This document shows, in pieces, positions 1-64,000 of a stretch of 64,000 bases of DNA. The DNA lies in the IMG/VR virus record IMGVR_UViG_3300030685_000017, positions 60,608 through 124,607 of that record. One strand, 5' to 3'. Each line of letters starts with the position of its first letter. Position 1 is the stretch's first letter. The notes beneath the pieces were generated by a model that made no database searches, had not been told where the DNA came from, and saw only the letters and a program-made list of their open reading frames with translations. The position numbers and the translations under genes were made by a program. Source of the DNA: a virus.

Positions 1-2
1 AA

Positions 3-551
3 ACTAAATTTAAAAAAGCTTTCGGATCTTGTTCTGATATATCTTATCTTGCACCAGCGGTAGGACTTGCGGCAGTAAATTTCAGTTGTGCTTATTATAA
101 TCCTCATACGGATGATGAATATGTACTTTTGGAAGAGTTGGAAGAAAATATAGAGGAAATTAAAAAACTTCTTACCATATCAGAAACCTGTGGCGCATAT
201 GATTATATAGAAAAAACTTATAATTATGCCGGTGGTAAAGGTTATACAAATAATTATCATAATTATAATGCAGATGATGCTTATGATGCTGAAGAGGATT
301 ATGCTAAAAGTTATTTCAAACCTGTTAAAGCTACAAAGAAAGATAAAAAGTCTTCTGTTATAAATAAATCAAAACCGAAATCTATTCCTGCGGACACTTT
401 AGATATCACTATGGAAGTAATATTTTTTCGTTCTGGTATTGAAACCACTACAGAAGTATCTGGATTCACTAAAGCAGAACTTTGGTTTAATTTTTTCATG
501 GATAATCCAGATATCTGTTATAACGATGTCTCAGATTACAGTATTTTTTAA
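3..551 (+). CDS. C-terminal part of a probable M20/M28-type zinc metallopeptidase (truncated by window edge)
   Basis: Frame is open from position 3: ...GSCSDISYLAPAVGLAAVNFSCAYYNPHTDDEY..., matching the SD...N.S.GYYN.HT..E ending of phage M28-like peptidases. Confidence 0.6.
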   Translation, partial: TKFKKAFGSCSDISYLAPAVGLAAVNFSCAYYNPHTDDEYVLLEELEENIEEIKKLLTISETCGAYDYIEKTYNYAGGKGYTNNYHNYNADDAYDAEEDYAKSYFKPVKATKKDKKSSVINKSKPKSIPADTLDITMEVIFFRSGIETTTEVSGFTKAELWFNFFMDNPDICYNDVSDYSIF

Positions 552-566
552 GAAAGAGGTGATATA

Positions 567-620
567 ATGGGTGGAGATAAAACAGTAGGTGGCTATATTT
601 CTGACATTGATCGTGGTTAA
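567..620 (+). CDS. putative 17-aa peptide MGGDKTVGGYISDIDRG
   Basis: SD-like AAGAGGTG upstream, ATG 567, TAA 618-620. Confidence 0.35.
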   Translation: MGGDKTVGGYISDIDRG

Positions 621-653
621 ATAATGTATCACAAACATTGTTAAAATTGGAGT

Positions 654-718
654 ACTTAGTTGGTCTAAATGGAAGGACGCTTATGCGTAGAAACGTGAGT
701 TCGATTCTCACACTGAGA
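654..718 (+). ncRNA. tRNA-like element with collapsed anticodon arm
   Basis: Acceptor CTTAGT/ACTGAG, D-arm GTCT-AAATGGAA-GGAC, T-arm GTGAG-TTCGATT-CTCAC; only ~16 nt between D and T arms. Confidence 0.6.
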
Positions 719-735
719 TTATTGGAGGTATATAA

Positions 736-1071
736 ATGAGACAATTTAAAGTTGGACAAAAAATTAAAATTAAAAAATTAGAAGAATTAAAAAAGTATGG
801 TGAAATAGACTGTGATGGTAATTTACGTTTTTATGATAGTGAATGTTATTTTATACGGAAAGATGAATATAAAGCAATAAAAAATAAATATATGACCATT
901 ACAGATATTCATTATGGTATAAAACAGAAGGGACTTCAATATTTAGGTTTTAACGCAGAAAAAGAATATGATGGATTTTTAACAAATGAAATGGTAACAA
1001 CATCAACAAGTGAAAGTCCTTTCTTTATGACTTTCAAAGATATTATACTGAGAATAGATAATGAAAAGTGA
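736..1071 (+). CDS. small hypothetical protein, FKVG-type N-terminus (family A-like), C-terminal FxTFK tag
   Basis: ORF with SD GGAGG; MRQFKVGQKIKIK...; ends FMTFKDIILRIDNEK. Confidence 0.8.
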   Translation: MRQFKVGQKIKIKKLEELKKYGEIDCDGNLRFYDSECYFIRKDEYKAIKNKYMTITDIHYGIKQKGLQYLGFNAEKEYDGFLTNEMVTTSTSESPFFMTFKDIILRIDNEK

Positions 1072-1390
1072 TATGAATAAATTTATAGAGCGTAAAGATG
1101 ATATTGAAATACTTGTTACAACAAAAGATCAAGCAAGAATTGTTTGTAAATTTATGAAAAGATTAGGTTGGACATGGGAACACGGAACATCATATAATAA
1201 TACTTATTGGTCTGAATGTATTTCAAGGGTGTATTATGATAATCATGGGGGCGCACATACCGTTCCACATAGTTTGTCAAAAACCACTATTTCGTTTCAA
1301 GAATTTATAGAATTTTTAATATTTTCTAAACATAAGAATTTTTTAACTTTTAAAGAGAAAGAAGAATATACAAATTTTATAAATAGTTAA
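1061..1390 (+). CDS. small hypothetical protein (family B), C-terminal FxTFK tag
   Basis: ORF overlapping previous stop; ends FLTFKEKEEYTNFINS. Confidence 0.8.
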   Translation: MKSDMNKFIERKDDIEILVTTKDQARIVCKFMKRLGWTWEHGTSYNNTYWSECISRVYYDNHGGAHTVPHSLSKTTISFQEFIEFLIFSKHKNFLTFKEKEEYTNFINS

Positions 1391-1414
1391 TATAATTAGA
1401 CAGGAGAGACTACA

Positions 1415-2308
1415 ATGAAATATATAGAAAGATTAAATTATAACAATAAAATAACCATTAAATTAGTGATACCAAGTTCATGTAATGCTCATTGTCAATT
1501 TTGTTATATGAATGATTATAAAGATATAATGAAAAATAATCAACAAGAATTTTTAAATCATTTTATTGATTCTTTGAATTATCTATTAAAAAAGATCAAT
1601 AATAAAGATTCTGTGTCTTTAGATATTACTGGAAATGAACCTACATTTGATATAGAATTATTAATAAAAGTATTAAATATGTTGAAGCAATATAATATTC
1701 AAGATAAAGTTTCTAGGGTTACATTTACAACAAATGGATTTAATCTATTAAAAGTAATTCCATATTTTAAAAATGTGATTAATTATGTTAATATTTCAAT
1801 GCATCATTATAATCAGGAAGAAAGAAATAAAATATTCAAAACGAATACTCCTTCCAATTATGATTATAAATTAATGGTAGATAAATTAGCAGATATTGGA
1901 ATAAAAACATCTTCTACCTGTGTAACATATAAATCTATTGAAAATTTTAAAAAGTTTATGAATATTTATATATCTTTTTGTAAAGAAATTGGTTTTGTTT
2001 CTGTTAGATTTAGGGATAATGTTTTTTGGAAAGATAGTCAATTTGATATTTATATGAATTTAGCTTTGAATGATGATCAATTTGAAGTTATTCAGTGTGA
2101 GAATACTTCCGATAGTAAATGGTGCAGACTTAAAATGAAAGATAAATTTAGAGTCTTTTTTTTACATGGAGTAAAAGATACTTCTTCTGTAAGTAAAGGA
2201 ATAGAATATGTAATTGCAGATGATGGAAAATGTTATACTGATTTTTATAAAAAAGAATCGATAGAAAATTATAAATTGTTAATTGGTAAAATATACGATA
2301 TTAAGTGA
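1415..2308 (+). CDS. radical SAM domain protein
   Basis: CxxxCxxC (CNAHCQFC), TGNEPT (GGEP-like) and TTNG motifs. Confidence 0.85.
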   Translation: MKYIERLNYNNKITIKLVIPSSCNAHCQFCYMNDYKDIMKNNQQEFLNHFIDSLNYLLKKINNKDSVSLDITGNEPTFDIELLIKVLNMLKQYNIQDKVSRVTFTTNGFNLLKVIPYFKNVINYVNISMHHYNQEERNKIFKTNTPSNYDYKLMVDKLADIGIKTSSTCVTYKSIENFKKFMNIYISFCKEIGFVSVRFRDNVFWKDSQFDIYMNLALNDDQFEVIQCENTSDSKWCRLKMKDKFRVFFLHGVKDTSSVSKGIEYVIADDGKCYTDFYKKESIENYKLLIGKIYDIK

Positions 2309-2323
2309 ATGGAGATATAAAAT

Positions 2324-2581
2324 ATGTATAAAAAATTACAATTGATTAAAAATATATATGTAATAGATGCACAAGAAGAAGAAACAGATTTAATGATTTA
2401 CGGAAATATTTCTTTTAAAAGACAAAATCGTAATCATTTTACATTTGTAGTTGGACAAACATATGATTATAAATCAGTTGAGAATGGTATCATTATTTTT
2501 TCAGATAATCAAAGAAATGATAATGAATTTAAAATTTTGATTCCACAAAAACGAATATTACAGTATGTTTGTGTAAATTAA
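2324..2581 (+). CDS. hypothetical protein
   Basis: ORF with SD GGAG. Confidence 0.65.
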   Translation: MYKKLQLIKNIYVIDAQEEETDLMIYGNISFKRQNRNHFTFVVGQTYDYKSVENGIIIFSDNQRNDNEFKILIPQKRILQYVCVN

Positions 2582-2599
2582 AAAAAAGGATGAATTATT

Positions 2600-2839
2600 A
2601 TGACAAAAAGACAAAATGAAAATTTGGATAATTGTTCAAAAGAACAATTAATTAATATAATTAAACAAATGTATTCTAATGAATTTTCGATTTCTGAAAT
2701 TTTAATAGATGCTTCTAAACAACATATAGATAATGATGTGGCTTTAGAAAAAATAAGACTACATTTATACAATAATAGTTTTGATTTTTCTATTTCTATA
2801 CCAGAACAAATCAAATATTTTTTAAAGATAAGGAAATAA
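2600..2839 (+). CDS. hypothetical protein
   Basis: ORF with SD AAGGA. Confidence 0.65.
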   Translation: MTKRQNENLDNCSKEQLINIIKQMYSNEFSISEILIDASKQHIDNDVALEKIRLHLYNNSFDFSISIPEQIKYFLKIRK

Positions 2840-2843
2840 TATT

Positions 2844-3161
2844 ATGATAAATCCATCTAATACTTATTTTTTTAAAGAAGGAGATATGGTAACTATAAAA
2901 TCATGGTCAGAGATGGAAAAAGAATATGGAACTTTTTTTGGGAATATTTGTACACCTTGTCGTTTTAGGCGGGATATGGAATCTTTATGTGGGTATAGTT
3001 TTATAATAAAGGGTATCACAAATTCGCATAGTAATAGATTTGGAAAATATCAAACATTTTTGTTTAAACGTCGTTATTTTATTGATAATTGGATGCTTAA
3101 ACCGTATAAAAGAACAGAATTTATGACATTTAAAGAAAAGTTAAAGGTGGAATTATTATGA
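2844..3161 (+). CDS. family A small protein (FK.GD.V.IKSW.EM.KEYG), C-terminal tag
   Basis: Paralog of 3158, 8811, 13406, 14041, 14366; ends FMTFKEKLKVELL. Confidence 0.8.
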   Translation: MINPSNTYFFKEGDMVTIKSWSEMEKEYGTFFGNICTPCRFRRDMESLCGYSFIIKGITNSHSNRFGKYQTFLFKRRYFIDNWMLKPYKRTEFMTFKEKLKVELL

Positions 3162-3475
3162 CATATCATTTTAAAATAGGACAGGAAGTTCAGTTTAAAA
3201 GTTGGGAAGAAATGAAAAAAGAATACGGATTAGATGAAGATGAAGATGGAGATATAAAGACACCGATGTGTTTTTGTACAAGAATGAAACATTTTTGCGG
3301 AACGAGCGACATAGTAGAAGAAATTAAGGAATATGAAGATGATTATGGAGGATTTTATCAAAAAATTGTACTTAGTTACTTTAAAAGTAATAGTTTTGAT
3401 AATTACATGTTTAAACCAAAAATAACTATTCAAAATTTATCTTTTCAAACATTAAAAAATAGAATGAAGAACTGA
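3158..3475 (+). CDS. family A small protein, C-terminal tag
   Basis: MTYHFKIGQEVQFKSWEEMKKEYG...; ends FQTLKNRMKN. Confidence 0.8.
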   Translation: MTYHFKIGQEVQFKSWEEMKKEYGLDEDEDGDIKTPMCFCTRMKHFCGTSDIVEEIKEYEDDYGGFYQKIVLSYFKSNSFDNYMFKPKITIQNLSFQTLKNRMKN

Positions 3476-3509
3476 AATTAATGTTGGTTAAATAGAAAGG
3501 AATAAAATT

Positions 3510-4034
3510 ATGAGTGATTGGACATATATAAGTGGTGTATTAACAGTTTCTCCCATGGGAATAACGCAAGCTGAAAAAAGATATGTTCTTGATACTGTAT
3601 TAGCTCATTTACCACTTGTCACAGGTAGTGAAAGAGATATGAATATGTATGTAATTCTAAAAAGGGGAGAGAATTCATCGTGTACTGTTGATGAGTTTGG
3701 AGAAAGTACAAACAATTTAACAGATAGTTATGAAGGTCATAATCGTAAAAATGGATGGTTAAGAACACAAGATGAATATCTTTTAGTCGTAAACGGAAGT
3801 TTCAGAGATAGGGTATTCAACGAAACTTTACGTGAATTTAATAAATGGATTTGTAGATTAGCTAAAAGAATTTCTGTTGAAGAAGTTCTTGTAGAAGTTA
3901 AGGGTTATAATGAAAATATTATAATAAAAAATGATCATCAAATTTATACAGAAATGTTTGAATATCCGAGTTGGTGTGATAAAAAATCAAAAAATTGGTG
4001 CGAATATTTACTGTGGGAAAAAGTGGAGGAGTAA
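3510..4034 (+). CDS. hypothetical phage protein
   Basis: 174-aa ORF with SD GAAAGG. Confidence 0.75.
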   Translation: MSDWTYISGVLTVSPMGITQAEKRYVLDTVLAHLPLVTGSERDMNMYVILKRGENSSCTVDEFGESTNNLTDSYEGHNRKNGWLRTQDEYLLVVNGSFRDRVFNETLREFNKWICRLAKRISVEEVLVEVKGYNENIIIKNDHQIYTEMFEYPSWCDKKSKNWCEYLLWEKVEE

Positions 4035-4035
4035 T

Positions 4036-4257
4036 ATGGATAATTTATTTATTAAAAAAGAAGATGGATCGTATATTATGACACCTTTAAATAAGCAGTT
4101 AAATAGAAAAGCAGGAGAAACGATAGAATTATTATTTGATGTATTATTAGACAGCGGAATTACTAATGTAGAAGCTAAATATGTTATTGATATGGTTACA
4201 GAAGAAGTAATGCTTAATAAAATACTTAATTTACACCCCATATTAAGATCAATCTAG
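4036..4257 (+). CDS. hypothetical protein (start MDNLF, downstream of the ORF-track start)
   Basis: GGAGGAG SD precedes ATG at 4036. Confidence 0.6.
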   Translation: MDNLFIKKEDGSYIMTPLNKQLNRKAGETIELLFDVLLDSGITNVEAKYVIDMVTEEVMLNKILNLHPILRSI

Positions 4258-4342
4258 GTATTATATTACTTATATATGCTTTTCTATGGGTATGTAACGA
4301 ATAAATTTAATATGAAACTACACTTTCAAAAAAGGAGAAAAT

Positions 4343-4678
4343 ATGCTTAAAATTATTTACGAAGAAGGAGGTACAGCTTTTTCTGATTTCGGTTTACTAC
4401 AACAGGCAAAAAGTATTATAACACATTATCGTGAAAATTCAAATGAAGTATGTACAGTAAAAGTATCAACAGAAGATATACTTGATGCATTAAGATTATG
4501 TGTATTAAAAGGAGATATAAGTTATTCTGAAATTTGTTTTATAATAAATGGAGAGGTAATAGAAATAGATGCAAAGGCAAATTATACAAGATTACCTTCT
4601 ATGGCATTTGATAATATAAGCGATATACTTCGTGAAATAAGAGAATTAAGAAAGGGTAAGAATGGCTTCTCAAAATAA
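4343..4678 (+). CDS. hypothetical protein
   Basis: ORF with SD AAGGAG. Confidence 0.7.
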   Translation: MLKIIYEEGGTAFSDFGLLQQAKSIITHYRENSNEVCTVKVSTEDILDALRLCVLKGDISYSEICFIINGEVIEIDAKANYTRLPSMAFDNISDILREIRELRKGKNGFSK

Positions 4679-4797
4679 AAAGAATAAAGCAAAGAATAGT
4701 TATATCACTAATGGGTATGATAAAAAAGATGGGAAATGGAAACGATATGCTTATTTTACAAAGAGAAATAGAAGTAATATAAAAATGGAGACAAATT

Positions 4798-5043
4798 ATG
4801 ACGTTTAAAGAAGTAAGTAGGGTTGAATGGGAAACATCACGTAAAGTAAATGGTAAGTATGAAACGGATGGGAGAACAGTTGGATCAAATTAGGATTCTT
4901 TTGGCATTATAGTAGAAAATATTTTATATCACGAACCAGAAAAAGAATGTCCTTATAATTTTTGTGATCTAATTTTATCTAACGAAGTTATTATTAGGGA
5001 ATTTGATATAAAACAAGTAACATTCAACACTAAGAAAGGGTAA
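4798..5043 (+). pseudogene. hypothetical gene interrupted by one in-frame TAG (4891-4893)
   Basis: SD GGAG, ATG 4798; frame stays open after TAG to TAA 5041-5043, next to the following gene's SD. Confidence 0.5.
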
Positions 5044-5045
5044 TT

Positions 5046-5456
5046 ATGAAAAAAATAATATCTATTATTTTATTAATAAATATAATAGTAAGTTTGACAG
5101 GATGTGGAGGAAAAGTAGAAACTAGAAATATCAAAAGTTGTGTGTTAGATAAGCAGACGACCAATAGTTCTAGTGGTACTTTTATCTTGGGCATGGGTGT
5201 TTTTAGTTCGGATACAGATATTACTACAAAATATTATATGTATATTAAAAGTGATGAAGGTTACAGACTGCAAGAAATAGATAGTGAATATTTACAAATA
5301 GTGGAGACAGATAAACGAACTCCTAGCATTAAAGGATATTTTTCTAGTGACGATGGAGTATCAGGTGGAATAATTTATGGTGGACAGTATACGGTGTATG
5401 TTCCTACCGGGACGATCACACAAGAGTATAAAACTAAAATTAATACTGAAAAGTAA
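5046..5456 (+). CDS. putative lipoprotein
   Basis: MKK + hydrophobic stretch + lipobox LTGC. Confidence 0.75.
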   Translation: MKKIISIILLINIIVSLTGCGGKVETRNIKSCVLDKQTTNSSSGTFILGMGVFSSDTDITTKYYMYIKSDEGYRLQEIDSEYLQIVETDKRTPSIKGYFSSDDGVSGGIIYGGQYTVYVPTGTITQEYKTKINTEK

Positions 5457-5511
5457 AAAATACGAATGAAACATAGATTTCATCCGATCTTAAAGAATAG
5501 AGAATGGAGAA

Positions 5512-5943
5512 TTGATTATGGATACCGTGAGAATGTGGCTATGTACAGGCATTAAAAATAAAGCAGATGAAAAAATGTTTACACTGAATGAAATCTACAT
5601 TTCAGACGATCAAGGTTTTTGTATTACAGATAATAAAGGACAGTCTCAACTGGGGGAATATATGTCTGTTGGTCAAATTACAGATTATTATCAAATAGAT
5701 TTTATACAGATTTCTCCATACCTCAGTTGTCCTATTTGTGGACATCAAATGTATATTGTAAATAAGCAAGGTCATATGAAAAAAAGGATATATTGTGATA
5801 TGTGTAAAAAAGCAAAGAATAAATATATATGTTATACTTGGGATGATATTAATCAAGGATATAAATGGTATGACGCTAGTATTTATACATATAGAACTAT
5901 ATTTCTTTACTTAATTGATGGATCAATATTTGAAGGTAAATAA
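5512..5943 (+). CDS. hypothetical protein with zinc-ribbon motifs
   Basis: CPICG...CDMC. Confidence 0.6.
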   Translation: MIMDTVRMWLCTGIKNKADEKMFTLNEIYISDDQGFCITDNKGQSQLGEYMSVGQITDYYQIDFIQISPYLSCPICGHQMYIVNKQGHMKKRIYCDMCKKAKNKYICYTWDDINQGYKWYDASIYTYRTIFLYLIDGSIFEGK

Positions 5944-5945
5944 TT

Positions 5946-6260
5946 GTGAATATAAATAATTTTTGTCGTTCAAAAGATAAAATGGCTGTAAAATGTGATA
6001 GTTTAGCAGAAGTAAAAGAGTTATTTATTATATTTCAGAAATATCATTTAGAATGGGCTAATGGTACTGTATATAATCCAAATTATTCTTTTATATATAA
6101 AGATGATTATGAGAATATATTTTTTACAAATAAAGGTACTACAGTACATTTATTCTATGCTCAAATGAATAATATTAATTTATATACTTTTAAGCAATTA
6201 AAAAATATTTCTCAGGATTTTTTGATTATTGCGGAAAGGAATTTAATATATGAAAACTAA
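5946..6260 (+). CDS. family B small protein, degenerate C-terminal tag
   Basis: MAVKCDS..EVKEL...W.NGT.Y similar to 1061 and 9110; ends DFLIIAERNLIYEN. Confidence 0.75.
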   Translation: MNINNFCRSKDKMAVKCDSLAEVKELFIIFQKYHLEWANGTVYNPNYSFIYKDDYENIFFTNKGTTVHLFYAQMNNINLYTFKQLKNISQDFLIIAERNLIYEN

Positions 6261-6501
6261 TATTTTTCATGTTGGTGATATTGTCACAGGAAGCAAGGAT
6301 AGTCTATATGGATTAACAAATCAATTTATGTTAGCGGGTGAGATTATACGTATTTGGGATGATGGATATATAACAATTCGATATTTAAAAGGAAGAGATC
6401 AAAAATGCATAAACCATGTGTATACTGTATGTTCACATGAATTTGTTCTGGTTAAATCAAAATCAATTGAATTTTTAACTTTTTCTGATAGAATTAAATA
6501 A
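6250..6501 (+). CDS. family D small protein, C-terminal tag
   Basis: FHVGDIV...TNQFM..G.I similar to 9469 and 9796; ends FLTFSDRIK. Confidence 0.75.
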   Translation: MKTNIFHVGDIVTGSKDSLYGLTNQFMLAGEIIRIWDDGYITIRYLKGRDQKCINHVYTVCSHEFVLVKSKSIEFLTFSDRIK

Positions 6502-6517
6502 TAAATATAATTATTCT

Positions 6518-6601
6518 GCGGACATGGCGTAATTGGCAGACGCAATGGACTTAAAATCCATTGTCCTTTTGGGCGTGAGGGTTCAAGTCCCTTTGTCCGC
6601 A
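6518..6601 (+). tRNA. tRNA-Leu (anticodon TAA)
   Basis: GCGGACA/TGTCCGC acceptor, ATGGA-CTTAAAA-TCCAT anticodon arm, long variable arm, GGTTCAAGTCC T-arm; CCA not encoded. Confidence 0.95.
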
Positions 6602-6624
6602 TAAAATATTTAAAGGAGGAATAA

Positions 6625-6948
6625 ATGAGAATGGAATTTTTTATTATGTTATCACAAGAAAAACAAATATATACTATAATTGCAACAGAAAGACAATTAA
6701 AAATTTTTATGATTTATTTTAAACGATACGTAAAAAACGATGAAAGCTTTTATAAAAGTTATTTTGATTCAGCTTGTGATTTATTAAGACGGGGTAAACG
6801 AGTGGGATTATGTTATTTTTGTGTTGCTAATGCTTCCAGTTTTATAGGAACTACTTTTACACGTTATTTTATAAATGAATTATATGCTTCTAATAGTCAT
6901 AATATTTTCTTAACCTTTAAAGAAAGGCGGTTATACGATGACAAATGA
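6625..6948 (+). CDS. family C small protein, C-terminal tag
   Basis: Tandem paralog of 6938..7252 (YTII.TE.QLK.FM.YFK.Y); ends FLTFKERRLYDDK. Confidence 0.8.
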   Translation: MRMEFFIMLSQEKQIYTIIATERQLKIFMIYFKRYVKNDESFYKSYFDSACDLLRRGKRVGLCYFCVANASSFIGTTFTRYFINELYASNSHNIFLTFKERRLYDDK

Positions 6949-7252
6949 TTTTTTTGTATTATTAGGACAGTCAAAACCTGTCTATACAATTATTAAAACA
7001 GAAGATCAATTAAAATTATTTATGTTTTATTTTAAAAAATATACACATCAGGATGAATGTTTTTATAGGGACTATTTTAAAGTCGCAAAATTTTTAATAC
7101 ACGAATATGGAAAAGTGGGTGCATGTAGCTATTGTGCTATATTAGTTGAAGGGTATGGAAGTAGTTATAAATATTATGATATAACAGAAGTGTTATCTTC
7201 TATTAATATGCATGCCTCATTTTTAACTTTTAAACAAAGAGTACAAAAATAA
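6938..7252 (+). CDS. family C small protein, C-terminal tag
   Basis: Ends FLTFKQRVQK. Confidence 0.8.
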   Translation: MTNDFFVLLGQSKPVYTIIKTEDQLKLFMFYFKKYTHQDECFYRDYFKVAKFLIHEYGKVGACSYCAILVEGYGSSYKYYDITEVLSSINMHASFLTFKQRVQK

Positions 7253-7289
7253 CTATAAAATTATAAATTATATAGATAGGAGAAATATT

Positions 7290-8420
7290 ATGGAAATAAA
7301 AGGAAAATATAATACCGCAAAAATATTTACCGATAATATAGATACAGAAACAATTTCAGAAGTGATGAATTTACTGAATCAAGAATCGGTTAAAAAGCAA
7401 AAAATAAGAATAATGCCTGATTGCCATGCGGGGGCAGGGTGCATAATAGGTACAACCATGACAATTATGGATAAGGTTATACCAAATATTGTTGGGGTAG
7501 ATATCGGATGTGGTATGTATGCAATTCAATTAGAAGAAACAGAAATTGATTTACCTCTCCTTGATGATATTATTAATAAGTATATACCTTGTGGCTTTAA
7601 AATACATGAACATTCTGTATTTACATCTAATGTTAAAGATATTAAAGCACCTGTAGATACACAAAAAGCTTTACGATCTCTTGGAACTCTTGGTGGTGGA
7701 AATCATTTTATAGAAGTAGATCGTGATTCGATTGGGAATTTGTGGCTTGTAATACATACTGGTTCCAGACATTTGGGACTTGAAGTATGTAATTATTATC
7801 AAGATTTAGGTTGGTTACAAATTAAAAATGATAATATTAAAAGTAAAATTAATGAAACTATAAATCGGATAAAGATCATGGGGAAAGAAAAAGATATGGA
7901 AAATACTATTAAAATTTTAAGAATGCAAAAATCTCCTATTCCTAAAGAACTCTGTTATATTAAAGAGGATACCTTTTTAGATTATCTACGTGATATTGAT
8001 ATTACACAATATCATGCAAAACGCAATAGAGAAGGCATAGCAGATATAATCATTGATCATATGAATTTTCATATAAAAGATAGTTTTCATACAATACATA
8101 ATTATATAGATACTTATAATATGATATTAAGAAAAGGTGCTGTTTCTGCTAAAAAGAAGAGAGACTTATTATTCCAATGAACATGAGAGACGGATCTCTT
8201 ATTTGTATAGGAAAGGGAAATGAAGACTGGAATTTTTCAGCTCCACATGGAGCAGGAAGAATAATGTCTAGGTCTGTGGCAAAAGAAACAATATTAGAAT
8301 CTGACTTTGAAAAGTCTATGGATGGTATATAAACCAATTCAAGAGATAATTGATAACATTAAAGATACTGTAGATATAATAGATATTATTAAGCCTATAT
8401 ACAACTTTAAGGTTCATTAA
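7290..8420 (+). pseudogene. rtcB: RtcB RNA ligase, disrupted (frameshift ~8155 and deletion/frameshift ~8330)
   Basis: MPDCHAG, GVDIGCG, LGTLGGGNHFIE, HTGSR, HNY, RKGA in first frame; IIPMNMRDG...SAPHGAGR in second frame; YKP...KPIYNFK in third. Confidence 0.9.
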
Positions 8421-8449
8421 ATATATGATAATGAAACGGAGATTTTATA

Positions 8450-8808
8450 ATGAAAAGAATTGTTAAAGAATTTATTCAAGATAATACTATTACTATTCGT
8501 ACTCAGACAAGAGAAGATTTATTAGAATTAAAAGATTTTCTATATCAATTAAAGAATTATGATGAAACAATTCTAATATTTTCATATTTTTTAATGATGA
8601 TAATAAATATATAACAACTTATAAAACAAATACATTATTTTTTTATTTTGTACATTCTGCAACACGTTTTAGACGTGTTCTTATGTCTAAAGGAGAAAGT
8701 AATTATACCGCAAATGTTAGACGTACTTATACATGGAAACAATTTAAGAAAAAATTAATTATAAATAAAGATTTTAATACATTTAAAGAAATGCAAAGTG
8801 AGGTATAA
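8450..8808 (+). pseudogene. family B-like small gene with frameshifts in T-runs, C-terminal tag
   Basis: MKRIVKEFIQDNTITIRTQT (cf. 9110 MKQILKDFL...IAIRCKT); last frame ends DFNTFKEMQSEV. Confidence 0.6.
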
Positions 8809-8810
8809 TT

Positions 8811-9104
8811 ATGACATATCGTTTTAAAGTGGGAGATGAAGTTCAGTTTAAAAGTTGGGAAGAAATGAAAAAAGAATACGGAGTAGATTGTTTCGCTAAT
8901 ATTGCTACTCCTAGTAGTTTTGTAACGGATATGAAACCTTATTGCGGTAAAGTATGTAAAATAATAAAAGTATGTGATTATGATTCTTTTCAAAGATTAC
9001 TGATTATAGGTGTAGATACTAGTTATAATCTGGATAATTATATGTTTAAATTAGTTCATATAAATTCATCTTTTTTAACTTTTAAAGAAAGGGAGCTTAA
9101 ATAA
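8811..9104 (+). CDS. family A small protein, C-terminal tag
   Basis: Ends FLTFKERELK. Confidence 0.8.
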   Translation: MTYRFKVGDEVQFKSWEEMKKEYGVDCFANIATPSSFVTDMKPYCGKVCKIIKVCDYDSFQRLLIIGVDTSYNLDNYMFKLVHINSSFLTFKERELK

Positions 9105-9109
9105 AAAAT

Positions 9110-9451
9110 ATGAAACAGATTTTAAAAGATTTTTTACATGACTCACGTAATAATAATATAGCTATTCGTTGTAAAACAAAAGTAGAAGTAAGAAGCTTAT
9201 GTATTTTTTTAGATGATATGCATTTTCCAAGTCATGTTAGGAATACTTATTTATATTTATATGAGCATAATTTTAATTTTAATATGTGTCCATTAGATAT
9301 AGGAAATGATGGAGGTTGGGATACCGTAAAGGAGAATGGTTTATCAAGTTATAATAGAGATAATTATGATATTCATTTATATAAAAGTATTTTTTATGCT
9401 GAAGATAAAGAGTTTCAAACATTTAGAGATAGAATAGAATCGCTTAAATAA
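9110..9451 (+). CDS. family B small protein, C-terminal tag
   Basis: Ends FQTFRDRIESLK. Confidence 0.8.
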   Translation: MKQILKDFLHDSRNNNIAIRCKTKVEVRSLCIFLDDMHFPSHVRNTYLYLYEHNFNFNMCPLDIGNDGGWDTVKENGLSSYNRDNYDIHLYKSIFYAEDKEFQTFRDRIESLK

Positions 9452-9468
9452 AGAAAGGGTATAATATT

Positions 9469-9765
9469 ATGCAGATAGGAGATAAAGTTAGATTAAAAGA
9501 AGAATATATTTTAAATGAATTTTATACTATAACAAATGAAGAAATGATTATCGGTATAGTAAGAGATATAAAAGAAACATTTAGATCTAGAAGCAGTAGT
9601 GTATTTGTTGAAATTCGTGTTGAGGTACTTAAACATAAATATAAATATGAGATAGGAAAAAGTTATTGGGTAAATATTAAGCATTTTGAAAAGATAGGAC
9701 AAAATAATAATAAAGATTTTCAAACTTTTTCTATGAAAATAGCATTAAATAAAGATGGAGAATAA
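9469..9765 (+). CDS. family D small protein, C-terminal tag
   Basis: MQIGDKVRLK...; ends FQTFSMKIALNKDGE. Confidence 0.8.
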   Translation: MQIGDKVRLKEEYILNEFYTITNEEMIIGIVRDIKETFRSRSSSVFVEIRVEVLKHKYKYEIGKSYWVNIKHFEKIGQNNNKDFQTFSMKIALNKDGE

Positions 9766-9795
9766 ATTATTAAATAAGATAGGGAGATAATAAAT

Positions 9796-10065
9796 ATGAA
9801 AGTGGGAGATAAAATTAGACTTAAAAAATGTTATAGACATTCTCAAATATATCGTACAATAAATGAAAATATGATAGTAGGAATGGTTATAAGTTTAAGA
9901 CGTGTACCAGAAGGTGGTAATGATATTTCTATTAGGGTATTAAAGCATGTAGATTCAATAATTGAAGGAGAAGAATACAATGTAAAATCTAAGTATTTTG
10001 AAAAAATAAATCATAACAAAGATTTTGAAACCTTTAATGAGAGGAAAAATTATGAAAATAGTTGA
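9796..10065 (+). CDS. family D small protein, C-terminal tag
   Basis: MKVGDKIRLK...; ends FETFNERKNYENS. Confidence 0.8.
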   Translation: MKVGDKIRLKKCYRHSQIYRTINENMIVGMVISLRRVPEGGNDISIRVLKHVDSIIEGEEYNVKSKYFEKINHNKDFETFNERKNYENS

Positions 10066-10315
10066 GTTACAATCAATTTTTACTACAAAAGTAGTGGATT
10101 TTTATGGAGTAAATGAAGTAGTTATCAAAGAAAATGGAGATATGGTGCTTTTAGATTGTAAACATCCTATCTTTGAAATAGTAAATTCACAACCTAAATT
10201 ATTAATTAGACATCCAACTGACTGGGAATGTTGGGCAATTAAAGAGTTTTTAACACAAAATCATATTGCTGGTTTTGATCAGAAAATGATTAAAATTAGA
10301 CAAATGTATGGATAA
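10052..10315 (+). CDS. hypothetical protein (start MKIVEL)
   Basis: SD GAGAGG before ATG 10052. Confidence 0.6.
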   Translation: MKIVELQSIFTTKVVDFYGVNEVVIKENGDMVLLDCKHPIFEIVNSQPKLLIRHPTDWECWAIKEFLTQNHIAGFDQKMIKIRQMYG

Positions 10316-10337
10316 GAAAGGATGATGATAAAAATTA

Positions 10338-10625
10338 ATGAATAAGCAAGAAATAGCAGATTTACAAGCGACTTTACCAAAGAAACCAAACCTAAATCCT
10401 TGTTTGAAATGTGAAAGGAGAGATTTAAAATGCCATACTATATGTAAAGAATATTTATTAATGAGACAATATTATGATGCGTATAATGCTATTGTATTTA
10501 AAATCAAACAAGAACAGACCAGACAAAATATGGATTTTATGAATGCACTTAATCGTACTTCTCAAGCCAAAGGTAACTCTCGTGTAGAAAGTTTGTATGT
10601 GAAAAGGAAAAGAACAAATGGATGA
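10338..10625 (+). CDS. hypothetical Cys/His metal-binding protein
   Basis: PCLKC...CHTICKEY motif. Confidence 0.7.
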   Translation: MNKQEIADLQATLPKKPNLNPCLKCERRDLKCHTICKEYLLMRQYYDAYNAIVFKIKQEQTRQNMDFMNALNRTSQAKGNSRVESLYVKRKRTNG

Positions 10626-10761
10626 AGTAAGTTTACAAGAATTATATGAAAATATTGGTAATGTTTTAGATTTAGCTACAACAGAAGAAATAGATAATCA
10701 TTATGAGATATGGCAGGAATTAACAACTATTTATGTAAAAATGAAAGATGAAGGTTTTTAA
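10618..10761 (+). CDS. small acidic protein (47 aa)
   Basis: MDEVSLQELYENIGNVLDLATTEEIDNHYEIWQELTTIYVKMKDEGF, overlapping the upstream stop. Confidence 0.5.
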   Translation: MDEVSLQELYENIGNVLDLATTEEIDNHYEIWQELTTIYVKMKDEGF

Positions 10762-10770
10762 AAAAAGTAG

Positions 10771-10799
10771 TTGACAAATTAACAAAAATATGATAAAAT
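10771..10799 (+). promoter_or_regulatory. sigma-A type promoter
   Basis: TTGACA-17-TAAAAT with extended TG. Confidence 0.8.
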
Positions 10800-10820
10800 T
10801 AATTAAATAAGAGGGAAAAT

Positions 10821-11111
10821 ATGAGTAAACAAGAAAAGGCGGCGGTAGAAGATTTAGAATTAAGATTTGATAATGTAGATAAAATGTTGCAAGGAATTAT
10901 TAAAGAAACAAAGAATTTGAAACTTATCTTACTTAATTTAGAAATCGAGAATAGCCACATAAAAACTCCAACAGGAATTGAACCAATTGCAAAGAACTTA
11001 GAAAAACGTATTACACAAATGGAAGTTCATGTTCAGGGGTTTGTAGAAAACAATGAAGCCGAAATAGAACAATCATTAAATGTTTTACGACAAGGACTAA
11101 TTGATGATTAG
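10821..11111 (+). CDS. coiled-coil protein resembling the MCP (chemoreceptor) signalling hairpin
   Basis: LKLILLNLEIENSH...TGIEPIAKNL aligns loosely with TNLLALNAAIEAAR...RGFAVVA.EV. Confidence 0.5.
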   Translation: MSKQEKAAVEDLELRFDNVDKMLQGIIKETKNLKLILLNLEIENSHIKTPTGIEPIAKNLEKRITQMEVHVQGFVENNEAEIEQSLNVLRQGLIDD

Positions 11112-11130
11112 TTAGGCTGTTAGGAGTGCC

Positions 11131-11391
11131 ATGTCTTTAAAACGCTGTTTATTATTTGCCAGAGCATCTAAGTTAGAAAATTTAGGTGATGCCATCTTCC
11201 ATGTTTGTCTTGAAGCAAATACATTATTTGTGAAGAAAAAGATTTATACGGAAATCGAAACCTTATTAAGACAAAGAAATTTATTATTTAAAGAAACTAC
11301 ATTTAATAATTATACAAAAATAAATGTGGTTTTAGAATGGATTGAAGCGTTACCGGAAGAAAAACGCGAATTATACACAATAGACATCTAA
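11131..11391 (+). CDS. hypothetical protein
   Basis: ORF with SD AGGAG. Confidence 0.65.
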   Translation: MSLKRCLLFARASKLENLGDAIFHVCLEANTLFVKKKIYTEIETLLRQRNLLFKETTFNNYTKINVVLEWIEALPEEKRELYTIDI

Positions 11392-11419
11392 AAACAATTA
11401 TTTCATATCCTCCTTTTCT

Positions 11420-11470
11420 AAAGTATATTGCTATGATTTATGTAACTTATAAGTCATAGCAATATACTTT
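11420..11470 (+). terminator. 22-bp hairpin preceded by anti-SD-like TCCTCCTTT (terminator or sRNA)
   Basis: AAAGTATATTGCTATGATTTAT / ATAAGTCATAGCAATATACTTT. Confidence 0.55.
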
Positions 11471-11503
11471 ATATAATGAATGGATAAATGAAAGGAAAAT
11501 ATT

Positions 11504-11650
11504 ATGAGTATTAAACAAATTTTTGATGATTTTAATAAAGAAATTACACAAAATTTATCTGACTTAAAAGAACATATTGTATTATTTAAAGAAGCTGTAG
11601 AGAACTATAATACTATTACTAGAAAAGTAATAGATGGATGGAAAAATTAA
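11504..11650 (+). CDS. small hypothetical protein (48 aa)
   Basis: SD AAAGGA; MSIKQIFDDFNKEITQ... Confidence 0.5.
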   Translation: MSIKQIFDDFNKEITQNLSDLKEHIVLFKEAVENYNTITRKVIDGWKN

Positions 11651-11712
11651 GCATAAATAATTAATTTATATCAATTAATAACACCTATTATTTTATAAAA
11701 GAGGGAAAAATT

Positions 11713-11907
11713 ATGAGTAAAATAATTACAGTTAAATTTTTGTTGATTTTACGCAGTATTTTGTTGGGAATAAATTGTATACTTATTGGAGTATCAATAC
11801 ATTTACAAACCATAGAAAATACAATAATAGGTGTTATGATTGTATGTTTGCTATCAAGAATTATTTTATTAAACCTTACACCGTGGTTGGTAAAGAAAGA
11901 AGGATAA
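11713..11907 (+). CDS. small membrane protein
   Basis: Two hydrophobic stretches, SD GAGGG. Confidence 0.55.
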   Translation: MSKIITVKFLLILRSILLGINCILIGVSIHLQTIENTIIGVMIVCLLSRIILLNLTPWLVKKEG

Positions 11908-12509
11908 TGAAAACACAATTTAATTATATAGGAGATACATGGTTAAGTGTTAAGAACCATTGCAGAACTACAGTCGGAAAAGTATTTACAGAAAAAGAAC
12001 CTACAGAGATTTTTAAATGGAGACTACTTATATCAGAGCATACTCCTATTAGACTTTTAGAATTTGATTGGAGTTGGAGAAGTATTCCATATTGGGTTAG
12101 TACCGAATTAAGTCGTCATAAATTTGAGAAATTTATTACAACTCAAAGAGATGATAGAACTGATTCAAAAATTCCTCGTGCTGAATTACCTCAAGGTGCA
12201 TTGGTAAATTATGATGGATTTGCTAATATGCAAAACTTAATAGATGCTTTTCGAAAGAGATTATGCTTTCAAGCTACTCATGAAGCGAGAGAATTAGTTG
12301 AGGATTTCAAAGAAACTTTACATAATAATCATCCTATTGAAGCTAATATTTTAGTTTCAAACTGTATATATCGTGGAGGATGTCCTGAAATAAATCATTG
12401 TGGATTTTGGGAAGCATTTATTGCGAAGCACAAAGATGATAATTTATTAGATTTAGATACTCGATATAAATTGTATAACGAAGATTTTTATAAAGGAGGA
12501 AAAATTTGA
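11907..12509 (+). CDS. thyX: FAD-dependent thymidylate synthase (ThyX)-like protein; start MKTQFN
   Basis: EHTPIR, VSTELSRH, RLCFQA..E.R motifs; SD AAGGA before ATG 11907. Confidence 0.7.
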   Translation: MKTQFNYIGDTWLSVKNHCRTTVGKVFTEKEPTEIFKWRLLISEHTPIRLLEFDWSWRSIPYWVSTELSRHKFEKFITTQRDDRTDSKIPRAELPQGALVNYDGFANMQNLIDAFRKRLCFQATHEARELVEDFKETLHNNHPIEANILVSNCIYRGGCPEINHCGFWEAFIAKHKDDNLLDLDTRYKLYNEDFYKGGKI

Positions 12510-12781
12510 AAACACAAATGTATAAAATTGTTCAAATTATAGATAAAAATTTTAATCCGAAACCTCTACCTGCAGAACATGGAGATCTTATTGGAAAATT
12601 TGTATGGGATAATTATACAAATAAGATAGAAATTGGTTATCCATGTTTCTTTCTATGGAATGATAACAGTGGAAAAATGATGAGAACGAGTAGAGTAGAA
12701 GAAGTTTTAGAATTAGAATATACACATCAAATTTTGGTTACTACGCAAAATAGTGTATATCTTTTTACAGAGGTAGATTGA
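12506..12781 (+). CDS. hypothetical protein
   Basis: SD AGGAGG, TTG start; RTS.V...TTQNSVY motif. Confidence 0.7.
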   Translation: MKTQMYKIVQIIDKNFNPKPLPAEHGDLIGKFVWDNYTNKIEIGYPCFFLWNDNSGKMMRTSRVEEVLELEYTHQILVTTQNSVYLFTEVD

Positions 12782-12956
12782 TGAAAAATATCAATAATAA
12801 TCAAATGGAAACTTTTAGTGAAACTCTTGCTAGGATACAAAATGAAAATATTCTGGATCACAAAATAAAAAAGTTATGTTATCATTATGATAAGAGATGT
12901 AATGGTGCAATTTGTAGACATTGTAAATTTAGAAATGACTAAGAAAGGAATATAAA

Positions 12957-13403
12957 ATGAATACGATTATATTGATTTTATTTATTATGATGTTTTTACA
13001 TATTTATGTAGACTTTAATTTACAAATAGGTTCGTCACTTAATAACTTGAAGCAAAAAGATTGGTGGAGACATAATTGTAATAAGTCGCAATATAAATAT
13101 GATTATATTATGGCTATGTTATTACACAGTTTTTCTTGGACTTTCGGAATTATGTTTGCACCTGTATTATATTTAAAGATTAAAACAGGATATTCCAATA
13201 GTACTATATTTATTAATTGTTTCATTATTCTGTTATTTGTTATAAATGCTGTAGCACACTATATTATAGATAATTTAAAAGCAAATGATCATGTAATAAA
13301 TTTGTGGGTAGATCAGATAGGTCATATAATACAAATTTTAATTACGTGGTTTATTTTATTGCATATAATTTATCCATTTATTACAAAGAATATTTGGGTA
13401 TAA
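12957..13403 (+). CDS. membrane protein, DUF3307-like
   Basis: H..DF.LQ...K, H...D..K, DQ..H motifs with TM segments. Confidence 0.7.
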   Translation: MNTIILILFIMMFLHIYVDFNLQIGSSLNNLKQKDWWRHNCNKSQYKYDYIMAMLLHSFSWTFGIMFAPVLYLKIKTGYSNSTIFINCFIILLFVINAVAHYIIDNLKANDHVINLWVDQIGHIIQILITWFILLHIIYPFITKNIWV

Positions 13404-13405
13404 TT

Positions 13406-13714
13406 ATGAATTATTCATTTAAAATTGGTGATAGAGTAAAGATAAAATCATGGGGAAAAATGGCACATGAATATGGAATAAATTGACTTGGTAATATTAA
13501 AACTCCTTGTCATTTTATTTCAGAAATGAAAGAATATTGTGGTAAACGCGCAGAAGTAATTAATATAATTAATAGAAAAGCATATCAAAGAGTACAGTTA
13601 TCTATAGCAATTGGTTATACAATAGATAATTGGATGTTAGAACCAGATAAGAATAGTATAAATTTTATGACGTATAAGGAAAGGAATAGAGATTGGATTA
13701 ATATAAATATATAA
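13406..13714 (+). pseudogene. family A small gene with a single in-frame TGA (13484-13486), C-terminal tag
   Basis: MNYSFKIGDRVKIKSW..M.HEYGIN*LGNIKTPC...MKEYCGK...FMTYKERN in one frame. Confidence 0.75.
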
Positions 13715-13729
13715 AAGGGAGATAAAGAT

Positions 13730-14044
13730 ATGAAACAATTTAATTTAGATGATATTCCTAAATATAAGAAAAAAGAAATAAAATCTGTAGAAAAACCTAA
13801 ACACAAACACATATATGAATATTGTCTTACAATAGATGAAAATAATAGATATTATCCTATGGTATATTGTACTATATGCGGTAAGCTAAAATATAATATA
13901 ACGCTTTGTGAAATTTCTGAAAAAACAGATGATGGATGTTTCAGATTATTATCTCAAGAAGAAATATATAATAAATATAAGCATTTAAAACAATTTAGAA
14001 TAAAGGATATGTTTCAAAAGCGGTTAGAAGGGGATAAGTTATGA
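13730..14044 (+). CDS. hypothetical zinc-binding protein
   Basis: KHKH.Y..C ... YCTICGK. Confidence 0.7.
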   Translation: MKQFNLDDIPKYKKKEIKSVEKPKHKHIYEYCLTIDENNRYYPMVYCTICGKLKYNITLCEISEKTDDGCFRLLSQEEIYNKYKHLKQFRIKDMFQKRLEGDKL

Positions 14045-14346
14045 CATATCGTTTTAAAGTGGGAGATAAAGTTCAGTTTAAAAGTTGGGAAGAAATGAAA
14101 AAAGAATACGGAGTAAATTGTTCGTGGAATGACATTCCCACTCCTTGTGCTTTTGTCGGAAGTATGGATCATCTTTGTGGAAAAAGAGTAAAAATAATAG
14201 ATATATATAAAGAAAATAAAATTGGAAAATTATATGATCAGCGTATTGAGATAGAACCATTTACTGATGAATATAATTATGATAATTATATGTTTAAACC
14301 GGTAAACGATAATCCTATTTTTAAAACATTTAAGGAATGTTTATGA
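14041..14346 (+). CDS. family A small protein, C-terminal tag
   Basis: Ends FKTFKECL. Confidence 0.8.
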   Translation: MTYRFKVGDKVQFKSWEEMKKEYGVNCSWNDIPTPCAFVGSMDHLCGKRVKIIDIYKENKIGKLYDQRIEIEPFTDEYNYDNYMFKPVNDNPIFKTFKECL

Positions 14347-14365
14347 AAGGAGATAGAAAATTATT

Positions 14366-14713
14366 ATGACTTATACTTTTAAAATAGGAGATAAAGTGAA
14401 GTTTAAAGGTTGGAAAACATTGAGTAGAGATTATGGAATACAATGTCGTGATATTGTAACTCCGTATACTTTTAACAGAAGTATGAATTGGTTATGTGGT
14501 TTACACGCCGAAGTTATAAAAGTAACAAAAGAAAGTGATATTTGTACTTGGTATGAACAATATAAAAAACGTAATATAACTGTACAGATACAAAATATAG
14601 AAGTAAAATTGTTAGATGATTATACACAAAAATTATATAGTATTGAAAATTTTTCATTTGATAATTTTATGTTTGAACCCATGGTCAAAGATCCGTGTTT
14701 TATGACACTATAA
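14366..14713 (+). CDS. family A small protein, tag truncated by a stop
   Basis: Ends CFMTL-TAA-ERK. Confidence 0.75.
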   Translation: MTYTFKIGDKVKFKGWKTLSRDYGIQCRDIVTPYTFNRSMNWLCGLHAEVIKVTKESDICTWYEQYKKRNITVQIQNIEVKLLDDYTQKLYSIENFSFDNFMFEPMVKDPCFMTL

Positions 14714-14733
14714 GAGAGAAAAGGAGAAGTATA

Positions 14734-14910
14734 ATGAAACTTATAATTGTTAAAATTGTTATTGATTTAATGATTATTGCGCTTGCTACTTGTGAAGTCT
14801 ATATATATGCCATTAATAAAAATATGACTACTTTATTAATCTGGTATTTTACAACAGCTATATGGAGCATTATTTTAGGTATGAATATTATGAATTTAAG
14901 ATATGTTTAA
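14734..14910 (+). CDS. small membrane protein (start MKLIIV)
   Basis: SD AAGGAG; two hydrophobic segments. Confidence 0.55.
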   Translation: MKLIIVKIVIDLMIIALATCEVYIYAINKNMTTLLIWYFTTAIWSIILGMNIMNLRYV

Positions 14911-15041
14911 ATTAAAATCAGTTCGTTTAATTTTAGAAAATAAATTTAGATTAAGAAATGCAAAAAATTATTTATTAGTTGAGTATAACTTACCTAAATA
15001 TTTATATTTTAGAAATGAATTAGAACAGGAGAAGAAAGAAA

Positions 15042-15638
15042 ATGGATACTAATCAGATTATGGTGGATATAGAAACACTTGGAACATCAAGTAACGCTTT
15101 TATTATTCAAATAGGGGCATGTGTATTTAATATATCTACTGGGGAAATATTAAGTCAATTTAATATGTGTACCGATTTAAGTAAAGAATCAGAAATAAAA
15201 ATAGAAGGAAGTATTTTAGATTGGTGGATTTCTGATCCCACAAGACTTTCTACACTTTCAAATTTATTTAAAAACACAGATGGAAAGTTATCAAATAAAG
15301 ATTTAATGGAAGAATTTTATCATTGGATACTAAAAGTGCAGGGTATTTATATGATAAAGAATATGTGGGGGAATGGGACAACTTTTGATAATGTAATTAT
15401 TAAGAATTCTTTTATAAAATATGGATTATGTTACCCAATTGGATATAGAAATGATATGGATATGAGGACTATTATTGCGTTGGCATCTGATATATCGGGA
15501 GAAGAAAGTCAAGATTTTGTTAAAAGAAATTGTTTACCAGAAGATCAATTAACCAATCATAATGCTTTAAGCGATGCAATTAATCAGGCTCATGTGGTTA
15601 CTTGCGCTTATAATATTATAAAACATGGAGGGCGATAA
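15042..15638 (+). CDS. DEDDh 3'-5' exo(ribo)nuclease (Rv2179c/DUF5051-like)
   Basis: MVDIETLG, WGNG..FD, D.RT, HNALSDA. Confidence 0.85.
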   Translation: MDTNQIMVDIETLGTSSNAFIIQIGACVFNISTGEILSQFNMCTDLSKESEIKIEGSILDWWISDPTRLSTLSNLFKNTDGKLSNKDLMEEFYHWILKVQGIYMIKNMWGNGTTFDNVIIKNSFIKYGLCYPIGYRNDMDMRTIIALASDISGEESQDFVKRNCLPEDQLTNHNALSDAINQAHVVTCAYNIIKHGGR

Positions 15639-15640
15639 GT

Positions 15641-16144
15641 ATGATAATATCAACTATTTTAGTGGTAATAAAAATTGCCATAATAGGAATAATTATAGTG
15701 TTACTAAAAATTGGAGTGTACGACTATTACAAAGAAAAACAAGATAAATTACACGAACAAATGTTCAAAAATAAGTATCCGCAGATTTATAATTTATTAG
15801 ACCAGATATGTGCTCCGGAGTTTTGTGGAGAATTATTGCGTTTGAGAGATGAATTAGTCACTTTAAACGATACTATCACAAAATATCAGGTATTAAAGGA
15901 TTTGATCCCAATTAACTCTGAAATTCACTCAGACTTGTGTTCACTATTACAGCCTTTGAAAGAGCAATTTCATACCGATTTATATAATTATGAAATGGAA
16001 TTTCAAAATAAAGAGCAATTTTTTAAAAGTAATTTATATCTATTTGAACGTATTAAAGAAGATGCCCCAGATAGTTATAATTTCTATATGGAATGGATAA
16101 AAGAATTTAGAGAAAGAAAGAAATATTTTGGATTAAAATCTTAA
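15641..16144 (+). CDS. membrane-anchored hypothetical protein
   Basis: N-terminal hydrophobic helix. Confidence 0.65.
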   Translation: MIISTILVVIKIAIIGIIIVLLKIGVYDYYKEKQDKLHEQMFKNKYPQIYNLLDQICAPEFCGELLRLRDELVTLNDTITKYQVLKDLIPINSEIHSDLCSLLQPLKEQFHTDLYNYEMEFQNKEQFFKSNLYLFERIKEDAPDSYNFYMEWIKEFRERKKYFGLKS

Positions 16145-16150
16145 TTCTCC

Positions 16151-16179
16151 TTGACATTTTGCTTATCTTGTGTTATTAT
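16151..16179 (+). promoter_or_regulatory. sigma-A type promoter
   Basis: TTGACA-17-TATTAT with extended TG. Confidence 0.75.
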
Positions 16180-16208
16180 AAGAATACAAAATAAAAAAGG
16201 AGAAGAAC

Positions 16209-16439
16209 ATGAATAAAAGTAGACGCTTAATTATTAATCAAGCATGTGATGGTATCAAAACAAATTTAGATATCCTTAATCAATGTAAAGAAGAGGAAGA
16301 TGAAACTAAAGAGTGTATTCCAGAAAACCTACAAGGAGGTATGAAATATTACGAATCAGAAAAGTATGTAGATATTTTAGATGAAGAAATTAAAACAATT
16401 AATAGTTCAGTAGAAAATATTAAAATACGACTTATTTAA
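16209..16439 (+). CDS. small coiled-coil phage protein
   Basis: MNK.RR...EE.E....IPENLQ motif. Confidence 0.7.
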   Translation: MNKSRRLIINQACDGIKTNLDILNQCKEEEDETKECIPENLQGGMKYYESEKYVDILDEEIKTINSSVENIKIRLI

Positions 16440-16455
16440 AGGAGAAATCTATGTT

Positions 16456-16788
16456 ATGCTTTCAGAAGAAGAAAAAAGTAAAATAGTTCTTGATGCAGAG
16501 AACAATTTAAAATTGTATGTTTCACAACGTAATTTTCAATTGTCTCATGTACCAGTAGATCCATTAATTCTTATCATAGTATCTTTATTAAGCACTGTTG
16601 GATTGGTTACCAAATATGGTATACCAGCTATCATATGTATTTGGTTTTATATTCTTTGTTTAATCTTATTTCGTACTCCAAAAGGTTATAATCAAGATCA
16701 ATTATTAGAATTTAAACCTTTAACGGATGAACAAAAACAAGATTTATTTAAACAATATGAAGAGCGTAAAAGCAAACACATACATTAA
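16456..16788 (+). CDS. membrane protein
   Basis: Two central hydrophobic segments. Confidence 0.65.
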   Translation: MLSEEEKSKIVLDAENNLKLYVSQRNFQLSHVPVDPLILIIVSLLSTVGLVTKYGIPAIICIWFYILCLILFRTPKGYNQDQLLEFKPLTDEQKQDLFKQYEERKSKHIH

Positions 16789-16799
16789 ATGGAGGAAAA

Positions 16800-17798
16800 A
16801 TGCAAGGACGTATTGAGCATACTTTACAAAGAGAACAGTCTATAGAAAAGAAGTTAAAAGATTTACCAAGTTATATGACTGAATATTATTATGCTATATC
16901 TGCAAACTTAGAGAGTGTAAGTGTATTAAGTTATATTAATATTATAAATCAATATATATGTTTTATTTCATCTTTAGGTAAAGAACCTAACTTTATAGAA
17001 TTACAAAATAATGTTGCTCAATTTTTAAAATCAAAAGAAACACGGATACAAAGAGGAACAATTGTACAATCATCTAGTGCTAATGTAACAAAAATACATT
17101 CAGCATTAAAAAATTTTATGGAATTCTTATGTAGTAAGCGTTATATTACCGATAATCCAATGGTCTTTATTAAAAGAATTAAACGAAAAGATGAAGTAAA
17201 AAGATATAAACTTAATATATCAGACTTAAATGATATTATTACTGCTGTAGATTATGAGCAAGGAACTGGAAGAGAAAGACAAATACAATTAGAATGGAAA
17301 TCAAGAAATAAATTAATTTTATTATTATTTATGAACACCGGAATGAGAGAAACTGCTCTCAGTGAAATAAATCTTTCTGATATTGATTTTGAAAACAATA
17401 TATTAAGAATTATAGATAAGGGCTCAAAACACCACGAATATCAAATTGATCATTTAATTGTTTATATACAAGACTGGTTAAGAAAAAGAGAACAATTAAT
17501 GAGAGGTTATCATGCAAATGATGCTTTATTTATTTCAGAACGCAGAACAAGAATTTCTAGTAAAGCAATTATAGATATAGTTGGAAAAGTATCTATGCAA
17601 GGATTGGGGTATAGAATTACTCCACATAAGTTACGTGCCGCCTTTTGTACTATTATGTATGAAGAAACAAAAGATATTGAATTTGTTAGACAAGCAGTAG
17701 GACATTCTAATGTTGCTGTAACTCAACGATATATTGTCAGTGATAATTCAGCACGTAAACAATCTGCATTGATTATGGCTAAAGGTTTAGGTATGTGA
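16800..17798 (+). CDS. tyrosine recombinase/integrase family protein
   Basis: TGMRETAL, KG, PHKLR, GHS, TQRY catalytic set. Confidence 0.9.
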   Translation: MQGRIEHTLQREQSIEKKLKDLPSYMTEYYYAISANLESVSVLSYINIINQYICFISSLGKEPNFIELQNNVAQFLKSKETRIQRGTIVQSSSANVTKIHSALKNFMEFLCSKRYITDNPMVFIKRIKRKDEVKRYKLNISDLNDIITAVDYEQGTGRERQIQLEWKSRNKLILLLFMNTGMRETALSEINLSDIDFENNILRIIDKGSKHHEYQIDHLIVYIQDWLRKREQLMRGYHANDALFISERRTRISSKAIIDIVGKVSMQGLGYRITPHKLRAAFCTIMYEETKDIEFVRQAVGHSNVAVTQRYIVSDNSARKQSALIMAKGLGM

Positions 17799-17805
17799 GA
17801 AGAAG

Positions 17806-18939
17806 GTGAATAGTTTGATTTATTTAGATAATGCGGCAACTACGCCAGTAAAATCAGAAGTATTAAGTGTAATTATGGATGTATTACAAAATAATTATGG
17901 AAATCCTAGTTCGGTATATCAATATGGATTAGATAGTAAAAGAATACTTGAAGATTCTCGTAAGAAAATAGCAGAACATCTTAATTGTTTTCCAGATGAA
18001 ATTATCTTTACTTCTGGATCTTGTGAATCAAATAGTTTGGCTTTACATATCTTATCCAAAGATCTAAATTGTGACAAAAGAATATTCATCAGTAAATTAG
18101 AACATAAATCAATTAATATGGCACTTGGAAGTAGTGATCATTATATTAATAATGACCATCAGGGTTTTATAGATATTGATATGATAGAACATATCTGTAA
18201 AAAATATAAAAATAACTCTACTTTTAATATCGCTTTTTCTATTCAATATGCAAACAATGAAATTGGTACTATACAGTATATGAATAGAATTAGTGAAATT
18301 ATTCACGATTATGGTTATATATTGCATACAGATGCAACACAGTTTATCGGTAATGATCATATAGATTTGCAACAATTAAATGTTGATTTATTAAGTCTAA
18401 GTGGTCAAAAAATTGGAACTCCAAAAGGGATAGGATTACTTTATATTAAACGAGGAATAAAAGCTACTCCTATTATTTTTGGATCTCAAGAAAGAGGATT
18501 ACGAGGAGGTACGGAAAATATTGCGTTTATAGCAGGATTTGCTAAAGCTTTTGATTTATTAGATTATAGTAATAATACAGAAGTTAGACTTAAACGTGAC
18601 TATTTATGGACTGAACTACATAGAGCAATACCAGAGACTTTTATAAATGGTTCTGCTTTAACACAAAATCGTTTAGTTAATAACTTAAATATATGTTTTC
18701 TAAATAAAAATGGTCAGAATATATTATATATGCTTGATAATTCTTTAAAATGCTGTGTTTCTATGGGAAGTGCTTGTAATAGTGGAGCAACAGAACCTAG
18801 TCAAGTATTACTTAATTTAGGATTACCAAAAGAAGAGGTTAATTCTTCTATTCGCTTTACATTAAGTAATAATAATAGTTATGAAGATATTAATAATGTA
18901 ACTAATTTTCTTAATATTATACAAAATAAATTAAAATAA
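17806..18939 (+). CDS. cysteine desulfurase (IscS/NifS family)
   Basis: YLDNAATTP, GNPSS, NNEIG, HTDATQ, SGQKI (PLP Lys), GSAC catalytic Cys. Confidence 0.9.
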   Translation: MNSLIYLDNAATTPVKSEVLSVIMDVLQNNYGNPSSVYQYGLDSKRILEDSRKKIAEHLNCFPDEIIFTSGSCESNSLALHILSKDLNCDKRIFISKLEHKSINMALGSSDHYINNDHQGFIDIDMIEHICKKYKNNSTFNIAFSIQYANNEIGTIQYMNRISEIIHDYGYILHTDATQFIGNDHIDLQQLNVDLLSLSGQKIGTPKGIGLLYIKRGIKATPIIFGSQERGLRGGTENIAFIAGFAKAFDLLDYSNNTEVRLKRDYLWTELHRAIPETFINGSALTQNRLVNNLNICFLNKNGQNILYMLDNSLKCCVSMGSACNSGATEPSQVLLNLGLPKEEVNSSIRFTLSNNNSYEDINNVTNFLNIIQNKLK

Positions 18940-18952
18940 AAGGAGATCATAT

Positions 18953-19153
18953 ATGAAAAAAGTAACAATTTCTACTAAACAAGAAACATTAACTTATACT
19001 CTAGGAGAACTTATGACTGTGGGAGCAGAGAGATTTAGAAAACCCATGGATAGAGCCACGTATGTAAAGAAAGATAAAATGTTTAAACGTCTAATGGCTA
19101 TTACTAAGCCTGTAGAATTACCGCAGAAAGATAAAAAGGAAGTGAAGGCATAA
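18953..19153 (+). CDS. small basic hypothetical protein
   Basis: ORF with SD AAGGAG. Confidence 0.6.
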   Translation: MKKVTISTKQETLTYTLGELMTVGAERFRKPMDRATYVKKDKMFKRLMAITKPVELPQKDKKEVKA

Positions 19154-19779
19154 TGAATAATAATAATATCTACAATACAAATGTGTTAGATAAAATTCAA
19201 TTATTAAATATGGCAAGAGATATTTCTCGTGTGGAAAAAAGAAAAGGGAATATATTATCTCAAAAAACTATAAAAGTAGCAGAAATAATATTCTGTGCAG
19301 ATGATGATTATCCTTTACATCCTTTTTATTATGCAATTTTAGATGATGATGATACATGCTATGTCATTGGAGATTTTGTATTAGTGAGTGGTATAAATTG
19401 TAATAGAATTGGAATTCTTAATAATATAATGATACGAGAAGATGCTAAAAAATTTTGGTCACATGATATTACAGAACAAGTTATTTGCAATTTATTTGAA
19501 AATTTAGAAAATTTTAAATATATATTAAATAATCTAACTCAATATTATAATCAAGAAAAAGATGATGATAAATTAAAATATGTTCATACTTTGTTAAATC
19601 ACAACTCGGTAAGAAGTAATAGTTCTTCTACTTTTTATACAACACTACCACATACACAACATTATAATATAACAATACCCGATATTATAGAACGTGATGT
19701 TGCGGTAGATGATGCGGAAGTACAAATAACTATACCACACGCAGAAATAGAAGTAGAAACCATTGTACATAATTTTTAA
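19153..19779 (+). CDS. hypothetical protein
   Basis: 208-aa ORF coupled by TAATG. Confidence 0.65.
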   Translation: MNNNNIYNTNVLDKIQLLNMARDISRVEKRKGNILSQKTIKVAEIIFCADDDYPLHPFYYAILDDDDTCYVIGDFVLVSGINCNRIGILNNIMIREDAKKFWSHDITEQVICNLFENLENFKYILNNLTQYYNQEKDDDKLKYVHTLLNHNSVRSNSSSTFYTTLPHTQHYNITIPDIIERDVAVDDAEVQITIPHAEIEVETIVHNF

Positions 19780-19785
19780 TTTATA

Positions 19786-19814
19786 TTGACATTAGTTATA
19801 AAATGTGTTATAAT
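19786..19814 (+). promoter_or_regulatory. consensus sigma-A promoter of the replication operon
   Basis: TTGACA-17-TATAAT with extended TG. Confidence 0.85.
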
Positions 19815-19864
19815 GAACTTACAAAAGAAGTAAGTACCACATAAAAATATTAAAGGAGAAAATA

Positions 19865-20758
19865 ATGAGTACAGAGTTAAAAACAAATTTAAAACCAGCG
19901 TTGGCGACAGTTAAGGTAAGTGGTGTTTTAAGTGAAAAACATTTTGAACACAAAGATAACGCAAAAACAGGTAAGCCAATGATTGAAGGTACTTGTACTG
20001 TAAAGGTAGATGATATTAATTTTATTCCTTTCAGATCATCTCAGCCTTCCACTACTGCCGCTGGAACGGCAAATCAGATTTATGCAGGGTTAAAAACAGT
20101 AGAAGAGACCTTTAAACCCATATCAGAAGTTGGGGAAGCGGATGCAGATAAATTAACTGTATCTGGTGACCTCAATATGTATACTCATAATGGGAAAGAT
20201 TTAATAGGATTTAAAGGTACATTCTATAATAGACCAAAATCTTTAGACAGTTTTAAACCAGAAGCTACTTTCGAAGTAGAAACGTATATTAGATCTATTG
20301 CTTCAGAAGTAGATAAGGACGGCATTGAATCAGGAAATGTACTTGTCCGTGGTTGGGTTCCACAGTACGATGGAAGTGTACAACCTATTACACTTATTGC
20401 TCCACAAGAAGATGATATTGCTTCTGCTATTCAACAGGTATATAAAGCTGGAGATACAGCGAGATTTTTTGGAACAATTATTAATTCTAAAGCGGAGTAT
20501 GATAAGAATATTCCGGTTGCTGTTGGAAAACCAAGAGTACAGCATATTGTAGAATATAAAAATGCATTGATTATTGCTTCTGGTTCTGCTCCTTATGGAT
20601 CTTCTGATGATTATGAAAATCATGTCCCTTATGATAAAGCAACAATTGATCTTGCTGTGAGTATCAGGGATGAAGGAAGTTCATTTTCTTCTGTACCAAG
20701 TACACCAACACAGGCAACTACTACAGCTAATACAACCGGTAGAAAACTTAATTTTTAA
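19865..20758 (+). CDS. probable OB-fold ssDNA-binding protein (position like SPbeta yorF)
   Basis: First gene of the replication block, beta-rich with low-complexity S/T tail; assignment mainly by synteny. Confidence 0.5.
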   Translation: MSTELKTNLKPALATVKVSGVLSEKHFEHKDNAKTGKPMIEGTCTVKVDDINFIPFRSSQPSTTAAGTANQIYAGLKTVEETFKPISEVGEADADKLTVSGDLNMYTHNGKDLIGFKGTFYNRPKSLDSFKPEATFEVETYIRSIASEVDKDGIESGNVLVRGWVPQYDGSVQPITLIAPQEDDIASAIQQVYKAGDTARFFGTIINSKAEYDKNIPVAVGKPRVQHIVEYKNALIIASGSAPYGSSDDYENHVPYDKATIDLAVSIRDEGSSFSSVPSTPTQATTTANTTGRKLNF

Positions 20759-20817
20759 TTATAAAATATAAATAGGCTAATGAAATAGTATGAAAATAAG
20801 CCACATATGGAGGAAAA

Positions 20818-21798
20818 ATGGCAGTAATTGATATTTTTAACCCACAGGTCACAGCAATTGCAAAAGGACTTGAAGGGAAAACTTTCTTCATTTATGGTTC
20901 TAACTCTGTTGGTAAAACATCACAAACGGTAAAAGCAAGTAAACCATTTGTTATTGCTACTGAGTCTGGACTCAATGCAACAGCAGGAGTTAGATATGAA
21001 AGAGTAAATACTTGGTCTGATTTTAAAAAGATTGTACAGCAGTTTACTAATAAAGCTACCGTAGAAAAAGCAAGAGAAATGTATGATACTATTATTATTG
21101 ATGAAGTTTATGCTTCTTCAATTCTATGTCAGAATTATGTACTTGCTGTATATGGTAATGGAGCTTTAACGTTAGGAGATGGTACTGGAAAAACTAACCT
21201 CTATCAAATCTATGAAAAAATTTTCTTCGATACGGTAAATTCTTTACTTTCTGCTAACTTCACAGTTATTTTTATTGGTCATGAGCAGAAGAAAGAGGGA
21301 GATAAAGTTCGTCCTTATGGTGATAAACGTTGTATTAATCCTATTGTTAATTTTGTTGACTATGTAATTTATGTAAAAAGTAATGGAGTTGATGCAGACG
21401 GAAAATTAATTCCATCTTCGGCTTATCTTGCAGAAACAGATGAATATTTTGCTAGAACAAGATTTGATACTACACCTACATTTATTAAAGAATTTACAAT
21501 GGATAATTTAGTTGAAGCAATTAATATTGGTGTAGAAGGAAAAGCAAGAGATACCGGAACCAGATTAATTACTTATGACGAGCAGAAAGCTAAAAACACT
21601 ACAACAGAAATAGATTTTGATACTTTAATGACTGCACTTGATGAAGTAGCATATAAATTTGTAGAAACTAATAGATCAGAAATTTTAACCGAAGTAACAG
21701 AAAAAGTATTAGGTACAGGTCATAAAGTACATGAATGCAATAAAAATCAAATTGAAGCATTACAAATTATATTCGATGAATTGACGCTTAGATTATAA
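20818..21798 (+). CDS. AAA_24/Sak4-like ATPase
   Basis: Walker A YGSNSVGKT, Walker B IIIDE, IFIGHE. Confidence 0.8.
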   Translation: MAVIDIFNPQVTAIAKGLEGKTFFIYGSNSVGKTSQTVKASKPFVIATESGLNATAGVRYERVNTWSDFKKIVQQFTNKATVEKAREMYDTIIIDEVYASSILCQNYVLAVYGNGALTLGDGTGKTNLYQIYEKIFFDTVNSLLSANFTVIFIGHEQKKEGDKVRPYGDKRCINPIVNFVDYVIYVKSNGVDADGKLIPSSAYLAETDEYFARTRFDTTPTFIKEFTMDNLVEAINIGVEGKARDTGTRLITYDEQKAKNTTTEIDFDTLMTALDEVAYKFVETNRSEILTEVTEKVLGTGHKVHECNKNQIEALQIIFDELTLRL

Positions 21799-21851
21799 AA
21801 ATAAATCTACTCTCTGTCTTGTAAGAGATAGAGAGTAGTAAAAGGAATTAT

Positions 21852-22451
21852 ATGTCTAAAATATATAAATGTTATTTATGTGGAAATCCTATTTTAGATG
21901 GAGAAGTTCAAGTATACAAAAATCGTCATGCACATATGAATTGTTTTAATACCAGTGTAAAAATGATGTCAGAAGAAGGTATTAAAAAGGCTAATATTGC
22001 CGAAGGAACGGAAAAAGCGAAAAGAACAAGAAGCTCTGTACAGAACGTTAAAAGTGAGTTTAAATCGCCTATTTCGGAAGAAGATGATAAGGCTAGGGTA
22101 ATATTCTTAGACTATCTACAAAAGCTCCTTTTAGTGCCTAAAGTACCCCCTAAGTCCCTTATACTGGCTTCAAAATACAGGGATAACGGATATACATGGA
22201 AAAATATGAAACTAGCAATTCAATGGTATATAGAGGTACAAAATCATACTATAAATCAAGAACAGAATATTGTTGCGTTAATTCCATATATATATGACGA
22301 TGCAAAGAAGTATTATGAAGATTTAGAATACATACAAACTATTAATAAAGGTATAGATACCAATAACTTTTATAAGGAGACAACTTATAAGTTTACCCCC
22401 AAAACAAGTACGAATACAAAAAAAATTGATATTAGTAAATTTACAGATTAA
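21852..22451 (+). CDS. zinc-finger replication-associated protein (possible helicase loader)
   Basis: CYLC...H..C; located between ATPase and helicase. Confidence 0.55.
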   Translation: MSKIYKCYLCGNPILDGEVQVYKNRHAHMNCFNTSVKMMSEEGIKKANIAEGTEKAKRTRSSVQNVKSEFKSPISEEDDKARVIFLDYLQKLLLVPKVPPKSLILASKYRDNGYTWKNMKLAIQWYIEVQNHTINQEQNIVALIPYIYDDAKKYYEDLEYIQTINKGIDTNNFYKETTYKFTPKTSTNTKKIDISKFTD

Positions 22452-22459
22452 GAGGGGAT

Positions 22460-24157
22460 ATGGAAAAAGATGAAGCGCTGATTTGTAGACACAGTATTTT
22501 TGGTGTCTTGGGTTGTTTAATAAATAACCCAGATTTATTAGATGATTTAGATCATCCGCTTAAAACAGACGACTTCAATTGTGATATGTTTTACCAAATA
22601 ATGTATTCTCTTATATATAATTTGCATTCTGATAATTGTAAGGATATCACTCCTATGGCATTAGAAGATGCATTATCAAATTATCCTGACCAACATAAGA
22701 TCTTTAATGATTATAATTGGCAAGAATGGTTTATTCAAGCTAAAACTTTTGCTCAAAATGAAACTAACAATTTCGATTATTATTATAAACGAGTACGTAA
22801 ATTTTCTATGTTAAGATATTTGCAGAAAAAAGGATATGATGTTACTAAAATTTATAATTTTAATTTAAAAGAGTCAAAAGCAATTGAAGAAGAAGAAACA
22901 AAATTTGATAAAATGTCTATGCAAGACATTGTAGATATAATAGAATCAGAACTTGTAACAATTCCGTCAATGGAATTTTGTGTAAACACATTAACAAAAG
23001 ATGTTAAAGCGGGGGATGGTTTAAATAATTTAATAGATGAATTAATGGAAGCCCCTAACGTGGGTGTACCATTACAATCTCCAGTTCTTACTACAGCATG
23101 TAGAGGAATGCGTCTTGGTTGCCTTTATATGAGATCTGGAACTACTGGTTCTGGTAAGAGTAGATTATCGGTGGGTGATGCTTGTAAAATTTCTGTACCT
23201 TATTTCTTTAATATTGAAAAAAATAAATGGGAGCATACAGGATTTGCAGAGCCAACTGTATATATTACTACAGAATTACCAGTAGATGAAATACAAACTA
23301 TCATAGTAGCTACCGTAAGTGGAGTAAATGAAGAACATATTTTATACGGTAAGTATGAAGAAGGAGAACTTGAAAGAGTTCATCAAGCAAATATTTATAT
23401 AGATGAAAGTCCTTTATTTATATCTCATATACCTGATTTTTCTATAGAGGATATTAAAAATATTGTAAAAAGATATAAACGTGAAATGCATGTAAATTAT
23501 TTTTTCTTTGATTATATTCAAACATCATTACGTTTAATGTCAGAAATAGGAACAAAATCTCGTATGTCTGGATTAAAAGAGCATCAACTTTTACTTGTAT
23601 TCGCTACAGAATTAAAGACAATCTGTCAACAATTAAATGTATTTATTATGACAGGAAGTCAGTTAAATGGAGAAGCTAATTTAGCACCTATAAAGGATCA
23701 AAATTTATTAGCCGGTAGTAAGGCACTTGCGAATAAACTTGATTTGGGATGTATAAATTCAAAGCCAACTAGTAATGAGCTAAAGAAAGTAGAGAGTATA
23801 TTACAAAAATCTTTTATGATAGGAAAACATACACCTAACTCTACAACGTGGATTTATAAAATAAGACGAGGTAAATTATGCTCTGTTATTATTTGGTCTT
23901 ATGTAGATTTAGGAACTATGAGAATACATGATTTATTTGTTACTAACAATGATTTTGTTTTACAAAACGTTGACTTAGCGAATGTAGAGCATGTAGAAAA
24001 AGTTATTGAGACTAATTCTATTGCAATGAAAGATGTACCTGATGTATCTTTGGAAACTTTAGAAGTACCTACGGTAGAAAAAGCAGAAGAATTGGTAGTA
24101 GATAAAATAAAAGAAGATGTACCGATTATTGTAGGAAATAGAATTACAAATTGGTAG
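22460..24157 (+). CDS. DnaB-like replicative helicase
   Basis: Walker A GTTGSGKSR, YITTE, FFDYIQ, SQLN. Confidence 0.85.
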   Translation: MEKDEALICRHSIFGVLGCLINNPDLLDDLDHPLKTDDFNCDMFYQIMYSLIYNLHSDNCKDITPMALEDALSNYPDQHKIFNDYNWQEWFIQAKTFAQNETNNFDYYYKRVRKFSMLRYLQKKGYDVTKIYNFNLKESKAIEEEETKFDKMSMQDIVDIIESELVTIPSMEFCVNTLTKDVKAGDGLNNLIDELMEAPNVGVPLQSPVLTTACRGMRLGCLYMRSGTTGSGKSRLSVGDACKISVPYFFNIEKNKWEHTGFAEPTVYITTELPVDEIQTIIVATVSGVNEEHILYGKYEEGELERVHQANIYIDESPLFISHIPDFSIEDIKNIVKRYKREMHVNYFFFDYIQTSLRLMSEIGTKSRMSGLKEHQLLLVFATELKTICQQLNVFIMTGSQLNGEANLAPIKDQNLLAGSKALANKLDLGCINSKPTSNELKKVESILQKSFMIGKHTPNSTTWIYKIRRGKLCSVIIWSYVDLGTMRIHDLFVTNNDFVLQNVDLANVEHVEKVIETNSIAMKDVPDVSLETLEVPTVEKAEELVVDKIKEDVPIIVGNRITNW

Positions 24158-24164
24158 GTGAGAT

Positions 24165-25343
24165 ATGGCTGACTTTGCATCAAATTATTTAGATAAAGAT
24201 GTTATTTTAGAAACTTTAATCGAACAAGATATTATTAATATTGTAAGAGATTTAGGCTCAGGTATGCCAAGAAGAGATAGTAAGGGTAATTTAGTTTTTC
24301 AAACTATATGCCACAATATTCCAAATACAAAGAATTCATGGAAATTATATTATTACTTTCCAGATAAAGAACATAAATATGGAAATTTCTTCTGCTATTC
24401 TAAATGCCATGATTCTTTTAATATTATAGAGTTATGTATACGAGCAAAAAGAACTCAAGGAGTAACTTTCACTTGGTATCAAGCTTTACATTATATTGCT
24501 CGATTAAGTAATAAATTAGATTGTAAGATTTCAAATTTACCAGAACAGAAACAATTAACTAATCCAGATTTTGAATGGATAAATAAGCTTAATAGTTTAT
24601 CTATAAAATCTATTACAATACCTGAATTTAAACCCTTAAATGAAGAATTACTAGAAATTTTTTGTTATGTTCCACATGAGACGTGGCTTAAAGACCACAT
24701 TAGTAGAGAAGCTATGAGTAGATATGAAATATCATATTATGGCTTAAATAATAGCATTATTATTCCACACAGAGACAGACATAACCAACTTATAGGTGTA
24801 CGTCAGAGATTTCTCGACGCAGAAGATGTAGAGACTCTTGGAAAATATATGCCATTACAATTAAATGGAAAATTTCTAGCACATTCTTTGGGTAACAATT
24901 TATATGGTATTAATGTAACACAAAACAAAATTAAGTCATGTAAGAAATGTCTCTTAGTTGAATCTGAAAAAGGTTGTATGCAAGTTTATTCTTATTTTGG
25001 AGAAGATGCTTTTGCGTTAGCAGTATGTGGAAGTCATTTAAGTCAAGTACAGATTAATTTGTTATTACAATATTTACAAGTCAGCGAAGTAATAATTGGA
25101 TTTGATAAAGAATATCACGATTTACATTCATATGAAGCAGAACTTTATTATAATAATTTATTAAAAATTATCGCTCCTCTTGTAAATATAGTAAAAGTAA
25201 CTATGTTAATTGATTCACATAATTTATTAAATTTTAAAGATTCTCCTACAGATCAAGGAAAAGAGATATTATTACAATTATTGGAAGAAAAGATAACTAT
25301 TACACCCGCAGAAGTACAACGAGTGATGGGAGAATTAACATGA
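24165..25343 (+). CDS. DNA primase
   Basis: Zn-binding CHN...CYSKC, IIIPHRD, TOPRIM VESEK...GFDKE. Confidence 0.85.
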   Translation: MADFASNYLDKDVILETLIEQDIINIVRDLGSGMPRRDSKGNLVFQTICHNIPNTKNSWKLYYYFPDKEHKYGNFFCYSKCHDSFNIIELCIRAKRTQGVTFTWYQALHYIARLSNKLDCKISNLPEQKQLTNPDFEWINKLNSLSIKSITIPEFKPLNEELLEIFCYVPHETWLKDHISREAMSRYEISYYGLNNSIIIPHRDRHNQLIGVRQRFLDAEDVETLGKYMPLQLNGKFLAHSLGNNLYGINVTQNKIKSCKKCLLVESEKGCMQVYSYFGEDAFALAVCGSHLSQVQINLLLQYLQVSEVIIGFDKEYHDLHSYEAELYYNNLLKIIAPLVNIVKVTMLIDSHNLLNFKDSPTDQGKEILLQLLEEKITITPAEVQRVMGELT

Positions 25344-25558
25344 AAGATAAATATTTAGATATACGTCAAGAGCAGAATTATGAATTTGTATTGATAGATG
25401 GAAATAAAGAAATTAAAGGTACTAAAATAGCTTCTTCTTTAGTAGAAGCTAGAGTAAGTGTATTGAATGGCGATTACGATACAATTATTGAAGAAAAAAT
25501 TTTAAACGCTAATACAAAAAAAAAGCGAATAAAAACTATTGTAGTAGTAGATTATTAA
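25340..25558 (+). CDS. hypothetical protein
   Basis: ATGA-coupled ORF. Confidence 0.6.
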   Translation: MKDKYLDIRQEQNYEFVLIDGNKEIKGTKIASSLVEARVSVLNGDYDTIIEEKILNANTKKKRIKTIVVVDY

Positions 25559-26539
25559 TTGGAATTATTATTTTCTAAAGTAAGACTTTACAATCGCCAA
25601 GAAGATTCAAAATTACCAACATTTTCTTATAGTAAAATAGATGTATATAAGAAGTGTCCTTTTCGATATAAATTGCTTTATATTGAAAATAGAAGAGATA
25701 TAATGAGAGACACTTTACCCACAGAAATGGGTACTCTATGTCACTATATCTTAGAATCAAAAGGAAAAAGTATATTAAATAATGAAACAATTAATACTGA
25801 TAATTTATTTAATACGCTAGAACAAGGATATATACCAGAAATTAATTTAAAAGATGGTAGTGTAAAAACTTCTGAAACTGTAAACGGACTAAAAATTCTA
25901 CGAGAGAAATATGGTGGAGAATATTATTTACCCGATAAAAATGGTTTAACTTATGATAATAAAATTTCTTTATTTAAAGAAGTTATTGTAAGTGAAATGG
26001 AAGATGATACATGGAAGCCATTGGCTTTAGAACAAAACTTTGATATCGTATATGATGAACGAATTCATTTACATGGTTTTATTGATCGTATAGATATTAA
26101 TGTAGAAACCGGTGAATTAAGAGTGCTAGATTATAAAACAAGTAAAACTGTATTTCCACAAACGGATTTACCAACTCCTTTACAACTTGGAATTTATGCT
26201 CTTGCATGTTATGCAATCTATAATAAAGTACCAATAAATTATATTTATCGTTTTATTTTAATTAATCAAACGCAATATGGTTTAACGAAAGGTTGGGAAA
26301 AAAGATTAGATAAAGCACTCACTAATGTATTAGATAAAATTGAAGAAAGTATGACTACAAATTTTTGGAAAACTTGCCCTACACCTTTATGTCATTGGTG
26401 TGAGTATAGTTCAACAAATCCCCAACAAGGTAAATATAGTAGTAATTGTTTAGACCATTCCGAATGGACACCTACAAATACACAACCAATTAAATCTGCG
26501 CCTGTAATAAATTCTGACAGAAAATTAATATTTTGGTAA
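25559..26539 (+). CDS. PD-(D/E)XK nuclease, AddB/Cas4-like with probable Fe-S cysteines
   Basis: SYS.....CP, GFIDRID, LDYKT, QL.IY, C..CxxC...C. Confidence 0.85.
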   Translation: MELLFSKVRLYNRQEDSKLPTFSYSKIDVYKKCPFRYKLLYIENRRDIMRDTLPTEMGTLCHYILESKGKSILNNETINTDNLFNTLEQGYIPEINLKDGSVKTSETVNGLKILREKYGGEYYLPDKNGLTYDNKISLFKEVIVSEMEDDTWKPLALEQNFDIVYDERIHLHGFIDRIDINVETGELRVLDYKTSKTVFPQTDLPTPLQLGIYALACYAIYNKVPINYIYRFILINQTQYGLTKGWEKRLDKALTNVLDKIEESMTTNFWKTCPTPLCHWCEYSSTNPQQGKYSSNCLDHSEWTPTNTQPIKSAPVINSDRKLIFW

Positions 26540-26545
26540 AAAGTG

Positions 26546-26574
26546 TTGACTTTATTGTAAAAGTATGTTAAAAT
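26546..26574 (+). promoter_or_regulatory. sigma-A promoter driving the ncRNA cluster
   Basis: TTGACT-17-TAAAAT with extended TG. Confidence 0.8.
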
Positions 26575-26604
26575 AAACTTACAAAAACAAAGAAGAAAAC
26601 ACGT

Positions 26605-26646
26605 AGCCACTAAGGTAAAGTATCGGTTCGAATCCGATAGTGGCTA
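26605..26646 (+). ncRNA. tRNA minihelix-like element (acceptor + T arm only)
   Basis: AGCCACT/AGTGGCT stem, ATCGG-TTCGAAT-CCGAT T-arm, 10-nt linker. Confidence 0.65.
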
Positions 26647-26692
26647 TCGAAGATCTATAATGATCTTCGTTATTCTACCTCCTTCCTTATAT

Positions 26693-26759
26693 AGTAGGAA
26701 TTATCGCAGACGATTTGTATATGTCGGTACAAGTTGGAGCAACACCATCAATTCCTATT
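26693..26759 (+). ncRNA. non-canonical cloverleaf-like element
   Basis: AGTAGGAATT/AATTCCTATT closing stem with three internal hairpins (ATCG/CGAT; TTGTA/TACAA; GTTGG-AGCAACA-CCATC). Confidence 0.45.
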
Positions 26760-26941
26760 CTTACGTAATAGTCAATGCAAGAATTGAATAATATCGCACT
26801 AAAAACCGTTTGTTTTGTAATTAACGATAATTTCTTCAAGCAAAATAAAAAGATAGGTTTTTATACCAAATTTATCGTTAATTACCATTTACTACAGACA
26901 TATTTCTGTTTATATATAATGTTATTATTACGTAAGAATAG
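26755..26941 (+). ncRNA. ~185-nt rod-shaped structured RNA candidate
   Basis: 17-bp outer stem 26755-26771/26925-26941 and 14-bp inner stem 26817-26830/26872-26885. Confidence 0.5.
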
Positions 26942-26973
26942 AAGTTGTTTTTATATAATCATAAGGAGGAAAA

Positions 26974-27150
26974 ATGGGAGTAATACATTTCTTGGTTCCT
27001 GATGACATTAAGTGCAATTATATAGATGCTTGTAGTAAGTATTCTTATTTTAAATGTATGCATTGTCGAAATAATAAAGTAGTTGTAGAACAATATATAG
27101 AAAAAAGGAAACGTAAAAAATATAATTATTTTTCAAACATAAAATTATAA
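26974..27150 (+). CDS. 58-aa Cys-rich basic protein
   Basis: SD AAGGAGG; MGVIHFLVPDDIKCNYIDACSKYSYFKCMHCRNNK... Confidence 0.6.
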   Translation: MGVIHFLVPDDIKCNYIDACSKYSYFKCMHCRNNKVVVEQYIEKRKRKKYNYFSNIKL

Positions 27151-27346
27151 TAGAATAAAAGGTTGATAGATCCACTAAACTATCGACGGTATAGCATATG
27201 CCATTAGACGAGGAAACTCATATGCTAGTTGTACTGGCAACTATAAAACTTTGTACATACTTTACGAAATAGTTGATTTCGCAAAAAAAGTGAAATGCTT
27301 TTCATTGGGTGGCAAGCACCTAAATAAACCAGTATCATAGTTAGGT

Positions 27347-27414
27347 GTCCAATTATTTCAACAGGCAAGATAATCACATGTGATTGGTTATAGGTTCGAA
27401 CCCTATATTGGACA
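27347..27414 (+). ncRNA. tRNA-like element lacking a 7-nt anticodon loop
   Basis: GTCCAAT/ATTGGAC acceptor, D-loop with GG, AATCA-CATG-TGATT arm, ATAGG-TTCGAAC-CCTAT T-arm. Confidence 0.65.
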
Positions 27415-27429
27415 TTAATTTTTTAAAGC

Positions 27430-27458
27430 GGGGGAGTATTTGAATAAAATACTCCCCC
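27430..27458. terminator. GC-rich hairpin closing the ncRNA cluster
   Basis: GGGGGAGTATTT/AAATACTCCCCC; weak U-tract. Confidence 0.55.
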
Positions 27459-27481
27459 ATATTATATAAAGGAGAATTAAT

Positions 27482-30400
27482 ATGGGATTTTCAGGAATGC
27501 ATAATCATTCAGTACATTCTAATTATAGATTACGTGATGCACTTGGGAAAGTGCCAGATATTATAGAACGTGCACATGAATTAAAATATAAAGGAATTGC
27601 CTTTACAGAACATGAATGTATCACATCATCACTAGAAGCTAATAAATTTTATTATGCCCATAAAGATTTACCAGAGTGGGAAGGATTTAAAGTTATTCTT
27701 GGTAATGAAATTTATTTATGTCCAAGTAGTGTTACATCTGAAAATAAAAAAGAAAACATTTATCCTCATTTTATATTATTAGCTAAGGATGAAATTGGTC
27801 ATAGACAAATAAGACAACTATCAACTATAGCGTGGTCACATTCTTTTATGGATATTATGATGCGTGTACCAACATATTATACTGATTTAGAAGAGATTAT
27901 ATTGCCAGAACAAGGGCATATAGTTGGATCTAGTGCTTGTCTTGGTTCTAGTATAGCAAGACGAATTTTACAATTACCAGAACATCCAGAATATTATGAA
28001 TCTTGCCTTGAATGGTGTACTTATATTAATAGTATTTTTGGTCAAGGAAATTTCTTCTTGGAAATGCAACCTAGTAATAATGAAGATCAAATCTATGTAA
28101 ATAAAATATTATTAAAAATATCACAAGAATTAAATATTCCATTTATTGTGACTACTGATACTCATTATATTAGAAAAGAAGATCAGAAAATACATAAAAT
28201 ATTTTTAAATTCTCAAGATGGAGATCGAGAAGTAGATAGCTTTTATGCAAGTACTTATATGATGTCAGAACAAGAAATTCATGAATATATGGATGAATCA
28301 TTATCTTACGATATTGTGCGACAAGCTATAGATAATACAGATTTAATTTATGATATGATAACAGAATATAATTTGGAAAAACCCTTACATATTCCATATC
28401 TACCTAAAGATTTAACTGAACCAAATCAATTCTCATTAGATAAATGGAAAAAACAGATACCTCTATTTGAATACTTTTTTTATTCTAAAACTAGTAGTGA
28501 TAGACATATGGCTAGGGAATTACTTAAACATTTAGATGATGATATAGATTATCAAAATGAGCAAGGTTTTAAATCTATTTCAGAATGCCTAGAAGCTATA
28601 AAATTATCATCGGAAAAGATGAATGTGCACTGGTCAGCGTATCTAATGCAATTACGTGATTATATTAAGATTGCATGGGATTGTGATACACTAGTTGGAG
28701 TTGGAAGAGGATCTGGTGTTGGTTTTTGTTTATTACATATGTTAGATATTACTCAAATTAATCCATTAAAGGAAAATACAAAAACTTTTTATTGGAGATT
28801 TATGAATCCTTATCGTACTTCTGTACTTGATATTGATACAGATATCCAATCAAATAGAAGAGATAAAGTAATTGAAGGACTAAAACAAGCTTACGGAGAA
28901 GATAGAGTCTCTAAGGTCATGACAATAAGTACAGAGGGTACTCGTAGTGCTATTCTTACTGCCGCTAGGGGTCTTGGTATAGACAATGATGAAGCTCAAT
29001 ATATTGCATCATTAGTAGTTGCAGATAGAGGTCAATCTAGGACTTTAAAACAAATGTATTATGGTGATGAAGAAAATGATTATAAGCCAGTATATGACTT
29101 CATTAAAGAAATGAACGATCATCCTGATCTATGGGATGCCGCTCAAAAAATTGAAGGTGTAATAAATGGAGTAGGAAGTCACGCAGGGGGAGTAGTTATT
29201 GTAGACGAACCATTTTATAATTCTACTGCTTTAATGAAAACAAGTAGTGGTGATGTTATTACTCAATTTGATTTACATTCATTAGAAGATGTTAGTCTTA
29301 TTAAAATTGATTTATTATGTATAGAAGCTCTTGATAAAATTAGAGCTGAATTAGATTTATTATTAAAAGATAAAGTAATACAATGGCAAGGTTCTTTAAA
29401 AGATACCTATGAAAATTATTTGGGAGTATATAAAATTGAACGTAATAATACAGATATGTGGAATTGCTTATTACAACATAAAGTTTTTTCATTTTTTCAA
29501 ATGGAAAAAGATTCTGGGTATAAAGCAATATCTATTGGTCAGCCACAAAGCGTAGATGATTTAGCCGCTATTAATACTGTTATGAGACTTATGCCACAAA
29601 GTAAAAATGATATTGCGCCTATTGATAAATTTGGTAAATATAAAGCTAATATAGATTTATGGTATGAAGAAATGCATAAAGCTGGATTAACATCAAAAGA
29701 GCAAAAATTACTTGAACCTATATTGGTTAGTTCTTATGGAGTATGTCAATCTCAAGAACAAATGATGCAAGTTGTACAAGTGCCCGAATGTGGTGGATTT
29801 GATTTAGTTTGGGCAGACAGTCTTAGAAAATCTGTAGCAAAGAAAAATCCAAAAGCTTTTAATAAACTTGAAGAAGAATATTTAACTACAGTAAAAGAAA
29901 AAGGACTATCTCAAAATTTATGTAAATATGTATGGTATACACTTATTTATGGTCTTAGAGGATATGGATTTCCTGCCAGTCATGGATTAGCATATAGTAT
30001 GATAGGATTACAAGAACTTAATTTATATTATCATTACAATCCAATCTATTGGACTTGTGCGAATTTAATCGTAGACTCTGGTTCTAGTGATGAAAATACA
30101 GAAAATAAATCTACTAATTATGGTAAAATAGCTATCGCCGTAAATACGATTAAAAAGACGGGAGTTACTATAGCTAATCCATTAATTAATAGTGCTAAAT
30201 TCGGCTATATACCCGATATTAAGAACAATCGTATTATTGTGGGGTTAAAGGCAATTAATGGCATAGGAGACGATATAGCGCAGTCTTTAATAGTCAATGC
30301 GCCTTATACTTCTTTTCAGGACTTTTGTATTCGTATGATTGATACAAAAATTGTGTCCAATTCTCAAATGATTGCTTTAATAAAAGCAGGATGTTTTCTT

Positions 30401-31405
30401 GAACTTGATAGTGTAGATCGTATGAAGACTATGTCATATTATATTAATACTTATTTATTTTCTAATACAACTAAATTAACTATGTCTCAATTTGCTAAAA
30501 TCCAAGAATTTAATTTAATACCTTTAAAATTACAAGAAATTGTTAAGATTAATAATTTTAAAGATTATGTATTAAACGAAGATGGATTTATAAAGACAAT
30601 AATAGAACCAAATAAAAAAATTATTCCTAAATGTGGTTATCATGATAGGTGTTTTTCATTAGATCATAATTCTCAAGCATTCTTTCAAAAACATTTTTCA
30701 GAAGAAAGTGTAATTGGAATTGAAAAAGGTTTTTATTTAATTTCTGAAAAGAAATTTTTAAAAGAACTTAATTTAAAATTACAACCCCTAAGAGATTGGT
30801 TTGAACAAGAAGAAACTTTAAATTTATATAATCAAGCCATGTTCGATAATATCTTTATGGAAAAAGTTAAAAGTAATAATGTAAATAAATGGTCTATGGA
30901 TGTGTTAACTTATTATGACAATGATCATGAATTAAAAGACATTAATAATCAAAAATATGATATTATTAATTTTACAGAACAACCAGAAATTCCAGAAATG
31001 TATGATAGTTATAGCAAATATATTAACGGAGTAAGACATATATTTCCTAAAAAAACAATTCATAGAATTGCTGGAACTGTTATTTCAAGTGATAATAATC
31101 ATGCACAAATTACTCTTTTAACAGTATACGGTGTAATAAATGTAAAACTTAATAAAGGTCAATATGCTTATTATGGAAAACGTATTTCGAAAACTGATAA
31201 ATCTACAGGAAAGAAACACGTTATGGATGAAAGTTGGTTTAAGCGTGGTACTTTATTATTGGTGTGTGGATATAGAGAAGAAGCTATTTTTAGAGCATAT
31301 CGTTATAATGACACAGTATTTACACATACAGTTAATAAAATTATAGAAATTAATAAAAATCATGAACTAATAATAATAAACGAGAGGGGTGATACCGGTG
31401 AGTAA
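27482..31405 (+). CDS. dnaE: DNA polymerase III alpha subunit (DnaE-type)
   Basis: PHP HNHS.HS, GRGSG, DIDTD, HAGGV, KIDLL, GYGF..SH..AY. Confidence 0.95.
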   Translation: MGFSGMHNHSVHSNYRLRDALGKVPDIIERAHELKYKGIAFTEHECITSSLEANKFYYAHKDLPEWEGFKVILGNEIYLCPSSVTSENKKENIYPHFILLAKDEIGHRQIRQLSTIAWSHSFMDIMMRVPTYYTDLEEIILPEQGHIVGSSACLGSSIARRILQLPEHPEYYESCLEWCTYINSIFGQGNFFLEMQPSNNEDQIYVNKILLKISQELNIPFIVTTDTHYIRKEDQKIHKIFLNSQDGDREVDSFYASTYMMSEQEIHEYMDESLSYDIVRQAIDNTDLIYDMITEYNLEKPLHIPYLPKDLTEPNQFSLDKWKKQIPLFEYFFYSKTSSDRHMARELLKHLDDDIDYQNEQGFKSISECLEAIKLSSEKMNVHWSAYLMQLRDYIKIAWDCDTLVGVGRGSGVGFCLLHMLDITQINPLKENTKTFYWRFMNPYRTSVLDIDTDIQSNRRDKVIEGLKQAYGEDRVSKVMTISTEGTRSAILTAARGLGIDNDEAQYIASLVVADRGQSRTLKQMYYGDEENDYKPVYDFIKEMNDHPDLWDAAQKIEGVINGVGSHAGGVVIVDEPFYNSTALMKTSSGDVITQFDLHSLEDVSLIKIDLLCIEALDKIRAELDLLLKDKVIQWQGSLKDTYENYLGVYKIERNNTDMWNCLLQHKVFSFFQMEKDSGYKAISIGQPQSVDDLAAINTVMRLMPQSKNDIAPIDKFGKYKANIDLWYEEMHKAGLTSKEQKLLEPILVSSYGVCQSQEQMMQVVQVPECGGFDLVWADSLRKSVAKKNPKAFNKLEEEYLTTVKEKGLSQNLCKYVWYTLIYGLRGYGFPASHGLAYSMIGLQELNLYYHYNPIYWTCANLIVDSGSSDENTENKSTNYGKIAIAVNTIKKTGVTIANPLINSAKFGYIPDIKNNRIIVGLKAINGIGDDIAQSLIVNAPYTSFQDFCIRMIDTKIVSNSQMIALIKAGCFLELDSVDRMKTMSYYINTYLFSNTTKLTMSQFAKIQEFNLIPLKLQEIVKINNFKDYVLNEDGFIKTIIEPNKKIIPKCGYHDRCFSLDHNSQAFFQKHFSEESVIGIEKGFYLISEKKFLKELNLKLQPLRDWFEQEETLNLYNQAMFDNIFMEKVKSNNVNKWSMDVLTYYDNDHELKDINNQKYDIINFTEQPEIPEMYDSYSKYINGVRHIFPKKTIHRIAGTVISSDNNHAQITLLTVYGVINVKLNKGQYAYYGKRISKTDKSTGKKHVMDESWFKRGTLLLVCGYREEAIFRAYRYNDTVFTHTVNKIIEINKNHELIIINERGDTGE

Positions 31406-34400
31406 TCAAATTAATATTTCAGGTACTATTACAAATATTAAATATTATAAAAATAATTTTGGAATTATAGAAGTTGGTATTACTAAAGTATTTTCCGGTC
31501 AACCCTATAGTAGTATTGTTACTTTTGCTGGTAGTATGTTTGATGTAAAAGCAGGATGTTCTTACAGAATTAAAGGAAATTTTTCAGATAATGAAAAATA
31601 TGGAAAACAATATAAAATAATTTCTATATCTGATAATTTCATTTTTAATGAAACTGATATCATAGGACAAAAAAAATTCTTATTAAGTGTTTTTACAGAA
31701 GGTCAAGTAGAGTCTTTATATCGTCTTGCTAATCCATTTAAAGCTTTAATGGATAAAGATTTTACAACTTTAGTTACAGCTAAGGGTATAGGATTAGCTA
31801 CCGCAGAAAATATGATAAATAAATTTTATAATCATTTAGATTGTGCAAAAATTTATGTAGAACTAGAACAATATAATTTAACAGATATCATGGTTGCTAA
31901 ATTAATGGATACTTATCATTCTGCTGAACTTGTAATTTCAAAAGTTCAAAATAATCCTTATATCTTATGCCAAGAAGTATATGGAGTAGGATGGAAAAAA
32001 GCTGATAGAATTGCTTTAGATGGTGGAATCGTTTATAATGATAAACGAAGAATAGAAACTTTTATTAAAATGTATTTGAATAATTGTGGCAATAATGGAT
32101 ATTCTTGGGTTTCTCCGGAAGTCTTATTACAAGATATTATTGAAAATTTAGGAGAAGAAATTACTGACGAAGAAATATCTTCTGTAATACATGACTTAGA
32201 TGAAAGTAAACAATTGCATATTTCAGAAGATAAAACACAAATAGGATTACAAAAATATTTCGATCTTGAAAATGATTTAGCTAAAGAAATGATACGTATT
32301 AGAGATGGTAAAAATGAATTTCAATATGATGATTGGGAAACAGATATTAAAAACCTTGAATTAAAACAAGATTGGGAATTTAATAAAGAACAACATACCG
32401 CAATAGAAACTTTAATTAAAAATAATTTGGTTCTTATTACTGGTATGGCTGGTTGCGTAGATTGTGACACAGAATATTTTAATGGAGAGGTCTGGAAGAA
32501 AATTTCAGAATATCAAAAAGGAGAGAAAATATTAGTATATAATGATGATGATACGTCTGAACTCGTACTTCCTCTTGAATATATTAAAAATAAAACCAAT
32601 TCGCTTTTTAAATTCAATAGTATACATCTTAACCAATGTATTAGTTATCATCATAATTTTTTATATAGCAAAGAAGAAGGAGAAAAATTAATATCAACCA
32701 ATATTCTTTCAATTATAGATAAACAAAACCAAGAAGGAAACTTTAAAGGTTATATTAAAACAGGTTTTTATACAAAAGAAAAAGGAATACCAATAACAGA
32801 TGATCAATTAATTGCTTTTGTAATAGGGATGTTGAGTACAGACATTAATAATTATACTTTTTTACCAAAACGATATCCTACTTGTTTTTATATTACTATA
32901 GGAAATATAGAATTAGCAGAATATTTAAAAGAGACTTTACAACGTATAGATAAAAAATTTATAATGTATAATTACGGTGAAACTCAAAATATGTCTTGCT
33001 TCTCCTATAAAAATATTTTAAAACAATATACATTTGGAAATTGGAGTTATAAATGTAATTTACATCAACTAAATGTTATTTGTGACGTAATAATGAGAAT
33101 GAATGATGTAAAATATATTTCTTCTGAAAAAAAGATTATATCCTTTATAAAAACGGTAAAATGCTATTCAAAAATTAATTTGGATTTTATCCAATATGCT
33201 TTTTCCGCAACAGGTCATAATGCAACATTTATGTCAGCTGGTATAGGAGATACGGTATTGATATTAGAGGTAAATAATTCTCCTTACATACCATTTAATA
33301 GAGACTGTAGTTTAGATAAAAGAGAAATATTACAGGAAATACAAGAAGTATATGCTACAGATGGATATGAATATTGTTTTAGAGTACCTAGTGAAAAATT
33401 AATTTTAAGACGCAACCATAAAATTTTTATTACCGGTAATTGTGGTAAAACTTCTACAGTAAATGCTATATTAACTGTATTGGATGGTAATTATCCTTTT
33501 GCTCAAACTGCATTATCCGGAAGAGCCGCCGCTAAAATGGCAGAAGTCACAGGAGAAGATGGATGTACTATACACCGGTTGCTTGGATCTGATTCTAATA
33601 CTTTTGCATATAATTCTAATAATCAATTACCTTATGATATTATTATCGTAGATGAAATTTCAATGATTGACAGTAAACTATTTTTATATTTATTAAGAGC
33701 TATAAAAACTGGATCTAAAGTTATTTTACTTGGAGATCACGGACAACTTGAAAGTATAGGTAGTGGAAATGTCGCTTATGATATTTTACACTCTACAGAA
33801 ATACCTACTGTTATACTTACAGAAATTTATAGACAAGCGTTAAGTTCTGCAATTATTACAGAGAGTAGAAAAATAAGAAATGGGGTTCAAATTATTTCAA
33901 AAGATTATTGCGGAATAGAATCTAGGGGAGAAAAAAAGGATTTTATAATAGATTGTTATAATGATAAAACTAATACCTTTTATAAAATTATGCAACATTT
34001 TTCTAAAGAATATATTAAATATGATAATCCATTAGATATTCAAATTTTATCTCCTGTAAAAACAAGAGGAGATGCTAGTATATATAAATTGAATATTGCA
34101 GTACAACAATTTATACATCCTTTAAATTCAAAAAAAGAACATTTCTTAACCTATTTTGAGGGGGAACCTTATACTATTCAAATTGGAGATAAAGTAATAA
34201 ATACAAAAAATAATTATAAAACTAATCCTCCAATTTTTAATGGAAATATTGGTATTGTAGAAGATATTATAAAAGAAGATCAGATACAAGAAGATGGAAG
34301 TAAAATTCATGTAGACCAAGTTATAATAGACTTTATTGGTATAGGAAGAGTCAAATTAAATAAAGATGCATATAGTGGATTAGTTCTTGGATATGCCATT

Positions 34401-34643
34401 ACTGTACATAAATTTCAAGGATCTAGTGCTAAAGTAGTTATTATTGGTATTGATAGTTCAGCTTTCATGATGCTTTCACGAGAATTATTATACACCGCTA
34501 TTACTAGAGCAGAAGAAAAATGTATTCTAGTTGCACAAAATAGTGCTTTAAGATATGGTACTTCTAAAGAACAAGTTAATAAAAAACAGACTTATTTACA
34601 AGAGTGTTTAACTAATGCAACACGAAAAACATTAGATTGGTAA
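31389..34643 (+). CDS. RecD2-like SF1B helicase with intein
   Basis: HhH motifs, split Walker A GMAG|CGKT, IVDEISM, GDHGQL, YAITVHKFQGS, YTAITRA. Confidence 0.9.
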   Translation: MIPVSNQINISGTITNIKYYKNNFGIIEVGITKVFSGQPYSSIVTFAGSMFDVKAGCSYRIKGNFSDNEKYGKQYKIISISDNFIFNETDIIGQKKFLLSVFTEGQVESLYRLANPFKALMDKDFTTLVTAKGIGLATAENMINKFYNHLDCAKIYVELEQYNLTDIMVAKLMDTYHSAELVISKVQNNPYILCQEVYGVGWKKADRIALDGGIVYNDKRRIETFIKMYLNNCGNNGYSWVSPEVLLQDIIENLGEEITDEEISSVIHDLDESKQLHISEDKTQIGLQKYFDLENDLAKEMIRIRDGKNEFQYDDWETDIKNLELKQDWEFNKEQHTAIETLIKNNLVLITGMAGCVDCDTEYFNGEVWKKISEYQKGEKILVYNDDDTSELVLPLEYIKNKTNSLFKFNSIHLNQCISYHHNFLYSKEEGEKLISTNILSIIDKQNQEGNFKGYIKTGFYTKEKGIPITDDQLIAFVIGMLSTDINNYTFLPKRYPTCFYITIGNIELAEYLKETLQRIDKKFIMYNYGETQNMSCFSYKNILKQYTFGNWSYKCNLHQLNVICDVIMRMNDVKYISSEKKIISFIKTVKCYSKINLDFIQYAFSATGHNATFMSAGIGDTVLILEVNNSPYIPFNRDCSLDKREILQEIQEVYATDGYEYCFRVPSEKLILRRNHKIFITGNCGKTSTVNAILTVLDGNYPFAQTALSGRAAAKMAEVTGEDGCTIHRLLGSDSNTFAYNSNNQLPYDIIIVDEISMIDSKLFLYLLRAIKTGSKVILLGDHGQLESIGSGNVAYDILHSTEIPTVILTEIYRQALSSAIITESRKIRNGVQIISKDYCGIESRGEKKDFIIDCYNDKTNTFYKIMQHFSKEYIKYDNPLDIQILSPVKTRGDASIYKLNIAVQQFIHPLNSKKEHFLTYFEGEPYTIQIGDKVINTKNNYKTNPPIFNGNIGIVEDIIKEDQIQEDGSKIHVDQVIIDFIGIGRVKLNKDAYSGLVLGYAITVHKFQGSSAKVVIIGIDSSAFMMLSRELLYTAITRAEEKCILVAQNSALRYGTSKEQVNKKQTYLQECLTNATRKTLDW
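32454..33440 (+). mobile_element. intein (329 aa) in the RecD2 P-loop
   Basis: Starts CVDCDTEYF, ends RRNHKIFITGN, +1 Cys; removal restores GMAGCGKT. Confidence 0.9.
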
Positions 34644-34644
34644 T

Positions 34645-34673
34645 TTGACAAATTATTAATTATATGATATAAT
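34645..34673 (+). promoter_or_regulatory. consensus sigma-A promoter
   Basis: TTGACA-17-TATAAT with extended TG. Confidence 0.85.
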
Positions 34674-34700
34674 GGTCTTACAACAAACGAAAGGAAAGTT

Positions 34701-35336
34701 ATGGCAAATTATTTAAACAAATATGTAGGCACTTATCGCGTGATTAGCGAATATAGTAAATCAACAAATAATTATCCAAGAGAACTTGATGGATCAATTA
34801 GTGATAATGATTTATATATAGTATGTAAATATCATTGTAAAATTTATGCTTTTGGTGGTTCTACATTATGTTTCTATTGTCCGTCTTTAAAACATGGTAG
34901 AAATTTATTACATAAATTACAAACTGATAATTTAATTAATTTAATTGAATCTATTGAAGAAACAGATAGTGAAGTAACTTTAAGTTTCTCTGATAAGAAT
35001 TTCCAAGCGTTATTTAATTATTTTAACCCAAGCAGTTATGGAGCTTCTATAAGACCGCATAGTATTAAAAATTTACCTACAGTAAAATATGAAATACCAG
35101 AAGAAGATAAGCAAATTTACAAAAATTTAATTGCTTCAAAAAATATATCACAAATAGAATTGGTTAGACTTTCTAAGGGTTTTATAAAAAGTATTTCAAC
35201 TAAAAAGAAACCTGAACAATGGTATAATGATAATATGAGATTACAAGGGATCTCTGGAATAAAATATATTCATTCTATGGGACTTTGGTTAAAATTTTTA
35301 GACTATATTAAAAAATTGGAGGTCAAGCGTGCATAA
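34701..35336 (+). CDS. hypothetical protein
   Basis: 211-aa ORF with SD GAAAGG. Confidence 0.7.
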   Translation: MANYLNKYVGTYRVISEYSKSTNNYPRELDGSISDNDLYIVCKYHCKIYAFGGSTLCFYCPSLKHGRNLLHKLQTDNLINLIESIEETDSEVTLSFSDKNFQALFNYFNPSSYGASIRPHSIKNLPTVKYEIPEEDKQIYKNLIASKNISQIELVRLSKGFIKSISTKKKPEQWYNDNMRLQGISGIKYIHSMGLWLKFLDYIKKLEVKRA

Positions 35337-35940
35337 GAAGATTTTATATACCACTATAGTTTATATTATGACATTTAATTTATATTTACCTGTTAATGCT
35401 CAATCTACAATTTCTGGAAATGATATAAATTATACGGTACAAGAAGATAAAAATGAGAATTTTAAAAATGATATTATATCTTTAAACAGGGGTAACTATA
35501 CAAAAATTGAATATTTAAAACGTTATAAATTAATTATTAATAAATATAAAGATTTACAAGGAGTACCAAAAACTTTAGAAGAAACGTTTACCCCTTTACA
35601 AATAAAATACATGGAAAAATGTATTGAAACGGAAGCCTTTGAATGTAGTTTTGCGTCTAAAGTAAATCATGCTAATGTAATATTTAATAGACTGGATAAT
35701 CCAAAAATATTTTCTGATAATCCTATAAAAATAATTAAAAAGCCAAATCAGTTTAAATATGGACGTAATATAATTAGTGATGATACTGTACAAGCTTTAG
35801 AATATGCATTTTATTTTCCAGATACTACTTATGGTAGTACATTATTTGAATCTGGTGGAGACAATAAATTATCAAAATATGGAGATTCACAATTTACAGA
35901 TGATTCAAATACAACATATTATGTAATAAAAAAAGATTAA
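35329..35940 (+). CDS. SleB/Hydrolase_2-like cell wall hydrolase with signal peptide
   Basis: IETEA...ANVIFNR...II..PNQF motif. Confidence 0.7.
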   Translation: MHKKILYTTIVYIMTFNLYLPVNAQSTISGNDINYTVQEDKNENFKNDIISLNRGNYTKIEYLKRYKLIINKYKDLQGVPKTLEETFTPLQIKYMEKCIETEAFECSFASKVNHANVIFNRLDNPKIFSDNPIKIIKKPNQFKYGRNIISDDTVQALEYAFYFPDTTYGSTLFESGGDNKLSKYGDSQFTDDSNTTYYVIKKD

Positions 35941-36000
35941 GATACTCATAAAATGAATATATTTTATTATAAAAGGAGAAAAAATGAGAGGATTAATAAT

Positions 36001-36588
36001 ATGAATAAGAAATTAATCATTGTTATAGGAAGAACAGGAACGGGTAAATCTACTTTATGTAGAGCTGTAGCAAATGTGAATCATATGAAGATATTAAAAT
36101 CGTATACCACAAGAAAACCAAGAGCTAATGAGATAGATGAATCTGATCATATTTTTATTTCAGAACAAGAAGTAGAACAATATAAGGATATAATGATAGC
36201 TTATACTGAACGTAACGGTTATTGTTCATTTACTACGAAAGATCAACTTTATGAAAATGATATTGTGATATTAAATCCTAGTGGATTTCTTGAAATATAT
36301 GACAATATTCTTAAATATAATTTACATATTGATTTAATACCAATTTATATTAGTACTCCATTATCTGTTATTAAAGAACGAATTAAAACACGTGGAGATA
36401 GTGAAAGTTGGAATGCAAACAAAGAAAAAGAAAACCAAGAATTTACAGATTTCGAAATTAATTATAGAGAACAAGTATACCATATATTAAATGATGATGA
36501 TATAACAACTGTTGCTATAAAATTTAATAATAGAATACAAAAAGCTTTAACAGATACACATTATAATTTATTCAAAGGAGATGCGTAA
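36001..36588 (+). CDS. guanylate kinase-like nucleotide kinase
   Basis: GRTGTGKST, SYTTRKPR..E, H.FIS. Confidence 0.85.
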   Translation: MNKKLIIVIGRTGTGKSTLCRAVANVNHMKILKSYTTRKPRANEIDESDHIFISEQEVEQYKDIMIAYTERNGYCSFTTKDQLYENDIVILNPSGFLEIYDNILKYNLHIDLIPIYISTPLSVIKERIKTRGDSESWNANKEKENQEFTDFEINYREQVYHILNDDDITTVAIKFNNRIQKALTDTHYNLFKGDA

Positions 36589-37001
36589 TGAGTAACAATT
36601 ATACAACAGTCTATTTGTCTGGACGTACTAAGGACATTGATCCTCAATTAAGTATGAAATGGAGAAAAGACATACAATTTCGATTAGAAGCCACGCATTT
36701 TAGATGTTTTATTCCTGATGAACATTATACTTATCAAAATCAAACTCCAACAGGAAAAGAGTGTATGCAATTATTTTTACATCAAGTAGAATTATGTGAT
36801 ATATTTATTGTAAATTTAAACGATACTGATATTTCTGTAGGAACGGGAATGGAAATTTCTTTGGCATATTATTTACATAAACCTATTATTGGATTTGCAG
36901 ATAATAATTCTTACCTTTGGATTAAAAATATGTGTGATGTGATTGTAAAGAACAAAGAAGAAGCAATTGAATATATATTACAACATTATTCATTTATTTA
37001 A
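36588..37001 (+). CDS. nucleoside 2-deoxyribosyltransferase-like protein
   Basis: VYLSG, CD...VNL, SVGTGMEI..A...KPIIGF. Confidence 0.8.
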   Translation: MSNNYTTVYLSGRTKDIDPQLSMKWRKDIQFRLEATHFRCFIPDEHYTYQNQTPTGKECMQLFLHQVELCDIFIVNLNDTDISVGTGMEISLAYYLHKPIIGFADNNSYLWIKNMCDVIVKNKEEAIEYILQHYSFI

Positions 37002-37025
37002 AATAAAACAAAGGAGAAATAGTTA

Positions 37026-40000
37026 ATGACAGTAGAACAATGGTTAGGAAAAGATAACATACTTGGTATTGATATTTGGCATAAGAAATATCAATACCAA
37101 GATGAAACATTTGAAGAATGGATTAATAGAATATCCGATGGAAATTCAGAAATAAAAGAACTTATTCTTCAAAAAAAATTCTTATTCGGTGGAAGGATTT
37201 TATCAAATAGAGGATTAGAAAAATTAGGAAAAAAGATTAGTTTAAGTAATTGCTATGTAATGTCACCTCCTGATGATAATATTGAATCAATATTTGATTG
37301 TGCTAAGAAACTTGCTAGAACATATTCCTACGGAGGTGGATGCGGTATCGATATTGGTAAACTTAGACCCAATGGATGTAAAGTAAATAATGCCGCAGAT
37401 AAAACAACCGGAGCAGTATCATTTATGGATTTATATTCAATGGTTACTGGATTAATAGGACAGTCTGGAAGACGCGGAGCTTTGATGATATCAATACCAT
37501 GCACTCATCCCGATTTGCTTGAGTTTATTGATGTAAAAACAGATCTAAATAGAGTAACCAAAGCTAATATATCTATAAGAATTACAAATGAATTTATGAA
37601 AGCAGTTAAGGATAAAAGACAATTTTTATTATATTTTGATATAGAATCTACTGGTGAACATATAGAAAAAAAAGTAAATGCATATGAAGTATTTCATAAA
37701 TTATGTGAAAATAACTGGAATTATGCAGAACCCGGTATGTTATTTTGGGATACAATAACTGGATATAACTTATTAAGTAATAATAAAGATTTTGAATATG
37801 CAGGTACTAATCCATGCGTAACAGGAGATACTCTTATATTAACAAATAAAGGATATTTTCAAATAAGAGATATAGTAGATAAGCCAACAACCATATGGAA
37901 CGGATATGAATGGTCGGATGTATACGTAAGAATTACTGGCACTAATCAAAAAATGCTTAAAATAACTTTATCTGATGGATCTGAATTAGACTGTACAAGA
38001 TATCATAAATTCATTTTATCAGATAACTCTAGAGTAGAAGCAAATAATTTAAATATAGGAGACAAATTAATAAAATGTATCTTCCCTATTATAGAAGGAG
38101 AAAATAATAGTTTAGAAAAAATAGCATATACTCAAGGATTTTTTATGGGGGATGGATCTTCTGAAAGTAATAGAAAAAGATTATCAATTAAATTAATCGG
38201 AGAAAAAAGAAAAGTAATTGATAGATTAATATATTCAAATAATAACTATTGTCCTTCTTTTGATGGTGATTTTTTAACACTAGAATATAACAAACAAGCC
38301 TTTAATAAAGAATTTGTTCCAGACGCCAAATATAATATTAGGACAAGGCTAAATTGGTTAGCTGGCTATATTGATTCAGATGGAACACTACAATCCAAAG
38401 ATGGAAGTATTAGTATAAGTTCGATTAATAAATCTATTTTGTTAAAAGTAAAATATTTACTTAACACCATAGGATGTAATGGTACAATAAGTATGATGTA
38501 TCCAGAACAAATTAAAGAAATGCCTAAGAATGATGGAACAGAAAATACAATAGAATGTCTTTGTCAAACATCATATCGTTTATTAATAAGTTGTTATAAT
38601 ATAAAGCGGCTTGTTGATTTAGGACTTAGTTTAACAAGAGTACCCATGATTGCAAATCCTGACAGAGATGCATCCAGATATATATATGTAAAGGACATAA
38701 AAGAAATAGAAGATTGTGAAACCGTATATTGTTTTAATGAACCAAAAAATCACTCTGGAATCTTTAATGGAGTTATAACTGCGCAGTGCGCCGAAGAACC
38801 CTTACCCGCGGGTGGAAGCTGTTTATTGGGCAGTATTAACCTATCCGCATTTGTAAAAAATGATTCATTTGATTTTGGTGATTTTAGTAATACTGTATCA
38901 ACAGCTGTAATTGCATTGAATGAAGTACTCGATGAAGGATTACTTTTACATCCCTTACAAGAACAACGTGACACCGTAAGAGATTGGAGACAAATCGGTT
39001 TAGGTATTATGGGATTAGCAGATATGTTAATCAAACTTAAATTGACTTATGGATCAAAAGAATCTATTGAATTATGCGATAATATTGGAAAATGTTTAAC
39101 TAATAAAGCTATTATACAATCTGCATATTTAGCTAAAGTAAACAAAACTACGTATCCAAAATATAATCCTTTAATTGTAGAAACAGAATTTTTTAACACC
39201 AATATAACAAATACTGATGATCGTGAATTAGTAAAAAAATATGGGTTAATGAATTCACAATTATTAACTATTGCACCGACTGGTACACTTTCTACAATGC
39301 TTGGAATTTCAGGTGGAATAGAACCGATTTATGCAAATTTCTATACACGTAAAACGGAATCACTTCATGGTCATGATGAATATTATAAAGTTTATACTCC
39401 AATTGTAGAACGATATATGCAAGATAATAAAATAAAAGACGATAAAGATTTACCTAAATTTTTTATTACTTCTCAAGAATTAGATTTCTATGATAGAATA
39501 AAAATGCAAGAAGTATGGCAAAAGCATATTGATGCTTCTATTTCATCCACTATTAATTTATCACATGATGCTACGGTTGAAGAAGTAGAAAAATTATATA
39601 TATATGCTTGGCAACATAATTTAAAAGGGGTTACAGTATATAGAGATGGTTGTAAACGTAGTGGTATTCTTACAACTACTGAAATTAAATCTGACACATC
39701 GTCTACTTCTATACAAAAATCAGAACCAATTCCTCGTGGTATGATTATAAAGGCTGATGATAATTGTATTGGACGTAAACGTACATTACAAACTGGTTGT
39801 GGAAGTCTACATGTTGAAGCATTCTTTGATCCTACAACTGGAGAACTACTTGAAACATATTTCAGCAAAGGGAGTTCAGGGGGTTGTGGAAATTTTATGG
39901 TAGGTCTATCTCGTATGATTTCTTTATCAGCTAGAGGAGGAGTAGATATATATTCTATTGTTGATCAACTTAATTCTAGTGGTTCATGCCCATCGTACGC

Positions 40001-40271
40001 TGTAAGAAGTGCTACAAAACATGATACAAGTAAAGGCTCTTGTTGTCCAGTCGCGATTGGTAATGTGTTATTAGAAATGTATGAAGAAGTACATAATGAT
40101 ATATTTGAAGAAGATGAAGAAAACGAAGAAGAACATCTTATAATCACAACATCCCTTAAAATTACTCCTAAACAATTAGATAAAAATAACTGTCCTCAAT
40201 GCGGAGAATCTTTAATATTCGAGGGTGGATGTATAATTTGTAAAAATTGTGGATGGTCGAAATGTGAATAA
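37026..40271 (+). CDS. nrdJ: class II (B12-dependent) ribonucleotide reductase with intein and C-terminal TSCPD/Zn-ribbon
   Basis: SNC, GGG.G, RRGA.M, TNP|CAE, GSC.LGS.NL, TIAPTG, C-terminal CPQC..C..C; no beta-subunit gene adjacent. Confidence 0.9.
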   Translation: MTVEQWLGKDNILGIDIWHKKYQYQDETFEEWINRISDGNSEIKELILQKKFLFGGRILSNRGLEKLGKKISLSNCYVMSPPDDNIESIFDCAKKLARTYSYGGGCGIDIGKLRPNGCKVNNAADKTTGAVSFMDLYSMVTGLIGQSGRRGALMISIPCTHPDLLEFIDVKTDLNRVTKANISIRITNEFMKAVKDKRQFLLYFDIESTGEHIEKKVNAYEVFHKLCENNWNYAEPGMLFWDTITGYNLLSNNKDFEYAGTNPCVTGDTLILTNKGYFQIRDIVDKPTTIWNGYEWSDVYVRITGTNQKMLKITLSDGSELDCTRYHKFILSDNSRVEANNLNIGDKLIKCIFPIIEGENNSLEKIAYTQGFFMGDGSSESNRKRLSIKLIGEKRKVIDRLIYSNNNYCPSFDGDFLTLEYNKQAFNKEFVPDAKYNIRTRLNWLAGYIDSDGTLQSKDGSISISSINKSILLKVKYLLNTIGCNGTISMMYPEQIKEMPKNDGTENTIECLCQTSYRLLISCYNIKRLVDLGLSLTRVPMIANPDRDASRYIYVKDIKEIEDCETVYCFNEPKNHSGIFNGVITAQCAEEPLPAGGSCLLGSINLSAFVKNDSFDFGDFSNTVSTAVIALNEVLDEGLLLHPLQEQRDTVRDWRQIGLGIMGLADMLIKLKLTYGSKESIELCDNIGKCLTNKAIIQSAYLAKVNKTTYPKYNPLIVETEFFNTNITNTDDRELVKKYGLMNSQLLTIAPTGTLSTMLGISGGIEPIYANFYTRKTESLHGHDEYYKVYTPIVERYMQDNKIKDDKDLPKFFITSQELDFYDRIKMQEVWQKHIDASISSTINLSHDATVEEVEKLYIYAWQHNLKGVTVYRDGCKRSGILTTTEIKSDTSSTSIQKSEPIPRGMIIKADDNCIGRKRTLQTGCGSLHVEAFFDPTTGELLETYFSKGSSGGCGNFMVGLSRMISLSARGGVDIYSIVDQLNSSGSCPSYAVRSATKHDTSKGSCCPVAIGNVLLEMYEEVHNDIFEEDEENEEEHLIITTSLKITPKQLDKNNCPQCGESLIFEGGCIICKNCGWSKCE
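37815..38786 (+). mobile_element. intein (324 aa) with LAGLIDADG homing endonuclease, Gln C-terminus
   Basis: CVTGDT start; QGFFMGDG and LAGYIDSDG motifs; ends FNGVITAQ before CAEEPL. Confidence 0.9.
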
Positions 40272-40390
40272 GATATATTTAATTCCTATTGTAATAAATA
40301 AAAACGCTTTACAAAATTTTGCTGGTCATAGTCAATATGATCAGCAAAAAGATAAAGAAAAAAGATATAATAATAAGGAGATTTTTAATA

Positions 40391-40903
40391 ATGATAGAAA
40401 TAAATTTTGCAAAAGTTCATCCAGATGCAATTATTCCATCTAAAGATAAAGAAAATGCAGGATATGATATTTATGCTAGATTTGATAATGAACGGATATT
40501 AATCTACCCCGGAGATACAATTATGATCCCATGCGGTATAGCGAGTTCGTTCAGTGATGGATATGTAATGATATTAAAAGAACGTGGATCAACTGGTACT
40601 AAAGGAATTGGTCAAAGATCTGGTGTAATAGATTCTGGTTATCGTAACGAATGGCTTTGTCCTATTACTAATCATAATCATTTTAAAATACTAGTAATAT
40701 CTAAATTACCTGAACAAGAATATTATACTAAATATCAAGATATTACTCCAGAAGAAATAATTTTTTATCCATATACAAAAGCGATATGTCAAGCACTATT
40801 ACTCTCTGTTCCAGATACGGAAGTTACAGAATTATCCTATGAAGAATTACAAAAAATACCCTCAAAAAGACAAGGTGGAAAACTAGGTTCTACAGGAAAA
40901 TAA
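40391..40903 (+). CDS. dut: dUTPase (trimeric type)
   Basis: AGYDI, ERGSTG, GVIDSGYR, CQ, RQGGKLGSTG; SD AAGGAG before ATG 40391. Confidence 0.9.
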   Translation: MIEINFAKVHPDAIIPSKDKENAGYDIYARFDNERILIYPGDTIMIPCGIASSFSDGYVMILKERGSTGTKGIGQRSGVIDSGYRNEWLCPITNHNHFKILVISKLPEQEYYTKYQDITPEEIIFYPYTKAICQALLLSVPDTEVTELSYEELQKIPSKRQGGKLGSTGK

Positions 40904-40920
40904 GGCTCTAAAAAGTAAAA

Positions 40921-40954
40921 AAAGGGAAATTACACGTTAATGTAATTTCCCTTT
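40921..40954. terminator. bidirectional terminator at the convergence of the two arms
   Basis: AAAGGGAAATTACA/TGTAATTTCCCTTT with flanking A/T tracts. Confidence 0.8.
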
Positions 40955-40958
40955 AAAT

Positions 40959-41393
40959 TTATCTTATTTCCATTGAGTTTATCAATGGAATCACCCTTTC
41001 TTTTATGAGGTGATCACCATCTTTTGCTAAATAGATTTCTGCCATTGAATTGAAAGTTTCATACTGCTCTTTACTAATATAATTTTGTTCTTTAATTTTA
41101 TCATAAAAAGAATTTAATAAAAAACCATACAGAACCACTGTATTGGCTTTTTCTTCCTCTCTCATACTATCTATTGTGTGACTGATATCATTTAATGTCT
41201 TGTATTGTAATTCATCATGATTTTCTAAACGTCTTATACGATGCTCGATAGCATCTGCATTAGTCTTGATATTAAAACGCTTTTTATAGAAGTCTATGAA
41301 CGAAATAACGTCCTTAATTAAACTTATTAATATAAATACCCCTATGATAATTTCGATCAAATTTAAGCTCTTAAACCCATCTAAAAAGTCCAT
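40959..41393 (-). CDS. membrane protein of the lysis module
   Basis: N-terminal TM helix + coiled coil, next to endolysin. Confidence 0.6.
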   Translation of the reverse strand: MDFLDGFKSLNLIEIIIGVFILISLIKDVISFIDFYKKRFNIKTNADAIEHRIRRLENHDELQYKTLNDISHTIDSMREEEKANTVVLYGFLLNSFYDKIKEQNYISKEQYETFNSMAEIYLAKDGDHLIKERVIPLINSMEIR

Positions 41394-41461
41394 TGTATTC
41401 TACCTCAATGTTGTTATATTATAATCTATGGGTATAGACTTTTATCTATACCCCGTTAATA

Positions 41462-42235
41462 TTAAGCAGTTACTTTATTTCTTTTTCCAGCTAAAATTTC
41501 ATCATGACCATTAGTAATATAATGCTGATAATATTTAACCATATCCGCTCCAAATTTAGTTGCTAAATCTGGATTATTCTTTTTATATACAACTGGATTA
41601 AAAGTAGAAATAGCTTGTCGAGACTCTTTCATACCATTATTAATAAAATGATTAAATAATGCAGATGATGTACCAAGTACTGATAAATCTGAAAATTTAT
41701 TAGAATAAAATGTAGGATCAAATACCAAAGAATAGTTTAAACCATTAGACATATAAGAACCCATTGTAATAGTTACGGTTCCAGAAACAGGAGTATCAAA
41801 TAATTTCTTTTCTGCTATGCGCCTTTTAGTTAATCCCAGAACTTTTACTCCACCATCATGATCATAGTTAAGAATATTAGCAGAAATAGCCGAAATAGGT
41901 TTACTTCCTTTTCCCACAAGACTATCAATAGATCCAATATTATATGCAAAATCTACTAAAGCATCTAATTGATTCTGATTAAAATTATATTTTGCATCAT
42001 ATTTATTTACTAATGGAACATATTTTGTATTTACTACTTTAACAAAATCTTTATTTGCTTGATCTTGAGTTATTTTAAGACCAGCCTTTACATTATATCC
42101 AATAATACTAGCAACTGCATTAGTCATTCCATATCCAATAGTCCAAATTCCACCACTATCTCTATAAACGTCTAATTCACAACCTTCAAAACTTTTAATC
42201 AAATTAATACCATTCTGACTAATTGTCTTACTCAT
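41462..42235 (-). CDS. endolysin, GH24 lysozyme + C-terminal repeat binding domain
   Basis: FEGC...Y.D.GG.WTIGYG, DAL..F.YN.G, GL..RR..E; two F.P..Y.....DL...H....G..E repeats. Confidence 0.9.
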   Translation of the reverse strand: MSKTISQNGINLIKSFEGCELDVYRDSGGIWTIGYGMTNAVASIIGYNVKAGLKITQDQANKDFVKVVNTKYVPLVNKYDAKYNFNQNQLDALVDFAYNIGSIDSLVGKGSKPISAISANILNYDHDGGVKVLGLTKRRIAEKKLFDTPVSGTVTITMGSYMSNGLNYSLVFDPTFYSNKFSDLSVLGTSSALFNHFINNGMKESRQAISTFNPVVYKKNNPDLATKFGADMVKYYQHYITNGHDEILAGKRNKVTA

Positions 42236-42249
42236 TTTATCTTATCTCC

Positions 42250-42624
42250 TTATTTAGAAACTGTATTAACTGCTACAGTAGTCTCTTTACTCTTTTTAAT
42301 AATTTGTTCAATCTTTGCACTTACATAAACAGAAAAATTACCATAAAGTTTAGCAATATATTTTTCTCCGTTTTCACCTATAAGTTGTTTTACTATCTCA
42401 ATAGCTTTTTCTTTAGCGGCATCCTGAGCGGCTTGATCAAATTTCCCATCTTTTTTAAGAGCATCCACATAAGTTTGAGCCACAGCTCCTACCGCTGTTT
42501 CAATTGCTTCAATAATTATTTTAAGATTTGCGTCTTTAATATAAGAGTTGATTGCTACTGCAAAGATACTAAGAATACCAATACCACTACCAGTTATAAT
42601 TACATACATAATATTTTGAAACAT
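42250..42624 (-). CDS. holin-like protein (LL-H type)
   Basis: N-terminal TM; AV..V.QTYVD.LKK.G.FD motif. Confidence 0.7.
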   Translation of the reverse strand: MFQNIMYVIITGSGIGILSIFAVAINSYIKDANLKIIIEAIETAVGAVAQTYVDALKKDGKFDQAAQDAAKEKAIEIVKQLIGENGEKYIAKLYGNFSVYVSAKIEQIIKKSKETTVAVNTVSK

Positions 42625-42643
42625 TTTATTTCTCCTTTGTTCA

Positions 42644-43069
42644 TTAATTAGTTGTTGTGTTTATTGTGTCTTTTATAGCTTCTACAGTTTCTTTAACAGA
42701 ATTTACCACATCTATCATAGAATTATCTGTAGTAATTTTTAAAGTTTCATTTGTATCTTGTGCTTGAGAATGTGTTTCCCAACCACTTTTAACTAAGAAA
42801 GATACTAAGAACGTAAATATACTTGCATTAATGCCTATTAATACTACTTGTAAAGCAGTAAAAGCATATTCAGTAATTCCTAAAATTCCACTTTGAGGTA
42901 CAAGATAAAATATAAAATACGCATCAATAATCATAATAAAAAATAAAACAATATAAGCAATAATTTTACTTGTTTGAGGTCTTTTTATTTTATATTTTTC
43001 TTTTAGATCATACATATCTTTTCTTTGTTTTAATTCATTTTCTAATGAAGTTAAATCTGTTTTGAACAT
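42644..43069 (-). CDS. two-TM membrane protein (holin-like)
   Basis: TSK + two TM segments + KS..E. Confidence 0.6.
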   Translation of the reverse strand: MFKTDLTSLENELKQRKDMYDLKEKYKIKRPQTSKIIAYIVLFFIMIIDAYFIFYLVPQSGILGITEYAFTALQVVLIGINASIFTFLVSFLVKSGWETHSQAQDTNETLKITTDNSMIDVVNSVKETVEAIKDTINTTTN

Positions 43070-43084
43070 AAGTCTCCTTTTATT

Positions 43085-44101
43085 TTAAATTATATTTAAC
43101 ATAATCTGTTTAATATTTAGATTATCATTACAAATATAACATCTTTCTGTAACTCTAGTGTCTGCATGACCTAACATAATAGATACTAATTTTATATCTT
43201 TAGTCTTATTATATAATTCAGAAGCGAACGTTTTTCTAAAGATATGTACTGTGGTTTTTACGTGCACATTAGATTTTTTTCCTATATTTTTTGCTATTGT
43301 TTCAATTGTACCTTGTACCATTTCTTTACTATTTATATTATTTTTCTGAGAAATAAAAACATATCCATTTTGTCTATCATTAATATACTTTTTTAATTCT
43401 ATACAAGCTCTATATGATAATATTCCTTCTCTTTCAGAACTATCACTTTTATATCCATGTATTTTTATTTCTCTTGTAGAAAAATTTATATCTGTAATTT
43501 TTAATTTTGTTATTTCTCCAACACGCATACCCGTACTAAGCATTAATTCATATAAAGCTTTTTCTCTATTATTATTGATATTGGTTCTACATAATTCAAT
43601 TTCTTCTTTTGTAAGTCTATCTTTTTTACAAGATTTTTGATGTACTCTATCTATATCTAATACTATATTTTCTGAAATATGATGTTTTTTAAATGCCCAT
43701 TGAAAGAATATTAACAAATTACGACAAATAGTGGCAATATAATTTTGAGATAAATGATTATTATTTTTAATTTTAATATACTGTTTAATAGCTAAAAAAT
43801 CAATTATATTTTGACTAATTACTTCTTTATAATTTAATTTAGTATATTTTAAAAAGCTATTAACTGTATAAATATAACATTTTATTGTTGAAATTTTTAT
43901 ACCTTTAGCCAACATATCTAAACTGAATCTTTTTATAATCCATTCATTCGTTTTTATTTCTGTAGTTATTTCTTTTTTCATAGGAGTAATTTCAAAATCG
44001 GTTAATTTTACTATAAGTATTGTTTTTAAAAAATTCTGATGTTCAACATCTAAAAATTTAATTGTCTCTGCTAAAATATCATTAATAATTTGCTCTTTCA
44101 T
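43085..44101 (-). CDS. tyrosine recombinase, candidate invertase of the tail-fibre cassette
   Basis: TGMRVGE, HIFR, LGH, Tyr; directly adjacent to the inverted repeat. Confidence 0.85.
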   Translation of the reverse strand: MKEQIINDILAETIKFLDVEHQNFLKTILIVKLTDFEITPMKKEITTEIKTNEWIIKRFSLDMLAKGIKISTIKCYIYTVNSFLKYTKLNYKEVISQNIIDFLAIKQYIKIKNNNHLSQNYIATICRNLLIFFQWAFKKHHISENIVLDIDRVHQKSCKKDRLTKEEIELCRTNINNNREKALYELMLSTGMRVGEITKLKITDINFSTREIKIHGYKSDSSEREGILSYRACIELKKYINDRQNGYVFISQKNNINSKEMVQGTIETIAKNIGKKSNVHVKTTVHIFRKTFASELYNKTKDIKLVSIMLGHADTRVTERCYICNDNLNIKQIMLNII

Positions 44102-44185
44102 TAATTTTCTCCTTAAAGTTTTGTTAAATTAATTATAGCACTTTTAAAAGAAAAAATCAATGAAAGAATAAAAAATTTTATTCCG

Positions 44186-44499
44186 TTAAATGGTAAATTA
44201 ATTCTTTACGATAACCACGATTTAAAAATAGAAAAATCGGATCCAGAATATTTTGGACTAGCAAAGCTAATGGAACAGATGTTTCTAATCTTGGAACTAC
44301 AATTCCAATATTACCCGCGTATTTCCCAAAAGATAATATTATCTCTCCTGCATCCCACATGAATACCGCCGGTGCATGGTATAGCGGTGGAACAGCCCGT
44401 ATAAATACAAACGGGTCAATGAGTTTTGCATATGGTGGTACGACGCAAATAGTGGAAAACTCTGGATGGTATGGATTTAATTTTAGTTATTCTATTTAA
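44186..44499 (+). other. silent, start-less alternative tail-fibre tip cassette (inverted; 1-nt frameshift in A-run ~44232)
   Basis: LNGKLILYDNHDLKIEK/IGSRIFW...ILPAYFPKDN...ARINTNGSM...GFNFSYSI*, same architecture as the expressed tip. Confidence 0.75.
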
Positions 44500-44861
44500 C
44501 TCTCTATTATACTATCAGCCATTAGCAATATATCTTATACCATATTGTGCAGCATATACAGTGGTATCAGCAGTGTAATGCGCATAAAGAGAAAGAGTAC
44601 CTTTTGCAAGAGAAATACCAATTACAGTGCCAGTCCAAGTATTAATCGTGTTACCCATTCCACAATTTAATATGTTGTCTACACGAGGAAGATATTTGCT
44701 ATTATCAAAGGTTAAAACCAAGCCATTGTTTGCTAATCCTGCGGGATAATATCCATCAATGTATATTTCTTTCGTTGCTGAATTATATAATGCACTTGTT
44801 ATTGTGATATGCGTAGCTGTAATATGTGACGTTATATCTACCCAAGTCAAATTACCATTTA
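44187..44861. repeat. inverted repeats TAAATGGTAA (44187-44196 and 44852-44861) bounding the invertible segment
   Basis: TTAAATGGTAAATTA (+) vs ATAAATGGTAATTTG (-), both read in the (L/I)NG(K/N)L frame. Confidence 0.75.
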
Positions 44862-45174
44862 TTTGAGTGATTTCATTCCCAATATTGTCTTGTATTACAT
44901 TATATCCAGACGTCGGAGAAATAATAATTGTTCCTCCATTAGTAATTGCTGTTGTAATTTTATATAAAATACCTCCATAAACTAAAAATTCTCCTATAGC
45001 ATATGCTTTAGATGCTATTAATGTAGTTTCTATTGTGGCAAAATTATGCATTGTATTAGTTATTCCATCAGAAGCATATATATCATCAGTTATTGCAAAA
45101 TAAGAAACAGGAGAAAAACCAGTATCTTTTTTTATTAATTTTTTTTGATGCGTAATTGTGGATAAAGTACTCAT
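44515..45174 (-). CDS. tail fibre / receptor-binding protein with exchangeable C-terminal tip
   Basis: SKAYA.G.F.VY.G..Y..T.AI..G module, then NEITQINGNL, then variable tip. Confidence 0.75.
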   Translation of the reverse strand: MSTLSTITHQKKLIKKDTGFSPVSYFAITDDIYASDGITNTMHNFATIETTLIASKAYAIGEFLVYGGILYKITTAITNGGTIIISPTSGYNVIQDNIGNEITQINGNLTWVDITSHITATHITITSALYNSATKEIYIDGYYPAGLANNGLVLTFDNSKYLPRVDNILNCGMGNTINTWTGTVIGISLAKGTLSLYAHYTADTTVYAAQYGIRYIANG

Positions 45175-45264
45175 ATATTATTTTCTCCTTAATTTAATTT
45201 TTGATTTTCTAATTATATATTATAAAATCATGTTTTTCTAATATAGTCAGTAATATTGTTTTCA

Positions 45265-46188
45265 TTAAGATAAAGATAATCCATATATTAATTTTCCATT
45301 GTAAACTAAACTGGAAACTTCTACACCATTATAAAATACTTGCTGTACAGCTGAACCGTTATAGTATAGATTAAAAATTTTATCATATGCGGCAAAGGTA
45401 ATTCTAGCCAAACCATTGCCTTGCTGAATACTATTAGACATTGATGCAGAATATGTTACACCATTTATTGTTATAGCCGGAACCCCTCCAGTAAAACCAG
45501 ATCCCCCAGAACCACCTCCATCTTGCCAACCACTACCTCCACCATAAAGACCTCCTCCGCCTCCACCTTCTATTGAATAGTTACTTCCTGCAGAAGTTTT
45601 AGTTCCAGATCCCTGACCAAATCCAGCCCACATTGCTCCTTGTGATGTTCCTGCAGAAGTTTGAGATCCACCAGTACCACCATCTCCAGCTGTTTGCCCT
45701 GTTAAACCTCCACCATATCCTCCACCATATATTCCATGTCCATCTACACACTTATCTCCACCACCACCTCCAGCAACAATTAATATCTCTGGAATATAAG
45801 AAGCAAAGTTGCTTAGTACTCCTCTATTAGTAAGAGTTATAGACGTACATCCACCACCAGAAGCAAGGTATCCTGTTCCACCATTACCATAAGCAATATT
45901 ACCACCACCATTGTAACCACCAGGTAAATAATTAGCTTGTGCAGAACCAACATGTTTACCAGAACCAGTACCACCTACAGCAATATAGATAGTTTGATTC
46001 TTTGTTAACTGTACATACCCAACTGAATAACCACCATATCCACCTTGGTTTAACGAACATCCACCTTGCGCCCCCCATGTTTCAAGTTTATATACTCCTG
46101 CAACCGGTGCTGTAAACGATTGTATTCCACCTATATAAGCATAATCGTTGTAAGCCCCAATTATTGGGTTAATTGATGCAATTGACAT
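45265..46188 (-). CDS. glycine-rich tail-associated protein
   Basis: GVYKLETWGAQGG, GGYGGYS.G, GGYNGGG, IVAGGGGG repeats. Confidence 0.75.
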   Translation of the reverse strand: MSIASINPIIGAYNDYAYIGGIQSFTAPVAGVYKLETWGAQGGCSLNQGGYGGYSVGYVQLTKNQTIYIAVGGTGSGKHVGSAQANYLPGGYNGGGNIAYGNGGTGYLASGGGCTSITLTNRGVLSNFASYIPEILIVAGGGGGDKCVDGHGIYGGGYGGGLTGQTAGDGGTGGSQTSAGTSQGAMWAGFGQGSGTKTSAGSNYSIEGGGGGGLYGGGSGWQDGGGSGGSGFTGGVPAITINGVTYSASMSNSIQQGNGLARITFAAYDKIFNLYYNGSAVQQVFYNGVEVSSLVYNGKLIYGLSLS

Positions 46189-46204
46189 GAAATATCACCT
46201 CTTC

Positions 46205-46594
46205 TCATATTACTGAAACAAGATATAGAATTTTGTTCGTTGCATCATATGAATTCACTTTGATATTTACATTATTCTTTAATGCAGTGATTTCATTCCC
46301 AATATTGTCTTGTATTACATTATATCCAGACGTCGGAGAAATAATAATTGTTCCTCCATTAGTAATTGCTGTTGTAACACGATAAATAAGTCCATTATAA
46401 ACAAAAAAGTCATTTACTGCATATGCTTTAGAAGTTGTTAATGTAGTTTCCACATTAGAAAGATTAGTTATGAATGGAACACTACCATCAGAATTATATA
46501 TATCATCTATAACGCCCCAATGGGATATTTTTGCAAATCCAGTACTTTGTTTAATATATTGTTTATAATGAATTATTGTAGATAAAATACTCAT
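46205..46594 (-). CDS. short paralog of the tail-fibre N-terminal module
   Basis: Shares 92 identical bp (46286-46377) with 44866-44957. Confidence 0.75.
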   Translation of the reverse strand: MSILSTIIHYKQYIKQSTGFAKISHWGVIDDIYNSDGSVPFITNLSNVETTLTTSKAYAVNDFFVYNGLIYRVTTAITNGGTIIISPTSGYNVIQDNIGNEITALKNNVNIKVNSYDATNKILYLVSVI

Positions 46595-46609
46595 TAATTT
46601 TTCTCCTTA

Positions 46610-46912
46610 TTAATATTCTTGCATCCAAAACAATTTTCCAGACATTTGATCATCTGTAGGTTCTGTTATCGCAAATACCGTATCTTGATACTTTGTCATT
46701 AAAAGTACTTGAGTACCAACATTTACAAGACATTCTTCTATATTATTTAATTTACTAGCTCTGAATCCTTTATTAAGACTATTGGTATTTAGACTAGATA
46801 CAGCATCAGTGTAATTATGTAAATTTACCTGATTTTTATAAGTAGATATTGCGTTAGAATCATCTAATGCAATATCACTATTTGGTATATAATTATAATT
46901 TACAAAACTCAT
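46610..46912 (-). CDS. small tail/baseplate protein
   Basis: Ends TEPT......FWMQEY, like neighbours. Confidence 0.6.
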   Translation of the reverse strand: MSFVNYNYIPNSDIALDDSNAISTYKNQVNLHNYTDAVSSLNTNSLNKGFRASKLNNIEECLVNVGTQVLLMTKYQDTVFAITEPTDDQMSGKLFWMQEY

Positions 46913-47248
46913 TTATACCTCCTGATACCAAAAGGTATCAACTTCACAATCTATTGTCGGTTCAGTAGTAGATATAATTGTTGATCTATTTGATAGAGCA
47001 AATAAACCTATATTATATAATTCTTCTTCTATCTTATTTAATATAGTAGCATCTATCCAATACGGTTTAAGTAAAGTAGCATTAGCTTCAATTAGAGCTT
47101 GTGCACTATTTATATTTCCTACATTCATAAATGTATAATATTGTAAAATTATATCTTTTACCGTATCATCCATATCTTTAAAATTAGATAAAGAAATTAC
47201 TGAACTTGGAAATTGACTACCAGATTCATGAGAATACGTAGTACTCAT
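46913..47248 (-). CDS. small tail/baseplate protein
   Basis: Ends TEPT......FWYQEV. Confidence 0.6.
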   Translation of the reverse strand: MSTTYSHESGSQFPSSVISLSNFKDMDDTVKDIILQYYTFMNVGNINSAQALIEANATLLKPYWIDATILNKIEEELYNIGLFALSNRSTIISTTEPTIDCEVDTFWYQEV

Positions 47249-47264
47249 TCTTTTCTCCTTTTAT

Positions 47265-48875
47265 TTAAGTATTATCATATAATTGTAAAAATTTATACAT
47301 GGTAATTGTAGAAGTACATTTAGAAAAATCATTACTTACTTCTGTTACTATATAAGTTTCTTCTGTATCATTCTGTCTTTTTTTATAACTAACTTTTATA
47401 TTAACATCTAAGAAAGGAACTAATAAAGTGGTTATAGATACTGTATCCATCATTGTAGTAGATTTACGATTATAATAAGCGGCATTAGTTTTTGCTACCG
47501 TATTAGATAAAATATTATCAAAATTATCTCCTGAATGACTCTCTAGTACTTCTCCTAAATTTTGTACACTAAATTTACTAGTAGGATCAATTCTAAATAT
47601 AACATTTTTAGGATCTATATTATATTTATTAGAAAAATAAGTTTTAGTATACGTAATATCATTTACATCATTTGTAAATACGCATAAAGCATGTGGTTGA
47701 TATTGCCCTAAATAATAAGCCACTTTTGTACCTGTACTATCATTCAAAGTATAAATTTTCACAGCACATGTTTCACCATTTTCTATTTCATTAGCTGTCA
47801 ATGCTGTTGTTGTATATTCATAATAAATAGGTAATACTCCTAAACTATTTATTTGAATATTACACGCTCCTGTATTATTTGCAGAAGGTACAAAAGCAAT
47901 TATATCCGATTTATCATAACTCGTATAAGCAGATAAAGTTAATTGATAAATATTAGAAGCAAAACTACTAAACGTGGCATAAAAATCTACATCATAACTT
48001 ACGCCAAATATTTCAGTAATATTTTTTATATTACTTGTATCATACTCGACACTTTCACAATCGTCACTAGTTTGTATAGAACGTAGAAAACTATTATCTA
48101 TATCTATAATTTCTGTGGTCATTGTTGGTAACATATTAAAACAAAATGCCCCATAAACATCCATATAGGCTTGACAATCAGGATATAAATCTCTTATATC
48201 TCCTAACGCCGTCCATAATGTATCACCCGGATTATATGTAAGATCGGAAGGTAGGATATTCCATTCACTATTATTTTGTCTGTAAGTTAAATAATCTGAA
48301 TTATGCCCCGGCATACCATAATATTCACCCACATCTTCAATAATGTAATCTTTAATAGTAGTTAAATTTTGTATAATATAACTTACAATTTCTCGTATTG
48401 TTCGTTTTGCTCCATTATATTCTACCGGAATAGTTAAACTTATTGCTCCCCCTATTTGACCATTAACAGTCCCATTTAATTCTGAAATGCGATCAGACAA
48501 AGAAAATTTAAGAGAATTCTCAGTAGCGTTGTATGTCGTACTAACTCCTGTAATTCTATAAATTCCAGCTGGATACCAGCTATAAGTTTCTTTTATATAA
48601 TCTTCTACACCTAAATCAATTTTATAAAAGAAACCAAGCCAAGTATTAATTTCATTTTCTATATCAGAAATAAAATCATCTAACTTTAAAGTAAAATCAC
48701 ATGTTCTTCTAATATCAGAACTAGATTGTATATCTAAAGTTCCAAAATCTGAAACTCCTGTGAATGATGTTATGATTGTTTTCATATCTGATTTAACAAT
48801 TGAAATTCGCATTTTATAATTTACTATAGGTTGCTGTAACAGTTCCTTGTCGTCTTCTAAAATTACATATTTCAT
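47265..48875 (-). CDS. baseplate/tail hub protein
   Basis: SDIRRTC..TL, L.G..NGQ motifs; position in tail module. Confidence 0.6.
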   Translation of the reverse strand: MKYVILEDDKELLQQPIVNYKMRISIVKSDMKTIITSFTGVSDFGTLDIQSSSDIRRTCDFTLKLDDFISDIENEINTWLGFFYKIDLGVEDYIKETYSWYPAGIYRITGVSTTYNATENSLKFSLSDRISELNGTVNGQIGGAISLTIPVEYNGAKRTIREIVSYIIQNLTTIKDYIIEDVGEYYGMPGHNSDYLTYRQNNSEWNILPSDLTYNPGDTLWTALGDIRDLYPDCQAYMDVYGAFCFNMLPTMTTEIIDIDNSFLRSIQTSDDCESVEYDTSNIKNITEIFGVSYDVDFYATFSSFASNIYQLTLSAYTSYDKSDIIAFVPSANNTGACNIQINSLGVLPIYYEYTTTALTANEIENGETCAVKIYTLNDSTGTKVAYYLGQYQPHALCVFTNDVNDITYTKTYFSNKYNIDPKNVIFRIDPTSKFSVQNLGEVLESHSGDNFDNILSNTVAKTNAAYYNRKSTTMMDTVSITTLLVPFLDVNIKVSYKKRQNDTEETYIVTEVSNDFSKCTSTITMYKFLQLYDNT

Positions 48876-48879
48876 ATTT

Positions 48880-49773
48880 TTAGTATACTCCCGGTTCTAC
48901 CAAAGATAAATTATTTTTATATAAATCTTTTTCACTTACGCAAGATCCTATTTCTACAAAATCAAACGAAATAGTCCATAAGTCTGGATGTCCTTCTTCT
49001 GTTTCAGAAGGAGTTCCAGTAATTCTAATAAGCCAATTTCTTCCAATATCTAATTTTAAAATTTTTGGCTTTTTATTACATAACCAATCTATAATTGTTT
49101 TTCTAAATATACCTTGTGTACCAGAATCTACCATACAATTAGTAAATTTTAGAAAAGCCGCAGTTATAGTACCAGTATCATAATTAGCATCTGAATTTGA
49201 AACTACTACTGGATATTGACTATCATTAATTTTTAAAGTCGTGTTGTCTTGCTGTCTTGTAATCTGTGGATAAGTAATATCAACTACAGTATGAACAAAA
49301 GTATCTTTATCTGTAATACATATTCCTTCAAAATCAGAATATATAGTAATATTTTCATATGAATTTATATTACCAGATAATACAGACATACACATAAATT
49401 CTTCATTTGTTCTAGCTTTTGCATAATAATATTCTTTTACGAAATTAAAATCAGTAATATCTTTAATAGGAATTACAAAAATAGTAATCCATTCAAGAGT
49501 ACCTGTTTCTCTAGTCTTTATTACAATAGTATCTGTATTCTTTAATGAAAATCCAGAATTACCGCCATCTAAATTATTTTCATATGTAGCATTTAATTTA
49601 GTTGTATAAGTCCAATCATCATTAATGTTATCTACAGTTTTTGTATAATCTGTACTTAAATATAATTGATCATATGTACCATCATTTAATATTGCATTTG
49701 TAAAAGTACCCGTATCAGTTGCGGGAGTCTGCATAGCATATATACCACTAAAAAAATCTATTCCAAAAAACAT
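48880..49773 (-). CDS. tail/baseplate protein (distal-tail-like)
   Basis: WL.NKKPKILK...GR.W...F.FVEIG; position. Confidence 0.55.
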   Translation of the reverse strand: MFFGIDFFSGIYAMQTPATDTGTFTNAILNDGTYDQLYLSTDYTKTVDNINDDWTYTTKLNATYENNLDGGNSGFSLKNTDTIVIKTRETGTLEWITIFVIPIKDITDFNFVKEYYYAKARTNEEFMCMSVLSGNINSYENITIYSDFEGICITDKDTFVHTVVDITYPQITRQQDNTTLKINDSQYPVVVSNSDANYDTGTITAAFLKFTNCMVDSGTQGIFRKTIIDWLCNKKPKILKLDIGRNWLIRITGTPSETEEGHPDLWTISFDFVEIGSCVSEKDLYKNNLSLVEPGVY

Positions 49774-49787
49774 GCTTCTCCCTTTCT

Positions 49788-50894
49788 TTAAGTATAGCTA
49801 ACAATTAAATTATATATTCCATTATGTCGATTTACTTGGAAACTAATTATTGCTCCTGTGTTATATTGATCTGTAATGACTCTAAACATATCTCCATTTA
49901 TATCTACAATAGGATTACTATCAGTTGTACCTATAATACCACTTAGTATATTAACATAAATTATATAATGAGAAAGTGTATTATTAATAGTTAATTTTCC
50001 GTAATAAACATTATTTATATTTACTATAGATAAAAATACATTAAATTTATTGCCCTTTAGTTCCGCAAATTGTTCATTTACTGGAAGTAATTTTGCTTTA
50101 ACAACCAAAGCAAAATCCCCATCAACTTCTGAATTAGAAATATCATAACTAATTGAATTATTTGTTAAAGTAAATAGTCCATCTTGTAAAGTATAATTAT
50201 TATTTGTTAGTATATAATCCATTGTCACAATATTAGATGTTAATATAATTTTACCGTCTATATTTTCCCCAACAAAAGATAAATTTGATGGAATTTTTGT
50301 ATATTTTACACTAGCTAATATATAACCAGTATCTACTAAAAATCCATATGCACTTTTACCTATAGCTCTAAAATAATAGGTAGATAAATTTTCAAGACCA
50401 TAATATATATATGATTTTGCAGAAGCGGAATATAAAGTATCACTAACTAATAATTGAGTTTTTGTAGTGTCATATAAATAGAATGCAAATTCTTGTAAAT
50501 TATCTCCTTCTGATTGTGTAAAAGATAAATTAGCAGTATAATTTGCAGAGCTAATTACATCATTTGTACTAATATTACTAAAATTAAAGGTAGGAGTTAA
50601 ATAACAATAAAATAATATTGCTTCTGATAAGTTACTTGAATTTCCATTTTCATCATACACTTGCACTTGTGCAGTATAAGAAGTATTTGTAGTTAATGTA
50701 CTTCCGGGTAAATTATAATTTAATCTAGTTCCATCTTGTGTAACATTATATATTGTAGAAAGTGTTATTCTATTAACAATAATTAATCGTGTTTTTACAA
50801 TTTGCACACCTGTATAGGTATAATTAAATGTATGAGCATAGTTAGGATCGAAACATGAAACTTTTTCAAGAATCGGTGTATTTAAAGTCGCCAT
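49788..50894 (-). CDS. tail protein with Ig/FN3-like domains (start MATLNTP)
   Basis: L.....Y...VQV / GLEN.STYYFR patterns; SD AAGGAG. Confidence 0.6.
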   Translation of the reverse strand: MATLNTPILEKVSCFDPNYAHTFNYTYTGVQIVKTRLIIVNRITLSTIYNVTQDGTRLNYNLPGSTLTTNTSYTAQVQVYDENGNSSNLSEAILFYCYLTPTFNFSNISTNDVISSANYTANLSFTQSEGDNLQEFAFYLYDTTKTQLLVSDTLYSASAKSYIYYGLENLSTYYFRAIGKSAYGFLVDTGYILASVKYTKIPSNLSFVGENIDGKIILTSNIVTMDYILTNNNYTLQDGLFTLTNNSISYDISNSEVDGDFALVVKAKLLPVNEQFAELKGNKFNVFLSIVNINNVYYGKLTINNTLSHYIIYVNILSGIIGTTDSNPIVDINGDMFRVITDQYNTGAIISFQVNRHNGIYNLIVSYT

Positions 50895-50905
50895 ATTTAT
50901 CTCCT

Positions 50906-52447
50906 TTATCCAATTGTTTGTATCCAATAATCTCCCACACTTAAATCTGTAGGTTCAATAATACTATTTTCTTCTGCTATAAAACTTATACTATTTAAAA
51001 CAGTTGCATCTTGTGCTAGTAAATTTAAAAGTCCTGTACTCCTACTTAAAGAATGAGCATATGTAGAAGTAATTATATTACTACTAGCATCTTTAGTAGC
51101 TTTGGTTGCAGACAAAACAGATTTAGCTATATCAGCAGTATTATCTACATTACTTAAACCGATAGAAATGGGAGTAATATTAACGTTACCAGTTTTATAT
51201 TCTGTTTCCGCATTACCCTTTACTGCTGTTACAATATTACTACCAGTTCCCGGCATATATCCTAAAGCTGTTGTAATATCTGTAGCCGTTAATTGATGCC
51301 ATATATCTGTAGTTCCATTTGATTCTAAGAAAAATCCTGTTGTAGTAGAACTAGAATCTGGCACATGATTACCATGTACTGTAGGAGCTTTACCGTCCAA
51401 TTGTGTTTGAATATTAGAAGTAACACCATCTGTATAATTTAATTCGGCTGTACTTGAAATAATACCATGTAATGCATTAAGCTCTGTAATAGTTGCAGTA
51501 ATACCAATATTAGTTAAAATTCCATTAACTGTTGTTGCTCCAGTACCACCATGAGCCACATCTAATACAGGACTAGAAGCATTTGTTACATGACCGTTGG
51601 TATCTACTGTAACAGAAGAATAAGTACCTGCACTCACTCCACTTAACGGATGTTGATAAACCACAGTATCAGTATCATTAATTTTAATATCTCCATTAAT
51701 AGTAGAAGCCGCAGTTAAAGTTGCATCTATACGTGCATGAGTGGACATAGAATGTCCATAAGCCGCATCCCAATTACTTTTATTTAATGAAGTAACATGT
51801 ATCACACCATTACCGATATGCGCGTTAAAATCGGTTTTATCAGCTTTAGTCCCTATAGCATTATTTAAAGCTGTAATAGCAGATTCATCAGTTGCCATTA
51901 AATCAGCTATTTCCTTTAAAGTATCAAGAGTACTAGGAGCACCATTAATTAAATCTGAAATTTTAGTATCTGTATAACTTGTTGCCCTCTCATAAGTACC
52001 ATCTACTTCTGGCGTAAAACCAAGTGCAGTAGTAACATTAGACGAAGTCATTTGTCCTAAAATAGTGGTTGCAGACTTATTTTCTACATTATCTAATCCT
52101 ATTTGTGTTTTTGTAACATTATGGGGATTAGAAACATTAGCTATATGATTAGTTAAATTTGTTGCATTGGTTTTACCACTTGCTCCATCATATATTGTAT
52201 TTGCAGTTTCTCCAAAAGTTAAAAATGAACTTTCTATTTTAGTATTGGTATTAAGTGGTACAACACCATTGGCTATACCTTTACTGGAAATAGGCACATA
52301 ATTTGTATCTGTAGTACCTTTTATATAATTTAGAATAGTAGAAGCACTTACTTTATAAGTTGCTGTACCATTTTCAATTATCATAATATCATTATCGCCT
52401 ATTGATGTATAAGAAGGTAGACTGGCAATTTTTATTACAGAAGACAT
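50906..52447 (-). CDS. tail fibre protein
   Basis: NPHNVTKTQIGL.NV.N, GAPSTLDTLKEIA, VTVD..GHVT, ALGY.P motifs. Confidence 0.8.
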   Translation of the reverse strand: MSSVIKIASLPSYTSIGDNDIMIIENGTATYKVSASTILNYIKGTTDTNYVPISSKGIANGVVPLNTNTKIESSFLTFGETANTIYDGASGKTNATNLTNHIANVSNPHNVTKTQIGLDNVENKSATTILGQMTSSNVTTALGFTPEVDGTYERATSYTDTKISDLINGAPSTLDTLKEIADLMATDESAITALNNAIGTKADKTDFNAHIGNGVIHVTSLNKSNWDAAYGHSMSTHARIDATLTAASTINGDIKINDTDTVVYQHPLSGVSAGTYSSVTVDTNGHVTNASSPVLDVAHGGTGATTVNGILTNIGITATITELNALHGIISSTAELNYTDGVTSNIQTQLDGKAPTVHGNHVPDSSSTTTGFFLESNGTTDIWHQLTATDITTALGYMPGTGSNIVTAVKGNAETEYKTGNVNITPISIGLSNVDNTADIAKSVLSATKATKDASSNIITSTYAHSLSRSTGLLNLLAQDATVLNSISFIAEENSIIEPTDLSVGDYWIQTIG

Positions 52448-52465
52448 TCCGATCTCCTTTCTTTA

Positions 52466-52720
52466 TTATTTATATCGTAAATTACAAATATACATACTCG
52501 TTTTATCACAATTCGGTATTTTAAGCCATACTAAACTTCCAAGTGGTATTGTTACTCCTGTTCCATTAGGAACTAATATAACCCTATTATTATAATTTAC
52601 TCCGTATAAATCTCCTGATTTAGTATATACTACAGCAGAAATTGTTTTATCATAACTTAATTTAGCTATAGCATTATTTATAAGTATAGTTACACTTTGA
52701 AAAATTTGTTGTATTGTCAT
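52466..52720 (-). CDS. small tail-associated protein
   Basis: ORF downstream of the tape measure gene. Confidence 0.6.
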   Translation of the reverse strand: MTIQQIFQSVTILINNAIAKLSYDKTISAVVYTKSGDLYGVNYNNRVILVPNGTGVTIPLGSLVWLKIPNCDKTSMYICNLRYK

Positions 52721-52773
52721 ATTTTCACCTTAATACCGGTATATCTTAATGGTATACCGGTATTTAATTTTAT

Positions 52774-55700
52774 TTATCTTTTTGATGCATATTGAGTCGC
52801 CGAAAGTTTTATTCTATTTAATTCTTTTTGTAAATTATTATATCCACTTTCGTTAGTAATATTTGGTAATGATATACTAATTTGTTGCGTTAATTGTTGA
52901 AGATTAGTTGAAAGAGTAGGAGTTACAGTTTTTAATGTAGAATCTGTTGATACCTTCGCAGGATTTAATTTAGCCCAATCCCATAAATTTTGTACCATAT
53001 TCGCCGAAAATACTGTATCTCCTTTAGTCAAAGTGGTTAATACACCATTACGAGTCGGAGAAGCTATGATTTCCTGTCCACCATCTTGCGTAATAGCTGT
53101 TTGATCTTCATCTATTTTCTTCGCACCAGTAGCATATTTTTTAGTAGTTTTTTTAGTTGTGGCAGTAGAACTTTTTGTAGAAGTTGTAGTTGTAGTTGCT
53201 TTATTAGAAGAAGCCGTATAACTAGCACCTTTATTACCTACAGATGAAGTAGAAGAAATAGTATGTGCTTTTGCCGCTTCATACGCTGTAACCTCTGCAT
53301 TAGCCGCCGCAACAGCCGCATCAGCTTGTGCTTGCATCATAGATATATAGTTGTTAGTAAACGTATTTAAAGTACTTGTACGCATTGCTAATACATCAGA
53401 TTCCCAATTAGTACCAAGTACTTGAGAAGCTAATATATCATCCTGAGCTTCGCTATATTGATCAGCTACTTTAGACCATTGATCTTTATAATCTTGTAAT
53501 TTAGTAATTTGTGCATCAATAGCATCTGTGGCATTAGATAATTCATCTTTTAAAGCAGTAAGAGAAGCTTCAATATCATCAACTTTTTTTTGATACTTAT
53601 CATTAGCTACGGTATCTTCTGCATCTCGTATAGCACTTGCATCAGCTTCATAAATCATACCTTTAGAAGTAATTACCCCTTTAGTACGTTGAGATTGATC
53701 TCGTGCTAAATTGTATTCATCTTTTTCAAGTGTAATTTCTTCACTTCTGGTTTTGTTTGCATCTTCAAGTGCTTTTTCTTCTGCTTCTAAAGCATTAATT
53801 TTAACGTTATATGCATCCGTAACTGCTGTCTTTTCTTTATTTAATGCATCAATTTGTCTCTGTAACGAATTTTCTGCCGCAGTAGCCACTTTATTCATAA
53901 TATCAATTTGTTCTGTATAATAACTTTGCGCTTCTGTCCAATAGTCTGTTAAAGATAATTGTCCAGAAGAATACATAGTATTTAATGTGGATAAAACAGA
54001 ACTTTTATATTGTGCTACTGTAATAATACCTTGTTCTACATTTTCTTTTAAAGCCGCAAGTTGTTTATCAAGCATATCTTTATAAAGTTGAACCATACCA
54101 GTATAAACTTCTTCTTGATATTGTTCATATTCAGAAAGATACTTTTTATTATTAGCAAAGTATTTATCATTTAAAGCCCCTACTTTGTCATAATATTGCT
54201 TGTCAGTGATTAACTCCATTGCCTTTTCATGTTTTAATTCATTATATTGTGTTTCAAAGGCTTTTTTCCATTCATCTTCACCACCAGATGATTTAGAAGA
54301 TTTAGGAGTAGTCATTTTAGCATTAGCACCACTCATACTAGCTTCATACTTACTAACTAATGAGTTCCAAGTGTCCTCAACTACTTGATCACCAGTTTTA
54401 TCACCCTGTTGAGTCTTTAAATTATTATTAACATCATTATTAAATTTTGCCGCAGTAGCAGTACCCATATAAGCAAGAGCGAGATTTTTTAATGCTTGAA
54501 TTTTATCAACAGTATTAAGACTACTATTGGAAAAAATTGTTTGTTCTGTTACTAAATCCAACAATTTCATTCTAGCAAGATCTGTCATATTAGCATTATT
54601 TAATAAAGATGTACTTTCATTATCAGTACCATTTACCATATCATCTACAGAAGCATTACAAGCTAATAATTGATAAGATAAAGCTTGTTTATTAGCTGTT
54701 AATGACTCAGTAACCAAATCATTAGCATTCGCTACACCTGCTTCTTCTAACATAGAAATTGTAGATTGTTTAGTAGAATCTGTTACATTATCAAGTACTC
54801 CATTACTCTTGATATACTCAGTAGTTAAATTATCAAAAGCTTTTTGTGTTTTGTTAATATCATCAGGAGATTCTGAAATAGTTTTAATAAAATCTTTATA
54901 ACTATCAAGTTTTCCAAAACTAGCTGTAAAATCTTTATTATTTAAAATTTTACTAAAGTCAAATCCTTCTCCATCTTTAACATCTGAATAAGCATCCCCT
55001 AAAGTTTCAATCGCTTCTGAGTAACTTTCTATTTTTGATAAATTTGTCGTGATATCTTCTGGGGCTGTAGTATCTTTTGAAAATTTTACTGCAATAAATT
55101 TCTTTTTTGCTTCTGTTGCACTATCTGTCGCTTTTACAATATCATTCCATTTTTTAATATCATCGGCTGTATTAATTCCAGCAGATTTAAACCAATCTTC
55201 TGCCGAAGTCCCAAGTCCAGTATAATCTTTAGTTTTAGAAGCATAATCAGCTATATATTGATGTTCTTGTTCTGCTAAAGAATCCGCTTTATCAGTAGCT
55301 CCTTTACCAGTTATTGTAGCACCAACTTTAAGATTTAAGGTATCAGGATGAACACCTTTAATAACATCATTAGCATACTTCTCTAATTCTTCTGGTGACA
55401 ATACTCCAATATACTTACCAGTTTTAGGATCTTCAATAATAGGTGTAAAATTAACAGCTACTTCATTTTTAGTACCTTCGTTGTATCCATAAGTACTAGT
55501 ATATATACTAGCTCTATCACCCTTTTGAGAACCTTTCCAACCAGCTTTATTTAAAACTTCTCCATCAATTTCACTACGATTCGATAAATTTACATTCCCT
55601 CCCTGACTCCAAGTATCAAGTTGCTTTTTATATTTTTCTATTTCGGAAGAAGACATATTAACATATTTTTTAGTAGTTAATTGAATGGAACTCGCAGTAG

Positions 55701-58700
55701 CATCTTTTAATGCTTTTTGATCATCAGTTTGTAATGCTCCAGCATTTTTTAAGTATTCTACTACATTAGCCATAGAAGTTTCATAAGCTTTAGCATAAGT
55801 AGCAATACTTTTCATTGTATTAACTTGATCTTTAGTATAAGTTTCTCCAGTTGGATTTCCATTAGTATAATTTAATGCAGACTCATACGTAATACTTGAT
55901 CCTTGTTTACTAGATAATAATTTAGTAATATTATTTTTTAAATTATCAGTATTTGCCGTAAAACTTACATCAAATTTCCAATTTTTAATTTCACTAGAGA
56001 TATCAGTATATGAATTAGCAAGAAAATCTTGAATACTTTGCTTTTCTGAATCATTACTTGTTGTATTAAGTAATGATTTCATGTCAGAAATTAATTTTTC
56101 TTTAGTAGAAGTTTGTGCTTGTAAATCATCTTTTGATAACGCCGTATCATAATTCGTTTTATCTATTTGTATTTGTTCATATTGCTTCTTATATTTCTCA
56201 TCACTAGATAATAAATAATCTATATGTTGAGAATACATATCATTATATTTAGAAATATTAGAACTCAAATCTGAAATTTGTTGCTGAGAATTTGAAGTAA
56301 TATTAGTTAAATATTGAGTAGAAACATCATTATTTAAATATTTTTTAGATAAAGAAGATAATAACGTTTGTAATTGTTTTACTTTATCAGATGTATCTTG
56401 CGCACTTGATCCCAAAACAGTTAAAGTGTTATCTTTATTAACTGTTACACCAGACATAGTATCTGATACTGCTTTATTAATTTGTTGTATTCCTGATAGA
56501 TTATTTTTTATAATATCAGAACCAGCATTAAATGTAATTCCTTTAGATTTCTCTTCAAAACTAATCATTTGATCATATGCTGATTTATAAGGATTATCTG
56601 TCTGTTTATTATATCCAACACGCCCAGAAGAAAGTAAATTATATGCCCCTTCTGCAACAGTATTTCCTACTTGTTGCCAACCTGACATCCCCTTACTTGA
56701 TTGTTCTGTATTATAAGCTTTACTATTTTTAATATTGTTTAAATTTGTTAATTCTGTTTCTAATTTTCCATTAACTAAATCTATTCCTTGTGCTTCACTT
56801 CCATAAGTAGAAATTAAATCTTTTTGTATAGTAATTAATTGCTGTTTAGTCGTTACAGTTTCTTCTTGACTTAAATTACCAGAATCTAAAGCAGTTTTTA
56901 ATTTAACTATTTGATCTTTATAACTAGTTAAAGAATCTTTCGTTGTCTTATAAGTAGCACTAGCTTGTTCTGCTTTAGAAAAAGCTTCTTCGTTAGCACT
57001 AGCAAATTTAGTAATAGCGTATGTAGCTCCAACTACTGCTCCCGTCACTATTAAAGAAAAGGCTACATTAGCCGCCAAAGTAGCTAATTTAACACTAATT
57101 AAACTTTCTTTTTCTGCATCTAATGATGCCTGTAATCCATCTAAACTAACTACTTCTTTTTGTGTTGTATTAATATATCCCTTAGTAGTAGTATCAAGTT
57201 CTGTATGAGCTTCTGTAAATTCTTTTGCAGATTGTGTTCCAGAAGTATATTGTGTAAGTAAAGCTTCAAGAGAAGTATTATTTGCATATGTCTTCTTTTG
57301 AGTCTCTAATATACTAGCTCCTCCAATTTGTAAATTAGATAAAACACTAGCAGTTTGAGCGGTGCTAATTGCCCCTTTACCTTGTACTGTTTTAATTCCT
57401 GTACTAATAGCCCCATAAGCACCAAAAGCAGTAGCTAATAGTCCAACACTTTTAACAGATTTATCTAATAAATCAATTAAACTTTTAAAAAAGGTAATTA
57501 CATTTCCTAATGAATCTTGATTTAAAGCATCATTAGCTAATTCTTGAGCTGTTGCTTTTAAAGTATTTAATCTACCAGTCAACGAATCTGCATATTTTAC
57601 TGCATTTTTTTCTGTAATACCATTAGATTCACTAGCTTTTGCCGCTAACTGAGTAGCTTGAGCGTATGATTGCATTGCTACAGTAAATTGGTTAGTATTT
57701 CTAATTCCAGCTACTTGATAAGATATATCAGCTTTTTGGGAATCTGTTAAACTGTCCCATTTACCTGAAAGTTTATCTAAGGTGTCAGTTAAATTATTAA
57801 AATTTCCTTTAGAATCATATACTTCAATTCCAATTGCATGTAAAGCTTCTGCCGCTTTTGATAATGTATCAGGATCTACTTCTTCTTCCATCGAACCAGA
57901 TTTAGAAAGACGAGATACAATAGTCTTCCACGCATTACCAATTGTAGATCCACTTTGTCTTGTAACTTCTGCTGTCTTTGCTACAATTCCCGCAAAAGTT
58001 TCAAAAGACATACCTGCATTATGTACTAATGCACCAGCTGTCTGTACACCTTCCGCTATCTCTGTAATACCAGTACTAAAATCCATGGCTATATTAGAAG
58101 AAGTACTTTCAAATACATCAGAAATATGCATAGCATCAGTAGAAGCAAGATTAAATTCATTCATTACTGCGTGGATATCATCAGATATAGTAGATATATC
58201 AAGTCCAGATGCCGCAGAAAGCATAACGGTAGGTTTAACAGATTCCATAACTTTACTTACTGTTGTACCCATATTAGCGTAAATTTTAGCCGCTTCTGTT
58301 ACTTGATCAGCTGTAGTACCAAACTCTTTAGCCATATTAATAGATTCTTGAGTTAAACTAGCTATTTGAGTTTTAGTTACATTCATTGTTAAAGATATAG
58401 TGGTCATAGCTTGATTAAAATCCATAACCGTACTAATACCTTTTTTAAATACATCCCAAGCAACATAAAATGAATTAAATGTAAGCATATATGTAGTTAA
58501 TGCCGTTGCGTGAGATTTTAAAGAACTTGAAAAATATTCAAAAGCTGTTTTAGCTACTGTAGTCTTTTCTGAACCCTGCATTACAGCACCAGTAGATAAA
58601 TCTGCTTGTATCTTTAATTGTTTATATGCTCCAGATGCTTCTTGAATTTTATATGCAAGAGTGCCATAACTATTTCCAGCCTTCGTAGTACTAGTAGAAT

Positions 58701-61065
58701 AAGTCATACTACCGGGTTCTATTTGACTTCCATTTATACTTTTTGCATATTTTGTTAATTCTTCTTGTGCGCTTGATTCTCCCTCTAATGTTGTTAAATA
58801 CCCTTTAGAACCCTGCTGTTTATCCAACTTATTAGATAAATCTTGTGTACTAGAACTTGCTTTTTTTTGAGCTTGTGATATTTCATTTAAAGTAGAAATC
58901 CATTGTTTACCATAAGTAACATTTTTTGCTAAATAAATACCAGTATTTTTTTCATCTTCTGTAATACTAGGTAATAAATAATCACTTTTTCCTATACTAG
59001 AAGTTTCTTTACTCGCTGAATTTAAAGCGTTATTTCCAATTGTATTTACAGTAGTAGCTTCACTTTTAGCTTGTGCAATTTCATTCTCTGATTTAATTGT
59101 TTCAATAAGAGTAGCCCAAGCTTTTTTACTTTGTGCTAAAGTTGCAATTACTTTTTTCTGTGAAGTTACAATTTTGTTATCTGCTTCATCTACTTTTTCG
59201 GCAACTTGCACAACATTATCACTAGTATTTTGGTTATTTTGTATAGTATTTCCTACTAAATTTGTGCTATTTTCGGTGTTTTTTCCAGATGAAACTGTAC
59301 TTTCAATTACTGGAGTAGAAGCGACTTCTTCTTTAGTGGTAGTGTTATTAACTGTCTTATTTTCTTTTTTCGCTACAGTATTCTTTTCTACATTTTCTGT
59401 TTCTTTTTGTACTGCTTTAGTTAATACTTCTACTTGAGATGTTTCTTTTTCTGTGCTTATTACATTTTCATTTGAAACACTAGACGAACTTTCTACTTCT
59501 TGTTTAAAACTAGCTAAAGCTTCTTTTGCTATATCGGCTTGAGTCTTAAAACTTTCAAATGCTGAACTATTATTAAAAGATTTTAATTTTGCATCTACCC
59601 ATTCAACAGTAATTCCAGTTTGTTTTAAAGCTTCTTCCGCAAGTTTTATGGTATCTACATCTCCAGAACTTACGGCGTTTTTTAAATTTTTCATAGCAAC
59701 AAATCTATTATTATCTGTTGTATATGTAGATTTCGAAGTGGTAGAAGTAGTTTCTGTTTTATTTGCATTTACATCTGTTAATGTCTTTGCTTTATCTGTG
59801 GTAACTTGTATATTACTTTTTATCTGTTCTACTGTTTGCACAGTATTTTTTAATAATCTATTAGCACGTTCTATATTATTTTCATCTAAGTCAAGATATT
59901 TAGTGATTTCTGTAGTATCACCTTTTAAAAAAGACTCTACTTGTTTTAATTCTTCAAAAGCAGATTTTAATTTAGATACTTGTTCTGGAGTAGACTTATC
60001 TATTGCACCAAGAGTAGTTTGTTTTGCATTTTGAAACCATTCTTCTGTAACTTTAAGTTGCTTTAATTCTTGAACGTAATCTCTAATAGTATCTACATTA
60101 CCATTTATATCTATTGTTCCTTTTTGACCACTTGCAATATTTAATTGTGAAGATAATCCAGATACCGTAGAGTGAATAGCTTCTGTGTTTAATTTTGAAG
60201 ATGTACCTGTAGCAGAAAACTGGGATTGTAATTTTTTTAAATTGCTAATAAGTAAAATAATCTCATTATTAGTTTGTATAATTTCAGCTGACTGACTTTC
60301 ATCTATAATTCTGTTACTTGTAGTACCAGAAGATGAACTTTTTTTATACATAGAAGTAACGCTTTTACTTAAACCTTCTATATTAGTTTTAGCTTTAGCT
60401 ACATCGTTTTCAAAACTTTTTCCGTATAAAGTAGAAACTCCAGAACCATCAGTATATCTATTATCTAATCCCCTACTACCTACTTTTGCTATATTACTAA
60501 TTGATGCATTTACTTGAGATAATTCTGAAAGAGCTTGCTGAATTTTAGCAACAACTTTAGCGGCATCTGTTACATCTTTACCTACATTAGTAGACATCGT
60601 TGTAATTTCAGTTAAAGCTGGAATACCCTTACTTCCATCTCCAATACTTAAAGAATTTAAAGAAGATAATAATTTCTCTTTTGTAGTTAATAAAGATTTT
60701 AATTTTGCTTCTGCTTCATCAATTGATCCGGTAAAACTAGGAGAAATTTTTAGTCCTTTTAATTGTGTACTAATACTATTTGTATCAATAGGAATATTTG
60801 CTTTAATTTTATAATTAGATTTTGTAAAAGTTTCTGCAATTTGTTGTTGTATTCTTTGACGTAATTCTTCTTGATTAAGAGTAATATTAGGAGTAACCTT
60901 TATTTGCTTACTAACACCTTGTCTTACTCCTTCAGCCAAAGCTTTTCCTACATTATCACCTGTAGTTTTACTAGCGGCTTTAGCCTGTGCGTCTAATTCT
61001 TTTGTCGCTTGTAATAATTCTTCTTTCATTTCATTAATAATGCGACCTAAATCTTTATCTGCCAT
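52774..61065 (-). CDS. tail tape measure protein (TP901-type core)
   Basis: 2763 aa, helical, TRQSGSTIGNAWKTI.SR core, TM stretch, C-terminal YATG..E. Confidence 0.9.
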   Translation of the reverse strand: MADKDLGRIINEMKEELLQATKELDAQAKAASKTTGDNVGKALAEGVRQGVSKQIKVTPNITLNQEELRQRIQQQIAETFTKSNYKIKANIPIDTNSISTQLKGLKISPSFTGSIDEAEAKLKSLLTTKEKLLSSLNSLSIGDGSKGIPALTEITTMSTNVGKDVTDAAKVVAKIQQALSELSQVNASISNIAKVGSRGLDNRYTDGSGVSTLYGKSFENDVAKAKTNIEGLSKSVTSMYKKSSSSGTTSNRIIDESQSAEIIQTNNEIILLISNLKKLQSQFSATGTSSKLNTEAIHSTVSGLSSQLNIASGQKGTIDINGNVDTIRDYVQELKQLKVTEEWFQNAKQTTLGAIDKSTPEQVSKLKSAFEELKQVESFLKGDTTEITKYLDLDENNIERANRLLKNTVQTVEQIKSNIQVTTDKAKTLTDVNANKTETTSTTSKSTYTTDNNRFVAMKNLKNAVSSGDVDTIKLAEEALKQTGITVEWVDAKLKSFNNSSAFESFKTQADIAKEALASFKQEVESSSSVSNENVISTEKETSQVEVLTKAVQKETENVEKNTVAKKENKTVNNTTTKEEVASTPVIESTVSSGKNTENSTNLVGNTIQNNQNTSDNVVQVAEKVDEADNKIVTSQKKVIATLAQSKKAWATLIETIKSENEIAQAKSEATTVNTIGNNALNSASKETSSIGKSDYLLPSITEDEKNTGIYLAKNVTYGKQWISTLNEISQAQKKASSSTQDLSNKLDKQQGSKGYLTTLEGESSAQEELTKYAKSINGSQIEPGSMTYSTSTTKAGNSYGTLAYKIQEASGAYKQLKIQADLSTGAVMQGSEKTTVAKTAFEYFSSSLKSHATALTTYMLTFNSFYVAWDVFKKGISTVMDFNQAMTTISLTMNVTKTQIASLTQESINMAKEFGTTADQVTEAAKIYANMGTTVSKVMESVKPTVMLSAASGLDISTISDDIHAVMNEFNLASTDAMHISDVFESTSSNIAMDFSTGITEIAEGVQTAGALVHNAGMSFETFAGIVAKTAEVTRQSGSTIGNAWKTIVSRLSKSGSMEEEVDPDTLSKAAEALHAIGIEVYDSKGNFNNLTDTLDKLSGKWDSLTDSQKADISYQVAGIRNTNQFTVAMQSYAQATQLAAKASESNGITEKNAVKYADSLTGRLNTLKATAQELANDALNQDSLGNVITFFKSLIDLLDKSVKSVGLLATAFGAYGAISTGIKTVQGKGAISTAQTASVLSNLQIGGASILETQKKTYANNTSLEALLTQYTSGTQSAKEFTEAHTELDTTTKGYINTTQKEVVSLDGLQASLDAEKESLISVKLATLAANVAFSLIVTGAVVGATYAITKFASANEEAFSKAEQASATYKTTKDSLTSYKDQIVKLKTALDSGNLSQEETVTTKQQLITIQKDLISTYGSEAQGIDLVNGKLETELTNLNNIKNSKAYNTEQSSKGMSGWQQVGNTVAEGAYNLLSSGRVGYNKQTDNPYKSAYDQMISFEEKSKGITFNAGSDIIKNNLSGIQQINKAVSDTMSGVTVNKDNTLTVLGSSAQDTSDKVKQLQTLLSSLSKKYLNNDVSTQYLTNITSNSQQQISDLSSNISKYNDMYSQHIDYLLSSDEKYKKQYEQIQIDKTNYDTALSKDDLQAQTSTKEKLISDMKSLLNTTSNDSEKQSIQDFLANSYTDISSEIKNWKFDVSFTANTDNLKNNITKLLSSKQGSSITYESALNYTNGNPTGETYTKDQVNTMKSIATYAKAYETSMANVVEYLKNAGALQTDDQKALKDATASSIQLTTKKYVNMSSSEIEKYKKQLDTWSQGGNVNLSNRSEIDGEVLNKAGWKGSQKGDRASIYTSTYGYNEGTKNEVAVNFTPIIEDPKTGKYIGVLSPEELEKYANDVIKGVHPDTLNLKVGATITGKGATDKADSLAEQEHQYIADYASKTKDYTGLGTSAEDWFKSAGINTADDIKKWNDIVKATDSATEAKKKFIAVKFSKDTTAPEDITTNLSKIESYSEAIETLGDAYSDVKDGEGFDFSKILNNKDFTASFGKLDSYKDFIKTISESPDDINKTQKAFDNLTTEYIKSNGVLDNVTDSTKQSTISMLEEAGVANANDLVTESLTANKQALSYQLLACNASVDDMVNGTDNESTSLLNNANMTDLARMKLLDLVTEQTIFSNSSLNTVDKIQALKNLALAYMGTATAAKFNNDVNNNLKTQQGDKTGDQVVEDTWNSLVSKYEASMSGANAKMTTPKSSKSSGGEDEWKKAFETQYNELKHEKAMELITDKQYYDKVGALNDKYFANNKKYLSEYEQYQEEVYTGMVQLYKDMLDKQLAALKENVEQGIITVAQYKSSVLSTLNTMYSSGQLSLTDYWTEAQSYYTEQIDIMNKVATAAENSLQRQIDALNKEKTAVTDAYNVKINALEAEEKALEDANKTRSEEITLEKDEYNLARDQSQRTKGVITSKGMIYEADASAIRDAEDTVANDKYQKKVDDIEASLTALKDELSNATDAIDAQITKLQDYKDQWSKVADQYSEAQDDILASQVLGTNWESDVLAMRTSTLNTFTNNYISMMQAQADAAVAAANAEVTAYEAAKAHTISSTSSVGNKGASYTASSNKATTTTTSTKSSTATTKKTTKKYATGAKKIDEDQTAITQDGGQEIIASPTRNGVLTTLTKGDTVFSANMVQNLWDWAKLNPAKVSTDSTLKTVTPTLSTNLQQLTQQISISLPNITNESGYNNLQKELNRIKLSATQYASKR

Positions 61066-61084
61066 AATACCCTTCCCTTATCAT

Positions 61085-61654
61085 TTAACGATACATCTGT
61101 ATATAATTTTTCATAATAGATTTATGACATGCTTCATTAAAACCATCATCATAAAACTGTTTTATTTGCGTCATTGTATATCTATTTAATTCGTACATTT
61201 GTCCATATAATGTTATTGTACGATTATTTCCCCATCTAACCCAACTAGCATTCTGTGTATGTCTTCTAAAAGCCCCATTATTAATAGAATGTCCTTCATA
61301 ACGTACTCCATATTCGGCTACATTCTTCCATACCCAACTAGTATCTATTCCATCTTTATAACCCGATAATTTTTCTGGTTCAAATTTTACATCAAATTGC
61401 TTTGCGCTCGAAGAACTTTTAATAGCGTTATATAAATTTGTACCACTCATACTTCCCCAAGTTTCTCCATGACGAATATAATAAGAAGGAGAATAAGAAT
61501 TATAATAATATTTAATACAAGTATCAAATACTTTTTCATTTTGTTTCATTTCTTTAGATACAAGTGGAATAGTTCTATCTAATGTATTACACATTTTAGT
61601 ATATCTAGCATATAATTCATTGTGTAATTGTTCATATTCTGAAACTGTACTCAT
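61085..61654 (-). CDS. hypothetical tail-region protein
   Basis: ORF with SD AGGAG, YY.SY.P..Y.R motif. Confidence 0.6.
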   Translation of the reverse strand: MSTVSEYEQLHNELYARYTKMCNTLDRTIPLVSKEMKQNEKVFDTCIKYYYNSYSPSYYIRHGETWGSMSGTNLYNAIKSSSSAKQFDVKFEPEKLSGYKDGIDTSWVWKNVAEYGVRYEGHSINNGAFRRHTQNASWVRWGNNRTITLYGQMYELNRYTMTQIKQFYDDGFNEACHKSIMKNYIQMYR

Positions 61655-61710
61655 ACTTTCTCCTTTCTATATAATAAAAGGACGAGATTTGAACCTCGCC
61701 CTTTCTGTAA

Positions 61711-62232
61711 TTATTTTTTTGTATCCATTTGTTCTACAGCTTTTGCTATAATTGGTGTAACCATTTCTCCAAATTCTACAATTATTTTATTAACTATAGC
61801 ATTTGTAGACATATTATTTGTAATAAAATCATCATAAACCATATTTAATACTGTTTGAAATTCTTCTAATTCTTTCTGATTAGTAGTACTCATAGTACTT
61901 ATGAATGCTTCAATAATACCATTTTCATTTAAAGCATCATATAAATCAACAGGATTTTCATGTTCAAAATCAATATCAATTACTGTATATAAATTAATAA
62001 GATTTAATACATATAACATATACTTAAATGGAGATTTTATTTGAATTTCCGGTGTAGAATTTCCCTCTACATATTTAAAACACGTTGCATTAATAATACG
62101 AGTAGCTATATCAATTTTTTTTAAATAAGGAACATATCCTGTTAAAATAATTTTACGAATTAATGTAGGTTTATCTGTATCCTTTTTGTTAAAAATTGTA
62201 ATAAATTCTTTTACTGTTTTTTTTACTGTCAT
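61711..62232 (-). CDS. probable tail assembly chaperone
   Basis: Upstream of tape measure gene; Y.PY..K, YD.L.E.G motif. Confidence 0.5.
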   Translation of the reverse strand: MTVKKTVKEFITIFNKKDTDKPTLIRKIILTGYVPYLKKIDIATRIINATCFKYVEGNSTPEIQIKSPFKYMLYVLNLINLYTVIDIDFEHENPVDLYDALNENGIIEAFISTMSTTNQKELEEFQTVLNMVYDDFITNNMSTNAIVNKIIVEFGEMVTPIIAKAVEQMDTKK

Positions 62233-62255
62233 TTTAATTCTCCTTTTTATTCAAA

Positions 62256-62717
62256 TCAACTATACATATACATAACTGCTTGTCCTATACATATTGCATC
62301 AGATTCATCTGATCCAGCAGTTAATTCTAAATTTTCTGCAATATAGTCAATAGCTTCTTGTTTTGTTTTACCTATTTTTAATACGTGTCTCCAAGTACTA
62401 GGAGAAACGATAAAGAACGGAATATGATAAATCATACATAATCCAATAAGTGCACCTTGTAATCTTGTTAATTGTTTAAATGATTCTGCATTCATTTGAT
62501 ATTGTGTATCTTCAAAACTTACTGTTAAATTACTCATATATCCTTTAAATAAATCCTTTATAGCATTAAACATTAATTCCATACGTTTGTTTGAATCTTT
62601 TTCTTTATGAAAATCTATTAAACCATGAGTTTTATATTTACCATTTATCCAAATACAATAACCAGTTAGTTTAGTAGCTTGATCAAAAGAAATATGATAG
62701 ACATCTTTTGCTTTCAT
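62256..62717 (-). CDS. RuvC-like Holliday junction resolvase
   Basis: SFDQAT..TG, FED, PSTWR, DESDAICIG. Confidence 0.8.
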   Translation of the reverse strand: MKAKDVYHISFDQATKLTGYCIWINGKYKTHGLIDFHKEKDSNKRMELMFNAIKDLFKGYMSNLTVSFEDTQYQMNAESFKQLTRLQGALIGLCMIYHIPFFIVSPSTWRHVLKIGKTKQEAIDYIAENLELTAGSDESDAICIGQAVMYMYS

Positions 62718-62725
62718 TTTATTTT

Positions 62726-63697
62726 TTATCCTATTTTAAAGCTATTAGCTCGTTCCTTAATTTTACTATTGTCAATTTTGAGATAGAACTTCTTAGTGGT
62801 ATCTGTACTTTCATGATGAAGTAATGTAGATACATCTTCTAAAGACATTCCGGCTTCATTTTTTAATAAAGTAGCATATGAATGTCTAAAATCATGAGGA
62901 TGTAAACTGGGTTCTCCGATCATTATTCCAATAATTTTACACCAACTATCTAAAGTTCCATTTGTTATACAATTCTTCTCATTAGTAGAATTTGTAATAA
63001 ATAACCACCCATAATCTTCTATCTTATTATCAATTCTGTATTGCTTTAATTTTTTTAAATAGTCTACAATTTCATCATTAAGATATAATTCAACTACTTT
63101 ACCTTCTTTTTCTAAAACATCTTTACATATTAAATTGTCTAAATCTATTTGTTCCCATTTTAAATGTGCTATAGCATTAACTCTAGCCATCGTAAATAAA
63201 GAAATAAAAGCATAAACTAATAATTGTAAATCTCCTTTATCTATTAATACTTGACGCATTAATTTTACTTCACTCATTGTTAAATAAGTCTGTTGAGTTA
63301 TTGGTTGACCCGCTTTAGGTCTATCAATAAATTCTGTAGGAGATTCTGTAATCATCTTTTTCTTACGTAAAAATTTATAAAAAGCTGAAATAGAAGACAT
63401 GACTCTTTTTTGTCTATTGGTATTATTACCTTGCTGTTTTCTCCAATAAAAATATTCTTCCAGATCTTCATCTTTCGCTTCTAATACTGATAAATTAAAT
63501 TGTTTATCATACATAAAAATAAACCATTGTATTAAATCAGCATTATATTGTATAATAGAATTAAGAGATAATTCACGTATAGACATATCTATTTGATATT
63601 TTTCAAAATATTTTAACGTTTCAGGATTAATTTGTTTTCTTTTTTCAGGATCAGATAATGAAATCCTTTTACTTCGTTCTGCCATATTACCTTCCAT
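62726..63697 (-). CDS. tyrosine recombinase family protein
   Basis: TMARVNA, EK, HPHDFRHS, LHH, FY. Confidence 0.85.
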   Translation of the reverse strand: MEGNMAERSKRISLSDPEKRKQINPETLKYFEKYQIDMSIRELSLNSIIQYNADLIQWFIFMYDKQFNLSVLEAKDEDLEEYFYWRKQQGNNTNRQKRVMSSISAFYKFLRKKKMITESPTEFIDRPKAGQPITQQTYLTMSEVKLMRQVLIDKGDLQLLVYAFISLFTMARVNAIAHLKWEQIDLDNLICKDVLEKEGKVVELYLNDEIVDYLKKLKQYRIDNKIEDYGWLFITNSTNEKNCITNGTLDSWCKIIGIMIGEPSLHPHDFRHSYATLLKNEAGMSLEDVSTLLHHESTDTTKKFYLKIDNSKIKERANSFKIG

Positions 63698-63741
63698 TCA
63701 AAAGAGGAAGAAACAATATTTAATTTCTTCCTCAAATTTTA

Positions 63742-63951
63742 CTATAAAATTAAATATTCATATTCATCTGTAATACTATCTATATAATCATAACAATAGA
63801 TATAAAAATCTTTCTTCTGATTATACTTTAATATTTTAGAATTACAATCATAAGATATAAATATAGTGTCGGAACTATAATTTACATATTCTTTTAAAAT
63901 ATCATTATATAAACAAGTAATTGTTACTTCTTTTTCTCCATCAAATACCAT
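63742..63951 (-). CDS. hypothetical protein (possibly truncated by window edge)
   Basis: ORF track; frame may extend beyond 64000. Confidence 0.45.
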   Translation of the reverse strand: MVFDGEKEVTITCLYNDILKEYVNYSSDTIFISYDCNSKILKYNQKKDFYIYCYDYIDSITDEYEYLIL

Positions 63952-64000
63952 AATATATTCATTATCAGTAATTTTTCCATTAACTATTTCTATGTCTACA

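What the first reader, a model, noticed from the sequence alone, without database searches (positions are those of the whole stretch)
736..14713. About 16 small proteins from four distinct families share one C-terminal peptide tag, F-x-T-F-K-[ED]-[RK]
Seen: ORF ends read FMTFKDI (736), FLTFKEK (1061), FMTFKEK (2844), FQTLKNR (3158), FLIIAER (5946, degenerate), FLTFSDR (6250), FLTFKER (6625), FLTFKQR (6938), FNTFKEM (8450, broken gene), FLTFKER (8811), FQTFRDR (9110), FQTFSMK (9469), FETFNER (9796), FMTYKER (13406), FKTFKEC (14041), FMTL*ER (14366). The motif is always in frame and 1-9 residues before the stop (at 14366 the stop falls inside it). The Thr codon uses all four synonyms (ACT/ACA/ACC/ACG) and Lys both, which favours selection on the peptide over the DNA. 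The carriers are ~85-115 aa and fall into four families: A (FKVGD.V.FKSWEEMKKEYG), B (1061/5946/8450/9110), C (6625/6938) and D (6250/9469/9796); A and D share only a short (K/H)(V/I)GD-type start. Interspersed enzymes and membrane proteins lack the tag. Inference: a portable address label that recruits a library of variable cargo domains to one partner. It could be a capsid-packaging/ejection signal (analogous to the N-terminal capsid-targeting sequence of T4 internal proteins), a docking motif for a shared phage or host hub, or an oligomerisation/proteolysis tag. I know of no described system with this motif.
Basis: partly seen in the sequence, partly recalled or inferred. Interest (0 to 1): 0.92.

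Follow-up and report, generated by a model that had tools for sequence, protein, structure and literature searches.

The report
Shared C-terminal tag on phage proteins
About 34 small accessory genes of an uncultured peat phage, from at least six unrelated protein families, all end in the same seven-residue peptide, which looks like a selected docking or sorting handle whose partner is still unknown.

Summary
The whole 124.6-kb genome holds 34 copies, all on the + strand between genome 41.6 and 75.3 kb, each in frame and 1-9 residues before a stop.

The core is F-x-T-hydrophobic-K, followed by [EDQ]-[RK].

- Selection acts on the peptide. Synonymous codons vary, replacements are conservative, and within families A and B the tag is better conserved than the domain.
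- The K-E-R codons double as the next gene's Shine-Dalgarno site in about 8 of 28 carriers, but the core is kept in all 20 others.
- Families A and B are widespread phage domains. None of 19 outside A homologues and none of 141 outside B homologues carries the tag.
- Elsewhere A, B and G are covalently fused in multidomain proteins.
- The tag resembles the N-terminal helix cap of the B domain.

Best reading: a lineage-specific docking handle that ties solo modules to one partner. That partner is unidentified. Function is inferred, not shown.

The parts
736..1071 (+). Family A (SH3_15-like) carrier; tag FMTFKDI at 1024-1044, 8 residues before stop; directly followed by a family B gene
1061..1390 (+). 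Family B carrier; tag FLTFKEK at 1340-1360, 9 residues before stop
2844..3161 (+). Family A carrier; tag FMTFKEK at 3120-3140
3158..3475 (+). Family A carrier; tag FQTLKNR at 3443-3463
5946..6260 (+). Family B carrier with degenerate tag FLIIAER at 6219-6239 (start GTG 5946 or ATG 5982); its AGG doubles as SD of the next gene
6250..6501 (+). Family E (weakly D-like) carrier; tag FLTFSDR at 6472-6492; followed by tRNA-Leu(TAA) 6517-6602, not by a protein gene
6625..6948 (+). Family C carrier; tag FLTFKER at 6907-6927
6938..7252 (+). Family C carrier; tag FLTFKQR at 7220-7240
8450..8808 (+). Broken family B-like gene (8450-8614 and 8683-8808); tag FNTFKEM at 8773-8793
8811..9104 (+). Family A carrier; tag FLTFKER at 9072-9092; directly followed by a family B gene
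9110..9451 (+). Family B carrier; tag FQTFRDR at 9413-9433
9469..9765 (+). Family D carrier; tag FQTFSMK at 9718-9738
9796..10065 (+). Family D carrier; tag FETFNER at 10024-10044
13406..13714 (+). Family A carrier interrupted here by in-frame TGA 13484-13486 (GGA in runs X8 and X10); tag FMTYKER at 13664-13684
14041..14346 (+). Family A carrier; tag FKTFKEC at 14320-14340, 1 residue before stop
14366..14713 (+). Family A carrier with truncated tag FMTL then TAA at the Lys position (14699-14713)
3..551 (+). C-terminal end of an 849-aa protein (genome 58609-61158): three untagged B-domain repeats plus a phage peptidase domain; a possible tag receptor or hub (inference only)

Best explanation
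The tag is a lineage-specific short linear peptide motif, F-x-T-hydrophobic-K-[EDQ]-[RK], followed by 1-9 variable residues. It is kept by selection on the protein. It sits at the C-terminus of about 34 small accessory genes of one uncultured peat phage.

The carriers are solo versions of at least six unrelated small domains. Family A is SH3_15-like. Family B is a widespread phage domain with a conserved HC.T motif. The others are C, D/E, G and I. In other phages A, B and G occur without the tag, and often fused to each other or repeated in multidomain proteins.

I read the tag as a common docking handle. I picture a Thr-capped short amphipathic helix anchored by the two Phe residues, tethering each solo module non-covalently to one shared partner. 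This would replace the covalent linkage seen elsewhere.

The tag most likely arose from the junction and first helical turn of a downstream B domain when X-B fusion genes split. Its K-E-R codons were then partly co-opted as the next gene's ribosome-binding site. The partner I favour, weakly, is a phage B-domain protein, such as the untagged B arrays of the 849-aa peptidase protein and the 535-aa protein. A host hub is not excluded.

Shown: the motif, its frame, peptide-level constraint, unrelated carriers, tagless homologues and fusions elsewhere.
Inferred: helix shape, origin, docking function and partner.
For: 1. Distribution. There are 34 in-frame copies, all on the + strand, all 1-9 residues from a stop, and none on the - strand. 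Enrichment is 28 per 1,560 tail residues against 4 per 7,717 body residues.

2. Peptide-level constraint (28 carriers).
- Position 2 is free: eight different residues occur there.
- The Thr wobble base uses all four bases.
- Position 4 is F19, L4, V2, I2, Y1.
- K to R, E to Q/D and R to K swaps occur.

3. SD independence. In the 20 carriers whose tag is not the next gene's SD, F0, T2 and the hydrophobic residue at position 3 are kept in 20 of 20.

4. Conservation within families. In family A the mean pairwise identity of the tag is 0.63 against 0.35 for the body, and only 2.4% of 7-column body windows reach the tag's value. In family B it is 0.45 against 0.27, and no window reaches it.

5. Unrelated carriers. 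With the tag trimmed, hhalign probabilities between A, B, C, G and I are 0.8% or less. With the tag left on, similarity runs only through the tag. The Atlas structural neighbours of A and B differ, and for A they align to residues 1-83, which stops short of the tag.

6. Tagless homologues.
- A: 15 outside loci plus 4 fusion proteins, 0 with the tag.
- B: 141 outside proteins among the best 150 of 1,586 HMM hits, 0 with the tag.

7. Fusions elsewhere. Of 143 proteins, 4 are A-B fusions and 1 joins B with G. There are 187 B domains in those 143 proteins. In this phage an A-type gene is directly followed by a B gene three times.

8. Origin. MAFFT places the tag on the start of B in A-B fusions. 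B-B junctions elsewhere read x-I-T-[LIF]-[KD]-[ED]-F-[FW]. A matrix built only from 58 outside B N-termini scores the tags at a median 98.8th percentile of all 5-mers in the proteome, with 14 of 28 above the 99th.
Against: - No partner was found, and no binding, localisation or expression data exist.
- The tag is seen only in this phage. Searches of IMG/VR, metagenomes and species genomes found no second lineage, so co-variation with a receptor cannot be tested.
- B-family proteins carry the tag themselves. This complicates a model in which the B domain is the receptor.
- AGG makes up 8 of 16 Arg codons at position 6, against 8% genome-wide. E-R is present in 5 of 8 SD-overlapping tags but only 2 of 20 others. 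Part of the motif is therefore shaped at the RNA level.
- Several carriers are fragments or broken (genome 44638, 50238, 54967, 55665, 55762, 69380, 75306), so individual copies are dispensable.
- The likeness to the B N-terminus is post hoc and modest. In the reverse scan the best-scoring position fell in the N-terminal region in only 48 of 187 domains. The 28 tags are not independent, so the p-value is inflated.
- Families C and D have no outside homologues, so a grafted origin is untested for them.
- Fold differences rest on sequence profiles and Atlas look-alikes.
Confidence: 0.45

Rival explanations
1. Virion packaging or ejection signal. The tag is a C-terminal counterpart of the T4 capsid targeting sequence or of encapsulin cargo-loading peptides. 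It loads about 30 solo anti-host modules into the procapsid so that they enter the next cell together with the DNA.
For: The logic matches T4. [quoted passage not shown] Family 1 encapsulin cargo uses short C-terminal peptides (passage read in 10.1101/2021.03.18.436031). The carriers are solo forms of domains that are fused in multidomain proteins elsewhere. Phage polyvalent proteins are argued to be delivered with the DNA (passages read in PMC5512222). Rapid gene turnover and paralogue expansion fit an arms race.
Against: The carriers lie in the + strand block with the replication and nucleotide-metabolism genes. They are 16-26 kb from the - strand head genes: portal, large terminase and a likely capsid protein. 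No head protein ends in a similar peptide. The motif differs from the encapsulin TVGSL-type motif. No prohead protease was recognised. The A and B domains are not shown to belong to the described polyvalent proteins.
Confidence: 0.2
2. A fission scar plus Shine-Dalgarno by-product with no peptide function. The tail would be what remains of the first turn of a downstream B domain after X-B genes split. It would be kept similar by recent spread, by recombination between junctions, and by the need for a purine-rich ribosome-binding site.
For: The tag resembles the B-domain N-terminus. AGG is enriched at position 6: 8 of 16 Arg codons against 8% genome-wide. Eight of 28 tags overlap the next gene's SD. 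An A gene is followed by a B gene three times.
Against: F0, T2 and the hydrophobic residue at position 3 are kept in 20 of 20 carriers whose tag is not an SD. Twelve of 28 have the next called start 45 nt or more away, and one is followed by a tRNA gene. Within families A and B the tag is more conserved than the domains, which have diverged to 20-58% identity. DNA identity does not extend beyond the 21 nt. All in-region DNA matches are in one frame and inside ORFs, with none intergenic.
Confidence: 0.15
3. Turnover or processing tag. The tail would be recognised by a protease, peptidase or unfoldase, either of the phage or of the host. Phage candidates are the 849-aa B-repeat peptidase and the Bcs1/Cdc48-like AAA ATPase at genome 26849-27469. 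The effect would be to time the lifetime of early proteins or to trim their variable last 1-9 residues.
For: A peptidase domain lies in the middle of the tagged cluster and is fused to three B domains (phrog_4191, 1.6e-30; weak PepT-like hits). The phage encodes a classic-clade AAA ATPase (PF00004, 6.6e-18; best solved relatives are VAT/Cdc48/Bcs1). The variable trailing residues would suit trimming.
Against: The motif is not at the extreme C-terminus. Classical C-terminal degrons need that (recalled, not tested). The AAA gene may be N-terminally frameshifted. There is no evidence linking either enzyme to the tag.
Confidence: 0.1
4. All carriers are one diverged superfamily, and the motif is simply its conserved last helix.
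For: A, D, E and F all begin with a (K/H)(V/I)GD-type start. Weak hhalign links exist: A-F 89.5%, D-E 21%, B-H 10.8% with the tag trimmed.
Against: A and B occur as two successive domains in one polypeptide in other phages. The trimmed profiles of A, B, C, G and I do not align. Outside homologues of A and B end their domain before the tag position and lack the tag.
Confidence: 0.03
5. Recognition sequence for the radical SAM enzyme encoded at window 1415-2308, in the manner of RiPP tail modification.
For: A radical SAM gene sits just after two carriers. It has weak similarity to peptide maturases such as PapB (8e-10) and YhhB.
Against: Three IMG/VR contigs encode a 57-58% identical enzyme and have no tag in 20 kb around it. 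They also have no B domain anywhere in the records. No SPASM-type Cys-rich C-terminus is visible. All NCBIfam hits are far below their cut-offs.
Confidence: 0.03

Closest known systems
T4 capsid targeting sequence (CTS) of internal proteins IPI-III
   Same: Diverse, fast-evolving small phage proteins share nothing but one short terminal peptide (passage in PMC3012670). The locus is variable and rich in paralogues.
   Different: The CTS is N-terminal and is removed by the prohead protease (recalled, not read). It targets the scaffolding core. Here the peptide is C-terminal, the genes lie far from the head genes, and virion association is untested.
Encapsulin Family 1 cargo-loading / targeting peptides
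   Same: A short C-terminal peptide, set behind a linker, marks unrelated proteins for one HK97-fold shell (passage in 10.1101/2021.03.18.436031).
   Different: The consensus differs (TVGSL-type there). Cargo genes sit in an operon with the shell gene, and there are few cargos per system. Here there are about 34 carriers and none is next to a capsid gene.
Polyvalent multidomain proteins of phages and conjugative elements (Iyer et al. 2017, PMC5512222)
   Same: Many small conflict-type modules are joined in one polypeptide, often with a peptidase. The same domains also exist as solo versions (passages read). Here A-B, B-G and B-repeat fusions exist elsewhere, and one protein has three B domains plus a peptidase.
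   Different: In this phage the modules are solo genes carrying a common tail. I did not show that A or B belong to the families catalogued in that paper. Its supplements were not available to me.
Hub-binding short linear motifs: clamp-binding tails, the SspB tail that binds ClpX, p97 cofactor motifs
   Same: A short peptide after a linker, carried by unrelated proteins, docks them to one hub. This comparison is recalled, not tested.
   Different: There is no sequence likeness to those motifs, and no hub has been identified here.
Shine-Dalgarno / upstream translational enhancer embedded in the preceding gene's 3' end
   Same: The K-E-R codons (AAA GAA AGG) lie 4-17 nt before the next start in 8 of 28 carriers, and AGG is enriched.
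   Different: The F-x-T-F-K core is conserved where no start follows. The motif is always in one frame and never intergenic, and its variation follows the genetic code rather than the RNA sequence.

Membership tests
T4-type capsid targeting sequence | Shared by otherwise unrelated small proteins of a variable locus | tested here: met
   At least six unrelated families and 34 copies
T4-type capsid targeting sequence | N-terminal position with cleavage by the prohead protease (feature recalled) | tested here: not met
   The motif is C-terminal in all 34 copies. No prohead protease was recognised.
T4-type capsid targeting sequence | Carriers present inside virions | not testable with these tools
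   This is an uncultured phage from peat metagenomes, so no proteome exists.
Encapsulin Family 1 cargo-loading peptide | Short C-terminal peptide on unrelated cargo proteins | tested here: met
   definition from the passage read
Encapsulin Family 1 cargo-loading peptide | TVGSL/GSL-type consensus and operon linkage to an HK97-fold shell gene | tested here: not met
   The consensus here is F-x-T-F-K-E-R. The carriers lie 16-26 kb from the head genes, on the other strand.
Shine-Dalgarno or translational-enhancer by-product | Fixed short spacing to a downstream start codon | tested here: not met
   Met in 8 of 28 carriers only. Twelve of 28 have the next called start 45 nt or more away.
Shine-Dalgarno or translational-enhancer by-product | Occurrence independent of the upstream reading frame, including between genes | tested here: not met
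   All 27 strict hits in the region are in the upstream ORF's frame and inside it. None of the 8 + strand DNA matches in 1-15000 is out of frame or intergenic.
Single homologous protein family with a conserved terminal helix | Detectable homology across the whole carrier | tested here: not met
   hhalign with the tag trimmed gives 0.8% or less between A, B, C, G and I. A and B are successive domains of single proteins elsewhere.
RiPP-like substrate of the neighbouring radical SAM enzyme | Co-occurrence of the enzyme with the recognition sequence | tested here: not met
   Loci with 57-58% identical enzymes have no tag.
Polyvalent-protein modules (PMC5512222) | The same domains combined in multidomain polypeptides, often with a peptidase, and also found solo | tested here: inconclusive
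   A-B fusions in 4 of 143, B-G in 1 of 143, 187 B domains in 143 proteins, and one protein with three B domains plus a peptidase. Whether A and B belong to the catalogued polyvalent families was not checked.
Polyvalent-protein modules (PMC5512222) | Delivery into the host together with the DNA | not testable with these tools
   Needs virion proteomics.
Mobile regulatory cassette (promoter plus stem-loop flanking ORFs, T4-type; recalled) | DNA-level repeat extending beyond coding sequence, with a stem-loop | tested here: not met
   The flanks of the 21-nt tag are unrelated between families. Only 4 terminator-like hairpins lie in 16 kb, and one of them is next to a tag.

The most novel reading that the evidence does not exclude
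The phage has taken apart a polyvalent effector protein. About 30 solo anti-host modules each keep a common C-terminal handle, derived from the B-domain helix cap. Through that handle they are loaded together into the capsid, or onto one phage scaffold, and delivered or deployed as a set. This would be a C-terminal, non-cleaved counterpart of the T4 capsid targeting sequence, in a Clostridia-type phage.
Probability: 0.18. Interest if true: 0.9.

Novelty: new variant of a known kind. Interest (0 to 1): 0.68.

Why it matters
Short shared terminal peptides are how T4 and encapsulins sort unrelated proteins into one place. If this tag works in the same spirit, three things follow.

- It gives a ready-made list of about 34 functionally linked accessory proteins in a phage where almost nothing is annotated.
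- It offers a portable seven-residue handle for tethering or loading foreign proteins.
- It would be an example of covalent multidomain effectors being replaced by non-covalent assembly.

It also shows how a gene-fission junction can be turned into a motif that serves both the protein and the next gene's ribosome-binding site. The two large, uncharacterised phage domain families A and B (1,586 profile hits for B) would gain a first functional link, because they are fused elsewhere and tagged alike here.

Tried and rejected
Database and literature searches that gave nothing decisive:
- Pfam, PHROGs and NCBIfam on the carriers gave only sub-threshold hits: SH3_15 for A and DUF7390 for B.
- The phage collection had no DNA or protein match to the region or to a family A member.
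The recurrent FCTFKER hits are one near-identical start-less frame. One FETFKER occurs in a 63-aa frame. I treat both as chance.
- Searches of solved structures found nothing for families A or B, the 676-aa and 849-aa proteins, the likely capsid protein or the 568-aa head-region protein. A hit of the B profile to 2k0z at E 0.064 is a lead only.
- Word-index searches for families A, C and D returned only this phage's own proteins.
- Outside A-domain fusion partners match no other protein of this phage.
- Literature searches found no description of such a tag (listings only).

Analyses that were uninformative:
- The promoter scan was uninformative in this AT-rich DNA: 116 hits against 130 expected.
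- Population data gave only about 17 SNP places in 15 kb. None is in a tag, but only 0.4 would be expected, so this is no test.
- No RNA holder was listed among the 18 runs.
- Complex prediction with an untagged B protein (alignment A3) and a tagged A protein (alignment A4) returned no verdict: score 0.01, mark 0.32, controls not folded. This is neither support nor evidence against binding.

Ideas considered and dropped:
- A -1 or +1 slippery site at TTTAAAG: the frame does not fit.
- An arrest peptide: the distance to the stop varies.
- A mimic of the FtsZ C-terminal peptide: the Pro is absent and Lys stands where FtsZ has Leu (this comparison is recalled).
- An FHA-binding phospho-Thr site: no kinase or FHA domain was seen among the roughly 70 proteins scanned.

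Supplements of papers were not seen and may list domains equal to A or B.

Full report
**What the window is.** The window is the right half of a single-contig virus record of 124,607 bp; the window covers genome 60,608-124,607. GC content is 25-33%. Near-identical DNA is held by runs labelled peat metagenome: 18 runs are listed, and 11 hold half or more of the sampled words. Structural genes (portal, large terminase, tail proteins) lie on the - strand at both ends of the record. The + strand block from about 25.9 to 101.5 kb holds small ORFs followed by replication and nucleotide-metabolism genes. No record in the phage collection matches the region. The best protein matches of a RecD2-like gene are to phages of Clostridia and Bacilli at 27-35% identity. 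Gene coordinates below come from my own simple ORF caller (ATG starts, greedy by length), so starts are approximate.

A six-frame scan of the whole genome with a strict pattern gave 29 hits. Of these, 27 are on the + strand between genome 44,638 and 74,927, each in a long frame and 1-9 residues before its stop. None of the 29 is on the - strand. The other 2 are chance hits that are not tags: one lies directly after a stop, and one lies 40 residues before a stop. A looser pattern on the + strand of 41-76 kb gave 37 hits. I dropped three that lie in stop-to-stop frames of 13, 29 and 5 residues, which leaves 34 tags. Eighteen of them lie upstream of the window.

The four-residue core F.T[FLYVI] occurs 28 times in the 1,560 tail residues of the region's 78 + strand ORFs, against 4 times in their 7,717 body residues. 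Elsewhere in the genome it occurs once per 2,220 tail residues and 27 times per 25,646 body residues. At the DNA level, TTYNNNACNTTYAAR has 16 matches in the window where shuffles give 1.56, with a maximum of 5. Within 1-15000 all eight + strand matches are in-frame tags and none is intergenic or out of frame.

**Peptide or nucleic acid.** I looked at the codons of 28 carriers.
- Position 2 is free: eight different residues occur there.
- Thr uses ACT 15, ACA 6, ACC 4 and ACG 2, close to genome usage.
- Position 4 is F19, L4, V2, I2, Y1. The first and third bases change while hydrophobicity is kept.
- K goes to R, E goes to Q or D, and R goes to K.

That pattern follows the genetic code, not an RNA sequence.

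There is one real nucleic-acid signal. Arg at position 7 is AGG in 8 of 16 cases, although AGG is only 8% of Arg codons in the genome. In 8 of 28 carriers the K-E-R codons lie in the Shine-Dalgarno window of the next gene. By eye a ninth case is the tag at 10024, before the overlapping ORF 10037-10315. E-R is present in 5 of those 8 tags but in only 2 of the other 20. In those other 20 carriers the next gene has its own SD after the tag, or shows none in the scanned window, and F0, T2 and the hydrophobic residue are kept in 20 of 20. In 12 of the 28 carriers the next called start is 45 nt or more away, and the tag at 6472 is followed by a tRNA-Leu gene.

So F-x-T-hydrophobic-K is a protein-level core, and the last two positions are shaped partly by translation of the next gene. 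Within families the tag is better conserved than the domain. In family A its mean pairwise identity is 0.63 against 0.35, and only 2.4% of seven-column body windows reach the tag's value. In family B it is 0.45 against 0.27, and no window reaches it. F and T of the tag are two of only eight invariant columns in family A.

**Who carries it.** blastp clustering and profile comparison give these groups:
- A, with the related singleton F and an A-like frame at genome 54309: 12 copies.
- B, with the related H: 14 copies, counting fragments.
- C: 2 copies.
- D: 2 copies, plus a weakly related E.
- G and I: singletons.
- One 41-residue frame that I could not assign.

With the tag trimmed, hhalign gives 0.8% or less between A, B, C, G and I. 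With the tag left on, the only alignment runs through the tag. Pfam and PHROGs name nothing. Family A has a sub-threshold SH3_15 hit. The ESM Atlas holds models of one A and one B member, with pTM 0.66 and 0.71. Their structural neighbours are different sets, and for A they align to residues 1-83, which stops short of the tag. These are leads only.

Several copies are fragments or broken. One break, the TGA at 13484, reads GGA in two other runs, so that gene is intact elsewhere.

**Homologues elsewhere lack the tag.** The family A domain turns up in several places:
- one IMG/VR contig;
- nine metagenome contigs, one of which appears to be the same contig as the IMG/VR locus, leaving eight that I examined;
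- six contigs of Clostridia, Lachnospiraceae, Eubacteriales and Tenericutes assemblies.

In all 15 loci the domain ends at M-L-K-P-type residues and is followed by other sequence, or by the stop. The tag never follows.

A profile of family B found 1,586 proteins at E 0.001 or better, and 265 at 1e-10, among 1.84 billion representatives. Of the best 150, seven are this genome's own ORFs and two are near-identical variants of them that carry the tag. Of the remaining 141, none has the motif near its C-terminus. One has only the four-residue core, inside the domain's last strand motif. Families C and D have no outside homologue in the word-index search, so the point is untested for them. Three IMG/VR contigs that share a 57-58% identical radical SAM enzyme have no tag nearby and no B domain anywhere in the records. 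This also removes the idea that the enzyme needs the tag.

**The modules are fused elsewhere.** Among the 143 proteins of that list that are not identical to this genome's ORFs, 4 are A-B fusions with A at residues 2-78 and B immediately after. One protein joins B with the G domain. B is often repeated: 187 domains in 143 proteins, and 32 junctions under 40 residues.

In this phage an A-type gene is followed directly by a B gene three times, at window 736/1061, window 8811/9110 and genome 55748/56103. Two large proteins hold untagged B domains. One is a 535-aa protein with two B domains and a Met-rich tail. The other is an 849-aa protein with three B domains and a phage peptidase domain (phrog_4191, 1.6e-30). 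This resembles the polyvalent proteins of phages and conjugative elements, in which many modules and a peptidase share one polypeptide and solo versions also exist (passages of PMC5512222 read). I did not show that A or B belong to that catalogue.

**Where the tag may come from.** When A-B fusions are aligned with this phage's A proteins, MAFFT places the tag on the first residues of the B domain. In B-B tandems and many solo B proteins elsewhere, the domain begins x-I-T-[LIF]-[KD]-[ED]-F-[FW]. The Thr sits where a helix N-cap would be. The first four residues of that start are the same as tag positions 3-6.

I built a matrix from 58 outside B N-termini only. It scores the 28 tags at a median 98.8th percentile of all 5-mers in this proteome, with 14 above the 99th percentile. 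The 28 tags are not independent and the comparison is post hoc. In the reverse scan the N-terminal region was the best-scoring place in only 48 of 187 domains. I therefore hold this as a moderately supported lead.

The scenario would be this. X-B fusion genes split just after the first helical turn of B. The core Phe of the helix was replaced by Arg or Lys, which also makes AAAGAAAGG, a ribosome-binding site for the gene that follows.

**How it most likely works.** Shown: a lineage-specific, selected, C-terminal peptide on unrelated solo modules that are fused elsewhere. Inferred: it is a short Thr-capped amphipathic helix that docks each module to one shared partner, so that non-covalent assembly replaces covalent fusion. 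I give this 0.45.

The partner I favour, weakly, is a phage B-domain protein. The tag looks like a B helix start, and untagged B arrays sit in the same gene block. Against this, B proteins carry the tag themselves.

The rivals, with my odds:
- A packaging signal, by analogy with the T4 CTS and with encapsulin peptides, at 0.2. It is weakened by the carriers' distance from the head genes.
- A functionless fission scar plus SD, at 0.15. It is weakened by conservation where no start follows and by conservation above the domain's own level.
- A turnover or trimming tag read by the peptidase or by the Bcs1/Cdc48-like AAA ATPase, at 0.1.
- One superfamily, at 0.03.
- A radical SAM substrate, at 0.03.

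**Novelty.** Four literature searches found no description of this motif or of a C-terminal tag shared by phage accessory families (listings only). The kind of thing is known: a shared terminal peptide that sorts or docks unrelated proteins. This form is new in its position, its sequence, its roughly 34 carriers, its possible origin from a domain junction and its double use as an SD. It is confined to one uncultured lineage, and its function is unproven.

Noticed in passing
window 13484-13486: The in-frame TGA that breaks the family A gene 13406-13714 reads GGA (T>G at 13484) at full depth in the contigs of two other peat runs, X8 and X10. The gene is therefore intact in other populations.
   Followed up: partly
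window 7290-8332: The RtcB-like RNA ligase is split into a 296-aa and a 51-aa frame that overlap at 8177-8180, and it ends early. The stretch 7290-8808 holds several broken genes.
   Followed up: no
genome 58609-61158 (L005:2609-5155; its end is window 3-551): An 849-aa protein with three untagged B-domain repeats and a phage peptidase domain (phrog_4191, 1.6e-30; weak PepT/M20-like hits). The linker after repeat 2 reads FPYITERV at the position where solo B proteins carry the tag.
   Followed up: partly
genome 39691-41298 (L120:691-2295): A 535-aa protein with two untagged B domains and a C-terminal region of Met-rich repeats (NPMMMAMMM-type). It lies just upstream of the first tagged gene.
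   Followed up: no
genome 26849-27469 (L002:6242-6859): A classic-clade AAA ATPase (PF00004, 6.6e-18). Its best solved relatives are VAT, Cdc48 and Bcs1. Its open frame extends upstream and overlaps another frame, so the N-terminal part may be frameshifted.
   Followed up: partly
window 1415-2308: A radical SAM enzyme with no SPASM-like C-terminus. Homologues 57-58% identical occur in three IMG/VR contigs of about 36% GC that otherwise look unrelated (no B domain, no tag).
   Followed up: partly
window 16800-18939: A XerC/XerA-like tyrosine recombinase (16800-17798) lies next to a NifS-type cysteine desulfurase (17875-18939, 8e-91), in a phage that also encodes radical SAM and anaerobic ribonucleotide reductase-like genes.
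   Followed up: no
proteins P0029, P0048, P0079 and loci L111, L122, L124, L126: Many outside A-domain proteins share a second recurring C-terminal module (…FTEDEKVILRN…YKWIARD…). This phage appears to lack it.
   Followed up: no
alignment A3 (family B, 51 sequences): The B domain has nearly invariant Cys and Thr in an (I/V)-A-V-H-C-x-T strand motif, and a weak profile hit (E 0.064) to the solved uncharacterised protein 2k0z. A catalytic Cys is conceivable.
   Followed up: no
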